Source of the DNA: Octopus vulgaris
Lineage: Eukaryota
Direction: 5' to 3'
DNA: 64,000 nucleotides
Assembly (NCBI GenBank): GCA_951406725.2
Contig: OX597814.1
Span: forward strand, 206,770,001-206,834,000
Part shown: piece after piece, positions 1 through 64,000 of the stretch
Layout of the letters: each line of letters begins with the position of its first letter
Numbering within the stretch: the stretch's first letter is position 1
The notes under the pieces: generated by a model
Told to the model about the DNA's origin: nothing
The model's input: the letters and a program-made list of their open reading frames with translations, nothing else
Databases searched by the model: none
Made by a program: the position numbers and the translations under genes

Positions 1-339
1 TGTCTGCTACGGCCTAGAAATTGGTTAAGGGACATTTAATAACTGTACAGAAATCTGATAAACCAGCAGTGGTACCATCACAGAGGTAACTCCATTTAGA
101 TATCTCAAATGATCTTCTCTCACTAACTCTTTTATCATCTTTTGGAATTAGATTTTGATGTGTATGGTGAATATGGATATGGGGTGAGTAGAAGAGTGGG
201 GTTCCACAAAATGCCACCCAAACAAGTTCAGTGGTAAATATTGGCAAGGGACAGGCTCTCCCAATGATAAAACATCATTTCCTGAAACCTGTTTGATGTC
301 ACATGGTGTCATGTGATGACAAAATGTCCTGGATTCAAA

Positions 340-775
340 GAGATAAGCTCAATATCTCGTGTGATCACTATTAGTGTTGATTACTACCCGGCATCTTCTG
401 CACATTGAATGCACCAAACGATTGATGAAAGCCATGGGGATAGCAGCTGACACTCTGTTAAAACCTGCAGTGAGTTGTCTCTGAGTTTTCAGTCTTGGAC
501 GGATGTCATTTAGCCTTCTTTAGGGTTTCATCCCACAGGTGCTCTATAGGGTTTGAGTCTGGACTGAAGCCAGTGTCTAGATGTTGATGTTGTTGGAGGA
601 AGCCTGTTGTCAACCTGGCAGTATGGTCACGGGCATTGTTATGTCAGAACACGTAATTCCAACAACAGGCAAAGTATGGCACAATGTGAGGTCTCCAAAT
701 TTGGTCAATATAGCAAGCAACAGTTACTCCATTTCCTCAGCCTTCACCAAAGTTTTGGAAGGCCACCAGTTCAGC
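340..775 (-). mobile_element. Degenerate Tc1-like transposase fragment in the last intron of PARP copy A
   Basis: Minus-strand frames contain DNNARDHTAR and SPDSNPIEHLWD, resembling the Tc1 DNA(P)xH and SPDLNPIE motifs. Confidence 0.7.
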
Positions 776-786
776 ATATATATATA

Positions 787-1434
787 TATCATCATCATCA
801 TCATCATCATCATCGTTTAACATCCACTTTCCAAGCTAGCATGGGTTGGACGGTCTGACTGAGGACTAATGAACAAGAGGCTGCATCAGGCTCACTCTGT
901 TGTGGAAAAGTTTCTATAGCTGGATGCCGTTCCTAATGCTAACCACTCCGAGTGTGTAGTGGGTGCTTTTACATGCCACCGGCACGAGGGCCAGTCAGGT
1001 GGTTCTGACAACAACCATGCTCAAAGGTATTTTTACATGCTACCTTCATTGGAGGTAGTCCGGTGGAACTGGCAATGACCATGCTCAAATGTTGTTTTTC
1101 ACGTGCCACCAGCGGAGGAGCCACTATATGGCCCTGGCAACGATGATGCTCGGTGTGCTTTTAATTTTCCACTGGTACAAGTGCCAATCACGCAGTAGTG
1201 TCATCGGCCACGTCAGCGATTTTGATTTCACTTGCCTCAACAGGTCTTTGCAAGCAAAGTTTATTGTCCAATGAATGAGTGGGGAGGGGGTATTCATAAG
1301 TGGGCTGCTTACACCCACTGGCATAGGCCATGGGCTGTGGTCTCACTTGGCTTGTTTGGTCTTCTGAATCACAGTATATCTCCAAAGGTCCTGGTCACTA
1401 GTCATTGCTTCAGTGAGCCTCAATGTTCAAAGGT

Positions 1435-1435
<1 letters not shown>
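787..1435 (-). mobile_element. RTE LINE 3' end with (GAT)n tail, specific to the copy A intron
   Basis: Matches the 3' UTR and ORF end of the RTE copies at 33300-33930 and 53463-53950. Confidence 0.85.
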
Positions 1436-1487
<52 letters not shown>

Positions 1488-1507
1488 TTTGTTTTTATCA
1501 TTCTTAG

Positions 1508-1770
1508 GCACATATGGTGAAGGTGTTTATTTTGCCAAAAGCATCCGATATTCTGCAGATGATACCTATTCTACTCCTGACCATCGCAGAATAAAGACAA
1601 TATACAAATGCAGTGTTCTTGTGGGAAGAGTGATTCAAGGACAACGTAGATTAAAAGTTTTACATGGTTCTTGCAATTCTGCGGTTGATGATATTCAAAG
1701 ACCCAATATTTATGTTACTTTTGATGACTCTCAAGCATATCCTAATTATTTGATTACATTCTCTAATTGA
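1508..1770 (+). CDS. PARP14: Terminal coding exon of PARP14/15-like mono-ADP-ribosyltransferase, copy A (upstream exons lie outside the window)
   Basis: Acceptor ttcttag at 1501-1507, phase 1. Translates GTYGEGVYFAKSIRYSADDTYSTPD...PNIYVTFDDSQAYPNYLITFSN*, matching the PARP14/15 catalytic C-terminus (YGxGxYFA, YS, QAYPxYLIxF). Symbol indicates family, not proven orthology. Confidence 0.9.
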
Positions 1771-1789
1771 AATTAAGACTTTTGTAACA

Positions 1790-2505
1790 CTTTGAGTTGA
1801 GATTTGTAATTCTAAAAGTATTCAAATGTTTAACACTAAAACTTCAATTTTATAACACTTAAAACTATTTGAATTTTTAAAACTAATGCTGTTCAAATTT
1901 GTAACTGTAAAATTATTCAGATTTGTAACAGGAAAATTATTCAGATTTGTAGCATTAAAACTATTCAAATATTTAACAGTAAAATTATTCAAATTTGTAA
2001 CTGTGAAACTATTCAAATTTGTAACAGTAAAATTATTCAAATTTGTAACAGTGAAACTATTCAAATTTTTAACAGTAAAATTATTCAATTTTGTAACAGT
2101 GAAACTATTCAAATTTGTAACAGTAAAATTATTCAATTTTGTAACAGTGAAACTATTCAAATTTGTAACAGTAAAATTATTCAATTTTGTAACAGTGAAA
2201 CTATTCAAATTTGTAACACTAAAATTATTCAAATTTGTAACAGTGAAACTATTCAAATTTGTAACAGTAAAATTATTCAATTTTGTAACAGTGAAACTAT
2301 TCAAATTTGTAACAGTAAAATTATTCAAATTTGTAACAGTGAAACTATTCAAATTTGTAACACTAAAATTATTCAATTTTGTAACAGTGAAACTATTCAA
2401 ATTTGTAACAGTAAAATTATTCAAATTTGTAACAGTGAAACTATTCAAATTTGTAACAGTAAAATTATTCAGATTTTTTACACTAAAACAATTGAATATA
2501 TTTTA
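1790..2505 (+). repeat. 24-bp minisatellite (48-bp higher-order dimer) just downstream of the copy A stop codon
   Basis: Alternating aaatttgtaacagtaaaattattc / aaatttgtaacagtgaaactattc, about 25 good units with degenerate edges. Confidence 0.95.
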
Positions 2506-2546
2506 ACATTTTCTTTTTTGTTACATTAGATGTAATTATTGCTTAA

Positions 2547-2552
2547 AATAAA
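2547..2552 (+). promoter_or_regulatory. Candidate polyadenylation signal of copy A (second candidate at 2682-2687)
   Basis: First AATAAA after the stop codon and minisatellite; also present in copy B. AT-rich context makes this weak. Confidence 0.3.
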
Positions 2553-3117
2553 ATGAAGGCTGCAGGTTCAAATCCAGTCAAAGTTTATTATTTTGTATTA
2601 TATTTTTTAAAAAAAAGTATAAACCGGTTTTGTGACTGGGAAGAAACTGTCCACTGATTTTGGAAATGTGTTTCTAAGAAGAATAAAATTCCTTTACACT
2701 TACCAAAACCCCATCCATATGATCAAGTAGAGCCCAACTGGTACATATTGAATGCCTGTTATCAGAGAAAATTGGTGGAAAACCTGTGGAGTATTCATAT
2801 TTAGCATTTTTGAGTGAAATCACCAGACAATGGCCAACGTCCTGGTGGTATAATACGGGATATTATTGGGATACACGACACTTTTGTCATTACTTTCACC
2901 ATCTTTCTTGGAATTCTCAAGTAATATCATGGAAAATGCAGGTTAATTCTCAAAGCATCATTTTGCAAATGAAGTACAGCTTCCATGTTGCAAAGTACAA
3001 TACACACACATATCCTCACCCTCTCAGGAGCAGTACATATGTAAGCTGAAATGATTGCTGTGCTAAATAGAGCTTACAATACAATAAGTATTCCCTATGA
3101 AATATTTAAAATACATA

Positions 3118-3461
3118 TATTATTATTACAAATTTGGGATCTTTACCAATAGATATGCACCTCCTGTTTCAGGATAACCTCATGGTATGGTATACGCAGA
3201 GAAAGATACAGCAAATATAATTATTAAAGCAATTAATGTAACTTATAAGAAAATTAAATAAATATAAATACTTGTTATAATTCTGTGGGGAATAATAACA
3301 GTTAAGTTATATTTATTTAACTAATTTTCTTGTAAGTTACATTAATTGCTTTAATAATTTTAATTGCTTTATCTTTCTCTGCATATACCATACCATGAGG
3401 TTATCCTGAAACAGGAGGTGCATATGTATTGGTAAAGATCCCAAATTTATAATAATAATAT
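3118..3461. repeat. Inverted repeat (~145-bp arms, ~45-bp spacer)
   Basis: 3118-3263 is the reverse complement of 3311-3461. Confidence 0.85.
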
Positions 3462-3574
3462 TATAAAATATACTTTTTACATTTCATAAGAAAAGTGTGA
3501 AATAGTAAATGTCCTGATAACCTGGAATACTTGTTTTTCCCTAATATTTTATATATTCATAATATATATACATA

Positions 3575-3792
3575 CCAGCCTCGCCTGGCACCTGTGCAGG
3601 TGGCACGTAAAAAGCACCCACTACACTCACGGAGTGGTTGGCGTTAGGAAGGGCATCCAGCTGTAGAAACATTGCCAGATAAGACTGGAGCCTGGTGCAG
3701 CCTTCTGGCTTCCCAGATCCCCGGTCGAACCGTCCAACCCATGCTAGCATGGAGAACAGACATTAAACGATGATGATGATGATGATGATGAT
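3575..3792 (+). mobile_element. RTE 3' tail fragment
   Basis: ggtggcacgtaaaaagcacccactacact...aaacgatgatgat motif. Confidence 0.85.
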
Positions 3793-3793
3793 A

Positions 3794-4070
3794 TATTAAT
3801 ACACATATGAGAGGGAATCCACTAAAGTGGACGCCCTTACGCTAACCACTAAAATTGTTCTCAAGAAAACTTAGCACACTATGAACGTAGCGAGCAGGAC
3901 AAATGAAAAATAACAAAAATATAGATCTATATAAATCTATATTTTTGTTAGTTTTCATTTGTCCTGCTCGCTTACATTCATAGTGTGCTAAGTTTTTCTT
4001 GAGAACAATTTTTAGTGGTTAGCGTAAGGGTATCCACTTTAGTGGATTCCCTCTCATATGTGTATTAATA
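3794..4070. repeat. Near-perfect palindrome (~133-bp arms, 8-nt centre)
   Basis: tattaatacacatatgagagggaatcc...aaaaatatagat / atctatattttt...ggattccctctcatatgtgtattaata. Confidence 0.9.
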
Positions 4071-4163
4071 ATATTTACTGAATCTCAGTTTTTTATGCGC
4101 TAAACCACTGGTGTTAAATTGGTGTTATTAAATTAATATACAATTTTTTCACCCTCATTTTGA

Positions 4164-4228
<65 letters not shown>

Positions 4229-4229
4229 G

Positions 4230-6140
4230 GAAAAATTACCCAAAAAAACAAAAGATGAAGACAGGTGGCGTAGACAAACTGATGCCTTAGTTTAACGCTC
4301 AGAAAGTGAAAAAGTCTTTAACGTTTTGAGCCTACGCTCTTCCACAGAAAGGAACACAAAAAGAAACAGGGAGAGAAAATAAATAAAGTGTAGTGGCTAG
4401 TGATCAATCATGGCGAATGCCAGACAGAGGGGTCACACAGTAAAGCTAGGAAGAAGGGGAGATAATAAAGTAGTGGTGATCCCAAAATGAAGGTGCACAC
4501 GAATGTGTATATGAGAGCATGTATGTGCGTGTGGAAGAGGCCTGGTGACCTTGACGTGTGCATGTGTAGGTGTGTTGATGATGGTGAGGGTACTGGGAAG
4601 TGGACAGTGCTAGTGTGTGCGTGGTGGTGTAATGTGATTTGTGGTTTAGGCTGAGGGTGGGGTATGTGGGATGTAAGTGGGTGTAAGGGGTGGGATGGGA
4701 TGTATAGGGAAGGTGAGGTTGGACTGGGTAGGTTGGGGTTACGAGGGAGGGGTGACGATGAAACGAGAATGTGGATAGGAGGGAAGAGAAGTAGGAGTCA
4801 GAGAAAGAGAGAGGTGGGTTGGAGAAAATAGGTGTGAGAGGAAGAGAGGAGAGTTAGATGAAGAGGAGAGGAGTTGAGTCCATGTGGTGCAAAGGAGCGA
4901 AAAGAGATTAATCTCTGTTCACGGAGAAGACGGAAGTCTGGATGGCCCCTATGCAAGGACAATCCGAAAACAGACAGGTGTTGCAAAGAGTGACCTGTAG
5001 AGCAGTAATGGCACGAGACCGAGGTGTCATTGCAGAGTCGGATGTGTCAGAGGTGTTCTGCGAACCGGTCATCCAAGCGTTGTCCCGTTTGTCCGATGTA
5101 CAGAGAAGGGAAGATAGAGCAGGAGAAGCAATAGATGACGTTGCTAGAAATGCAGGTGAAAGAGTCAGTGATATGATAGGGTCAATGATGGGTGCCGGTA
5201 AGGAGGGTGGTGTTGATGTAAGGGCAAGTGTGGCAGCGTGGGCGGGAGCAGGAGAACGAGCCGGGTTTGGAGTTTGGGTTAGGGAAGAAGCTGTGGGCCA
5301 AGAGGTCTCGTAGGTTGTGGGCTCATTTGAAGGAGAGGAAGAGTCAGTTAGAGAAGATGTGCGAAGTAGAGGGGTCGGAATGGAGTTAGCGGAAGGCTTG
5401 GAGAATGGTGCGTTGAAGAGATAGGTGAGGGGAAACGGGAGACGGTTGGTTGGGTGCAGGGGGAAAGAGCAGATGTACAGTCCACGGAACGTGCTCTGGC
5501 AAGGGCGGTGTGGATAGTAGTGAGGGGACAGCCACGTAGAATGAAGTGGTTAGCCATGAGTTGAGACTGAGTCTCAAAGTCATGGTTGTCACTGCAAAGC
5601 CTGCGTAGATGGAGAAATTGGGAATAGAGGAGGGAAAGCTTAGTGTGTTTCGGGTGGGAGGAGGAGAAGTTGAGGTATGAGTGTGTATCTGTGTGTTTGT
5701 AGTGCATGGAGTTAATGAGAGGGGAGTGATGTATGGAGGGCATGATGGAAAGATTTGACAAAAGAGAGGAAGGAGTCTAGATGTTCGCAGGAGTGTGAGG
5801 TCGCACCGATGCAGTCGTCAATATACCGACCGCATAGTTCGGGAGTGGAACCAGTGAAACTTGAGAATATTTGGGCCTCAATGTAGCCATAGTTGGGACC
5901 CGTTCTCGTTCCCATGGCCACTCCTAAGAAATGCTGGTAAAAATCACCCGCAAACGAGAAGTTGAGTGAGAGGACAAGTATGGCCAGACGAACGAGTGTG
6001 GATGTGTCAGGTTGGGGTTAGGTCGAAGGTCAAGGAAATGTTGGAGTGCACGCAGCCCCTCGTGGTGAGGGATCACTGTGTAAAGGCTCTGGATGTCGAA
6101 AGTGAAGAGAAATTTAGAGGGGCTAGGAGGAAGAAAACTG
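4230..6140 (-). mobile_element. Penelope-like retroelement relic (RT + GIY-YIG, 3' hammerhead-like motif)
   Basis: MAMGTRTGPNY...RYIDDCIG, YLNFSSSHPKHTK, and IYCF...LYIGQTGQRLDDRFAEH on the minus strand; frameshifted. Confidence 0.85.
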
Positions 6141-6879
6141 CTTATTAATTAGGTATGTAATAGCCACTGTAAGAAAGCTATTATTAAAGGCTTGACCGTC
6201 TTGAAATTTTTTATAAATTCATGTTCCAAGAAATTTCCTGTAATTTTTGTTTCTGAAGTTTATTCAGTATTTGAACTATGAGATCTTCACAAATTTAAAT
6301 TTCATTTACTGCAGAGTAGATTAAATAAACTATCAATTCGTTGCAGCCAAAATTTTCCGTTTTCATTTGAAACAGTTTCTTACACTCTGTTTTCATTAAT
6401 GGTAATTTCATATTTATTCCTTTCAAGTTGTTGCAAAATCCACTTTATCCGATGTACATAGTGTAAAAAAATTATTTATTGAATGAATTAATAGTATTAC
6501 ACAAAGTAGGTATATAACTTTGATCTGTATTTTTGATAACATGAAAAAAATTTTTAATATACCAGTATAATTTACAACAAAAATAATTAAGAAGTTGTTT
6601 TGTTGGTATGGCTCTATGGAATGCTATAAAGTCTTACGATAATAACTACTTCTAGCACACTAAACGTATAAATTACTAAAAGAAATATCTATAAGGGAAG
6701 AGAGATTTTTTTTATAAATTGAAGTTTTCAGGAAAATTTGCAGTAAATATTTTGTATAAGACCCATTTGTACCTCGGTGTGAAATACTATTTTTCCACAG
6801 GATTTTCCAAGTGTATTTAATGTATCCGACCTCCAAACCCACTGCAAAACAACCAAGAGGAACTCCCATTCCTAGACGT

Positions 6880-7770
6880 ACTAGTTTTTAAAAATACATA
6901 AAAAATAGAAAGGGACATATTTTACAAAAATACAGACATTAAACAATACCTATTATTTAGCTTGTGCCACCCAAGACATATTAAAACAAACATTACCTTC
7001 AACCCTGCAGGATAGATTTGCACCATAGTGATGGAAAAAATACCAAAGAACTAAGACTGCAAGAGCTTAAAAATGTACTCATGCACAGACATTACCCAAT
7101 TCAGCTCATAGGTGATGCGATTAAATGTGCAAAATTGATTGACATAAAGACATTAAGAAAAGTCGCACATCTACTCTAAAAATACTAACCTATATACCCA
7201 TACACAACCCCAGAAACAACGAAGCATTTAAAATCTCCCAATACTCCATAAGGGCTCCAAACTGAAGTAAATTCCGATGATGCATAAGATCATTAAAAGC
7301 AATGAACAATCAAAGACATAAAAGAAAATCCTCACAAATCATACATTATTCTCAAGAACAACAAACACAGGAGTAAAAAAATGCAGAACATCTCTCAATC
7401 TTTAGGAAGGATGAGAATTCCATTTTAAACAAGGGAAAAATTCAAAATTAAATCCAATTTCTCTTGCGCCCCCAAAAACCTTATTTATGTCATTGGATGC
7501 TTGAGCTGCCATAAAAAACTATATAGGTTCCACAGGAATGTCTCTTAGACGTAGATGTACAGTCCACAAACAACAAATCTCTTCCCCACAATATCGCCAG
7601 ATACATCTCCGTGAACCCATTGACATGTGTGCAGAACAACTGCAGCTACAATTCTAAATCTTCCCATTATATCAATGGGCTATTTGGACCTCAACACAAT
7701 TGTGACTAAATAAAGAGGGATCATTTTACAAAAAAATATAAGCGAGAACTGAATATAAATCCATATTGAA
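6880..7770 (+). mobile_element. Penelope-like relic, RT C-terminus and GIY-YIG
   Basis: NLIYVIGC and YIGSTGMSLRRRCTVHKQQI at ~7478-7580; homologous to the 10967-12020 element. Confidence 0.75.
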
Positions 7771-8089
7771 AATTATACAATTGCAACTAAATAAAAAGAG
7801 GCCTCGTTTTTCGAGAAAATATGAGCCAGAACTAAATAAAAATTACAAATTTACCTACCCTTTGCTGAAAATACCTTGGTTACATAAAAAACAAAATTTC
7901 TTCTTTCGTATTGCACCTAACACTCAAAATTTGAAAAGCTACAGCGAAACCTGTTGTTTTATTAAGGGAAAAATTTTGTTTTGTATATTCTAAAATATTT
8001 TTACCATAGTCTCATAAAACAAATCTGTTTTTCGTCTTATTTCTTTCCTTGTATATTCAACCATGTGTAATCACTAACCATACTTTCAC

Positions 8090-8690
8090 ATATATATAAC
8101 CCCCTCCTCTCTCCTCTTACACTTTTTTCACTCCCACCCACCTCTCCTCTCCTCTCTTGCTCTGACACCTACTTCCTCTCTTTACTCATACTCACCTCCT
8201 CCCTTCATTGTTACCTACCCCTACACATTCCAACACTATCGTCCCTATACATCCCATCTCATCCCCACCCCATCCCACACATTCCACTCCGACATGCCCC
8301 ACACCACACCTACATACTCCATCCTTGCTTCCCCATACCCCAACACCACACCACATCACACCATTCCCCACACACTAGCACTGACCAATTCTCAACACCT
8401 GCACCATCATCCACACACCTACACAGGCACACGTCAAGGTCACCAGCCCTCTTCCACACGCACATACACGCTCTCGCATACACACGTATGCGTACCTTCG
8501 TTTTGGGATCACCACTACTTTATTATCCCCCCTTCTTCCTAGCTCTACTATCTGACCACCCCTGTGCAGCATTTGCCATGATTGATCGCTAGCCACTACA
8601 CCTTATTTTCTCTCTCTGTTTATTTCTGTGTTCTTTTCTGTCGAAGAGCATAGGCTCGAAACGTAAAAGACTTTCTCACTTTCCGAGTTG
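8090..8690 (+). mobile_element. 3' end of the same Penelope-like family as 4230-6140
   Basis: Diverged reverse complement of ~4300-4870, including the hammerhead-like motif. Confidence 0.75.
8633..8670 (+). ncRNA. Minimal hammerhead-ribozyme-like motif (CUGUCGA core variant)
   Basis: CTTTT-CTGTCGA-A-GAGC ATAG GCTC-GAA-ACGT-A-AAAG at the 3' end of a Penelope-like fragment. Confidence 0.55.
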
Positions 8691-9470
8691 TGACTGTTAT
8701 GCTTTTGTCGGCGTTTCGGCGTCTGTCTAGATGTTTTCTGAAGGAGGAGGCTCTCGTGTTCAGATGTTCTTTGATGCAAATGTGTAACAGTCTTGTTGTG
8801 CTACCCACATAGAACTTGTTGCATTGTATTCTATACACAACATTAAACCATTGGCATAAATCTGTGTCATGGATGGGGCAGTTAGCTAGTGTGCATTGAT
8901 TGCTGTCCATTGCTCGTTCCTTTGCTAGGTGTCTTCTCAGAGAGGGGCCGGAGTGGGCTCTAACCCATCTCTTCTTATGGCTCTTCGGATGGCTGTAGTT
9001 ATCTTCTTTCTAAAATGGGGTACTTTAAGGAAGCATGTGTTGCTGGGTTTTCTGTGTGTTTAGCGTGTTTGTTGTCTTGAGTACTTAAGCTGATTTACAA
9101 TGAATATAGGGTACCCGTTAGTTTTCAATATCTCTTGGAAGCGTGTGGTGTGGGTCGCCTTGTTCTCTGTCCTGCTGCACTTGCTCTGGATGCGTGTAAG
9201 TTCATTTCTGGTGTATCTTATTTTAGTACCAAGTGGAAGGGCTGAATTGTAGTGAACAAACATATCTCTACTGGCTGCTTTCCTGTAGAACTAGGTATGG
9301 ATCTTTCCTTCCGTTATTTTCAGTCGGGGGTTGAGCAGCGATAGGGATCCAGTGTTGTTGGCATATTCTATACTGAACCGTATATTCATTGTTGAACGTC
9401 ATGAATATTCTGTTCGCTTCTTCACAGGAGGATGTGAGTATGAAGATGTAATCTACATACCTGGTGTTTA
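8690..9470 (-). mobile_element. Penelope-like relic (second family)
   Basis: NVVYRIQCNKFYVGSTTRLLHICIKEH (GIY-YIG) and FVHYNSALP...LKTNGYP (RT thumb). Confidence 0.75.
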
Positions 9471-9849
9471 TAAAATTTCTTTGGTCTAGAGTTTGGTGCC
9501 GTTAGCAACTGGTGTTTGCATGGTATTATTGTAAGGTCATTTGGAGTTGCAGTTTTGAAACCTATGTGGAAGACTGTTACTAAAAGTTTAAAAAATTATA
9601 TCTGTTGTATGTGGTTGTTGTTTTTTGTGGAGAAATTGTGTCTTTTCCTTTTTCCCTTCAGTGTTTTTACTTCTTTCTAAAGGATATTCAGCTGTGGTTT
9701 ATATTTTCTGATGAGCATACTTTCCTTATTTAAACAGAATTGGGTTGAAGTGTTTTCGGAACATTGATAGAGAGGGAAGATTTGGTATTTCGGGTTTATG
9801 TCTGCGGGCATTGGTCTAGGTGTTGATCTATGTAATCTCCACCACACCT

Positions 9850-10380
9850 GAGAACACTGATTAAGTTCTTCGATGCTCAGGTAAAGTCATATTTTATGGT
9901 AAAAGTTTGACCTGACTTAAATTTACATGTGGAGCCCTCTAAGAGGAAGATGCAAGTCCCACAATTAGGGCGGTTGCCCTTTTGGGCTTGTGGGGTTGTA
10001 CTGGTGGGTAATTTGGCACTGGTAAATAACGTTTTTAGAGAATGCGGTTACCTCTTGCTTTTAATAATTGTATGAGTTTCCAGTGCCGTTTTCTCTCGCA
10101 GGTCTTTCATTAGGAGGGCTGTGTTTTGGTGGATGATGTATGATTCCCTATTCCTCGGATTGTGTGTTTAGACGTGAGATAAAATTTAAAGTATGTCATG
10201 GTGTTTTCTTGTTTTCCGTAACTCTTGGATGTCTATTATTTTCGTATCTTCTATTCCACTTTTAATAAGACTGGCCGGGTATTTTCTATTTAGTACTGTG
10301 TTTTTAAGTTCTTGGAGTCGCTTTTCTCGGGTTTCGGGATTTGATGCAATCATGCAAATTCTTCTTGCTAAGTTGAGCAG
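9850..10380 (-). mobile_element. Penelope-like fragment (RT-endonuclease linker)
   Basis: Minus strand encodes NLARRIC...HNPRN...RPNCGTC, homologous to 11275-11985. Confidence 0.65.
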
Positions 10381-10959
10381 TATATATATACATACATGCG
10401 AGAGCCCTACAAGAGCACCTACATCGCTAAAAATAAAGTCAAAAGTATTTCTGTGTCACAGAATAGTCACGAATTTATTACAGGCCTGGTAGTAAAATAT
10501 TCCAAGGACAATTCTGTGACACAAAAGTTTTCTGATCTCTATTTTTAGCGATGTAGGTGCTTATATAGAGCCGTCGTATATATATACATATATATGGGTA
10601 AAATATGAAAAATCAACGAAAATGCACATTGCAAATAAAAAAGGATATTTATGACAGGTAACGACAAATATATACATTTAGATTGACTGCGGTAGTAATA
10701 CGAGTCATAAAAGTCATTATTATGAGATGATTATAAGATGATAATAAACTAAGAGAAAAAAAGGAACATGGTTTACGCAAAGCTATTCATCATTTGAAAA
10801 ACACCGGCTAATACACGGTGTCAGGTCTAATAGTTCCCGAGAAAAAAGATTATTTGTAAGGGGGGTAAGTAGTTCTGGATTATTTGTAAGGGAGGTAAGT
10901 AGTTCTGGATTTAGAGATGTGAGTGGTGTAGGAAGTGTATAGGGGTTAGTGGTTTCAAT

Positions 10960-12040
10960 TGAACAGTTAGTGGTGTTCTGTATTGAGCCGTGTGTTCATA
11001 TTTAGTTGGGGGAGAAGTTTATTGATGAAAAATGCCTCGTTATTCAACCTTTGTTGCATTGTTGTGTTCTGTGAACATTGGTAAAAGGGAAATATTTGGA
11101 AATTGGGATTAAGATTCCTGGCACACCTTTCTATGTGTTCACTCACCTTTAACTGTCTGTGTTGTGGGTGACGGATTTGCTCTTTGTGAATGGTGATTCT
11201 TTGACGGAGCGAAATTCCTGTTTGTCCAATATAGAGTTTACCACATCCTATGCATGTCATAACATAGATTAAATTTACTGAGTCCCAGGTGAAATTTGAT
11301 TTGATCTTAAATATTTCTTCTGTTTGAATTGGAATTCTGAACCCTCCAGAAGGTGGGGGCATGTTCCACAGTTAGAACGTCCACATTTTGTCACTTTTGG
11401 CTCTGTTGTTAGTGGATACAGTCTAGCGCTGGTTAATATTTTTTTCAGTGACTTCGGTTGCTTTTTGCTTTTTATAATTTTATATGAGCTTAAAATTTCG
11501 TTCATTGTTTTGTCTGCTGTGAGGATGGGAAGGTTTTGGGTGATGATGTTGAAGGCTTCGTTGTTTCTGGGGTTATGTGTGGAAATGTACGGGAGTATTT
11601 TTAAGTCTGGTTTAGTATTTCGGCTAGTTTTCCTTAACATTTGTATATCTATTTCCTTAGCTCTTTTGATGCCTTCATTTACTAATGAGATTCAGTAATG
11701 TCTTTTAGTTAGTGTAGATCTAAGTTCAAGGAGTCTTTGTTCACGAGTGTATGTATCCGAAATGATGGTGCAGATTCTTTTCGCCAGATTAAAGGGTATA
11801 TTAATTTTTATGTGTTTGGGGTGGAAGGAGTTAAATGGTAGGTATTGTTTAGAATCTGTGGGTTTATAAAAGATGTCTGTTTCTATGTGGTTGTTAACTA
11901 TTCTAATTAAGATGTCTAGAAAAGGGAGTTGCTTACTGTTGTGTTCCATAGTAAATTGTATATTGCTGTGTATGTTGTTGAGCATTCTTTTAAAGCAATC
12001 ATCTAAATATCTCTTCCAGTCCTCCTTTAAGTAGCAATTA
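10960..12040 (-). mobile_element. Penelope-like relic (RT C-terminus + GIY-YIG)
   Basis: RYLDD, LPFLDILI...FYKPTDSKQYL, CGRSNCGTC, NLIYVMTCIGCGKLYIGQTG. Confidence 0.88.
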
Positions 12041-13117
12041 AAAGAGGCGCTATATTTTTTTTAGTGATGATTGGTATTCCAAATTAAGCGTAATCAATTC
12101 GAAATTAAGCGTATTCCAAATGAGGAGAGGATCAACAAAGAAAATTAAGAGAGAAACTTACACTGGAAAAAATGAAGACAGAAATAGAAGTCCTTAAGCA
12201 TAGAGTACTAAGCAATGAACAAAAAGTTAAAAACATAGATGGGGAAAACATAGATGCACACACACACACACACACATATATATACATATATATATATATA
12301 TAATGTGTGCATTACGTAGTCGGTTGATTCAGCTGAAAATATGCACACCTATGTTAAAAGTGTTGGAAAGTTTGCATGACAACTATTTTTTCCCTCAAAT
12401 GAAAGGCGTCACCTCTAGGACAAAATTCTTCATCTTATAAAATGTGGTTCCCCAGTAGACCCGAATGAAATCGGGTTATATTAACCAAAATGTGAAAAGG
12501 GGTCTAAATGGGGCTGGAAGGGGATTAAAATTTCAAGGAGCGGGTGTTTAGGAATTCTCTGTTACATCAAGCTAAAAAATTTGCGCCAGCCTTTTAATCG
12601 TCAATGTGTTGCCGTTCATGATAAAGAAGTCTTGAATGCTTGCCATGGTGAGTCTACTGTCGTGAGAAAGAATCACTTCAAAACTTGGGGTTTACGAATT
12701 TTCTTTTACATCAAGTTCAAAATTTTACGCCAGCCGTTAAACTGTCAATACGTTGCTGTCCGTCGTTAAGAAATGCCAGCCATGGTGACTCTACTATCCT
12801 CAGATTCTATCCCTTCAAACTTTGGTTTCCAATATTTTATTATTTTTATTCAGCTCGCAAGTTCGTCTGTCCCTTTTAAATGTTAGCGTTTTGCTGTCTG
12901 CCTTGAAGCAGACCTTTCCGTTGCCACTGCCTGATATTTATGATTGATCTTTCTAAATATTTTATTTCTCAACTTACTCAAGATCTTCTGTTGTTTATAA
13001 ATGGGAGAGAGATAGATAAAGATAGAGAGTAAGAGAAAGCGAGGGAGAGTCCGAGAGAAAAGAAAAGTAAGAGAGTGGGAAAGTGAGAGAGAAAGGAGAG
13101 AGAAACAAAGACGGAGA

Positions 13118-13420
13118 ATCATCATCATCGTATAACGTCCGTTTTCCGTGCTAGCACGGGTTGGACAGTGTTACCGGGGTCTGGGAAGCCAGGAGGCTGC
13201 ACCAGGCTCCAGTCTGATCTGGCAGTGTTTCTACAGCTGGATGACCTTCCTAACGCCAACCACTCTGTGAGTGTAGTGGGTGCTTTTTTCGTGCCGACGG
13301 CACAGGTGCCAGGGGGCTCGCAGCGGCAACGATCGGTTGGTGCTTTTTACGTGCCACCGGCACAGAAGCAAGTCAAGGCGGCGCTGCAATCGGCCACGTT
13401 CGGATGGTGCTTTTTACGTG
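13118..13420 (-). mobile_element. RTE 3' tail fragment
   Basis: Same tail sequence, with (CAT)n at the left end. Confidence 0.8.
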
Positions 13421-14303
13421 CTGAAAGGAAACAACAGAAAGTAACAACCACACTCTTACCCGCGCGTAGAGCGGGTCACCTTCAGCTAGTATATATATAT
13501 ATATATATATATATAAGGACAGCTGTGTGAAGAAGTGTCACACCCTAACAGTGGGGGAAACCTGTGGAAGAGGTTGACCCAAGAAGACCTGGGCTTCACA
13601 GAGTCAATGACAAGTGATCGAGACGTTTGGAGATATTCTATGCTTGAGAAGACCCAGCTTCGTTCATTCTACTCTTCGTTCTTTCGTTTCCCCTTTCTCA
13701 TATTTCCTGGCGTTCTCTTCATGCTTGCTTTCCCCCACCTTCGATTCACTGTGTTCTTTTCCTTTTTCTCGTCCCTCTTTAATTCTTCTATTGCTTTGGC
13801 CCTACCTTTCTCTCTTCTCTCCCCATGTGACTTGCCTTCGGCCAAGCCTGACCTTTCTTTCTTGGTTCCATCCGTGCAACATCTATATTCCTCCCTATCC
13901 CTGACAAATCTTGTCCCTACCGTAAGGCTTTACTTCCACACCAGCCAGCTTAATTTAATTCGTCCTTCGTTGAAAGAAACCTGTTGTTATGTCCTGTTAT
14001 TTGCATTTGTATTTGTGTAACATTCTCCGTTTTTTTTTGTCCTTGTTTTCGTATTCATTCGCTGCTTTCTTCCAAGGAATCGAATACTCTTAGCTTAGTT
14101 TTTCCTTGGGGCTGACCAGATTGGAGCAATCTCGAGTATAACCAGCTGAAATTGCAAAGTTAATCTGGAACTCGACTGAGGAAAAAAAACTCCGAATGAC
14201 CCGTCCTTGTTTTCTTTGTATCATTTATCTGGATGTTTTGCTGTTTTGTTGTCCATTTTTTGTATCACCTAACTCGATGTTTTACGTTCTTGACCCATTT
14301 TCG

Positions 14304-14360
<57 letters not shown>

Positions 14361-14452
14361 TGAGTGTATTTTTACCTTGTTAACAATTAACACGGAAAAA
14401 AAAAATAGTTACCAGGGCAGCAAAAATCTCACAAGTAAAGGTGTAACTCCTT

Positions 14453-14500
<48 letters not shown>

Positions 14501-14548
14501 CCATGATAGATTGCTAGCCACTACACATTCTTTATTTCTCTCCTTGTT

Positions 14549-14586
14549 TCTTTCTGTGGAAGAGTGTAGGCTCGAAACGTTAAAGA
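14549..14586 (+). ncRNA. Minimal hammerhead-ribozyme-like motif (CUGUGGA core variant)
   Basis: TCTTT-CTGTGGA-A-GAGT GTAG GCTC-GAA-ACGT-T-AAAGA. Confidence 0.55.
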
Positions 14587-14699
14587 CTTTTTCACTTCCG
14601 GAGCGTTATACTAATAATCTGTTTGTTGTCTACACCACCTGTCTTCGTCTTTTGTCTTTTTTTTTTCATGAATTCTCCTTATATATATATAAATATATA

Positions 14700-15510
14700 T
14701 ACAGGTAGTCCGCAGGCAAATAGCATTAGTTAGCTATGAATTACAAATTTGCATATTCCTGCTAGAAATATGAGCTAAAGTCCTAATTAAACCACGGTAC
14801 AGCACCAAGATAACAGAGAAAAACAGTATGCGAGGAAAAAGGAAAGAATTTATATATTCAAAAACATAAAATAAAATATTATGCAGTTTAGGACATCCAC
14901 ATAGCCGGACTTCGGCTTTTGGATATTCTATCTTTGAGCCTCCTCAGTATGAACTACCTAGTAAAAATTCACGACCGTCATGTTAAACTCGTTATGCTTC
15001 ATGCAAATTTGTAATTCATTGCTAAATAGTGCTATTTACCTGTGGACCACCTATGTTACAGCTGTTGATATCATCAATTTTAAACTTTATCCACAGATGA
15101 TATTAACAATAGTGACATCTAATTTCAAATCTTAGTGCTTGAATGTTTTGCTTATAATTTTTCTGCACTGCTCTATTTTTTGGCGCAAAACAAAACCAGT
15201 TGCACTGTCAGAGTTTAACATAACAGTCGGAGTTTAATGTGACGGTCGTAAATTTTTACTAGGTAGTTCACACTGAAGAGACTCAAGGATTGAATATCCA
15301 AAAGCCGAAGTCCGGGTATGTGGACATAAAAGATTATGCAGTTTAGGAAACTGCATAATCTTTTATTTTGTACTTTTGAATGTATTAATTCTTTGTTTTC
15401 CTCGCATACTGTTTTTCTCTGTTATCTTGGTGCTGTACGGTAGATTAATTTAAAACTTTAGCCCTTATTTCTAGCAGGTGTATTCTTTTAAGTATCCTTA
15501 TGCTTCGTGC
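14700..15510. repeat. Nested inverted repeats between (TA)n tracts, probable Penelope-like terminal repeat
   Basis: 14758-14990 is the revcomp of ~15230-15478, and 14702-14754 is the revcomp of ~15000-15052. Confidence 0.75.
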
Positions 15511-15512
15511 AA

Positions 15513-15573
<61 letters not shown>

Positions 15574-15591
15574 CATATATATATATATATG

Positions 15592-15645
<54 letters not shown>

Positions 15646-15654
15646 ATATATATA

Positions 15655-15730
<76 letters not shown>

Positions 15731-16464
15731 ACGGTAATGTTTTTAGTTGAAGTCGGGGTTACCAATTGTAACAGTTTAACAATAATTGACAAACAATAGG
15801 ATTGAACGTCGGAGTCGTCACCAATTGTAACAATTCTTCGTTGCAGTTGAGCGTCACCAAATTGTAACGGTAGTGTTGGTTGCCAGTATGCAAGATGAAA
15901 AAAGAACAGCGACCGAAGTTTTAAAGAAAGTTATTTACTGTTACTTTGTATATATCGAAAACCACGACGGGAAAAGCATGCAAGCTAAAATAGTTAATTT
16001 CGGTCTGTATGTGTGTACACGATCTCATAGTAGTATATATAGAGAGATATGGTAATGTTACAGAGAAAAGAAAGTGAGTTAGTGCAAGTTATAGCGTGTC
16101 TCATAGTTGGCTGATTGTAACCTTTCTCCCTCTGGCCATTTGGTCTCAAGTGGCTGCCTGCTTGTGACTATGATTCTAGTTGTCCGTTCACTAATTTTGC
16201 CTTGCCAAATTCTAGTATTTATAACTATCCAAAACCAGTTAGAAATATGGACATAATGCTGAGAACAATAGATTTCGTTGGTGGTACCTGTTATCTCTAT
16301 TCTAGCTTTTGGTGAAATAGAAGAGGTTAGAAGGGTCGAGTGGCAAAAACATTCTTCTGCTTAGCGAAAGCGTTTGGTAAATGTAACTGCTGTCACTAAC
16401 ACAAAACTATTGTTTTACCGTGAGAAAAATTTGACCTGACTTCATGCTTGCATGACGCTAATAT

Positions 16465-16785
16465 ATACTCTTTACTCTTTTACTTGTTCCAGTCATTTGA
16501 CTGCGGCCATGCTGGAGCACCACCTTTTAGTACTTATTCTATCGGTCTCTTTTTGCCGAACCGCTAAGTGACGGGGACCTAAACACACCAGCATCGGTTG
16601 TCAAGCAATGCTAGGGGGACAAACACAGACACACAAACACACACACATATACATATATATACATATATACGACAGGCTTCTTTCAGTTTCCGTCTACCAA
16701 ATCCACTCACAAGGCATTGGTCGGCCCGGGGCTATAGCAGAAGACACTTGCCCAAGATGCCACGCAGTGGGACTGAACCCGCAAC
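16465..16785 (-). mobile_element. tRNA-derived SINE (5'-truncated)
   Basis: Shares body (ggttcagtcccactgcgtggc...gtagacggaaactgaaagaagcc) and (aagagtaa)n tail with other copies in the window. Confidence 0.85.
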
Positions 16786-16786
16786 C

Positions 16787-16824
<38 letters not shown>

Positions 16825-16994
16825 CAGTTTTGGGGTTAATAGATATGTGGGTATTATATATCAGATAATACAAAAAATAACCTAATGTGTATATCTGAAG
16901 GTAAACTTGTGGTATCCATTAATAATAATACTTAAAGAATTTAACCATTATAACAGCAGGATATATACTATACTTCCTTTATTGTCTCCTACTT

Positions 16995-17388
16995 TAGTTA
17001 ATGCTAAATAAATAAATAAAGCTTGTTCACTCTTAGAATTCCTAAATAGCTGGTAGTATTATTTTGGTATGCTACCAATTCTAGTCTTGGGTATTCCTTA
17101 TGTGTGAAAATTATAAGTAAAAGAGTCAAAAGGAAGAGTAAGTACGGTTGGCTCCTTTGAAAGGAACCATGGCTCTGGTAGCATGTAAATCTAGATTTAC
17201 TTACAGAGACAGCAACTGAGTATTTCCCGAGGAGACACATAGATATCTTCTTACACAGGTAAATTGTTACATAATTTAATTTAAATATAAATCCTGTATA
17301 TATGTCGATCTGTATGTATCGACACATTCGTAGTGATTATTAAAGAGCTGCCAACCGTACTTACTCTTCCTTTTGACTCTTTTACTTT

Positions 17389-17465
<77 letters not shown>

Positions 17466-17850
17466 GTAAAAGAGTCAAAAGGAAGAGTAAGTACGGTTGG
17501 CATCTCTTTAATAATCACTACGAATGTGTCGATACATACAGATCGACATATATACAGGATTTATATTTAAATTAAATTATGTAACAATTTACCTGTGTAA
17601 GAAGATATCTATGTGTCTCCTCGGGAAATACTCAGTTGCTGTCTCTGTAAGTAAATCTAGATTTACATGCTACCAGAGCCATGGTTCCTTTCAAAGGAGC
17701 CAACCGTACTTACTCTTCCTTTTGACTCTTTTACTTATAATTTTCACACATAAGGAATACCCAAGACTAGAATTAGTAGCATACCAAAATAATACTACCA
17801 GCTATTTAGGAATTCTAAGAGTGAACACATTCATTTATTTAGCATTAACA
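16995..17850. repeat. ~850-bp near-perfect palindrome centred on (CA)n(TA)n(TG)n
   Basis: 16995-17390 is the revcomp of 17461-17850; the ORF track gives identical peptides on the two strands (17004..17327- and 17524..17898+). Confidence 0.95.
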
Positions 17851-17852
17851 AA

Positions 17853-17900
<48 letters not shown>

Positions 17901-17979
17901 GTTAAAAATTATTAAAAATAATAATTTGTACTTATGGCTAGCTTGCGCAAAAAATGTGTGTAGACCATAAATATTTTCA

Positions 17980-18495
17980 TAATATATACGTGTGTATAAA
18001 ATTACGCAGGAAGAGGAGAACCACTAAGTGGTCTTCTTGCATGCTGAAAACAAATCTCCAAGCCATGAAAAACGTTTTTATTTATAGCACGTTAGATGTA
18101 GTCATGCAAGACAATTTGAAAGAATTAAAAAGACCAGTTATTCCTATACCTCGAAGTATCACCATTAATGATTGAATAAATAAATAAATCATTCTATGGA
18201 TCTTCATTAGAAACTGCTGGGGACGTATAAGTATAAAATTCAAATATATACCATATCCCAAAGGCAACACGTACTTGATTAAATAAGTGATTAATTAATT
18301 TAGTGATTAATGATGAAACTTCGAGGTATAGGAATAACTGGTCTTAATTCTTTCAAAATGTCTTGCCCGCCTACATTCAACGTGCTATAAATAAAAATGT
18401 TTTTCCGTAGTTTGAGATTTGACATCTCTTTTCATCATGCAAGGAGACCACTTAATGGCTCTCCTCTTTGTGTGTAATTTTATACACACGTATAC
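17980..18495. repeat. Diverged inverted repeat (~200-bp arms)
   Basis: tatacgtgtgtataaaattac...tacctcgaagtatcaccattaat vs attaatgatgaaacttcgaggta...gtaattttatacacacgtata. Confidence 0.75.
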
Positions 18496-18719
18496 ATACA
18501 TAAAGAGAAACACAACTGGTTTTAAATCTCTGAGAGAGAAATAAGTAGTAACAGTACTGTATATTAAAGTCTGTTTGCCAACGTAAAATAACAGTCCTGT
18601 TTAGTTACTACTGTTTAGCCCCATGAAAATATTTTGGTATTTCTCTAGGGATAAACAATAGTAGCATCGTCCTTAGTAGGATTGCCACTTTATGTTGGCA
18701 AATAGACTTTAATATAAGA

Positions 18720-21390
18720 TTTATGAACTTATCCGCCAAGAATATTATGACTGATTATAACATAGAAGAGAAAATTGAACCTTTCGCTCCTTCCAGGCGT
18801 CGCATAACAATCAAGGACCACAAAGGAAATTTCTTAACGGACATTAAAGTTAGACTAATCTGCTCTAATAAATCTGACCTATACAAGCTAAGTAAATTAA
18901 TCTTAGATAAATATATTCCTACAATAAAATAAATAAGATTACTCTAGAATTATGGTCAAATACCCACGATGCCCTACATACAGAATAAAAATAGTTATAA
19001 ATTCTTACAAATGGACATAGACAACTACTATTCATCAATTAATCCTGCGGTCCTAAATAGCGTTCTGATTTTCGCTAAAAACACCAAATTGACTATGAAT
19101 CAAATTAAGGTAATCATAGAAGCTAGGAAATCTATAAAATTCGATAATGAGCAGTAGGTAAGGAAGGACGCCGCCAATTATTTCAACATCATAATGGGGG
19201 CTCCAGACTTGGCACAGGTATCTAATTTAGTGCGTATTTGCCTATTTACACGATGAATTCCCAGAGAATAGGGGAGGCCTTTACAGAGATGATGCACTAT
19301 TTATCCTTAAAAACACCTCTAATAGGAGGCTTGAACTATTAAAGAAAAATTATACAAGTTCTTTAAACGGTTTGTATTAACTATCACAATAGAAAAGAGT
19401 ATAATTTTATTAACTATTTAGACGTCAATTGTCATTTAAACGAACCATACATTAAACCTAATACCACCTCAAATATATAAATGCACAACAACCACCCAAA
19501 CTTTATAAAAAGAGGACTTGTTCAGAGCATTAGTAAAAGAATTTCGTATCTCTCGTCTAACGAAGATATCTATAACATTGCATTGGAAAAAGCGGGCTAT
19601 AAGCAAAAAATTAATTATCTTTACTCGGAGCTTAATAAAAATAGCCCGAATAATAAAAATATCTATAATTATAATAATAGTAATAATAGTCACAATGTCT
19701 ATGATAATAATCATAAAAATTATATAACAATAATTGCAGTAATAATAAAAATAGTAGGAAGAACAATAAGATCCTCAACAATATTAATAACATTAGCTAT
19801 GATGTCCCAACTTGCCGAAGATACTCTTAAAGTTTCATAAATTTCCATATCTTAGCTATGCTACGTCCCCCACCTCCCAAAAGTCTTGAGTTCTGTACAT
19901 AAATTCGCCCATACACTGGAATTTTGGCGAGCTTGCCCGCCTTCCTCCCCCTCTATCTCTCTCTCTCCTCTTCCAATAGGTTCTTAGTACTACTGAAATC
20001 ATTCAAACAATGGCATGGTTCACTTTACAGCTCCCCCAAAATGAGCAAGCTTTTCTAGTACTTTCTTTGTTCGCTTAAACTTTGAGATGTTTATAGATAT
20101 TATATTCTATTGTTTATAAACGTCGATATCTTAGCTATGATGTCCTAACTTACCGAAGATATTCTTAAAATTTCATAAATTTCCATATCTTAGCTATGCT
20201 ACGTCCCCCCATCAAATCTAGTTCTGTACATAAATTCGCTCACATGTTGGAATTTTGGCGAGCTTGCCTGCCTCCCTCTTCGTCTCCCCTTCTCTATCCT
20301 CTTTCAATGGGTTCTCAGTGCTGCGGTAATCAATCAAACAATGGCATGGTTCACTTTACAGCTACCCCAAAAATGAGTAAACATTTTCTAATAGTAATAA
20401 TAAAACATCTAAAAGAACCAATAAAGTCCTTGTTAGCAATTATAATGCCAAGGAAACTAAAATAAATAAATCAAATAGGATCAATCCTAACAAAGCTGAT
20501 AGCAATAAAATAACAACAGGAAGAACAATAATAATTATTACCATAAATTTACGATCTACAATAATACTGGGGCAGATTTTACATAAAAAACAAAAATATT
20601 AAGAATAACAAGCGGGAAAATGATAACATCTGGCTAATAATCCCCTTCGCGATGCAACTAAAAACCAATATAGTTAAATCTAGAATGAGCCTTATACATA
20701 GGCATTTTAATATGAATAAGAAATGCTCAGAAATCTTTAGTAATAAAATTAGAATAGGCCATAAGCAAATTAGCAACCTAGCTACTATTACAGCCTCTAT
20801 TAACAATACAAAGCTAGACTCTTTCTACGAAACTAGGAAGAACAACAATAATAACTACAACAACCAATCGATTGATATAATAAGCGATCCCCCAAATAAC
20901 TCGCTCTCTAAAAATACGGACAACCACCTTATAAAAGATAATCCCCCTCACCATATTACAAACACATAAAATCTTACTAATCTATGTGGTTGCAGAGATG
21001 AAAATACTTGTGAATTCATAAATGAATGTAAAACTAAGAATGTAATGTGATGTATTCTCCAATAATTATAACAAGACTTATATAGGAGCAACTAAAAATG
21101 AAATGAAACTTAGAAATAATTCCCATCTCTCAAGCTTCAAGAATAGAAATAAAGCTAATTCTACCATATTAAACACTTACATCTGGGAACTTAAAGATAA
21201 TAACATTATAGATTAGAACAGCACATCTTTACCAAAACATCTTCATACGACCTTAAAAATAAACGTTGAAATTTATGCATAAACGAGAAATTTTTTCATT
21301 TTAATGGCCAAATCAGAATTACTAAATAAACAAGACGAGAAAAACCAAGCATGCTTACATAAAGACAAGGTTTTCTCTAAATACCGCTAA
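18720..21390 (+). mobile_element. Penelope-like relic with Asn-rich linker
   Basis: MDIDNYYSSI, MGAPDLAQ, GGLYRDD, NYLDVN, HNNHP, and a GIY-YIG part YIGATKNE...YIWELKD; many stops and frameshifts. Confidence 0.8.
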
Positions 21391-22247
21391 TACCTATCTT
21401 TACATTACAGTTTATTAGCTGACTTGTCTAACCTTTGACCATACCCTTTACTACATACCCCCTTTTATCATGAATTACCATTGTATTCAAATTACTTTGA
21501 CTCACTGAATTATTCACCTTAGATGCACGATGTACACTCGCAGCTATAATTCTCTTTAATAATATTCACATTAACGTTAACTCACTCACATACCAACTGC
21601 TTGCCTTGCAATTAACATATATACGATTAAAAGAGCATGTTATATAATTCTAACTGAGTTGATTTGTTTTAATTGTATTAACGAGTAGTAAACCCTGGCC
21701 ACACATAACAGCACTTTGTTTGTTTGTTATACCTATTTATGTAACCCAGATTTATACCATATATCGCACTCAAACTTTTAATGGAATCCTTAATTTTTAA
21801 CTAGGGCATTATTTCTAATCATAGGGACTTATACAAAGGGTTCAAATAGCGTTATATGCTGCGATTAATGGCACCAGATATTACTGCCAGGTATAGCACT
21901 TTCGACTAACACGGCGGTCAACTGGTCATTTCTCCCACTTCCTGCTCCATTCATTTACTTGAAGCAACTGTACGCACACGAGCTATCTTTTAAGGAGACA
22001 AAAATGTAAGCCTAAAGATCTAACAAATTTTTTCTTTTTTCTTCTGTCAACCTTCGTTCTCTTGTTAATATTCTTCTCATAAAGTTCAAATCATTCTGAT
22101 GTTTGTTACATGGAACGTAATAAATGCAGGTTAACTTCAAAAATAACAAACTGGAAAAGGTGTAAATGTTATTTTAACCTTAATTAACCTATGATCATTC
22201 AATACTAATGATCAACTTCTAATTGTTACATCTGCTCCATTTTTTCT

Positions 22248-22289
<42 letters not shown>

Positions 22290-22290
<1 letters not shown>

Positions 22291-22460
22291 TGGCTTAGGA
22301 GTGGCTATATGGTAAGTAGCTTGCTTACCAACCACATGGTTCCGTGTTCAGTCCTACTGCGTGGCACCTTGGGCAGGTGTCTTCTACAATAGCGTCGGGC
22401 TGACCAAAGCCTTGTGAGTGGATTTGGTAGAGGGAAACTGAAAGAAACCTGTCGTATGTA
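22290..22460 (+). mobile_element. tRNA-derived SINE, 5' half
   Basis: ggagtggct...ggtaagtagcttgcttaccaaccacatggttcc head with A/B-box-like motifs. Confidence 0.85.
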
Positions 22461-22470
22461 TGTATGTATG

Positions 22471-22523
<53 letters not shown>

Positions 22524-22744
22524 TAGAAAAAGACCTCCTTTTGTCAATTCAATAATGAAAAAAATTTACTTACACCATATAGAAAAAATTACATCCTATA
22601 GGAAAAAATAAAATATAAAATAAAAACATATACCAATAATTAAGTAATGTACAAAATAATAAATAAAGCGTATATATTTGGTAAGATGACTACACGCGTT
22701 TCGTGTAGTCATTATGGGTGAGGAAGGATACTAGGAACTGTTTT

Positions 22745-24200
22745 GATATACCTATGGGGGCACCAGATTCTGCATAGGCTACTGATTTAGTAGGTATTTA
22801 TTTATTATGAGAACTTCAATTAGAAAATTTAAAATTGGAGGGTGGTTTATATAGGGATGACCTTTTATTATTGACTAAGAATTGTACAAATAGAAAATTT
22901 GAATTATACAAGAAACTTTGTAATTTCTTTAAAAGATTACTATTTATAATGAGAATTATAATGTTAATTATTTAGATGTTAATTATTTAGATGTTAATTT
23001 TAATTTAATAACGGGCAAAACCCAACCATTCCATAAAATTAATGAAAATCTTAGATATATTAATGCTTATAGTAATCATCCAACTTCTGTTAAAAAATCA
23101 TTGATAAATAATGTAGGTAAAAGAATATCATTACCTTCTTATGATATAGATATTTTAAATAAAAATGCACCTTATTATAATAAAGCCCTGCATGAAGCAG
23201 TATATAATAATATTATTATATTCTTTAATACTTGTAAACATAATTATAATTTGAAGGAGTCTAATATAAATGATTTTTATAATGATAAACCTAATTATCT
23301 GAATTATGATAAGTTTTATTTAGGTAACTATGGTCTTAATAATAATAGGTATTTTGATAATATAAAACATATATTTAATAATGGATAAAAAAATGGAAAA
23401 TAAAAATATTAATAATCATATAAGTAAAAATAAAAATAAAATAAGATGAAATTTTATTCAATTATTGATGATAATAAATTTAATAATATTACAAAAAATA
23501 TAATAATAATAATATAAAAAATAAGGTAAAAACAAATGTTATTAAAAATTTTTTAAATATAATTGACATATTCATTAGGGATAATAAAAAATATTAAAAC
23601 ATTTTTTCTAACAATAATTTTTGTGTTGGGTATTAAATTACTAATACTGTTGGTAATATTATTCCTTCCTTTAATAAATTTAAATTAAATTAATTCTACA
23701 AAAATAAATTAGATAATGATTCCAATAATAATAATAATAATAAAGACCATGATATAATTTATTGTACATGTAGAGATAAGGCTACATTTAAATTTATAAT
23801 AATTGTAATTTGGATAATGTAGTTTGTAAATGTATGGTAACTTTAGTGGATGATAATAATTTGAATGATTATAATTTAAACGCTATTTATATAGGGTGGA
23901 CTTCGAATAAAATTAAATTAAGAGTAGCTCAACATATGTATTCTTCTAGGAATAGAAATCTAATAAATTCAACAGGCCTCAGTAAATATATTTGGGAACT
24001 TAAATCTAAATGTATTAAATATAAATAAACTTGGGAGAAAATTTGCAAGGCAAAATCTTATTGTATAGAGAGTAATTCTTGTTTATTCTGTAATAATGAA
24101 TTTAAGGAAATATTATTTAGTAATAAATATGTATTGCTAAATTCATTGGATGAGCATAAAATTAAATGTAAGCATAAATTAAATTACCTATATAATAGGT
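22745..24200 (+). mobile_element. Extremely AT-rich Penelope-like relic, same lineage as 18720-21390
   Basis: IPMGAPDSA, GGLYRDDLL, NYLDVNF, YSNHP, IYIGWTSNKIKLRVAQH...KYIWELK. Confidence 0.78.
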
Positions 24201-24523
24201 TTAGCTTAGCTAATAAATATCAAAATATAGTAATATAAATTAATTTAAATATAATATATATATATATTTTTTACTTAATAATTATTTGAACTTCAATTTA
24301 TAGTAAATAGTCATTTAAAATTAAAAGCAAATATAAATTTATTTACCTATAGATATGTTTAGCTAATTGTCCATTTATATAAAACATTATTTTATTTTAT
24401 GCTACTTATTTCTTGTAGATATAATTTAGTAGTATTAGTGTATAAATTAGTATGTTATTATATGTTATATTAATATATTGAATAATTTTAAACTTGGATA
24501 TTTCTTAATAAATAAATTATCAT

Positions 24524-25393
24524 ATATAATAATGTAATGTCAGTGTTCATACTTGACAGAGTGTAAGTACCTTGAGAGAAAAGTTGGACCTGAGAAGCAT
24601 CAGTTGTGGTGTGCAAGAGAGACGTTTGCACTGGTATGGTCATGTGACGAGAATGGATGAAGATAGTTGTGTAAAAAAGTGCCACGCCCTAGCGTTTAAG
24701 GGAACCTGTGGAAGAGGCAGACCCAGGAAGACCTGGGACGAGGTGGTGAAGCACGACCTTCGAACTTTAGGTCTCACTGAGGAAATGACTAGAGACCGAG
24801 ACCTATGGAAGTATGCTGTGCGTGAGAAGACCCGGCAGGACAAGTGAGACCATAACCCATGGCCTCTACCTGGGATGTAGCCAGTCCAATTATGCATACC
24901 TTTCCTTCTTGGGACACAAAACTCTACTTGTGAAGACCTGTTGAGGCAAGAGAAAATCAAAATCAAAATCGATCAACATCAATGGAAATTGTAGCTGTGA
25001 TACCAGTGCTGGTGGTACGTAAGAGAACTATCCGAACGTGGCCGTTGCTAGCGCCGCCCTGACTGGCCTCATGTCGGTGGCACGTAAAAAGCACCATCCA
25101 ATTGTGGCCGTTGCCAGCCTTGTCTAGCTCCCGTGCCGGTGGCACGTAAAAAGCACCATCCGATCGTGGCCGTTTGCCAACCTCGTGTGGCACCTGTGCC
25201 TGTGGCATGTAAAAAGCACCCACTACACTCACGGGGTGGTTGGCATTAGGAAGGGCATGTAGCTGTAGAAACTTTGCCAGATCAGACTGGAGCCTGGTGC
25301 AGCCTTCTGGCTTCCCAGACCCCAGTTGAACCGTCCAACCCATGGTAGCATGGAAAGCAGACGCTAAATGATGATGATGATGATGATGATGAT
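24524..25393 (+). mobile_element. 5'-truncated RTE LINE
   Basis: ERRLHWYGHVTRMDED...GRGRPRKTWDEVV, 3' UTR, (GAT)n tail. Confidence 0.9.
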
Positions 25394-27077
25394 ATAATTT
25401 TATTGAGATCCATTAATTATATTAATATAAATTAATTTAATATTATATGTATATTTTATGTAATAATTATTTGGAATTTAATTTATAGTAAATAGTCATT
25501 TATAATTTTGTTGTTTTCTTATTCTTTGATTCTAGAAGCTTAAATATTTTTCGTCATTTTCATTAATAAATTTATTCTATCTTTTTACACAACGTCTTCA
25601 CGAGTTTAATTTCTTATAAATGCTAAGACCTACAATTTTACGTTTAAAATTCAGTTATATAATATTCATCGATAAGATAAGTAACGTTTTTTATTTAACA
25701 ATATTATTTAATTTTTGAATTGTACTATGTTGGATTATTATTATTATTATTGTTAAAATATTAATTCATATATAAATTTCTTGATAATTATTAGTTACGA
25801 TACGTATATCTATTTAATTTATTATTATTTTTATAATGTGATTTAACGTATTACATATAATTTACTTTCAGAAACTTTTTGTAAGACATTATATTATTTA
25901 ATAGTTAGGAGGTTTATTTGTTATGCAGTATTACATTTAAATAAATAAGTTTAATATTGATTGATATTTTGGTTAATTCTATTAGTGATTGTAATATTAA
26001 ATATATATATACTATATATAAATTAATAATATAGTAGGTTTATATAATAGGTGTGAATATATTTGAACCATTTTCTATTTTTAATTCTAATATTCAGAGC
26101 TTGTACTAGTATTATGTATATAACTTAGCATAAAGTATTTTTTTAGTATGTACTACTTAATTAGAATAAGATTTAACTTAAATGTTTATTAAATAATAAA
26201 TAAATTAATAATTTAATTTCATGTATATAAATCCGTGCAGCACGGATTTTTGTCAGTGAACAGGTCGTGGACTTTAGTGACAAAAATATTTTGACAAATT
26301 AAACTTAAATGTTGAAGTGAATCGAACGGCTTTTGTGTGTTTCTTAAATGGCTTACAAACACCTTCCACGCTGCAATTGTTTTCGTTCCAGCACAGCAAC
26401 ATAAGAATCTTTGCAGATGAAATAGGAAGAAAAATCAATGTAATTATTTTATTCTCTGGTCCCAATGAAAATTTCCTAAAGAAATAACGCGTCCAAGGAG
26501 AGTGGTTTATTTCAAAGTGGTGCAACGTTTTCATTGATCGATTAAATGCAGCCACTTGAAACAGATGTAATGCACTGATACCAGTACATCCTTGTTACAT
26601 ATTTGCTTTTTATTCACCTTTGAGCTGCATGGACTTTATTGAACCAGCTTGGTACCTCAATTTAAGTACCTAATTCAACTGGATCTTAATTATTTATTCT
26701 TTTCCTCTCTCAGCTGCTCCTGCATAAACCATCAATTCGTGTACTTGTAAAATTATTTCTTCAAATTTGCTACCACCCATCAATATTTCACAAAGGAAGA
26801 GACTGAGAGAGAGACAGACAGACTGTTTTAAGACTTTCGAAATATTTACAAAACATTTTACTTAGCTTTTTCTTCAATTTAATTTTATTTTACTCTTAGT
26901 TGAAAAAGTTGAAAAGATGGAGACCTGTACTAAAATGTACTTCATGATAAAATTATTTTACCTTTTTATAACTTGTCTTATTTTCCTTATACATATATCA
27001 ACGTGTGTTACTTTTCAAACTTCTACACACACACACACACATATATATATACATATATACATACATACATATATATT

Positions 27078-27150
27078 GCCTCCATAGCTCAGTGGTTAGA
27101 GCACTGGTCTTGTAAACCAGGGGTCGTGAGTTCGATCTTCACTGGGGGCT
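27078..27150 (+). tRNA. tRNA-Thr: tRNA-Thr(TGT)
   Basis: 73-nt cloverleaf GCCTCCA TA GCTC AGTGGTTA GAGC A CTGGT CT TGT AA ACCAG GGGTC GTGAG TTCGATC TTCAC TGGGGGC T. All stems pair, A and B boxes are intact, and TTTT follows at 27162-27165. Confidence 0.9.
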
Positions 27151-27165
27151 TCTGTTACACATTTT

Positions 27166-27506
27166 GCCGATGCCAGCCCCGCCTCGACTGGCTTCTGTGC
27201 CGGTGGCACATAAAAAGCACCATCCGAACGTGGCCGATGCCAGCACCGCCTCGACTGGCTTCTGTGCCGGTGGCACATAAAAAGCACCAACCGAACGTGG
27301 CCGATGCCAGACCCCTCTGGCACCTGTGCAGGTGGCACGTAAAAAGCACCCACTACACTCGCGGAGTGGTTGGCGTTAGGAAAGGCATCCAGCTGTAGAA
27401 ACACTGCCAGATCAGCCTGGAGCAGCCCCTGGCTCCCCAGACCCCAGTCGAACCGTCCAACCCGTGCTAGCGTGGAAAACGGACGTTAAACGATGATGAT
27501 GATGAT
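27166..27506 (+). mobile_element. RTE 3' tail directly downstream of the tRNA
   Basis: Three ggtggcac.taaaaagcacc modules, conserved terminus, (GAT)n. Confidence 0.88.
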
Positions 27507-27791
27507 ATATATAACAGTTGAATAAAATTAAAACATGGTCTAGTTTTCATGTTTTTTTATTATGGTATTTTAACATTAAAAATATTTTGTCAAGTTCAAT
27601 TAGTGCTTTTTTACGTTCGTAGTAATCATCAGATTTCAAATGTATTTAACTGACAGTTGAGTTCTTGACAACTGTAGTACCTCTTAGAGTGCTCCCACAA
27701 GCTGAATTTTTGGAATACCGTTTTGATCAATCTGCATGCATCATGGTTTGCCAGGTATGCCAATGTTTTGTAATTTGTTTATATTCATATA

Positions 27792-28180
27792 CTCTTTTAC
27801 TTTTTTCAGTCATTTGACTGTGGCCATGCAGGAGCACCGCCTTTAGTCGAGCAAATCGACCCCAGGACTTATTCTTTGTAAGCCTAGTACTTATTCTATC
27901 TGTCATTTTTGTCAAACCACTAAATTACGGGGACGTAAACACATCAGCATCAGTTTTCAAGCGATGTCGGGGGGGAACAAACAAAGACACACAAACATAT
28001 ACACACACATACATACGACAGGCTTCTTCCAGTTTCCATCTACCAAATCCACTCACAAGGCTTTGGTTGGCCCGAGTCTATAGTAGAAGACACTTGCCCA
28101 AGATGCCACGCAGTGGGACTGAACCGGGAACCATGTGGTTGGTAAGCAAGCTACTTACCACACAGCCACTCCTACGCCTC
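27792..28180 (-). mobile_element. tRNA-derived SINE, full length
   Basis: Same family; head at ~28180, tail at ~27792. Confidence 0.88.
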
Positions 28181-29079
28181 TTAGAGATATTTTTTAATCC
28201 ATATGATTAACTGGTTAACAACAAATTATTACTGTTATTTCCATTCAGAACGAGAGTGAAAGTTTTAAACCATTTTTCTTTTAGCTTTCTTCCAACCTCA
28301 TGTGTCATGTAGTTTGTAGAAAGGAAAAATTACAAACATGTTCTGACCACATGTTTCTGTGTTCACTCAATAGAATTTGGCAAGCATCGGTGTTCCAGAT
28401 TTGTTGTCTGTGAACTCCTGAGCATTCCGATAATGCATTCCTGGTCTCACCTATTCGGGCATTTAATACAGTAGATCAAATTTCTGCTTTTGCATTTCAT
28501 AGGCTATCATAGCCACATTGGAGGAGCCTTCAGGGTCAGATTGTTTGACCTATGTTGAATGTTTGCTAGACAGTATCGGTCTTCCTGGCATACATAATAA
28601 CGTTAATAAAACTATCAATAATACCTGTGAAACCCTTAGCAAAGGTAAGTGCCTTCATCAACAACTCTTAAGAAATGGATAGATAAAAGTATACAATATT
28701 GAATGTGTAAACCTAGGCCTGCCTCTTCCCCAGAGAGAAATAAAATTCTTAAGGACTATGCTAAAATTGGCGCATTTAATAATCGTAAAGAAGTTTTCTC
28801 TGTGTCCATTTCAAGCGCTACCTATTGGAAAATTGGTTCATCCCATTTGCTGGTTAACCTTTTGGAGCCTTGTAAGGGTTTTTAAAAATCCTCTAGGCCA
28901 GGGTAGATAACCTGTTCACATTAACGTTTTTATATGTTCGGCCTTAAATTTTGATTTCTGAGCATTACCTCGTCTGCGTAGGAGGTCTTCATTTTTTTGT
29001 CTTTCTATAGAGTCTGACGAGCTGTCCATAAAGTTGTGCCTTTCATGGATACATATGACCAGAATTTAACTTTTTGTTT

Positions 29080-29975
29080 TTCAGTTGAAAGATTGAAGTT
29101 CTCTTTCAAACAGAGTCAATGTTTTACAGTGAAAAACTTCACATATGCTTCAGAAAACCTAAAATATATATTAACTTGTTCAGGTTGTCAAAAGCAATAC
29201 ATAGGCCAAACCAAAAACAGTTTACATCAAAGGATGGCTCTACTTAGGTCTCACATCAGAATTCGGAAATACAGAAAAATCGTATTCAGCGAACAAATCG
29301 ACATTTGCACCACTAACAAACAACCAAGCTTCAGAATTTTTTCCCTCAATAAATTCGGGGACGATGCAACTTGTAATCAGCGCATTAGCAAAGAGTCATA
29401 TTTTTTCACAAAATGTAAACCCCTTTTTAATGCGTCCACCACAAATGACACAATTACAAGGGCCTTAGAATAATACCCACGCAAGTATTAAAAACGATAT
29501 ATTCTGAAGTCACTACCCATGAATTTATTCAGAACAATTCCAATAACTACTATTACAACCACAACTGGTCACTTTTGGGTCACTTGACCATTCAAAAGGA
29601 TCCTACCAACATCCTACTACTGTCATACCACTCCCACATTTTGATTATTAATATTATTCTTTTTCTTCTTTTTGCTGCCCCCTTTCTCAGCTACTACTGC
29701 TGCTTAAACAATCAAAACCAAGAACTCATATCAAATATTCTTTTAGGACTGCTACTACCTGTAACCAAGCCCTCACAAGAGTAAAAAAGAGAGACATGCA
29801 GACAGAAAGAAAAAGAAGGAAAATGTCTCTTGCATTTGAAACTAGAGAAATACTTTTTAAAACATTTCATTTAATTTTTCCACAATTCAATTGTTTTTCA
29901 TGCTTTACTGTAAGTTGAAAAAGTCGAAAAGGCTGAAACCAGTACTAAAATGTTCTTCATGATAAAATTATTTTA
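29080..29975 (+). mobile_element. Penelope-like 3' fragment (GIY-YIG + degenerate hammerhead)
   Basis: NLKYILTCSGCQKQYIGQTKNSLHQRMALLRSHI. The 3' motif at 29911-29975 is repeated at 26896-26960. Confidence 0.72.
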
Positions 29976-30141
29976 GCATCTGTAGTTATGCTGCTGTATC
30001 AATCATTATCTATCTACCTATCTATCTATCAATCTGTGTTAAGGCTATAAGTTTATAACCCAAGTGAAACCAGGTCCTTTTGCTTGTATATGTATGTATT
30101 GTAATTTGCAACATGGAAGCTGTACTGGATTTGCAAAATGA

Positions 30142-33100
30142 CGTTTACTTGATTTCAGTACCTCGGCGAAAAAATACGAATTGCAGAAGATGCTCAGATA
30201 AGAAGTTTTGTCTTTTCAACCTCTTACTCTTCTATTTCTGCACAAATCATAAACCCCTTGTTAGTTCTTTTCATTATTCTGCCTATTTCATTACCATGTA
30301 GACATGTAAATATAGTTTCAATAGTTTCGTCTTCCCTGTTTTTGCCTTTAAGATAACCTTAGTTCAAGCAATTCTTTAACCGCAACATATTCATTCATTC
30401 ATCTATGAAAGTCTATCACACAGTCACTTATTTCTCTAATTTTGTCTTAGACTGGCTCTCAGATTCTTCAATTCTATTTTACTATTATCAACATTTGCTG
30501 TCTTGTTTAATTAACTATGCCACACAAATCCCAAAAGAATATTTTTTCTCCCTCGTGTTCTGAACATTTCTACCCACCCTCTCTCTCTGTCTCTCGGCTT
30601 CACTCTGTCTGTGTGTGTGTGTCTCTCTCTCTCTCTTTCAAGTACCACTCGCCTCGCCAAGACTTCCTACTTCCTCCACCACCATACATAAACTAGCGCA
30701 CGTACTCGGATTCCCCTACTCGATTTTCAATACCTCCACCGAAAGAATATGTATGCAGGAGGTGCTCTCATCCATGTTTGCTAGTTCGCAGTGCACCCAC
30801 CCTTCCACCCCATCAACCTGTACCAGAAGTCCCTATTTTTTGTCATCCTTTGTTTGTCTCCCATGAACACTTTTAAAGGCTTTACGCCATCCCCACCCCT
30901 ACTATATAAGGTAGTGATCATATAGTGCAAAAATATGAAAGGGTAGTGTATGCAGATTGAACTCAAGGCTATTGTTTGCTTATGAATTCTGCCAAATGCG
31001 AGCTCTTATTTCAGGTACATGACGCTACTGTCCCCCGTCCCAGGGTCTCTAGGGCCCATACCTCCCACACCCTCAGGATTGACACTCTCAATGTTGGCAC
31101 ACTGAAAGGTAGGTCTGATGAGATTGCTGAGATGCTTGAACGGAGATGTGTCGATATGTGCTGCATCCAAGAAGTAAGGTGGAGAGGAGGTTCTGCTAGG
31201 TACCTCACAGGCAAAGAACACAGGTACAAGATTTTCTGGGTAGGGAACACTGATGGGATCAGGGGCATGGGTATACTTTTTGCAGGAAAATGGTTAGATA
31301 AGGTAACTGAGGTAGTCAGAGGATGCGACAGAATACTTAAGATTAGATTAATGCTTCATCATGGGTTAGTAACCATCATCTCGGCCTTTACCCCTCAGCC
31401 AGGGCTACCCGATGGACAGAAAGACCGTGTTGACGAATGACAGGGACCTTCTCTTTGTGGCTGGTGACTTCAATGGACATGTTGGACATCATTCCGGAGG
31501 CTTCCATGGCATATGTGGAGGCTACGGTTTTGGCTCCTGCAACGAGGAGGGAACCAGGCTGCTGTAGTTCTATGATGCAAATGATCTTATGGTTTGCAAT
31601 ACTAACTTTAGAAAACCTGCCAGTCACCTAGTCACCTACTGTTCTGGCAGACACACTAGCCAAATTGATATCCTCACCAGGAAACAAGTAAGATGGCTAC
31701 TTATAAATGTCAAAATCTTCCCAGGCAAAGAATGTACCCCACAACATAGACTGGTAGTTAATGACTTCAGGATCAGGGCTAAGTGGATGCCCAGAAGACC
31801 AGTATGGAGAAGAAGGGTCTGGAAGCTTAAAGATCATGCAAATGGACAGAGATTTAGAGACATATTACTCAAAGCCTTTGTTAAAATAGAAGGGGATGTA
31901 GCTTCACACGTAGAAGACAACTGGAGGTTTCTACGGGACAAACTGCTGAGGGCCACTGACCAGATCTGTGGATGGTACAAAGTCCCATTCTGACCCAAGG
32001 TAACGTGGTGGTGAAACAATATTGTAGACAGGGCCATTAAGGAAAAGAAACAGGCTTGGAAGGACTGGAAGAATAGTGGGAGCAGGGAATCGTATCAGAC
32101 TGCCAGAAGGGAAACTAGGAGACAGGTTTATTTAGCCAGAGGGGAAGCAGATAAGAAAAAAATTTGCCAATGTTCTGTGCCATGAGGACCAAAGACTTGA
32201 GGTATTTTGTGTTGCAAGACAGTGTGTGAGAGAGAATCGTGATGTTGTAGGAGAGAAATGTGTTCGCATGAATGGTGGTTCTCTTGCACTAAATGAAGCT
32301 GCAAAGAGAGAGGTTTGGAAACGCCACTATGAAAGGTTGCTGAATAAAGAGAATGAATGGGAGAAAGAGGGTCTGCCGAATGTCGACCCAACAGAGGGAC
32401 CAGCTATACGAATTGACAATACCTAGGTAGATAAAGCAATTAAGAGTATGAAGACAGGGAAAGCCCCAGACCCATCAGGAATCACTGCAGAGATGCGTAA
32501 AATATCTGGCAGTGTCGGCTATAGTCTAGTCACCTGTATAAACAAGGATTAGAATCAAAGGGCCTTAGAGTCAACCTAGCTAAAACCAAAGTCCTAATAA
32601 GTAGGAAGGCTCACAAACCACAAATCCCTTCAGGTAGATTGCTCTGCTTGATCTGTAGAAAAGGCGTATGTAGAAACTCTATAAGATGTACCCACTGTAA
32701 GCTATGGACACATAAGTAGTGCAGTAATATCAAAGGAAGGATAACTGGGAAGATAGTTTTTGTATGTGGCAGATGCTCAGGAGCAATAAAAACTGAAAAT
32801 GTGCAGAGAACAGCTTCCGCCACATTCGAGGGAGAAAAACTAGAAGTAGTTGATAGCTTCCATTACCTAGGTGACCAAGTCAGTAGTGGGGGAGGGTGCA
32901 CTGAAAGTGTAGCTGCTAGAATAAGAATAGCTTGGGCAAATTCAGAGAGCTCTGCTGGTGACAAAGGGCCTCTCACTTAGAGTAAAAGGCAGACTGTATG
33001 ATGCATGCGTACGAACAGCCAGGCTACATGGCAGTGAAACAGGAGTCGTGACTGCTGAGGACATGTGTAAGCTCGCAAGGAATGAAGCCAGTATGCTCCG

Positions 33101-33930
33101 ATGGATGTGTAATGGCAGTGTGCATACTCGACTGAGTGTAAGTACCCTGAGAGCAAAGTTGGATCTAAGAAGCATCAGATGTGGTGTACAAGAGAGATGT
33201 TTGCGCTGGTATGGTTATGTGGCGAGAATGGATGAAGATAGTTTTGTGAAAAAGTGCCACACCCTAGCGGTTGAGGGAACCTGTGGAAGAGGTAGACCCA
33301 GGAAGACCTGGGATGAGCTGGTGAAGCACGACCTTTGAACTTTAGGTCTCACCTAGGCAATGACTAGCAACTGAGACTTTTGGAAATATGCTGTGCTTGA
33401 GAAGACCCGGCAAACCAAATAAGTCCATAACCTTGTGGCCTATGCCAGGGGTGTAACCGGCCCACTTATGCGTACCTTTCCTGCATTGGACACTAAACTC
33501 TGCTTGCGAAGACCTTGTTGAGACAAGTGAAATCGAAATCAAATTCGATGACGGGCATCTGTGCTAGTGGAGCACCATCCGAACATGATCATTGCCAGAG
33601 TAGCTAACTGGCTTCCATGCCGGTGGCACATAAAAAGCACCATTCGAGCATGATCATTGCCAGTACCACTGGACTGACTCCTGTGCAGGTGGCATGTAAA
33701 AAACACCATTTGAGCGTGGCTGTTGCCAGTACCGCCTGACTGGCTCTCATGCCGGTGGTACGTAAAAAGCACCCACTATACTTTTGGAGTGGTTGGCATT
33801 AGGAAGGGCATCCGGCTGTAGAAATTCTGCCAGATCAAGATTGGAACCTGGTGAAGCCATCTGGTTCACCAGTCGTTAGTCAAATTGTCCAACCCATGCT
33901 AGCATGGAAAATGGACGTTAACCGATGATC
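30142..33930 (+). mobile_element. RTE LINE with 5' UTR and APE endonuclease, RT core deleted; inserted into duplication arm B
   Basis: TLNVGTLKGR...CCIQEVRW (APE). At ~32540 the ORF jumps from LVT to KQGLESKGLRVN. The flanks rejoin as gcaaaatga|tgctttgag, the uninterrupted sequence in arm A. Confidence 0.9.
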
Positions 33931-34383
33931 ATGCTTTGAGAATTAACCTGCATTTTCCATGATATTACTTGAGAATTCCAAGAAAGATGGTGAAAGTAAC
34001 GGCAACAGTGTCGTGTATCCCAAATAATATCCCGTATTATACCACCAGGAGGTTGGCCATGGTCTGGTGATTTCACTCCAAAATGCTAAGTATGAATACT
34101 CCACAGGTTTTCCACCAATTTTCTCTGATAACAGGCATTCAATATGTACCAGTTGGGTTCTACTTGATCATATGGATGGGGTTTTGGTAAGTGTAAAGGA
34201 ATTTTATTCTTCTTAGAATCAAATTTCCAAAATCAGTGGACAGTTTCTTCCCAGTCACAAAACCGGTTTATACTTATTTTTAAAAAATATAATACAAAAT
34301 AATAAACTTTGACTGGATTTGAACCTGCAGCCTTCATTTTATTTTAAGCAATAATTACATCTAATGTAACAAAAAGAAAATGT

Positions 34384-35210
34384 TAAAATATATTCAATTG
34401 TTTTAGTGTCAAAAATCTGAATAATTTTACTGTTACAAATTTGAATAGTTTCACTGTTACAAATTTGAATAATTTTACTGTTACAAATTTGAATAGTTTC
34501 ACTGTTACAAATTTGAATAATTTTAGTGTTACAAATTTGAATAGTTTCACTGTTACAAAATTGAATAATTTTACTGTTACAAATTTGAATAGTTTCACTG
34601 TTACAAATTTGAATAATTTTAGTGTTACAAATTTGAATAGTTTCACTGTTACAAAATTGAATAATTTTACTGTTACAAATTTGAATAGTTTCACTGTTAC
34701 AAATTTGAATAATTTTACTGTTACAAATTTGAATAGTTTCACTGTTACAAAATTGAATAATTTTAGTGTTACAAATTTGAATAGTTTCACTGTTACAAAT
34801 TTGAATAATTTTACTGTTACAAATTTGAATAGTTTCACTGTTACAAAATTGAATAATTTTACTGTTACAAATTTGAATAGTTTCACTGTGACAAATTTGA
34901 ATAATTTTACTGTTACAAATTTGAATAGTTTCACTGTTACAAATTTGAATAATTTTACTGTTAAAAATTTGAATAGTTTCACAGTTACAAATTTGAATAA
35001 TTTTAGTGTTACAAATTTGAATAGTGGTAGTGATACAAGTTTTAATAGTTTTAATGCTACAAATCTGAATAATTTTCCTGTTACAAATCTGAATAATTTT
35101 ACAGTTACAAATTTGAACAGCATTAGTTTTAAAAATTCAAATAGTTTTAAGTGTTACAAAATTTGAAGTTTTAGTGTTAAACATTTGAATACTTTTAGAA
35201 TTACAAATCT
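34384..35210 (-). repeat. 24-bp minisatellite downstream of the copy B stop codon
   Basis: Same unit in reverse complement, about 30 units. Confidence 0.95.
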
Positions 35211-35214
35211 CAAC

Positions 35215-35491
35215 TCAAAGTATTACTAAAGCCTTAGAGAATGTAATCAAATAATTAGGATATGCTTGAGAGTCATCAAAAGTAACATAAATATCGGGTA
35301 TTTGAATATCATCAACAGCAGAATTGTAAGGATCCTGTAAAACTTTTAATCCCTGGGTCCTTGTATCATTCTTCCCACAAGAACACTGCATTTGTATATT
35401 GTCTTTATTCTGCGATGGTCAGGAGTAGAATAGGTATCATCTGCAGAATATCGGATCTTTTTGGAAAAATAAACACCTTCACCACGTGTGC
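35215..35491 (-). pseudogene. PARP14: Terminal exon of PARP14/15-like copy B, with a 1-nt frameshift (possible pseudogene or assembly error)
   Basis: Reverse complement of the copy A exon, acceptor ttcttag at 35492-35498. Reads GTRGEGVYFSKKIRYSADDTY...; GGACCCAGGGATTAAAA is 1 nt shorter than copy A, giving TAA at 35348-35346. The ancestral frame continues LKVLQDPYNSAVDDIQIPDIYVTFDDSQAYPNYLITFSKALVIL*. Confidence 0.8.
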
Positions 35492-36244
35492 CTAAGAATA
35501 ATAAAAAAACATATATATATATATGTATGCATATATATATATATATATATATATGTATGCATGCATATATATATATACACCTATACAGTAAAAGATATAT
35601 ATTGTTAAATGTCTGAATTCATATAGTAACTTTTTCACAGTTTTTCCTATCTGTCTCTATCAGGAAGATGTCACTGACCCTTTAAGGTTACCTTCACTCC
35701 TTTTGAATTCACAAGGATTCCGCCATTTGGCGGGTTCAAATTCGCTCCCACCCCGTTTTCACCCCCACCACCAATACCGGTGAATGCATCTGTTCTGACC
35801 ATCTATACCGGATATGCCCTCTTCCCTCCTCCTCCCCCACCACCATTACGTGTGTCTCTCCCTCCTACCCCTCCTTCTCACATGCTTTCACTGTACTACC
35901 CTTCCCCCCACCAAGACAAGCTGCTAGCACCGCAGCTCATTAACTTCCCCACTGATCTTACGTTACAACGTCCATAGGTCATTGCTAATGACTTGAACTG
36001 CAGTATTTGAACAACTGAAAGGCTGAGGGAATCCCCGCCTCGTGATGCCTACACAAACAAAATGGATAATCATCTACACAGTGGCCGACCAACCCTTACA
36101 ACAACATGTCATGACTGTTCCTCAGCACCTTTCCCCCCACTGATGCTTCCCTATATTACCTGCACCCCCCCACTATCTCTCCCTCTCTTCCACTGGTGGA
36201 ACCTTTCTCAGCTGGACCCCCCCCCCCAACTCAACTCTAGAAAA

Positions 36245-36478
36245 GCTTGAACCGATCGTGACCGATGCCGGACCCCCCGGCCCCTGTGCAGGTGGCACGT
36301 AAAAGCACCCACTCCACTCGCGGAGTGGTTGGCGTTAGGAAGGGCATCCAGCCGTAGTAACTCTGCCAGATCAGACTGGAGCCTGGAGCAGCCCCTGGCT
36401 TCCCAGACCCCGGTCAAACCGTCCAATCCGTGCTAGCGCGGAAAACGGACGTTAAACGATGATGATGATGATGATGAT
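36245..36478 (+). mobile_element. RTE 3' tail fragment
   Basis: Same tail with (GAT)n. Confidence 0.85.
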
Positions 36479-36699
36479 ATATATATATATATAAACACAT
36501 CACACAGTAAAAGATTATTTGTTTCATGATATTGAGATTATATAGATTTTATCACAATTCAAGGTAATTTGACATCAGGAAGATGTCACTGACCCACAAC
36601 ACCACTCTCTTTTGAAAACACAAGGATTGCATTTAGGGTTCAAATTCGCTCACTTTTCATGAAAACGAATGCATCTTTATGAAAAGTATGATGCAAAGT

Positions 36700-37790
36700 C
36701 AAAACATTGACTCATTGGGTATAAAAGGCACCAAAATTCTCCAGCCTGTCCATCATTTCCCGAATGTAGGAAGCATAACAAGACTGACATGAAATCAGAG
36801 GGAGCAAACCATCGGATGTCTCCATACTGGTCAACGTCCATAGGTCATTGCTAATGACTTGAACTGCAGTATTTGGACAACTGAATGGCTGAGGGAATGA
36901 GATAGTGCCACAAACAACATGGATAATCATCCACACAGTGGCCGACCAAAGGTTACAACAACACGTCATGACTGTCATCAGCACCGACAGCACTGATTCT
37001 TTAGGACAATGGAATCAGCTAGGCAGAGCATAGGAACTCACCACAGACCCATTTGTGCTGAGATCTTTCAATTTGACTCACCAAAGTCCAGCTAGGATCC
37101 ACATCCGCACAGATCATTATTGATGGGTACATCTGCAGTGAGCTGCAAAAACGTCAGAGCGGGCAACATGAGTAGTGGAAGAGTGTAGTCTTGTCTAACA
37201 AAAGTCGATATTGCATTTCTCTGGAAGACAGCAGAGCTGGCATTTCTGGCATTTAGAGGAGAAGGGGTGAATGTCATGCCAATGGCTGTATGGTGGAGAG
37301 ATACTCATAGGGAAGACAGAGCATCATGGCAAGGGGCAAGATTGCACTCAACCATAAACCTGAACTGGTGGTCTTCCGAAACATTGGTGAAGGCTGAGGA
37401 AATGGAGTAAATGCTGCTTGCTATATTGACCAAATTTGGAGGCCTCACATTGTGCCATACTTTGCCTGTTGTTGGAATTACGTGTTCTGACATAACAATG
37501 CCCGTGACCATACTGCCAGGTTGACAACAGGCTTCCTCCAACAACATCAACATCTAGACACTGGCTTCAGTCCAGACTCAAACCCTATAGAGCACCTGTG
37601 GGATGAAACCCTAAAGAAGGCTAAATGACACCCGTCCAAGACCGAAAACTCAGAGACAACTCACTGCAAGTTTTAACAGAGTGTCAGCTGCTATCCCCAT
37701 GGCTTTCATCAATCGTTTGGTGCATTCAATGTGCAGAAGATGCCTGCCAGTAATCAACAATAATAGTGGTCACACGAGATATTGAGCTTA
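36700..37790 (+). mobile_element. Degenerate Tc1-like element in the last intron of PARP copy B
   Basis: Same SPDSNPIEHLWD motif at ~37569, plus a more N-terminal SGRPKVTT motif at ~36937. Confidence 0.7.
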
Positions 37791-38632
37791 TCTCTTTGAA
37801 TCCAGGACATTTTGTCATCACATGACACCATGTGACATCAAACAGGTTTCAGGAAATGATGTTTTATCATTGGGAGAGCCTGTCCCTTGCAAATATTTAC
37901 CACTGAACTTGTTTGGGTGGCATTTTGTGGAACCCCACTCTTCTACTCACCCCATATCCATATTCACCATACACATCAAAATCTAATTCCAAAAGATGAT
38001 AAAAGAGTTAGTGAGAGAAGATCATTTGAGATATCTAAATGGAGTGACCTCTGCTGGTTTATCAGATTTCTGTACAGTTATTAAATGTCCCTTAACCAAT
38101 TTCTAGGCCGTAGCAGACATTGAATATTTCAATGAGAGTTAACAACACTGTATTGATTATCTCAGTATATCTATAATTGACAAACTCAGAATGGTGATTG
38201 CTAGGCCTGGTGTTCGCTTGTTGATATTTCTGTCCAGTCCTGCAGACTCTCCACTAAACTTTTTCCTTCTTCCTATAACATTATCCCTCTGGAATTCCAC
38301 CCCTTCTCTTATCTTTCCTGCAATATTTTCATTTACAAAGGTTCAAGAGGAACATTAATGGATGGGGACACACCCTTCCTCCCAATCCAAATAAAAGTGT
38401 TGGTTCCACAATAATAAAATACACCTGGTTTACTCTAGAGCAGAAGATGTTAGGAAGGGGACCTGGCAGTAGAAACGATGCCAAACATGGAATGTGTAAG
38501 CAACATGGCATCCTCTCTGTGTGAGAAAGGATTCTAAACAGCAATCAATGTGGAGAGTGACTGTCCAGCTCAGGACAATAGGAAGGGTGGGTAGAGGACA
38601 CTACTATTGCCACTTTGAGAATATGTACTTAC

Positions 38633-38810
38633 CATTTTTACCACAAGAGCTATGGTTGAAACCATATTTATTTATTCTATCAACAGATCCTACAGTAGTA
38701 CCATGCCAAAGGCCATCAACTTCATTTGTAATGCTTGGATTTTCTGCCTCAAATTGTTTTTTCAATGATTGGTATCTCTGGTATAATGCTCTATTTTGAA
38801 TTCTCTCAAT
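38633..38810 (-). CDS. PARP14: PARP14/15-like copy B, penultimate exon (catalytic His)
   Basis: ctacag acceptor, gtaagt donor, 178 nt, phase 0 to 1. IERIQNRALYQRYQSLKKQFEAENPSITNEVDGLWHGTTVGSVDRINKYGFNHSSCGKN(G) carries the IERIQN and HGT..GFN motifs and is in phase with the last exon. Confidence 0.9.
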
Positions 38811-38988
38811 CTGTAGAAAGGAAAATACATTTATGAAAAGACAATCAAATCACTTCTTTGACAAGGAAATAAAGTTTGTGGTAAAAAACCCCAACCCTAT
38901 CTGCTTTTTTCTTCTTTTGTATTTGATACCAATTTTGATTCAACTGTAAATTTTGGTAAGGCACAATAGTTTAGCTGCAAAATGGTGT

Positions 38989-39210
38989 TGCAATCTTGCC
39001 CCTTGTCATGATGCTCTGTCTTCCCCATGAGTATCTCTCCACCATACAGCCATTGGCATGACATTCACCCCTTCTCCTCCAAATGCCAGCTCTGCTGTCT
39101 TCCAGAGAAATGCAATATCGACTTTTGTTAGACAAGACTACACTACTCATGTTGCCAGCTCTGACGTTTTTCAGCTCACTGCAGATGTACCCATCAATAA
39201 TGATCTGTGC
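38989..39210 (-). repeat. Tc1-derived fragment, inverted copy of 37108-37346
   Basis: Reverse-complement match with a few small indels. Confidence 0.85.
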
Positions 39211-39399
39211 AAGAAGTTAAAGCAGAGGTATTTTTCTTGAGCAAAGATTTTTTGTGAATATCCAAAGTTGCATGGAACCATCCCAAAATAGGTTCATACA
39301 ATGAGATTTAAGTCTTTTATACAAAGAAAATGTCTCTTAACATTTCTTTTAACAATAAATCATTAAATATTGTTTATAAACAGAAATAAAAATACAAAC

Positions 39400-39533
39400 T
39401 TTGATTATATGATAGGAAGGCAAATTCCGACGGAAAGTGGCCTGGATGTCATCATATTCTGATCCATTTGTGACTCGAACAATTTTAATTAATTCCTTGT
39501 CTCCCATTGATGACCATGTATCTGGGATTGGTT
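39400..39533 (-). CDS. PARP14: PARP14/15-like copy B, exon at the start of the catalytic domain
   Basis: ctttag acceptor, gtttgt donor, 134 nt, phase 1 to 0. (E)PIPDTWSSMGDKELIKIVRVTNGSEYDDIQATFRRNLPSYHIIK resembles the PARP14 IPxxW..EY..V...F segment and splices in frame to IERIQN. Confidence 0.85.
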
Positions 39534-40021
39534 CTAAAGTTCAAATAGAAATCAAATATTTCAGAATTAAAATAAAATTATGAACCCTTTTTCTGTTAAA
39601 AGTTTATAAAAAACAGGAATATTTTGGCAAACTTTTGGGTTTAAACAAGGGACACTGAATTACTAATGATTACTATAGTTTAGTAGTAGTAGTAGTAGTA
39701 GTAGTAGGAGTGCAGGTGAGGTTGGGCTGTGGGTGTGGTGAAGAACTCCTTCCAAAGCAGACATTAGAGCACAACACAGTCCTTGCACCGATATCAAACC
39801 ATCCAACCCATTTCTGGCATGGAAAACAGATGTTAAAAGATTATGATGATGATGATGATGGCATCAGATATATATATATGTGTGTGTATATGTATGTATG
39901 TATGTACGTATGTGTATATATATAACGGGAAGCTTTATGAAAATAAACAAAAGACGAAGGCAGGTGGAATACAAAAAAACAATTGTATTAGTATGGCGCT
40001 CAGGAATATAAATAGAACAAG

Positions 40022-40059
40022 TCTTTTACGTTTCGAGCCTACGCTCTTCGACAGAAAGA
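40022..40059 (-). ncRNA. Minimal hammerhead-ribozyme-like motif (CUGUCGA core variant)
   Basis: Minus strand TCTTT-CTGTCGA-A-GAGC GTAG GCTC-GAA-ACGT-A-AAAGA, with perfect stems I and II. Confidence 0.6.
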
Positions 40060-40130
40060 TACACAGAAAAGAAACACGGAGAGAAACAAGGAGAGAAAAA
40101 AAAATGCGTGCAGAAGCTAGCGAATGGTAA

Positions 40131-40160
<30 letters not shown>

Positions 40161-40163
<3 letters not shown>

Positions 40164-42630
40164 CTAGCCAGATTGACTACATCCTTGCCAGAAAAAGGGA
40201 AAGAGGGCTGCTTACAAATGCCAAAACCTTTCCAGGTGAAGAATGTACTCCTCAAGATAGATTAGTAGTTAGCGACTTCAGGATCAGAGCTAAATGGTTG
40301 CCCAGAAGAAGACCAGCTAGGAAGAGAAGGGTCTGGAAGCTTAAAGATCCTGCAAATGGACAGAGATTTAGAGACATACTACTCAAAGCCTTTGACGAAA
40401 TAGAAGGGGATATAGCTTCACTTAATGTGGAAGACAACTGGAGATTTCTACGGGACAATCTGCTGACAGCCACTGACAAGATCTGTGGATGGAGCAAAGT
40501 ACCAGCTCGACCCAGAGTAACATGGTGGTGGAACACTGTGGTTGACAGGGCTATTAGACAAAGAGACAGGCTTGGAAGGACTGGAAGAACGGTGGTAGCA
40601 GGGAATTGTATCAGACAGCCAGAAGGGAAGCTAGGAGACAGGTTTATTTAGCCAGAAGGGAAGCGGATAAGAAAAAATTTGCCAATGTTCTGAGCCGTTA
40701 GGATGAAAGACTTGAGGTATTTCGTGTTGCAAGACAGTGTGTGAGAGAGAATCGTGATGTGGTAGGAGAGAAGTGTGTTCGCATGGATGATGGTTCACTT
40801 GTGCTAAATGAGGATGCAAAGAGAGAGGTTTGGAGATGCCACTATGAAAGGTTGCTGAATAAAGAAAATGAATGGGATAAAGAGAGTCTGCCGAATGTCG
40901 ACCCAACAGAGGGACCAGCCATCCGAGTTGAAAATTCTTTGGTAGTTAAAGCAATTAGAAGCATGAAGACAGGGAAAGCCCCAGGCCCATCAGGAATTAC
41001 TGCAGAGATGCTCAAAATATCTGGCAGTGTCAGCTATAACCTAGTCACCCGTATAGTCAACCAGGTGATACACGAAGGAGTCATACCCAATGACTGGTGT
41101 AGCAGCATACTAGTCAACTGCTACAAAGGTAAAGGTGATGCCCTAGATACAAATAATTACAGAGGTATCAAGCTGTTGGATCAGGTAATGAAGGTTACGG
41201 AGAGGGTCATAGCCCAACTAATTAGAGAGAGAGTTAGTTTAGATGAGATGCAGTTTGGGTTCGTGCCAGGGAAAAGTACCACTGATGCTATATTCCTGGT
41301 AAGGCAGCTGCAGGAGAAATACCTGGCCAAAGATAAGCCCCTGTACCTGGCTTTCGTTGACATGGAGAAAGCCTTTGATAGGGTCCCCCGATCCCTTATC
41401 TGGTGGTCAATGAGGAAACTAGGGATAGATGAATGGGTGGTGAGGGCTGTGCAAGTCATGTACAGAGATGCCGTAAGTAAGGTTAGGGTTGGCAACATGT
41501 ACACAGAAGAATTCAAAGTAGAGGTTGGGGTCCACCAGGGTTCAGTACTCAGCCCCCTCCTATTTATCATAGTCCTCCAGGCAATTACGGAGGAATTCAA
41601 GACAGGATGCCCCTGGGAGCTCCTCTATGCTGACAACCTTGCTCTAATTGCTGAGTCACTATCAGAACTGGAGGAGAAGTTCCAGGTGTGGAAGGAGGGC
41701 CTAGAATCGAGGGGCCTTAGAGTCAATCTAGCTAAAACCAAAGTCCTAATAAGTATGAAGGTAGACAATCCACAAATGTCTTCAGGAAGATGGCCCTGCT
41801 CGATCTGTAGAAAAGGTGTAGGTAGAAACTCTAAAAGATGTACCCAGTGTAAGCTATGGACACATAAGAGGTGCAGCAATGTCAAAGGTAGGCTAACTGG
41901 GAAGCTAGTTTTTGTATGTGGCAGATGCTCGGGAGCATTAACCTCAGAAAACAACTTCCGTCACTTTCCAGGGGGAAAAACTAGAAGTAGTTGATAGCTT
42001 CCGTTATCTAGGTGACCAAGTCAGTAGAGGGGGTGGGTGTGCTGAAAGTGTAACTGCTAGAATAAGAATAACCTGGGCAAAGTTTAGGGAGCTCTTACCT
42101 CTGCTGGTGACTAAAGGCCTCTCGCTCAGAGTAAAAGGCAGACTGTATGATGCATGTGTACGAACAGCCATGCTACATGGCAGTGAAACATGGGCTGTGA
42201 CTGCTGAGGACATGCGTAAGCTTGTGAGGAATGAAGCCAGTATGCTCCGATGGATGTGTAATGTCAGTGTACATACACGACAGAGCATTAGTACCTTGAG
42301 AGAAATGTTGTACCTAAGAAGCATCAGTTGAGGTGTGCAAGAGAGACGATTGCGCTGGTATGGTCATGTGGCGAGAATGGATGAAGATAGGTGTGTGAGA
42401 AAGTGCCAATCCCTAGCAGTTGAGGGAACCCGTGGAAGAGGTAGACCCAGGAAAACCTGGGACGAGGTGGTGAAGCACGACCTTCAAACTTTAGGCCTCA
42501 CTGAGGAAATGACCAGCGACCGAGACCTTTGGAAATATGCTGTACGTGAGAAGACCAGGCAGGACAAGGGAGCTCAGCCCACTTATGCATGCCTTTCCTC
42601 CCTTGGACACAAAGACCTGTTGAGGCAAGC
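40161..42630 (+). mobile_element. 5'-truncated RTE LINE with 417-aa RT ORF fragment
   Basis: KAPGPSGI, NYRGIKLL, FVDMEKAFDRV, GVHQGSVLSPLLF, LYADN; frameshifts elsewhere. Confidence 0.93.
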
Positions 42631-42649
42631 GAAGTCGATATAGAACACA

Positions 42650-44850
42650 GGGTTGCTCACAGACGGGACAAATTACAAGGTAGAGCTTTTCTTTTGGGTT
42701 TTCGATCAAAAGGGATTGTAAATGGAAAGAAAGAGGAAAAAAAAAGGTGGGAAAAATAAAAATAAAAGGAAAAATAAAAAATCGATCAATAGGGATCGTT
42801 ATCCCAGAAATGTCAATATAAAGTGTAAAGGGGAAGACAGGTGAGGTTTACTCGTGGAAAGAAAAGCCTATGGAAAAGACCACGGTAACCTCGGTCAATG
42901 AAGTCACATGTTATATTTTTTACAAATAAGCAACTCTGTATTAATTTTTACAGTTCAAAGGATCATAGTCAAGGTGGCTTTGTCATTCATACACCTCTCT
43001 TTTTTTAAAACATTCACTAGACAAAACTTGCCTCTCTACTCTCACTTTCCTTTTCAAGGGATACTTGAAGAAGTTGAGAGATTGACCAGGGAGGAAAGAG
43101 TTTGTCTCTAATCCTTTCAGGCGCGTCCACCAGATACATTCTTTCGCCATAGCCACAAGTATGATAAAAATAGCTCTTCCTTCCCGTTTGAAGGAAGGAG
43201 GTGTGACGATATTAACGATAGACTCGGCTGATACACCGACACGTCCCACATGTGACAGCAGTCGTTTGACATAAGCCCACAGGTTGGAGATTGTTGGACA
43301 CAGCACGATTGCATGCAGAACGGTTTTGTCGCTCTGACCACATCTCGGTAGCACTGCGAGGCCAGGGATCTCTGGAAGTTGTCCATAGGTCCTGGCCCGA
43401 AAGTTGTCTCAAACAGGCAGGTCAAGTATTCCTCGTCGACGCCCAGGTTTTCCCCAAGATCGTCGTCATACCTCCCCTCCACTAATCCCCTATAGAATGC
43501 TTTGGTTGTGTTGAAGTCACTCAAGGTCGACCCAGGACAGCATAGTTGTTTGAGAGCAACGCGACACTCGCGGTGCCATTCGCCCTTCCTCAACCTCTTT
43601 TTGATCCATGACTGCAGTTTGGTCATGGAGATGAGCTGCGGAAAAGCATGCCTCACAAACGGCGACCACACCTGTTCACCGTCGTCTATTTGCCATTCCT
43701 CAGTGCTTTCGTCTTCCGACGAAATTTCCAAGGAATCAGAAGGGAGTAGGGGTATGTTGTAAACTTCAATGTGTGTTTGTGTAATTGGTTGTGTTGTTGT
43801 TGGTTGTTGACTGCTTGTGTGTGGTGTGTGATGTGGGGGAAGGGGAATCATTTTTTGTATTGTCTTTTGGTTTTACTGTTTCTTTAGTTCTTGCTGTTGG
43901 TGGTGGTTTTTCAGATGCTGTTGTATGTCCATTTGTTGGTGTTGGCGAGATTGGTTCCATATTCCCTTTGCTTGTCCTTTGAGCTGATGGTGGTCTGGTA
44001 GTAGTGGTTCTTTTTTCTCTTGACTTTTTCCTTGTTCTTGTTCTGGCCCTTTGTTATTGCTTTTTTGCTGTTGGGCAATCATTTTTGAGGTGATCCTCGC
44101 TGTCACACAAGTAACAGTGAGGCCTCCTACCCTCTACCACCACATAAAGGAAATTGCCGTCTAGCAGCTCAATTTGGTGGGGGATGTTATTGATTTGGTT
44201 TTGATCAATTTGCATCAATAACTGAACCATTTTCCCTGACCATTTCTTTTCCTCCAAGGCGGCATATTCCAGAATATTTATATTTTCCTCCATTTTGTAG
44301 CAAATGGCTGACAACAGCCATTGTGATTCTATTTCTGGAGGGAAATTTTTAATCGAAATTTTGGTCACGCGTTGACCAAGGTAGGTTGGAATTAAAATTA
44401 AGTTTTCCGACTGTAATGTGAGAGTTGAAAGTTCTTTCGCTTTTTCTTCGCTGTCGAAGAGAACCTATATCGTGGCATATTTGTTTCCCCAATTTAAATA
44501 ATTTTTGTAGGCCCATATTGGACGTAAACATTTTTCAATGAGTTCTGGTTGTGCTTGTTCTGGTCCACCAGTTTTTGCGTTTAGGATTTTGTATATTATT
44601 GTTTTCTTTTGTGTGTTGTCTATGATGTTTTGTGGTACATGTAAGCATAGATGTGAACCTTCTTCAGTTAACAGGGCTTTTGTCTGTTTTATTTGTTCTG
44701 TTGTTAAGTATAATATTGTCTTCTTTGGTTTTAATGCTTGTGCAAAATTGGGTTTGGTGGTAGTGTTGGTGGCAGAGGTGTCACTAGTAGTAGTTGAGGT
44801 GGTAGTAGTGGTGTTATTGTTGGCGGTTATTGTACGCAGCAAAACGACGA
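42650..44850 (-). mobile_element. Internally deleted Tx1/L1-like LINE (ORF1 with CCHC knuckle joined to ORF2 3' end)
   Basis: PNFAQALK N-terminus and CYLCDSEDHLKNDC knuckle, then an abrupt switch near 43680 to an ORF2-type C-terminus with PRCGQSDKTVLHAIVLC. No endonuclease or RT motifs. Confidence 0.7.
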
Positions 44851-44852
44851 TA

Positions 44853-45470
44853 TTATATAGATAGAAAACTATTATAGAGATAGAAAACTATTATATAGAT
44901 AGAAAACTATTATAGAGAGAAGACTATAATATAGATAGAAAACTATTATATAGCTAGGAAACAATTGTATAGATAGAAAATTATTATATAGATAGAAAGC
45001 TATTATATAGATAGAAAGCTATTACATAGATAGAACACTATTATAGAGATAGAAAATTATTATATAGATAGAAAACTATTATATGGATAGAAAACAATTA
45101 TGTAGATAGAAAACTATTATATAGATAGAAAACTATTATAGAGATAGAAAACTATTATATGGATAGAAAACTATTATATATATAGAAAAACTATTATAGA
45201 GATAGAAAACTATTATATGGATAGAAAACAATTATGTAGATAGAAAACTATTATATAGATAGAAAACTATTATAGAGATAGAAAACTATTATATGGATAG
45301 AAAACTATTATATATATAGAAAAACTATTATAGAGATAGAAAACTATTATAGAGATAGAAAACTATTGTATAGATAGAAAACTATTATATAGATAGAAAA
45401 CTATTTTAGAGATAGAAAACTATTATAGAGATAGAAAACTATTATAGAGATAGATAACTATTATATATAT
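44853..45470 (+). repeat. 19-bp minisatellite (atagaaaactattatagag), block 1
   Basis: Direct tandem repeat visible in the sequence. Confidence 0.95.
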
Positions 45471-45471
45471 A

Positions 45472-46492
45472 AAACTTAGATAAAACTTAGATATGTTTCG
45501 ACCAGAGATTGGTCCAGGCCATGTCTAACTTAATAGCACCACCTGATAGGATTATTCGAATCCTGTTTAAGTCAAGTTTTGTTCAAGTAGTGAGTTCTTG
45601 TTGGGTGAGTTGTATCCAATTATGGGTGGCTTATCTGGTATTCTTTGAAGGAATCTATCCAGACTCTGTTTGAAGTTGATGGGATCCTTTTCCTCTTTGA
45701 TCTCCCTCGGGACAATGTTAAATAGGGCAGGGCCTGTTGAGGAAAAGAAATTATGTTGCAGTGTACATGTATGTTGTGATCTTGAATTTGGCAGGGGACG
45801 TATAGCCCGTGGTCCAAGTCTTGGATGAACCTTGAAGCTAATGTTTAGGTCGTTTGGGCAAAGTTGGCGGAATATTTTCCACATCGTACAAATGATGTAC
45901 TGCTCACGGCGACGCTGGAGGGAGTAAAGTTTCAAGGCTTTAAGGCGATCCCAATAATCGAGAGCAGCCATGCCTTCAATTTGTTTAGTGAGAGCCCTCT
46001 GGGGTGACTCAATTCTGGAGATGTTTTGTCTTGTGTGAGGAGACCACAGTGGGCAGCAGTATTCAAGGTGTGGCTGTACAAAGGATGAAAAAAGTGGTAT
46101 GATGACACCTTGTTCTCTGGACCGGAAAGTTCTTAAGATCCAGGAACTCATCCTACGAGCTGTATCGACCTTCTTGTTGATGTGTGCACTCCAACTGAGA
46201 TCGTCATCAACAATTACACCCAGGTCTCTGATATTGTTAGAGGCTGTGAGCGGTTCCCCTGAAGGAAGAGAGTATGGTTGTTTTAGTGAGGAATTTCTTC
46301 CAAAATGCATCAGCTCAAATTTTCCCTCATTCAGTTGCATTTTTGTTTCTGTCTGCCCATTGACTCACAGCATATAGATCAGACTGGAGTTGAGTTCAGT
46401 CTGCTTCTTCATTGACGATTTGCTGGAGCTTAGTGTCATCAGCGAATATTTTCACTTTGCAGTGATGTACGACACTGGAAAGGTCGTTTACA
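45472..46492 (-). mobile_element. 5'-truncated CR1-like LINE inserted in the minisatellite
   Basis: YVNDL...IFADDTKL, RDLGVIVDDDLSW, PHLEYCCPLWSPH, LYSLQRRRE; short tandem 3' tail (atctaagtttt)x2. Confidence 0.85.
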
Positions 46493-47088
46493 TATAGAAA
46501 AACTATTATAGAGATAGAAAACAATTGTATAGATAGAAAACTATTATAGAGATAGAAAACTATTATGTAGATAGAAAACTATTATATAGATAGAAAACTA
46601 TTATATAGATAGAAAACTATTATATAGATAGAAAAACTATTATAGAGATAGAAAACTATTATAGAGATAGAAAACTATTATAGAGATAGAAAACTATTAT
46701 AGAGATAGAAAACTATAATAGAGATAGAAAACTATTATAGAGATAGAAAACTATTATAGAGATAGAAAACTATTATAGAGATAGAAAACTATTATATAGA
46801 TAGAAAACTATTATAGAGATAGAAAACTATTATAGAGATAGAAAACTATTATAGAGATAGAAAACTATTATATAGATAGAAAACTATTATATAGATAGAA
46901 AACTATTATAGAGATAGAAAACTATTATAGAGATAGAAAACTATTATAGAGATAGAAAACTATTATATAGATAGAAAACTATTATAGAGATAGAAAACTA
47001 TTATATGGATAGAAAACTATTTTATATATAGAAAACTATTATAGAGATAGAAAACAATTGTATAAATAGAAACTATTATAGAGATAGA
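46493..47088 (+). repeat. 19-bp minisatellite, block 2
   Basis: Same unit, very homogeneous. Confidence 0.95.
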
Positions 47089-50000
47089 TCATCATCATCA
47101 TCATCATCGTTTAACGTCTGTTTTCCGCGCTAGCACATGTTGGACAGTTCGACCGGGGTCTGGGGAGCCAGGGGCTGCACCAGGCTCCAGTCTGATCAGG
47201 CAGTGTTTCTACAGCTGGATGCCGTTCCTAATGCCAACCACTCTGTGAGTGTAGTGGGTGCTTTTTACGTGCCACCTGCACAGGTGCCAGGGGGGTCTGG
47301 CATCGGCCACGATCGGTTGGTTCTTTTAATGTGCCACTGGCACGGAAGCCAGCCAAGGTGGCGCTGGCATCAGTCACGTTTGGATGGTGCTTTTTATGTG
47401 CCACCGGCACAGAAGCTAGTCGAGGCGGCACTGGCATTGGCCACGCTTGGATGTTGCTTTTTATGTGCCACCGGCACAGAAGCCAGTCGAGGCGGTGCTG
47501 ACAATGGCCACGTTCGGATGGTGCTTTTTATGTGCCACCGGCACAGGTATCACAACCACTATTTCCATTGATATTTGTTTCGATGTTCATGTACATGCAC
47601 TTGACTCAACAGGTCTCCTCAAGCACAGCGAGATGTTCTGGGCTCCAAGGTACTTTGAATGGGCAGGGGCTATGCGGAACTGGTGCCGGAAGCATCCCGG
47701 GTCTTTGTAGTCACAGCACATCTCCAGAGATCTCGGTCCTTCGCCATTGCCTCAGTGAGGCCCAACGCTCTGAGGTCATGCTTGACTACCTCATCCCATG
47801 TCTTCCTGGGTCTACCTCTCCCCCTGATTCCTTCAACTGTTTGGGAGCGGCACTTCTTCACACATCTCTCCTCATCCATCCGCAGTACATGACCATACCA
47901 TCGCAAGCGTCACTCTTGCACACCGCATCTGATGCTTCTTATGTCTACCATTTCTCTCAGGGTGCTTACACTGTCGTGCATTCACACTGACATTACACAT
48001 CCAGCTGATCATGCTAGCTTCATTTCTTTCAAGTCTACGCATGTCCTCTGCAGTCACGGCCCATGTTTCACTGCCGTGAAGCATGGCAGTTCGCACACAT
48101 GCATCATACAATCTACCTTTCACTCTGAGTGAGAGACCCTTTGTCGCCAGTAGGGGTAGGAGCTTTCTAAACTTTGCCCAGGCTATTCGTATTCTAGTGG
48201 TGACACTCTCTGAGCATCCACCTCCACTACTAACTTGGTCACCCAGGTAGCGGAAACTATCAACTACTTCTAGTTTCTCCCCTGGAGTGTGATGGAATCT
48301 GTTTTCTGAGTATTTGTGGTGTCTATTGTCCCTGTGCATCTGCCGCACATGAAAGCTATCTTATCAGTTAATTTCCCTTTGATGTTGCTGCACCTCTTAT
48401 GCGTCCATAGCTTACACTGGGTGCATCTTATGGAGTTTCTACCTACACCTTTCCTACAGATCGAGCAGGGCCACCTGCCCGATGGGGTGTGTGCTGAGTT
48501 CGCCTTTCTGCTTACTATAACTTTGGTCTTCGCTACATTTACTCTAAGGCCCTTTGATTCTAACCCTTGTTTCCACACCCAAAATTTCTTTTCTAGTTCC
48601 GGTAGTGATTCTGCTATGAGAGCCAGGTCATCAGCATAGAGGAGCTCCCAGGGGCAACCTGTTTTGAATTCCTCTGTTATTGCCTGGAGGACTATGATGA
48701 ATAAAAGGGGACTGAGGGCTGAGCCTTGGTGTACACCTACTTCTACCTGGAATTCTTCACTATATTCGTTGCCAATCCTAACCTTGCTGACAGCCTCTCT
48801 GTATAGAGCCTGTACAGCCCTTATTAGCCATTCGTCAATCTCCAGTTTCCGCATCGACCACCAGATAAGGGATTGGGGAACCCTGTCAAAGGCTTTCTCC
48901 AAGTCCACAAAAGCTATGTAGAGGGGTTTATCTTTAGCTAGGTACTTCTCCTGCAGTTGTCGGACCAGGAATATAGCATCAGTGGTGCTTCTACCGGCAC
49001 AAAACCGAACTGCATCTCATCTAAGCAAATTCTCTCCCTAATGAGATGGGTTATGACCCTCTCTGTGACCTTCATCACCTGATCCAGCAGTTTGATACCC
49101 CTGTAGTTATTTCTATCTAAAGCATCACTTTCACCTTTATAGAAGTTGACTATGGTGCTGTTACACCAGTCATTGGGTATGACTCCATTATGAACTACCT
49201 GGTTTACAATGCGGGTGACTAGGCCATAGCCCACATAACCAGCTGTTTTAAGCATCTCAGCAGTGATACCTGATGGGCCGGGTCTTTACCTGGTTTCATA
49301 CCCTTAATTGCCTTAACTACAAGGGAGCTGTCTATTTGGATAGCTGGTCCCTCTACTGGGTCAACATTTGGCAGGCCTCTCCTCCCTTCATTCTCCACAT
49401 TCAGCAGTCTTTCATAATGGCTTCTCCAAGCCTCTTTCTTTTCACCAACATTAAAAGCAAGTGCCCCATCATCCATGCGGACACATTTCTCTCCTGTAAC
49501 ATCACTATTTTCTCTCACACACTGTCTAGCAATCCGAAATACCTCAGTTCTTTGGTCCTCATGTCGCTGGACATAGGCAAACTTCTTTTCTGCTATATCT
49601 TTGGCTATGTATACCTGCCGCCCGGCCTCCATTTTGGCTACTTGGTACGGTTCCCTGCTACCCCCATCCCTCCAGGCCTGTTTCTTTGCACTAATGGCTT
49701 TGTCTACTGCACTATTCCACCACCACGTAACTCTAGGTCTGGAAGGGACTTTGCACCATCCAGACTTGGTCTGTGGCACTCAGCAAGCTGTCCCGTAGGA
49801 ATTTCCAGCTACCTTCTATGTCCGACGTCTGTAGCTCCTCCTCCCTCTCATCAAATTTCTTGATGAGGATGTCCCTAAATCTCTGACCATGTGAAGGGTT
49901 CTTTAGCTTCCAAATCCTTCTTTTCTGGATTGGTCTGTTTCTTGGAGTCCTTCTGGCCTCGAGCCTAAAGTCACTAATGATTAGCCTATGCTGAGGGATA

Positions 50001-52950
50001 TACTCTTCACCCAGGAGGGTCTTTGTATTTAAGAGCAACCCTGCATCCCGCTGTCTGGTGAGGATGAAGTCTATTTGGCTAGCGGAGTCTCCTGACTGAT
50101 AAGTTATAAGGTGGCAGTCAGGCTTCCTGAAGTTAGTGTTGCAGATTAAAAGGTTACATGCATCACAGAATTCCAGTAGTCTAGTTCCCTCATCATTTCT
50201 GGTGCCAATACCATGGCCACCGTGTACCCCAGTGAAGATACCCGATTCCCACCCAACATGCCCATTAAAGTCTTCACCCACAAAGATGAGGTCCTTGCCA
50301 CTAGTCTTTGAGGTAGCCTGTAGAAGGGTATCATAAAAGTGGTCCTTCTGATCATTTGGTAGCCCCGCATGTGGGGCATAGGCGGAGATAATCATAGCTG
50401 TGCCACTCTGTAGGACTAACCTGAGCTTAAGCACTCTATCGCAAACCCTGACAACCTCTATGACCTTATCCACCCATTTCTCCGCAAGGAGAATGCCTAC
50501 ACCCCCTACCCCATCCATGTTACCTTGCCAGAAGACTTTATACCTATGTTCCTTGCCTGTGAGGACCCTAGCTGAAGCACCTCTTGTATGCAGCATACAT
50601 CAACCCGTCTTCTCTCAAGCATCTCTACAATCTCACTAGACCTACCTTTCAGTGTACCAACATTGACAGTGCCAACTCTGAAAACTGGGAAGGAGATGTG
50701 GGGGGAGGGGTGCAATTCAGCACCTGAAAAGAAGAGGGTTGTTGTGGTAGTGGTGAACGTTTTTTAGGCATTTTTCGTCTGATCTCTCTTCCGACCTGAA
50801 AACATTCAAGCATTTAGGCATGCTAAGGTTCTGGCCCCTGCCTACGGCAGGGGCTGGTGTTAGCAGCATTGTGAGCATAAGCAGCAGCATTGTAAGTATA
50901 AGCATTAAGGTCATTGATGGTGTAGATGTAAGCTCTGTGGTAGAAATACTGAAATTCTAGGTGTTAGTAGTATTCTAAGCAAGCATTATTGTCATTGAGC
51001 AACGTGGTTTAAGCAGTGTAGCAGAAACATGGATATTCTAGAGATGGGCTGGGGGGGGTTCCAGCAGGGAGAAGAGAGAGTGGGGGAGGAAATGGGGGAG
51101 AGAGTGCAGGTAATATAGGGGAGCACCAGTGGGGAGGGGTGTTAGGAGAAACGATGACAGGTAGGGGTGGTGGCAGGTTCAAGACAAAATTAAACGTAGG
51201 ATATCACGAGAGGGGGGACTGGAAGGAGGGGAAGATAAGCAGGGGTAATACATAGTGAAATAGCGTATTGAGGAGGAGGGGTTCGAGGAGTAGACACCCA
51301 TAATGGTGGTGGGAGAAGGGATATCCGGTGTAGATGGAGAAATATATAGAGAGATATCGGGTATTGGTGGTGGGGGTGGGAAAGGGCGGGTGCACCGCGA
51401 ATGGCGAAGTTTTGATTCAGGAGAGAGCGGCAGATGTATGGAAAGAGAAGAATTAGGCAAACGGGGTTTGAAGAAACAATGTCATAGACAACGGACAAAT
51501 TATCGTAGAGAGCGAAGAAAGGACAAAGTAATATGGAGAAAGGAAGAAAGAAGGAAAGAAAGAAGAAATTATCAGCACATAGGGATGAATTATTACAAGA
51601 TAGGACTAAAAAAGATTATATTTTTGGGAGACAATCGAATGGCGAAGTTTTGATTCAAAGGAAGGAAAGAAGAATTTATCAGCACATAGGGGCGCAAAGG
51701 AAAGAAAGAAGAAATTATCAGCACATAGGAACGAATTATTACGAGATAGGACTAAAAAAGATTATATTTTTGGGAGACAATCGAATGGCGAAGTTTTGAT
51801 TCAAAGGAAGGAAAGAAGAATTTATCAGCACATAGGGGCGCAAAGGAAAGAAAGAAGAAATTATCAGCACATAGGAACGAATTATTACGAGATAGGACTA
51901 AAAAAGATTATATTTTTGGGAGACAATCGAATGGCGAAGTTTTGATTCAAAGGAAGGAAAGAAGAATTTATCAGCACATAGGGGCGCAAAGGAAAGAAAG
52001 AAGAAATTATCAGCACATAGGAACGAATTATTACGAGATAGGACTAAAAAAGATTATATTTTTGGGAGACAATCGAATGGCGAAGTTTTGATTCAAAGGA
52101 AGGAAAGAAGAATTTATCAGCACATAGGGGCGCAAAGGAAAGAAAGAAGAAATTATCAGCACATAGGGACGAATTATTACGAGATAGGACTAAAAAAGAT
52201 TATATTTTTGGGAGACAATCGAATGGCGAAGTTTTGATTCAAAGGAAGGAAAGAAGAATTTATCAGCACATAGGGGCGCAAAGGAAAGAAAGAAGAAATT
52301 ATCAGCACATAGGGACGAATTATTACGAGATAGGACTAAAAAAGATTATATTTTTGGGAGACAATCGAATGGCGAAGTTTTGATTCAAAGGAAGGAAAGA
52401 AGAATTTATCAGCACATAGGGGCGCAAAGGAAAGAAAGAAGAAATTATCAGCACATAGGAACGAATTATTACGAGATAGGACTAAAAAAGATTATATTTT
52501 TGGGAGACAATCGAATGGCGAAGTTTTGATTCAAAGGAAGGAAAGAAGAATTTATCAGCACATAGGGGCGCAAAGGAAAGAAAGAAGAAATTATCAGCAC
52601 ATAGGGATGAATTATTACGAGATAGGACTAAAAAAGATTATATTTTTGGGAGACAATCGAATGGCGAAGTTTTGATTCAAAGGAAGGAAAGAAGAATTTA
52701 TCAGCACATAGGGGCGCAAAGGAAAGAAAGAAGAAATTATCAGCACATAGGGACGAATTATTATGAGATAGGACTAAAAAAGATTATATTTTTGGGAGAC
52801 AATATCAACAACAGTTTAGCTCACGAAAAGAAGCAACATGCAGATTAGTAAATAGATAATACATTTTTTAGTGTTAGAGGCGAATGTTGTACGAGTGGTC
52901 AAGAAGTGAAAAGAAATTCTTAGCTTATCTAGCTTCGGCCATCGCTGCTC
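47089..52950 (-). mobile_element. Full-length but frameshifted RTE LINE with long 5' UTR
   Basis: VGTVNVGTLKGR/CCIQE (APE), SQIDFIL, NYRGIKLL, DLEKAFD, QGSALSP, YADD, PHD-like Cys cluster, (GAT)n tail at 47089-47108. Confidence 0.92.
51540..52803 (+). repeat. 146-bp tandem array (~8.7 copies) inside the RTE 5' region
   Basis: tgattcaaag recurs at 51651, 51797, 51943, 52089, 52235, 52381, 52527 and 52673. Confidence 0.95.
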
Positions 52951-52959
52951 GATGAACTA

Positions 52960-53362
52960 TTATCTTTTATCTTCTTCTTTTATCTTTTACTTGTTTCAGT
53001 CATTTGACTGCGGCCATGCTGGAGCACCGCCTTTAGTCGAGCAAATCGACCCCGGGACTTATTCTTTGTAAGCCCAGGACTTATTCTATCGGTCTCTTTT
53101 GCCGAACTGCTAAGTGACGGGGACGTAAACACACCAGCATCGGTTGTCAAGCAATGCTAGGGGGACAAACACACAAACACACACACATATATATATATAC
53201 ATATATACGACGGGCTTCTTTCAGTTTCCGTCTACCAAATCCACTCACAAGGCATTGGTCGGCCCGAGGCTATAGCAGAAGACACTTGCCCAAGATGCCA
53301 CGCAGTGGGACTGAACCCGGAACCATGTGGTTGGTTAGCAAGCTACTTACCACACAGCCACT
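52960..53362 (-). mobile_element. tRNA-derived SINE, nearly full length
   Basis: Same family. Confidence 0.88.
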
Positions 53363-53463
53363 CTATATATATATAGAAAAACTATTATATAGATAGAAAA
53401 CTATTTTAGAGATAGAAGACTATTATAGAGATACAAAACAATTGTATAGATAGAAAACTATTA
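53363..53463 (+). repeat. 19-bp minisatellite, block 3
   Basis: Same unit resumes after the RTE and SINE. Confidence 0.85.
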
Positions 53464-55253
53464 TCATCATCATCGTTTAGCGCCCGCTTTCCATGCTAGC
53501 ATGGGTTGGACGGTTCAACTGGGGTTTGGGAAGCCAGAAGGCTGCACCAGGCTCCAATCTGATCTGGCAAAGTTTCTACAGCTGGATGCCCTTCCTAATG
53601 CCAACCACTCCGTGAGTGTAGTGGTCGCTTTTTATGTGCCACCGGCATGGGGGCCAGGCGAGGCTGGCAACAGCCACGTTCAGATGGTTCGCTTACGAGC
53701 CCCCAGCACTGGTATCACAGCTACAATTTCCATTGATGTTGATCGATTTTGATTTTGATTCTGATTCTCACTTGCCTCAACAGGTCTTCACAAGTAGAGC
53801 TTTGTGTCACAGGAAGGAAAGGTATGCATAAGTGGACTGGCTACATCCCAGGTAGTGGCCATGGGTTATGGTCTCACTTGTCCTGCCGGGTCTTCTCACG
53901 CACAGCATACTTCCATAGGTCTCGGTCTCTAGTCATTTCCTCAGTGAGATGTAAAGTTCGAAGGTCGTGCTTCACCACCTCGTCCCAGGTTTTCCTGGGT
54001 CTACCTCTTCCACAGGTCCCCTCAACCCTTAGGGTGTAGCACTTTTTCACAAAACTATCTTCATCCATTCTTGTGACATGACCATACCAGCGCAAACGTC
54101 TCTCTTGCACACCACATCTGATGCTTCTTAGGTCCAACTTTACTCTCAGGGTACTTACACTCTGTTGAGTATGAACACTGACATTACACATCCATCGGAG
54201 CATACTGGCTTCATTTCTTGCGAGCTTACGCATGTCCTCAGCAGTCACGGCCCATGTTTCAGTACCATGCAGCATGGCTGTTCGTATACATGCATCATAC
54301 AGTCCGCCTTTTACTCTGAGTAAGAGGCCTTTTGTCACCAGCAAGGTTAAGAGCTCTCTGAAATTTGCCCAGGCTATTCTTACTCTAGCAACACACCCGC
54401 CCCCTCTACTGACTTGGTCACCTAGGTAACGGAAGCTATCAACTATTTCTAGTTTTTCTCCCTGGAATGTGGTGGAAGTTGGTCTCTGCGCATTTTTAGT
54501 GTTTATTGCTCCTGAGCATCTGCCACATACAAAAACTATTTTCCTAGTTAGCCTTCCTTTGACATTGCTGCACCTCTTATGTGTCCATAGCTTACACTTG
54601 GTGCATCTTATAGAGTTTCTACCTATGCCTTTTTGACAGATCGAGCAGGGCCATCTACCTGAAGGCGTTTGTGATTTGTCTACCTTCCTACTTATTAGGA
54701 CTTTGGTTTTAGCTAGGTTGACTCTGAAGCCCTTCGATTCTAATCCTTGCTTCCACACCTGAAACTTCTCTAGTTCTGATAGTGACTCAGCAATTAGAGT
54801 AAGGTCATCAGCATAGAGGAGCTCACAGGGGTATCCTGTCTTGAATTCCTCCGTTATTACCGGGAGGACTATGATAAATAGGAGGGGGCTGAGGACTGAA
54901 CCTTGGTGGACCCCAACCTCTACCCGGAATTCCTCACTGTACTCGTTGCCAACCCTCACCTTACTAGCAGCGTCCCTGTACATGGCTCGCACAGCTCTCA
55001 CTAACCATTCATCTATTCCTAGTTTCCTCATTGACCACCAGATAAGGGATCAGGGGACCCTGTCGAAGGTTTTCTCCATGTCAACAAAAGCCAGGTACAG
55101 GGGCTTACCTTTGGCTAGGTATTTCTCCTGCAGCTGCCTTACCAGGAATATAGCATCAGTGGTACTTTTCCCTGGCACGAACCCAAAATGCATCTCATCT
55201 AAACTAACTCTCTCTCTAATTAGTTGGGCTATGACCCTCTCCGTAACCTTCAT
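53464..55253 (-). mobile_element. 5'-truncated RTE LINE
   Basis: 385-aa ORF 53874-55031 with QGSVLSP, YADD, RRLRWYGHV; 3' UTR and (GAT)n tail. Confidence 0.93.
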
Positions 55254-55342
55254 TATGTCATACATAATAACAATAATAATAACAATAACAATAATAATAA
55301 CAACAACAACAACAATAACTATAATAATAATAATAATATTAA

Positions 55343-55882
55343 ATGCCCTGATGCAGTACCAGGCAGTGGCTCTCATGGCTTCTGATCTTAACTGATTGGA
55401 AGTGTTATCATGTTCATTGTTTCGTTTTGGTATAAAACATGGGCTACAGCAAATATTCTGCTCAATACCACTGATTTGCTTGTCAGTTGTTTGACCTTAA
55501 CCAGCTGAGCATGTCCCTTAGTGGCTGATGATATGTGCATCTCTGATCACGAGCAGAAGTAGCCATGTGTTGAGAGGGATTCTTTGGGGTTTGAATAATT
55601 CACCTCTGGAAACATGGGTGTTTCGTTCAACATCCTTAAACAACCCTTATTCAGGAACCGTTTGAGCAGGATGAGTAACTTGACCAGAAGAAAATTCTAA
55701 CTGGGCCCCACCTGCAAGGTCATGTGCTGTTTATCTTGATATGAGATCACCATGTCACGCACATATGGTTGTGATGCATGTGCCTGGTTTATCCTTATCA
55801 GACAGGTAGTCATGATGGGTATACTGGGCTTCGTATATTTTACCCCAGTGTCACTTTGATGGCATGCACTGCTCTCTCACTC

Positions 55883-55885
<3 letters not shown>
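55343..55885 (+). mobile_element. Unclassified interspersed repeat flanked by (AAT)n, likely a non-LTR 3' end
   Basis: More GC-rich 540-bp block bounded on both sides by (AAT)n/(AAC)n tracts; resembles a repeat I recall from octopus DNA. Confidence 0.5.
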
Positions 55886-55917
<32 letters not shown>

Positions 55918-56003
55918 TAATAATGATGATGATGACGATGATGATGATGATAATAATAATAATAATAATAATAATATCAGTTTTTCACTTTCATGTACCT
56001 TAC

Positions 56004-56057
56004 CTGTTTTCTTTCCAAAAAGCCACTGACGCCACGTTGATTCAGACTTGGGTGCAG
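56004..56057 (-). CDS. Candidate 54-nt upstream exon of PARP copy B
   Basis: Island of apparently non-repetitive sequence between repeats. Strong CAG|gtaagg donor, weaker T-rich ...atgtaag acceptor, phase 1 to 1, open (APKSESTWRQWLFGKKT). Joins the 39533 exon as G+AA=Glu. Confidence 0.45.
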
Positions 56058-56339
56058 CTTACATAAAAGAGTGAAAATGTAGAACAATAATATTAATGAT
56101 GATGATGATGATTTCATTTATTTGCCACAAGTGCGAAAGTTGAGGGAGACAATACAAAGACAAAGTCTGGTGGTTTACATATAATAAAGAAAAAAGAAAA
56201 AGGTATACACTGGGAAAGAGGAGATATATACATAGCATACAGAGGTATAAAAAACCAAGTGGGAGACAGGATGATCAGAGACGTGGCCCATTGTCCGAGA
56301 TTTCTCTGAAACCCCAAGAGCAAGTGCCTTCTCCAATTC

Positions 56340-57015
56340 CTTCTCTCTGACTCACAGGTCTACACTTAGAGAGGTACCATCCACTCTTGCCATTTTTGCA
56401 ACTTCCATCCATCTTTTGATAAACTCACTCGAGGACAGCACTTCCATCTCCACTTTCAATTTCCATTGAAAGAAGTCAATGAGAGCTCTACCAATGAGGA
56501 ATGTATCTGTCCTCATGCCCTTCAGCTTGGTCCACCAAACAAACTCTTTCACCACAGCCACCAGGCAAAGAAAAACTGCCTTGCCTGGCCAATTGAAGGA
56601 GGGTATCACTACAGACTTGGTTGACAGATGGATCCGTCATCTGTCTCACATGTGACAGTAACTGTTCAACATAACCTCACAAGTCAACAATGCTTAGACA
56701 CTGAACGAGGGTGTGCAGAACGTTTGTATCACTCTGTGAGCATCCCGGACAAGTCTGTCTCACAGCACATCCATGCCTGTAGAGCTTATCTCTAACCGAT
56801 GCTCCCCCATAGCACTGCCAAACCAAGGACATCTGGAAATTATCCATTCCGCAGCTTGTCTCCTGGACAAAGCTGCAGACTTGGGAGAAGAAAAAAAACC
56901 AAGACTGGGCACCTGGCACCTAGAATGTCGTCAGGTGCTCACAGCCCTCTACCTGTCAAGCAGTGGGGGTCAGTGGATGTTCTACTTTAGAAATTTATAG
57001 AGGATTAGTGGTGAG
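56340..57015 (-). mobile_element. Tx1/L1-like ORF2 3' fragment
   Basis: CPGCSQSDTNVLHTLVQC and VKEFVWWTKLKG, homologous to 42983-43500. Confidence 0.7.
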
Positions 57016-57054
57016 AAAGAGTAATGATGTTCTCATGTAAACTCTGGGTGTCGA

Positions 57055-57275
57055 TGAGAATTGAGCAAAAACCTTGAGAAGTACATGGAACAAATAGAGG
57101 CTGCAATAAGGGTGGAGCACTTGCAGAAAGCAGCACTGCTTGGAATTGCTCAAATATTCTGGAAGGTGCTCAAAAAATAAGAGGTGTTACCTTAGTTCAC
57201 TGGTAGTGAACAGTTGACACCGCAGTACATCTCCAGCATTAGAAGCTGTGCAAAGGCAATAATAATAATAATAAT
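57055..57275 (+). mobile_element. R4/Dong-like 3' end with (AAT)n tail
   Basis: Matches 63385-63520 (EHLQKAALLG...gtgcaaaggcaataataat). Confidence 0.78.
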
Positions 57276-57889
57276 CAGAGTACCAGCCTTGACAATGGCT
57301 GGACATGTTTTTCGCTGCTTTGACTAGTCAGCAGTTGAAGACACAGAAACATTAATACAACCCAGAAGGACAACTGAAAAAATAACTCTCAAAGACTGGA
57401 ATATCTACAATTTCCTGCAAGTATTTTAAATTTCTCTCAAAATAAGAAGCTTACATACCTACAGTTTTCGAACACACAAACAATCAGCTTTAAAAACTTT
57501 AATATCTACAACTTCTGTGAATACCTATCCTTTCCTTTCTCCCTGAGTATTCGAAAATGCAAACATCCTTTTTATGGCAAAAACACCACAGTCTTCTCTG
57601 ATCAGACATACAAACAGACATCTCTTAAAAAAATTTAGAAATTTTAATATTTACAATTTTATGCGAAAATTTTATCGTTCTTTTTACCCTGAATACCAGA
57701 ACATGTAAACATGCCTTTTATTGTAACAACACAAATAAATGCACGATAAAAAACAAAAAATTAAGGTAAGCACCTGCCAATATATACAAACTGCACAATT
57801 ACAAAAACTGTAAACCACAGCAAAACGTATAAAAAGAAAAGAAAAATTCCAAAGAAAAAAATTCAAAAATTCAATGTGTATGTGTGTGT

Positions 57890-58310
57890 ATTACTCTGTT
57901 ACTCTTTCACTTGTTTCAGTCATTTCACTGCGGCTATGCTGGAGCACCGCCTTTTGTCAAGCAAATCAACCCCAGGACTTACTCTTTGGAAGCCTAGTAC
58001 TTATTCTATCGGTATCTTTTGCTGAACCGCTAAGTTACAGGGATGTAAACACACCACCATCAGTTGCCAGGTGATGTTGGGGGACAAACAAAGACACACA
58101 AATATGTACACACGCATACATATATATATATATATACATATATACGACGGGCTTCTTTCAGTTTTCGTCTACCAAATCCACCCACAAGGTTTTGGTCAGC
58201 TCGAGGCTATAGTAGTAGACACTTGCCCTAGGTGCCATGCAGTAGGAACGAACTTGGAACCATGTGGTTGGTAAGCGAGCTACTTACCTCACAGCCACTC
58301 CTGTGCCTAT
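57890..58310 (-). mobile_element. tRNA-derived SINE, full length
   Basis: Same family, more diverged. Confidence 0.85.
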
Positions 58311-58719
58311 GATATATATATATATAAAATTATTTTTTCTATCAGTAACTAAAAATAGAACAAGGTGAATAGGTTCTTTTTCAAGGCCAAGGTCATCACT
58401 CTCATTGATCGCTAGTAGTAGTAAACTCATTTAACCTCTGCTGATCCCAAGGGTGGGAGGCCTCTTTTGTCTCCTTATCGCACAGGAATGTCCATTGCTA
58501 ATCTCTTCACCATCTGCCAAATCTATTTACAGACCTGTAGAATTTAATCTGCTCACCAAGCTGTCTCTTTTGCTCCTACTATTCCCTTAAACACTCACAT
58601 ATTTATGATCATCTCAAGTACAAGACAAAAGCTGAAACTAAACAACATTCAATAATACTTTTTAATAATAAATAGAATTAATAATAATGATGGTAATAAT
58701 GATAATAATAATAATAATT

Positions 58720-61700
58720 TAGCCAAAACTGAAGTCGGGTCAGAGGAAATATTAACAATGACAAATATTAGTAGAAAAAATGAAAATAATAATAACACAA
58801 GGAAGTGGTTGGAATCTCCGTATGCTCTGATTGATGATGCATCTAGTGATGGTGTCACAATAAAAACACTGGTAATTGCGTAACCTGATAATGGCCACCT
58901 CATATGAGTGACAATGACAAAAATATTGTGAATAACGATGGTAATGAAACTGAAGCCCTTGATGATGACATTGATGACAGTGTTGCACTTAGCAAGCTCA
59001 GAGATACTGGTCCGACTCCAAGCCTGTCGTTATCCAGTAAAGGAGTAGCACACACGGCGTAGATGGAACAAACAAATCAATGCCGTGGTCATGGGGTGTT
59101 GCAATTTGAGTAACTCCAAAGATGAAAATGGTGTTCATCTTAGGGGATACCAACAATGTATGTATGATCAATGGAGAGAAAGAAGATTGTTTCAACTCAT
59201 GGAACAGAGATTATGTGATCAAGCTAGAGCAACAAGAAAAATTCGTTGGTTCACAGAAGTAGAGCTTGAAGCTCTCAAAAGATGGGTATTGGAAAACAGC
59301 AGCAGAGGAAAATACAGTTCCTACTGGTAAAAGAAATCTCATAGCAGAAAACAGAGGTGAAATTTCTAATAAAGCACAGGAATGAGAGATATATACAGGG
59401 GTTGGACAAAATAATGGAAAAACATAGCATCATAAGTTTGAAATATCTATAAAACCATCAAAAGCTTGTTTCTTTTTATGTTTTTTTTTATTTAGTATCT
59501 GTGTTGCTTTATATGTTTTGCTAAAATTGCTATTTATTTTCAGATATCATCAGAAAAAGGTAATTAAAATGACAGATCTATCAGACTTTCAAAGAGGTAA
59601 AAATAGTTGGTATTCGTATGGCAGGCATTAGCATAACGGAAACAGCCGAAATGTTTGGTGTATCAAGAAGAACTGTCTCAAAAGTAATGCAAGCCTTTGA
59701 GAAAGAGGGAAAAAATTCCTTGTCGAAACAAAACTCAGGAAGAAAAGCAAAACTTTCAGACAGGGGCTGTCAGACTCTTACGTGAATTGTTAGAAAGAAT
59801 CACAAAAGTACAGCTCCCAAAATTACTGGAGAGCTTAATGACCACCTCGAGAACCCAGTTTCCACAAAAACCGTTCACCGGGAACTGCACAAAGCCAGAT
59901 TTCATGCGGGAGCTGTAATCAGAAAACCACTACTTTCAAAAACAAACGTTACAAAGCGTTCAGAGTGGAGTAAAAACCTACAGAATTGGTCCCTAGAGCA
60001 ATGGAAGAATGTTATTTTCTCGGACGAGTCATCCTTTGCCTACTTCCAAACACCAGCTGAGTATACGTGTGGAAACAGCCAAAAGAAGCATTTGACTGAC
60101 TGCCTTCTTCTAGCTGTTAAACATGGAGGAGGATCTGTGATGGTCGTAGGGGGGTGGCTATATCTTGGAAATCCGCCAGCCCAATGGTTTCCTTTCATGG
60201 CAGAATTAATAGTCAAGATTATTTAAGTATTTTATCCAATCAAATTCAACCTATGGCTGCGGAACAGATTCCGGAGGGAAACACAATCTTTCAGGATGAT
60301 AATGCACCAATTCACACAGCTAAAGTTGATACTGAATGGCACAAGGAACATTCTAATGAAGATGAACATCTTATCTGGCCACCACAGTCCCCCGGATCTC
60401 AATATTATTGAACATTTATGGTGCATTTTAGAAAAACAATTAAGGAGTCAATATCTTCCAACATCATCACTCCAAGAACTGGAGACTGTTTTAGCTGAAG
60501 AATGGACAAAAATTTCTTTGGAAACAAGTCAAAATTTGTACCAGTCCATACCTCATAGAATTCAAGCTGTAATTACTGCCAAAGGCAGTTCTACCCCATA
60601 TTAAAATAAATGTTTGAAATGTTAAGGTGTTTCCTTTATTATGTCTAACCCCTGTAGATGGTCAGGAGGAAGACAATAAAACTAATGGTGACATGAGAGA
60701 TAGGAAAAAGGCAAGGTTAAAGGTGAACAATAGCGACATTATTTGCAACCTTAAAAAGGTTGATCGATGGAAATTGAACCAAGAAACGAAAAATGTCAAT
60801 GAAATTCTGAAATACATCAGAACAAACAACATCACAGAAACAAATAATTTGATCAAGGCAGCAAGTATTGTTGTAGCAGAAAATGTGGGTGTTGATGTCA
60901 AGAAAAAGAAACATAATGGGAGTGACAAAAGAAAAGATCCATGGTGGAAAAGAAGAATACAGGTGGGGTTAGATATGCCCCCGAAGGAAATCCCTGTGCT
61001 AGACTGAAAAGAGTAAGGGAAGCTTAAAAGCAAACAACAATACAGGGCACTGAAAAGGAAGTATAATATCGAAAGAAAGGGCCTGAAAGTAGTAATGGAG
61101 GAACTGAAGCAGTGCCTCGTTGCCAAGAAAGCAAAGATGGTAAGATACGACCAAAGAATGAAGGGTTACCAACAGAATAGGTTATTCAGATCAGAAGAGA
61201 TTCTATAAAGAAATAAATGGACAGTGTACAGATGAAAAGTTGATACCAGATAACAGGTTTTGGAGTGACATCTGGAGCACAAGAAGGATGCTGAATGGTT
61301 ACAAGAACTGAAACAAACAGTAGTCTGTCCAAAACAGGCAGAACTAGCCATTTCAGTTAGGGAAGTGAAGGAAATCAGCAAAAAAATGAGCAACTGGAAG
61401 GCCTCGGGACCAGATGGAGTTCAAGGCTACTGGATTTGGTGAATGTCATGCATGAATAGCTGCACAACTCAACACCTTGTTAAATACCATCCAAGGAAAA
61501 CCAGAGTGGTTGACATTGGGTAGAACAGTGCTGTGCCTGATCAACATTGAAAATTGGTAGACAATTACAGGCCGATATCCTGTCTGCGATTTATGTGGAA
61601 ATTATTGACTGGAATACTTGCAGAGTCAATGTATGACCATCTGGAAAGAAATGGAGTCCTGCCACATGAGCAGAAGGGCTGCAAGTGTAAGTGTAGAGGT

Positions 61701-63520
61701 ATGAAGGATCAACTCCTGATAGATAAAACTGTGCTCAGAGACTGCAAGAGGAGGAAAACTAATTTAGCCATGTCATGGATCGATTATCGTAAGGCATACT
61801 ACATGGTCCCACATTCTTGGATTATGGAGTGTATGAACCTATTTGGTATTCCATCGAATGTTGAGCGATTGCTTGGAGAAAGTATGGTGAATTAGAGGAC
61901 GGAACTGACAGCATATGGAAGAAGTTTAAGGACAATAGAAATCAGGAGGGGCATCTTGCAAGGGGACTGTCTGTCCCCACTGATCTTTGTACTGTGCTTG
62001 ATACCACTAACACTGATTCTGAGGAAAGCAAAAACTGGGTATGTATTCAAAAGCCGCCAACAAAAAGTTGACCATTTGTTATTCATGGATGACCTCAAAC
62101 TGAAGCCCAAGTCAGTTCCCTCATTGATACGGTGTACACCTTCAGTGCTGATATCAGAATGGAGTTCGGACTCAGGAAGTGTGGTGTGTTAGTCATGAAG
62201 AGAAGCAAAATAAAATGTATGGATCAGCTAATAATACCATCGGGGGAGGTTATGAAGCAGATAGAAGAGATGGGCCAGAAGAACTTGGGGAATTTGGAAA
62301 TGGATAAATTGATGGAGAACTGATCCTTAATTCGAAATTAAATGGATCCTTAATTCGAAATTAAATGGATGGAATAAGATCAAAGCCATCAACAGCTGGG
62401 CGGTTTCACTCTTCAGATATGGAGCAGGGGTAATCGCATGGACAGAAGATGAACTAAACAGCTTAGACAGAAAGATAAGGAAGTTGCTAACAAGATATGG
62501 GACATTCCTCACAAAAAGTGACACAAACAGACTGTATATACCAAGTAAAAGTGCGACAAGAGGACTGATTGGATGCGAACACAGCATTAGAGCAGAAGAA
62601 AACAACATAGCATGGTATGTAAAAAATGCCACAGAATAGCTAATATTAGAAGTAAGAAGGCAGACTTGTGTAGGATGAAAGATTGCAAAGATAAAGCACT
62701 CTACAAGAAATTGAAAACGAATGAAACTGAAAATAGGTGGGTAAAGAAAAGAATGCATGGTCAATTTCATAGGGATGCTGAAGATAAGACAGAGATAAAA
62801 GATGACTGAGGATGACTAAAAGTGATTTAAAACCAGGAATGGCAGGTCTAATCTGTGCTGCCCAAGATCAGGCACTAAGAACAAACTACATAAAATACAG
62901 AATAGACAACACAGCAGAAAGTGATAAGTGCAGAAATGGTGAACAAAATGGTGAAACCATGTGCCATATTACCAGTCAATGTACGCCACTAGCCCAGAAG
63001 GAATATAAGAGATGCCACAATATAGCAAGGCTTGTCCATTGGACACTTTGCAACAAGTATGGATTTGACAGAGCAAAATATTGGTACGACCACAAACCCA
63101 AAGGCATCATTGAAAATGATAAGGCAGAGATCCTGTGGGATTTTCTGATTCAGTGGGACCATGAGATTGAAAATTAGAAGTCGGACATAGTCTTGATTGA
63201 GAAAGAAAACAAACTATGCTGGATCATAGATATAGCATGCCCAGCTGACAACAAGGTATGTGAAAAGGAAGAAAGAAAATTCAAGAGATATGACAGGTTA
63301 GCTTAGGGGGTTAAGCAGTGTTGTCACTAGAAAAGGTGGTAGTAGTACCAGTAATTGTCGGAACTCTGGGAACAGTGACTAAATATCTTGAGAAGTACAT
63401 GGAATAAATAGGGGCTGCAATAAGAGTGGAGCACTTGCAGAAAGTAGCAGTGCTTGGAACTGCTTGAATACATCTCCAGCATTAGAAACTGTGCAAAGAC
63501 AATAATAATAATAATAATAA
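58720..63520 (+). mobile_element. Degenerate R4/Dong-like non-LTR element (RT + zinc finger + restriction-like endonuclease), interrupted by Tc1
   Basis: [79 protein letters not shown], ending in (AAT)n. The 5' boundary is uncertain. Confidence 0.85.
59396..60654 (+). mobile_element. Complete-length Tc1 DNA transposon with broken DDE transposase
   Basis: TIRs caggggttggacaaaataatggaaa / tttcctttattatgtctaacccctg, TA on both sides (59394-95, 60655-56). FSDES, FQDDNAPIH and SPDLNIIEHLW motifs lie in shifted frames. Confidence 0.92.
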
Positions 63521-63555
63521 TCATTTTGTAATTGTGCATATATATAAAAATGTAT

Positions 63556-63614
<59 letters not shown>

Positions 63615-63724
63615 TGTATGTATGTATGTATATATACAAATTTTTTTTGTCATTCTATATATGCATATGTATGTTCTAAAAATGAGGAAAGCAAAACATT
63701 GTGAAACAAAAATATGCATATAGC

Positions 63725-64000
63725 AACATTCGAGAGTGGTCGATGCCAGTGCTGCCTGACTGGCTCCCATGCTGGTGGCACGTAAAAAGCACCATTCGAA
63801 CATGGTTGTTGCCAGTACTGCCTGACTGGCCCTCATGCCGGTGGCAAGTAAAAGCCACCCACTACACTCTCGGAGTGGTTGGCATTAGGAAGGGCATCAA
63901 GCTGTAGAAACACTGCCAGATCAGATTGGAGCCTGGTGCAGCCTTCTGGTTTGCCAGTCCTCAGTCAACCTGTCCCACCCATTCCAGCATGGAAAGCAGA
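63725..64000 (+). mobile_element. RTE 3' tail fragment (runs off the window)
   Basis: Same tail modules. Confidence 0.82.

Follow-up and report, generated by a model that had tools for sequence, protein, structure and literature searches.

Two PARP14-like paralogues, here called A and B, face each other in inverted arms, and their 3' ends fall within the window, a stretch of 64,000 nucleotides of the Octopus vulgaris genome. The features identified in the window, in order of position, are as follows.

1..774, plus strand: shared part of the last intron of copy A, an inverted match to 38119-37360 that reaches the first base of the window
775..1439, no strand assigned: dispersed repeat in the intron of A, with 71-74% matches to other repeats in the window and no colinear match in B
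1508..1770, plus strand: open last exon of A, with Tyr at 1528-1530, Ile at 1708-1710 and the stop at 1770
1802..2488, plus strand: 24/48-nt minisatellite 3' of the stop of A
2494..2961, plus strand: 3' flank of A, where the shared arm ends; 11 of 463 aligned sites differ from B
2962..33927, no strand assigned: spacer between the arms, with repeats and mobile-element relics
33928..34395, minus strand: 3' flank of B, where the shared arm ends
34413..35208, minus strand: 24/48-nt minisatellite behind the last exon of B
35215..35491, minus strand: last exon of B, with Tyr at 35471-35469, a frameshift near 35356, a stop at 35348-35346 and Ile at 35292-35290
37360..38119, minus strand: shared part of the last intron of B
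38633..38810, minus strand: exon of B with the catalytic His at 38705-38703
39400..39533, minus strand: exon of B in which the transferase domain starts
56004..56057, minus strand: linker exon of B, 54 nt, outside the coordinates covered by the first-pass annotation

The arms and the spacer

The arms consist of two blocks of inverted similarity. In the first, positions 1-774 correspond to 38119-37360 with 16 mismatches in 760 sites and one 14-nt gap, while the second, which spans the last exon, the minisatellite and the flank, pairs ~1440-2961 with ~35577-33928. The pooled non-coding difference amounts to 27/1223 sites (2.2%), in agreement with the value of about 2% counted by hand in the first-pass annotation. 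The inverted duplication described there was recovered with regard to the last exon, minisatellite and flank, but the last intron is common to the two copies only in part, since each contains a private insert (0.7 kb in A, 775-1439; 1.8 kb in B, ~37359-35578). The arms are oppositely oriented and lie 31 kb apart, and no A/B homology resumes beyond the arm in 2956-4160. The last exon differs at 17 of 252 sites, approximately three times the rate of the flank (Fisher p=0.0007), and in one exon 12 of 84 residues are unlike.

PARP or macrodomain exons were sought in the spacer (2962..33927) and not found, and a tblastn search of the window with 29 and 9 octopus proteins matched only the five known exon places, macrodomain exons being absent. 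The spacer also contains a GIY-YIG match at 10967-11371 and a second, weak one at 29018-29473. Long open frames within the minisatellites (216-265 aa) were dismissed as repeat artefacts.

Coding capacity of the two copies

The last exon of copy A has a good splice acceptor, with Tyr and Ile both in frame, and scores 33.8 bits against the PF00644 profile (cut-off 26.7). It is identical to O. sinensis XP_029633854 at 81 of 85 residues, and its Ile aligns to the Leu of solved PARP14. The His exon and other upstream exons of A fall before the start of the window, and the O. sinensis A-type genes possess the His. No O. vulgaris protein carrying the exon was found in the protein searches, and copy A appears to be unannotated. 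A 14-nt intron insertion of A type occurs in the contig runs X1 and X7 (contig to 38182); it hints, weakly, that the arm may extend beyond the start of the window, and may alternatively represent an allele of B.

The exons of copy B at 39533-39400, 38810-38633 and from 35491 onward have AG/GT ends and join in frame, as had been proposed, and the linker exon at 56057-56004 is matched by O. sinensis isoform X4 and not by X2. Copy B was identified as the annotated O. vulgaris gene CAI9716700.1, with which it shares 48 of 48 last-exon residues and the same early stop. This protein comprises an RRM, three macrodomains and a PARP domain; the RRM and macrodomain exons lie outside the window and are taken from the annotation. 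The His exon alone scores 20.3 bits with PF00644, under the cut-off, and the full B protein reaches 49 bits. In runs X1, X6 and X7, depth was ~200-850 in exon bins and <35 in most intron bins, and the exon joint 38810/39400 was present in 4/4 contig runs, mapping at 85% likeness having mixed paralogues into both depth and joint. Among the joints listed, the exact joint 35491/38633 was absent and only forms with 10-11 letters in between occurred. All of these runs consist of contigs, their 'RNA' nature being a guess, and no weight was put on uncovered intron bins.

The first-pass annotation assigned an intact His-Tyr-Ile triad to copy B. His and Tyr are indeed in frame, but as assembled the loss of one base near 35356, not within a plain homopolymer, leads to the stop at 35348-35346 and places the Ile codon in another frame; no complete triad in one frame is present in B of this assembly. 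The extra base at 35354-35356 is carried by 263/305 (X1), 203/203 (X6) and 205/240 (X7) depth units, as well as by all four covering X5 contigs listed, one of which is just 3 letters off B. The B-like contigs with the extra base stem from two other studies, and none of the contigs listed was without it. Because these contigs carry the base and the B-type O. sinensis orthologue is in frame, the frameshift is likely to be an assembly or consensus error or a private null allele, and CAI9716700.1 is likely shortened by a frameshift specific to the reference. The intact triad is wrong for this assembly and probably right for the species. The insertions listed leave ~43 (X1) and 34 (X7) depth units unexplained, which could represent a frameshifted allele.

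With respect to enzyme class, the solved structures nearest by sequence are those of PARP14 (E 8e-14 and 8e-11), which together with the macrodomains of the full B protein upholds the earlier assignment to the PARP14/15-like mono-ADP-ribosyltransferase family. The triad is His-Tyr-Ile where His-Tyr-Glu is canonical, a hydrophobic residue replacing Glu, and Glu occupied the third position in none of 117 homologues matching the motif pattern (isoforms included, non-matching proteins left out). According to PMC2964712 and PMC12572374, retention of His and Tyr with replacement of Glu is characteristic of mono-ART PARPs (clade 3, H-Y-not E). The gene pair likely encodes mono-ADP-ribosyltransferases, judging from these sequence features. 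At a position occupied by Tyr or Phe in 101 of 131 matched homologues, the B-type genes of both species have Arg, which may lower their activity.

The RRM of B scores 43.5 bits with RRM_PARP14_3 (cut-off 24), and the three Macro stretches of CAI9716700.1 lie N-terminal to the transferase domain. In vertebrate PARP14 a WWE domain precedes the transferase domain; neither a WWE nor a KH domain was found in the 6 octopus proteins scanned, and B has just a short linker. Macrodomain 1 of B has kept Asn/Gly in loop 1 and the hydrophobic-aromatic pair Val-Tyr in loop 2, in line with the published hydrolase motif criteria (PMC10221186); at motif level, the hydrolase motifs are missing in macrodomain 3, and loop 2 of macrodomain 2 was unmatched by the pattern used. 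The number of macrodomain stretches varies among paralogues from 2 to 6.

Family, orthology and origin of the pair

The protein searches, clustered at 90%, yielded at least 10 PARP14-like entries in O. vulgaris and at least 14-16 in O. sinensis; isoforms were merged, as a matter of judgement, by name and identical catalytic domain, and many of the gene models are automatic. All fall in one octopus clade (support 100/100), and the searches and tree bear out the proposal of an expanding PARP cluster in an invertebrate. By these predictions the family is octopus-specific and has ten or more copies. Within the tree, B groups with XP_036364571 (100/96) and A with XP_029633854 and XP_029633960 (85/96), and the pair is not specific to O. 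vulgaris. In O. sinensis, the A-type and B-type are separate annotated genes with adjacent accession numbers, and therefore the A/B split is older than the split between the two species. The description of the genes as recently duplicated holds for the 2.2% flank difference, but not for the prior separation of both types. Among the O. sinensis models, one of 187 aa covers the catalytic part only and is indistinguishable from the A type in the last exon, and an A-type gene of 1358 aa contains six macrodomain stretches.

Among the A/B sites, nine retain the A-type versus B-type distinction in both species, two (both within an 87-nt identical run) join the window copies against both sinensis genes, and six fit neither pattern, two of them being private changes of A. 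A PHI test on 25 protein rows gave p=0.0005, with 0/30 recombination-free simulations below 0.05; the test restricted to O. vulgaris was weak (p=0.04), and all conversion tests were made at protein level only. At six of the nine A/B sites both states were found among 21 other paralogues. The per-exon trees mutually reject each other's topologies, which short alignments readily do and which carries little weight. These patterns suggest that copies of the family likely exchange tracts by gene conversion.

The account that we favour, and hold to be fairly probable as a whole, is one of facing PARP14-like paralogues of an octopus-specific family, likely mono-ARTs, likely subject to conversion and likely engaged in innate defence. 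The pair would go back to an inverted duplication of this segment not long before O. vulgaris and O. sinensis diverged or, alternatively, to an older duplication kept alike by conversion. Conversion between A, B and other cluster members would have generated the residue differences before the third triad residue, with the flanks remaining ~2% apart. By analogy with PARP14, the enzyme would transfer a single ADP-ribose from NAD+ to its targets; macrodomain 1 would take it off again, and its binding would fall to macrodomains 2-3.

That the two arms are haplotypes of a single locus, both retained in the assembly, is very improbable. The flank difference is within twofold of the heterozygosity of 1.22% reported for an O. 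vulgaris Nanopore assembly with Illumina polishing (PMC10700109), which we take to be that of the window, and copy A is without annotation; however, the residue differences within one exon, the private inserts, the opposite orientation of arms 31 kb apart and the occurrence of A-type and B-type exons in separate O. sinensis genes with adjacent accession numbers all argue for two loci. Copy A may still be a 3' partial duplicate limited to the transferase exons, or a gene fragment in decay, and not a full macrodomain gene, a reading that we regard as possible but doubtful. The failure to find its exon in any O. vulgaris protein, the catalytic-only O. sinensis model and the two private changes among the six odd sites are in its favour, whereas the open exon with Tyr, Ile and a good acceptor and the A-type gene with six macrodomain stretches speak for a complete gene. 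Such a partial copy A is compatible with the remainder of the favoured account.

Copy B, for its part, could be truly transferase-dead, owing to a real and common frameshift or to the Arg, and act as both reader and eraser of ADP-ribose, like vertebrate PARP9. The presence of the frameshift in both the assembly and CAI9716700.1, the Arg common to both species, the unexplained depth in X1 and X7 and the conserved loops of macrodomain 1 are consistent with this, but the in-frame orthologue, the extra base in B-like contigs of two studies and the retention of His, Tyr and Ile render it unlikely. Rather doubtful is the notion that the excess exon divergence reflects positive selection on new mutations instead of conversion. 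The pN of 0.074 exceeds both the pS of 0.045 (14.5 and 2.5 changes) and the non-coding value of 0.022, yet with only 2.5 synonymous changes pN/pS alone is not meaningful; three of the nine A/B sites have a state absent from other paralogues, whereas six reuse states of other paralogues, and the mosaic signal extends across the family. Strong selection on PARP14/15 in mammals is described in PMC4038475, and selection and conversion may both be at work in octopuses.

Known relatives and significance of the proposed array

In its RRM, three tandem macrodomains and C-terminal transferase domain, B resembles human PARP14 (ARTD8) and metazoan macro-PARPs, as it does in the non-Glu third triad residue and in having hydrolase motifs in macrodomain 1 only. 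The octopus proteins differ from PARP14 in having Ile instead of Leu, in the absence of WWE and KH matches from the six scanned, in their 2 to 6 macrodomain stretches and in forming a clade of their own with no one-to-one orthologues. A macrodomain directly before the transferase domain is shared with mammalian PARP15, which originated by partial duplication of PARP14, but PARP15 is mammal-specific (PMC10221186), and its tree rows cluster with vertebrate PARP14, whereas those of octopus make up a separate branch (100/100); octopus 'PARP15-like' labels denote similarity only. The closest relatives are the O. sinensis genes XP_036364571 (B-type, in frame) and XP_029633854 and XP_029633960 (A-type).

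Lancelet, sponge, fish and bats are already known to have tandem PARP14 duplications, and the surprise is therefore modest. Lineage-specific clusters of adjacent duplicates, some of them broken, are described in the available text of PMC4245714, PMC4038475 and PMC13224862 (at least 4 copies in lancelet, 6 in sponge, at least 8 in microbat), which makes no mention of exon-level mosaicism; the octopus counts (10 plus A, and 14-16, as lower bounds) are larger. Since PARP14 has been duplicated in fish, birds and bats as well (PMC4038475), the proposed link to a lack of adaptive immunity is unsupported. No report of a PARP14 expansion in octopus, cephalopods or molluscs, bivalves included, was found in the literature searched, although supplementary gene-family tables may list one; the main text of the cuttlefish genome paper does not mention PARP, and the PARP matches in PMC9712504 proved to be an author name.

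PARP14 duplication is read as a sign of host-virus conflict, and we infer an immune role for the octopus family. Tentatively, the locus may form part of an array on the largest chromosome that comprises 11-16 or more macro-PARPs and turns over rapidly. Conversion would reshuffle segments of the catalytic loop between the copies, as well as the number of macrodomains (2 to 6), and would thereby build up a variable set of innate-immune proteins that write, read and erase ADP-ribose; nine A/B residue differences would be fixed across two species amid DNA 2% apart, and B would segregate a null allele. An array of such size with exchange of pieces would be a further candidate immune family among the few expansions known in cephalopods, and its naturally occurring transferase variants would lend themselves to studies of target choice.

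Structure and identity of the facing copies

Copy A lies on the forward strand at the start of the window and copy B faces it on the reverse strand. The PARP14/15-like identity proposed in the first-pass annotation is upheld, as the exon of A (open to 1770) matches the Pfam PARP domain above the cut-off, and the best solved relatives of this exon and of the His exon of B are human PARP14 and PARP15. The Ile of A in the third position of the catalytic triad aligns with the PARP14 Leu, and the first protein search matched nothing but Octopus PARP14/15-like proteins (29/29). The O. vulgaris protein CAI9716700.1 agrees with the B exons and has the same early stop, and B is therefore an annotated gene; for A, the protein searches yielded no matching O. 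vulgaris protein. CAI9716700.1 contains an RRM, three macrodomain stretches and a PARP domain, while a domain scan found no WWE domain.

Exons of B
39533–39400, reverse strand, canonical ends, in-frame splicing
38810–38633, reverse strand, canonical ends, in-frame splicing
from 35491, reverse strand, canonical ends, in-frame splicing
56057–56004, reverse strand, further 54-nt linker exon found via CAI9716700.1, ends from protein comparison

The linker exon, located 16.5 kb from the next exon, is probably a skipped cassette, since it is matched by O. sinensis isoform X4 and not by isoform X2. A search of the 64-kb window with octopus proteins found no further PARP or macrodomain exons. Pfam matches were obtained for 8 of 30 other frames (22 had none), namely reverse transcriptase, endonuclease, GIY-YIG, transposase and a weak zinc knuckle.

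Mobile-element relics in the window
40164–42572, 47453–50681, 53624–55255 and 31073–33776, both orientations, copies of one LINE family with reverse transcriptase and endonuclease matches
10967–12060 and 29018–29473, GIY-YIG-bearing relics (Pfam match, weak in the second), presumably Penelope-type elements
59786–60604, Tc1/mariner-type transposase relic (Pfam match)

The LINE copies are 70–88 % alike. The long intron of B also carries a 146-nt tandem array (51551–52803; 8.6 copies, 99 % identity), and near-identical frames at 17004–17336 and 17515–17898, 511 nt apart and without a Pfam match, represent a local tandem duplication.

Divergence of the arms and age of the pair

Self-comparison of the window recovered the previously described inverted duplication of intron, exon, minisatellite and flank as two blocks.

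Inverted blocks
A 1–774 against B 38119–37360, block 1
A ~1440–2961 against B 35577–33928, block 2

These arms contain part of an intron, an exon, a 24/48-nt minisatellite and flank, and their colinearity is broken by a repeat in A (775–1439) without counterpart in B and by ~1.8 kb in B (37359–35578) without counterpart in A. The homology stops at A 2961, with no further match in 2956–4160. Just outside arm A there are a hairpin-like inverted repeat (3117–3461; 154-nt arms, 93 % alike, 37 nt between them) and a near-perfect palindrome of ~280 nt (3794–4070), both possibly mobile-element ends. The shared intron part differs at 16/760 sites and the shared flank at 11/463, and the earlier hand count of about 2 % non-coding divergence holds because the pooled value is 27/1223 (2.2 %). 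Divergence is higher in the last exon (17/252 sites; Fisher p=0.0007 against the flanks), where 14.5 changes are non-synonymous and 2.5 synonymous.

The flanks would suit the description of the pair as recently duplicated; however, the pair is older than the species split, as A and B types are separate in O. sinensis. A tree was built from 61 catalytic domains, omitting isoforms, near-duplicates and the Argonauta match and with A represented by its last exon only; in it, B is sister to O. sinensis XP_036364571 (100/96), whereas A groups with XP_029633854 and XP_029633960 (85/96). Nine last-exon sites keep the A and B states in both species, two unite the window copies against both O. sinensis genes and six are private; in O. 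sinensis the A and B types also carry neighbouring accessions. The pair therefore predates the O. vulgaris–O. sinensis split. Two haplotypes of one locus, the alternative raised at the outset, would not each group with a different O. sinensis gene, and A and B are thus two genes. The pair may be only slightly older than the split, or much older and kept alike by conversion. A 10-nt indel is present at the stop (A 1765–1775, B 35235–35215), where A resembles most paralogues and a longer tail is common to B and the O. sinensis A- and B-type genes, a pattern suggesting that in O. sinensis the 3′ end of the B type was copied onto the A type by conversion.

The frameshift in B and the transcription signal

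The exons of B are spliceable in frame with His and Tyr in place, as predicted, but the Ile claimed for the same frame is not: one base, overlooked at first reading, is missing near 35356, so that the frame stops at 35348–35346 and the Ile codon lies in another frame. The O. sinensis B-type protein is in frame. Contigs of four sequencing runs from four studies (X1, X5, X6 and X7) were aligned to 35215–39600 at 85 % likeness, and the extra base at 35354–35356 accounts for 263/305 depth units in X1, 203/203 in X6 and 205/240 in X7. Among the covering contigs listed for X5, all four show one gap, one of them being only three letters from B, and one X1 contig carries the same insertion. The remaining depth in X1 and X7, for which the listed insertions do not account, could be the broken allele. 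A published O. vulgaris assembly, which we infer to be the source of the sequence, combined Nanopore reads with Illumina polishing at 1.22 % heterozygosity (PMC10700109). The frameshift may be either an assembly error or a private null allele; a fixed truncation of B is unlikely, and the annotated truncation of CAI9716700.1 is likely wrong.

Contig depth peaks on the three exons of B in this region, and the 38810/39400 joint occurs in all four runs, paralogues being mixed into both signals. The RNA status of the runs is a guess and the exact last joint of B is absent from the listed joints; the signal supports transcription of the PARP14-like family as a whole, but not yet of the individual copies. 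Two 240-nt elements in inverted orientation (37107–37346 and 38989–39210; 91 % alike) occupy the introns flanking the His exon, one in each, and could base-pair with each other in the pre-mRNA. Since 38992–39208 is skipped by contigs in X1 and X7, the second element is an insertion missing from some relatives or alleles.

The octopus family and its possible function

The proposal of an expanding PARP cluster in an invertebrate is borne out by the protein searches, which returned, besides A, 10 O. vulgaris entries that fall into two accession blocks (CAI9714734-86 and CAI9716700-61). The same searches gave 14–16 O. sinensis loci after isoform collapse, four O. bimaculoides entries and a single protein from Argonauta. 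Almost every entry with a recorded contig lies on a 200–226 Mb contig. The 26 octopus rows fall together in a single branch (100/100) whose inner branches are short, and Gigantopelta, Mytilus, Mercenaria and Sinanodonta have their own separate duplicates in the same tree. In some paralogues, P0012, P0056 and P0039 among those noted, the transferase domain is preceded by an additional segment that is WWE-like by eye (no Pfam match in P0012); the last exon is missing from the gene models of P0056 and P0039.

Molluscs possess PARP14 (PMC10221186), and the gene is often duplicated, with at least four neighbouring copies in lancelet and six in sponge (PMC4245714; PMC13224862). Since at least eight copies occur in microbat and extra copies in fish and birds (PMC4038475), the lack of adaptive immunity, to which the expansion had been tied, is not needed as an explanation. 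No report of an octopus PARP14 expansion was found in a search of largely open-access papers; the main text of the cuttlefish genome paper (PMC13218726) does not mention PARP, and PMC9712504 names other expanded families.

Macrodomain stretches number two to six among five long proteins scanned, and nearest neighbours differ between exons; one O. sinensis gene has a His exon 93 % identical to the A type and a last exon 98 % identical to another gene. A PHI-type test gave p=0.0005 for 25 rows and p=0.04 for O. vulgaris alone (none of 30 recombination-free simulations fell under 0.05). At six of the nine A/B sites both states recur in a set of 21 other paralogues, and at the remaining three one state is unique; the two sites that A and B have in common fall within 87 nt of unbroken identity. 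Taken together, these patterns make conversion the likeliest source of the mosaic, as read from the proteins, with a possible contribution from selection.

Of the nine fixed A/B differences, six fall in the stretch leading up to the third triad residue and three flank the Tyr; both regions may govern target choice. At a position occupied by Tyr or Phe in 101 of 131 matched homologues, B-type genes carry Arg. Members that have lost the triad Glu are either mono-transferases or inactive (PMC2964712), and the Leu in the PARP15 acceptor loop is the Glu homologue (PMC12572374). In PARP14 only macrodomain 1 is a hydrolase, marked by Asn/Gly in loop 1 and a hydrophobic-aromatic pair in loop 2 (PMC10221186); B macrodomain 1 shares both motifs with PARP14. 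Given these motifs and the lost Glu, an intact B would be expected to write, read and erase single ADP-ribose marks, like PARP14. A putative immune role of the family is suggested by analogy, by a PARP14-like protein reported from the skin mucus of octopus (PMC11431876) and by a report that oysters infected with Vibrio at low salinity show raised PARP14 (PMC9162580).

A and B are a real paralogue pair in a real octopus-specific PARP14-like expansion, of interest for the size of the family, for its mosaic pattern and for an annotated gene that is likely truncated in error.

Follow-up and report, generated by a model that had tools for sequence, protein, structure and literature searches.

An octopus PARP14-like catalytic exon belongs to a young family of at least 17 copies with an excess of amino-acid-changing divergence, probably under diversifying selection

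The exon at positions 1508..1770 (plus strand) of the window, the 64,000-nucleotide stretch of Octopus vulgaris DNA analysed here, codes for one half of the catalytic domain in a PARP14-like gene. Octopus has at least 17 closely related genes of this kind, in which sites that change amino acids vary about three times as much as silent sites and introns. We give a probability of roughly 0.7 to the reading that this excess reflects diversifying selection around a conserved catalytic core, with gene conversion likely shuffling the variants among the copies.

This last coding exon of copy A matches the PARP/ARTD catalytic domain (PF00644) by itself, with 33.4 bits against a cut-off of 26.7, and covers its C-terminal half, including the tyrosine of the catalytic triad (1528-1530), the third triad residue, an isoleucine (1708-1710), and the stop codon (1768-1770). 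Two upstream PARP exons of copy A lie outside the window (G000:C1:206768785-206768918 and 206769309-206769486), and at least five macrodomain modules are found further upstream, within 100 kb. Self-comparison of the window reveals an inverted duplication (1-774 matching 38119-37360, and 1437-2961 matching 35561-33928), so that copies A and B form an inverted pair; the preliminary description of this DNA had placed both exons correctly. Copy B, on the minus strand, has its last coding exon at 35215..35491, the second PARP-domain exon (178 nt, with the triad histidine and the start of the D-loop) at 38633..38810 and the first (134 nt) at 39400..39533. Outside the window the gene extends as far as about +153,900 and includes two macrodomain modules along with a long N-terminal exon; the database protein P0031 maps on copy B from 35349 to about +153,900. 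A long intron of copy B holds a 146-bp tandem array (51551-52803, 8.6 copies, 99% matches) and, 1 kb apart, a pair of satellite arrays (44851-45471 and 46494-47088), each with about 32 copies of a 19-bp unit.

P0031 contains both PF01661 and PF00644, and macrodomain exons lie upstream of both copies, as in macro-PARPs; the annotations of three other copies (P0011, P0013 and P0024) include no macrodomains. The precomputed domains of P0031 include PF23085 and not PF02825, and on its domain content the family appears PARP14-like and is assigned only as such, not as PARP14 proper. The H-Y-I/L triad is preserved, with His in 17/17 copies and Tyr and Ile each in 16/17, the isoleucine aligning with L659 of PARP15; the copies are accordingly predicted to be mono-ADP-ribosyltransferases with a His-Tyr-Ile triad, supplied by macrodomains. 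The exception is g7.64, where Ser replaces the triad Tyr, Asn occupies the third triad position and the core has further changes, in a frame that is open; its counterpart in O. sinensis, P0030, shares this last exon, and g7.64 is likely a catalytically dead copy retained in both species. Copies A and B have His at the position of PARP15 R576, which is Arg in 89 of the 92 outgroup proteins and which, according to PMC12572374, anchors the dimer required for activity. Copy B further carries Arg at the Y586 position, where the outgroups are mostly aromatic or hydrophobic, and Ser in a column that is Ala in 92/92 outgroup proteins. The activity of A and B, with His at the R576 position and the Arg of B at Y586, may differ. 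Compared with human PARP14 and the other 12 copies, A, B, g7.60, g8.572 and g8.578 all lack one codon where the last exon begins (D-loop end, window 1508-1512).

A genome search, in which 17 of 17 candidates were scored, recovered at least 17 copies of each of the three PARP exons, and every one lies on contig C1; splice sites are intact in every copy, and among these three exons only the frame of copy B is broken. The nearest database proteins are PARP14/15-like proteins of Octopus sinensis, O. vulgaris and O. bimaculoides, several of the O. vulgaris proteins being at zero distance from translated genome copies, and the copies form an octopus-only clade with the O. sinensis and O. bimaculoides proteins (FastTree with 25 of the 92 outgroup proteins and no root test). 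The expansion is young. The copies comprise two groups (11 and 6) near opposite ends of the 225.7-Mb contig, at about 5.3-9.5 Mb and 206.8-216.4 Mb, that have sequence patches in common. The introns of g8.00 and g9.11 are largely unalignable with those of the other 15 copies and their exons are only 9-15% different; these two copies are either an older branch or the outcome of exon-limited exchange.

Between A and B, the last exon differs by 18 substitutions in 253 aligned bases (7.1%; A 1508-1770 against B 35491-35239), the intron of A at 1..774 (plus strand, homologous to copy B 38119-37360) by 16 in 760 (2.1%), and the 3' flank outside the satellite by 17 in 707. Exact alignment thus bears out the earlier substitution counts, and the claim that the exon diverged faster than the intron and flank holds in a Fisher test (p=1.7e-4). 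Against all collinear non-coding blocks over about 45 kb, drawn with 200 kb of neighbouring DNA, the contrast is stronger (baseline 210/9375, 2.2%; p=3e-5). The baselines relied on, two introns and the collinear blocks, exclude the satellite that occupies part of A's 3' flank (24-bp unit, 28.7 copies; 1802..2488, plus strand; B counterpart 34413-35208). A pairwise blastn comparison of flanks for all 136 pairs was contaminated by satellite and SINE matches (A-B 148/3178) and was discarded and replaced. The A-B exon excess is also present in the two upstream PARP exons (11/134 and 12/179) and in the last macrodomain module (exon 52/617 against non-coding 55/2876). Over the three PARP exons, 40 of 561 bases differ, with pN of 0.078, above the non-coding baseline (p=2e-9), and pS of 0.049 (p=0.07 against the same baseline). 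Within this pair, dN>dS is not significant over the three exons (34/433 non-synonymous against 6/128 synonymous, p=0.33), the comparison reaching p=0.05 when only the four clear synonymous changes are counted. An exon-over-intron excess in a single pair cannot tell selection from conversion.

The last exon contains 12 residue differences plus one broken codon (11-12 had been claimed) and the two clear synonymous changes noted before (ATT/ATA and GCG/GCT). From the D-loop end to the rim of the NAD pocket (1513..1548, plus strand), A and B differ by Y/R, A/S and S/K, differences common to O. sinensis; in the variable segment that precedes the acceptor loop (1630..1707, plus strand), they differ by V/M, in the codons at positions 1642-1650, by HGSC/QDPY at 1663-1674, and by R/I and N/D. 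The HGSC/QDPY change cannot be taken, as it had been, for four new replacements: the H and G of A are common to 2 of the 15 other paralogues, the P of B is present in 4 of the 15, and only the C of A is private. The 87 nt at 1543..1629 (plus strand) carry no A-B difference at all and include two residues that are the same in A and B within each species and different between species; this stretch is a candidate A-B conversion tract.

In copy B, a deletion of 1 nt near 35356 throws the reading out of frame and into a TAA at 35348-35346, where P0031 terminates; a further 10 nt are absent at the position of A's stop codon, which results in a longer tail. Both deletions were overlooked in the earlier alignment, otherwise sound in its substitution counts, and the Q/P difference reported there is an artefact of reading across the first of them. 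We compared contigs of eight runs at the copy B exon; seven of the runs cover 35356 (X6 is without a contig there), and in all seven the extra base is present at whole depth and the deletion in no contig, some of these contigs deriving from other paralogues, five being nearest to B (3-4 differences, by our own assignment) and none known to derive from the assembled individual. Spliced contigs are present for both B-type and A-type copies in runs that are putatively RNA: a B-type contig continues into the upstream exon in X2, X12 and X10 (the call in X10 being a 35-base piece), and an A-type contig in X3 has all five A diagnostic letters. The O. sinensis orthologue of copy B, P0008, has an open frame across the break. 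The frameshift of copy B probably reflects either an error of the assembly or a null allele that is private and overlies a functional lineage. At 35265-35399, a contig of X3 (record 28, organism B) fuses a B-like stretch to the HGS patch of A, a combination found in none of the 17 reference copies. In copy A, the last macrodomain module carries one inserted nucleotide in its first exon (L021:5729, G000:C1:206735729); the six other A and B modules that were aligned lack it. The insertion would break the frame of A, barring an assembly error at that base or skipping of the module.

In O. sinensis, the A-type protein P0006 and the B-type protein P0008, both with intact frames and compared as protein only, cluster with A (support 0.96) and with B (support 0.88), respectively, in the domain tree. 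Among the 29 A-B residue differences, 16 recur between P0006 and P0008, including 9 of the 12 in the last exon, so these differences are neither errors nor decay; most A-B differences are real, older than the species split, a point missed in the preliminary description, and kept in an intact gene. Three columns are identical between the copies within each species yet different between species, and there is some A-B exchange since the split from O. sinensis. Of 189 columns, P0006 differs from A at 25 and P0008 from B at 14, whereas the closest cross-species pairs differ less (1-6 columns in four of nine pairs checked). The proposal that the substitutions are consensus errors, which had been put forward as a possible refutation, or that a single gene with two haplotypes accounts for A and B, draws on the single-base indels in both genes, which may be assembly errors. 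Given that the diagnostic residues recur in two distinct proteins of O. sinensis, one A-type and one B-type, that contigs of other samples contain both types and that A and B lie in inverted orientation with unequal numbers of modules, it is hardly credible.

The argument for selection is carried by the whole family. Tests on intron columns used 15 of the 17 copies, leaving out g8.00 and g9.11, whose introns are mostly unalignable, and the gap codon of A and its subclade as well as the broken codon of B were dropped. Among the 15 copies, 67 of 187 second codon positions segregate, compared to 69 of 429 intron columns (p=1.6e-7) and 10 of 43 fourfold sites, the contrast between second positions and fourfold sites not being significant by this count (p=0.15). 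Nucleotide diversity at second positions amounts to 0.113, compared to 0.039 for fourfold sites and 0.041 for introns; the ratio of second-position to fourfold diversity is 2.9 (bootstrap 1.6-6.3) and that of fourfold to intron diversity 0.94 (0.44-1.71), with a bootstrap that assumes independent codons and a pairwise fourfold measure that is biased low because it needs shared first two bases. For transversions alone, the values are 0.043 and 0.014. The family-wide Nei-Gojobori dN/dS is 1.31 (interval 0.89-1.96), with pN>pS in 116 of 136 pairs. Exon divergence significantly exceeds intron divergence in six of eight disjoint pairs; the excess is not significant in g5.72/g5.52, in g8.00/g9.11 or in the two youngest pairs.

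Purifying selection on the family is clear. There is no in-frame stop among the copies, where about 14.5 would be expected, and among the columns that are conserved across 92 non-octopus homologues, only 19 of 73 show variation between the octopus copies, compared to 69 of 78 for unconserved columns (p=2e-15). In the 82 unconserved or gapped columns, the second position segregates in 50, and six codons carry 5-6 residues among the 17 copies. We simulated mosaic families with 30% or 43% of the codons constrained and omega<=1 elsewhere: none of the 899 replicates matched on the synonymous count reached the observed 200 non-synonymous variants, and 1 of 224 replicates matched on the non-synonymous count had as few synonymous variants. 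All-neutral simulations do reach the observed number of non-synonymous variants (15/149 and 37/278, judged on the non-synonymous and synonymous counts alone), but the all-neutral model is excluded by the missing stops and the conserved core.

These results bear directly on the view that redundant copies are under relaxed selection or in early pseudogene decay, with the exon excess being chance variation of genealogies. The frameshifts of both A and B in the assembly, the Ser of B in the column that is Ala in all 92 outgroup proteins and its Arg at the mostly aromatic or hydrophobic position, the loss of the triad Tyr in g7.64 and the fit of the all-neutral simulations to the two counts would all be in keeping with decay. 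Yet neutrality caps non-synonymous divergence at the intron level, while the unconserved columns segregate at 50/82 against the 69/429 of introns; the frames contain none of the expected stops, the core is conserved, and the unusual residues of B are retained in the intact O. sinensis frame. We consider decay improbable and already largely refuted.

Codon models, fitted with programs that we wrote ourselves, as were the PHI and run tests, agree in direction with the tree-free results. The one-ratio model M0 gives an omega of 1.29, and likelihood ratio tests give 87.9 for M2a versus M1a and 86.3 for M8 versus M8a, with a selected class of omega about 4.7-5.0 at about 16-16.5% of sites. The M8-type signal holds for each exon on its own tree (LRT of 43.5 for the last exon), without B and g7.64, and with F1x4 codon frequencies. 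In this family, however, recombination badly inflates the p-values of site models: null simulations on mosaic trees with omega<=1 yield mean LRTs of 27-43, above 5.99 in 62 of 66 replicates, with a maximum of 83.3 compared to 86.5 observed. The observed LRT exceeds all 66 null replicates; nevertheless, because recombination alone can produce an LRT of up to 83.3, the nominal p-values are void and the claim is carried by the tree-free tests. The fitted M2a predicts too few non-synonymous variants (155, compared to 200 observed) and 107 invariant codons where 80 are observed. A class of sites with dN/dS>1 is found, with recombination inflating both the model p-values and the list of sites.

Recombination itself is evident. 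The PHI statistic is 0.302 versus 0.388 (0/2000 permutations, p<0.0005), the exon trees disagree, and a run test identifies 4 of 136 pairs at p<1/300, uncorrected. For 24 of the 40 A-B differences, both states exist in other paralogues, 7 being private to A and 9 to B. Gene conversion, one of the two explanations offered in the preliminary description, is thus upheld, and its more specific form, a single exon-limited tract from a third paralogue that accounts for the A-B differences, is not. A segment of B at about codons 146-163 does nearly match g7.60/g8.572/g8.578, and the HG of A matches g215.8/g216.4; but these separate patches fit separate donors, 8 of the 17 last-exon differences counted have a state that, within the 17 copies, only A or B carries, and the excess is found in every exon tested and in other pairs. 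A single tract is insufficient because the excess covers macrodomain exons as well as three PARP exons, no elevation is seen at fourfold sites and 16 of the 40 differences are private; we regard it as very improbable. Since conversion is real besides selection, the two earlier readings are not alternatives: both appear to operate, and the support for diversifying selection comes from the 17-copy family, not from the A-B pair.

Conversion could also act in another way. If the copies are older than their introns suggest, conversion would erase intronic and silent differences while selection keeps old copy-specific residues and favours none that are new, for which the L/M opsins of gibbons, as described in PMC3213168, are a precedent. 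The last-exon differences that predate the species split (9/12), the three columns shared within and differing between species, the runs without differences at codons 76-105 and at 1543-1629 of the window, and a Nei-Gojobori dS of 0.09, higher than the intron diversity of 0.041, are all compatible with such a history. Catarrhine L/M opsins likewise show duplicate exons more divergent than introns, along with conversion (PMC3213168). The selection described there, however, preserves a few old tuning residues, and synonymous divergence in the opsins is relatively above the intronic (PMC3213168), whereas in the octopus family fourfold sites match introns and many codons hold 4-6 residues; the six codons with 5-6 residues among 17 copies would require repeated new change. 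A and B, moreover, are no closer in the shared intron columns (20/429) than A is to 13 other copies (17-25/429). This history is unlikely and would still demand selection on amino acids.

Under the preferred reading, diversifying selection would favour varied residues around a conserved catalytic core, for contacts with targets or antagonists, and conversion would spread the resulting patches among the copies. Naive empirical Bayes (not BEB) places 17 codons above a posterior of 0.9, 9 of them in the last exon, in a list that is to be taken as provisional; 16 of the 17 are at columns less than 80% conserved in the outgroups. In the last exon, fast sites at 1537, 1540 and 1546 (plus strand) belong to the segment of the D-loop end and NAD-pocket rim, and those at 1642, 1645 and 1705 (plus strand) to the variable segment before the acceptor loop. 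Three follow the triad Tyr, two precede the acceptor loop and one adjoins the L659 position; one fast site precedes the Tyr that stacks on nicotinamide. Sites were placed by counting along the PARP15 alignment from H559. The reference residues R576, S577, C578, K581, Y586, K588, L659 and D665 are those named in PMC12572374. The suggestion that selection acts on the catalytic surface thus stands as far as the PARP14/15 alignment goes, with core residues conserved and fast sites flanking them; an AlphaFold2 model of P0001 (mean pLDDT 43.7) was discarded. Changes at the D-loop end, the pocket rim and the acceptor loop could alter which targets are modified or which antagonists are bound. A pathogen or immune driver may be proposed by analogy with vertebrate macro-PARPs.

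A more far-reaching reading, which we put forward tentatively and judge rather doubtful, is that octopus independently built a combinatorial ADP-ribosylation repertoire, with at least 17 writer domains whose arms-race residues at the pocket rim and acceptor loop are remixed by conversion and which are joined to variable macrodomain arrays. In the A/B subclade, residues that are otherwise near-invariant from bivalves to mammals are altered (the PARP15 R576 dimer position, the one-codon D-loop deletion and, in B, Y586 and the adjacent Ala); such a writer might have a new substrate, a new dimer mode or a decoy role against octopus viruses. A literature search covering titles and the starts of abstracts, with few subscription papers and no supplements, returned no account of a macro-PARP expansion, or of selection on it, in cephalopods or molluscs; a PARP14-like protein is listed in skin mucus (PMC11431876).

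The kind of system is already known from vertebrate PARP14/15, to which the cephalopod case is an addition. Like these proteins, octopus copies combine macrodomains with a C-terminal PARP domain, and their best matches among solved structures are PARP14 (E=6e-34) and PARP15 (PDB 4PY4, 3GOY, 3BLJ). Vertebrate PARP14 is reported to be positively selected in its PARP domain and its macrodomains, with repeated gene birth and loss (PMC4038475). In contrast, the octopus has at least 17 copies in one genome, with 2-5% intron divergence and with conversion, a term absent from the main text of the vertebrate study (PMC4038475). Unlike PARP14, the octopus proteins have no WWE domain (PF02825) listed among their hits; the third triad residue is Ile where these two vertebrate proteins have Leu; and, given the octopus-only clade, the copies appear not to be one-to-one orthologues of PARP14 or PARP15. 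The cephalopod lineage is not known to have classical adaptive immunity. The macro-PARP arms-race pattern would extend from vertebrates to a cephalopod, with a larger copy number and in the catalytic domain, which suggests that ADP-ribosylation is a contested defence in that lineage, and the natural variants around a fixed core offer a ready panel for asking which residues set the target choice of mono-ADP-ribosyltransferases.
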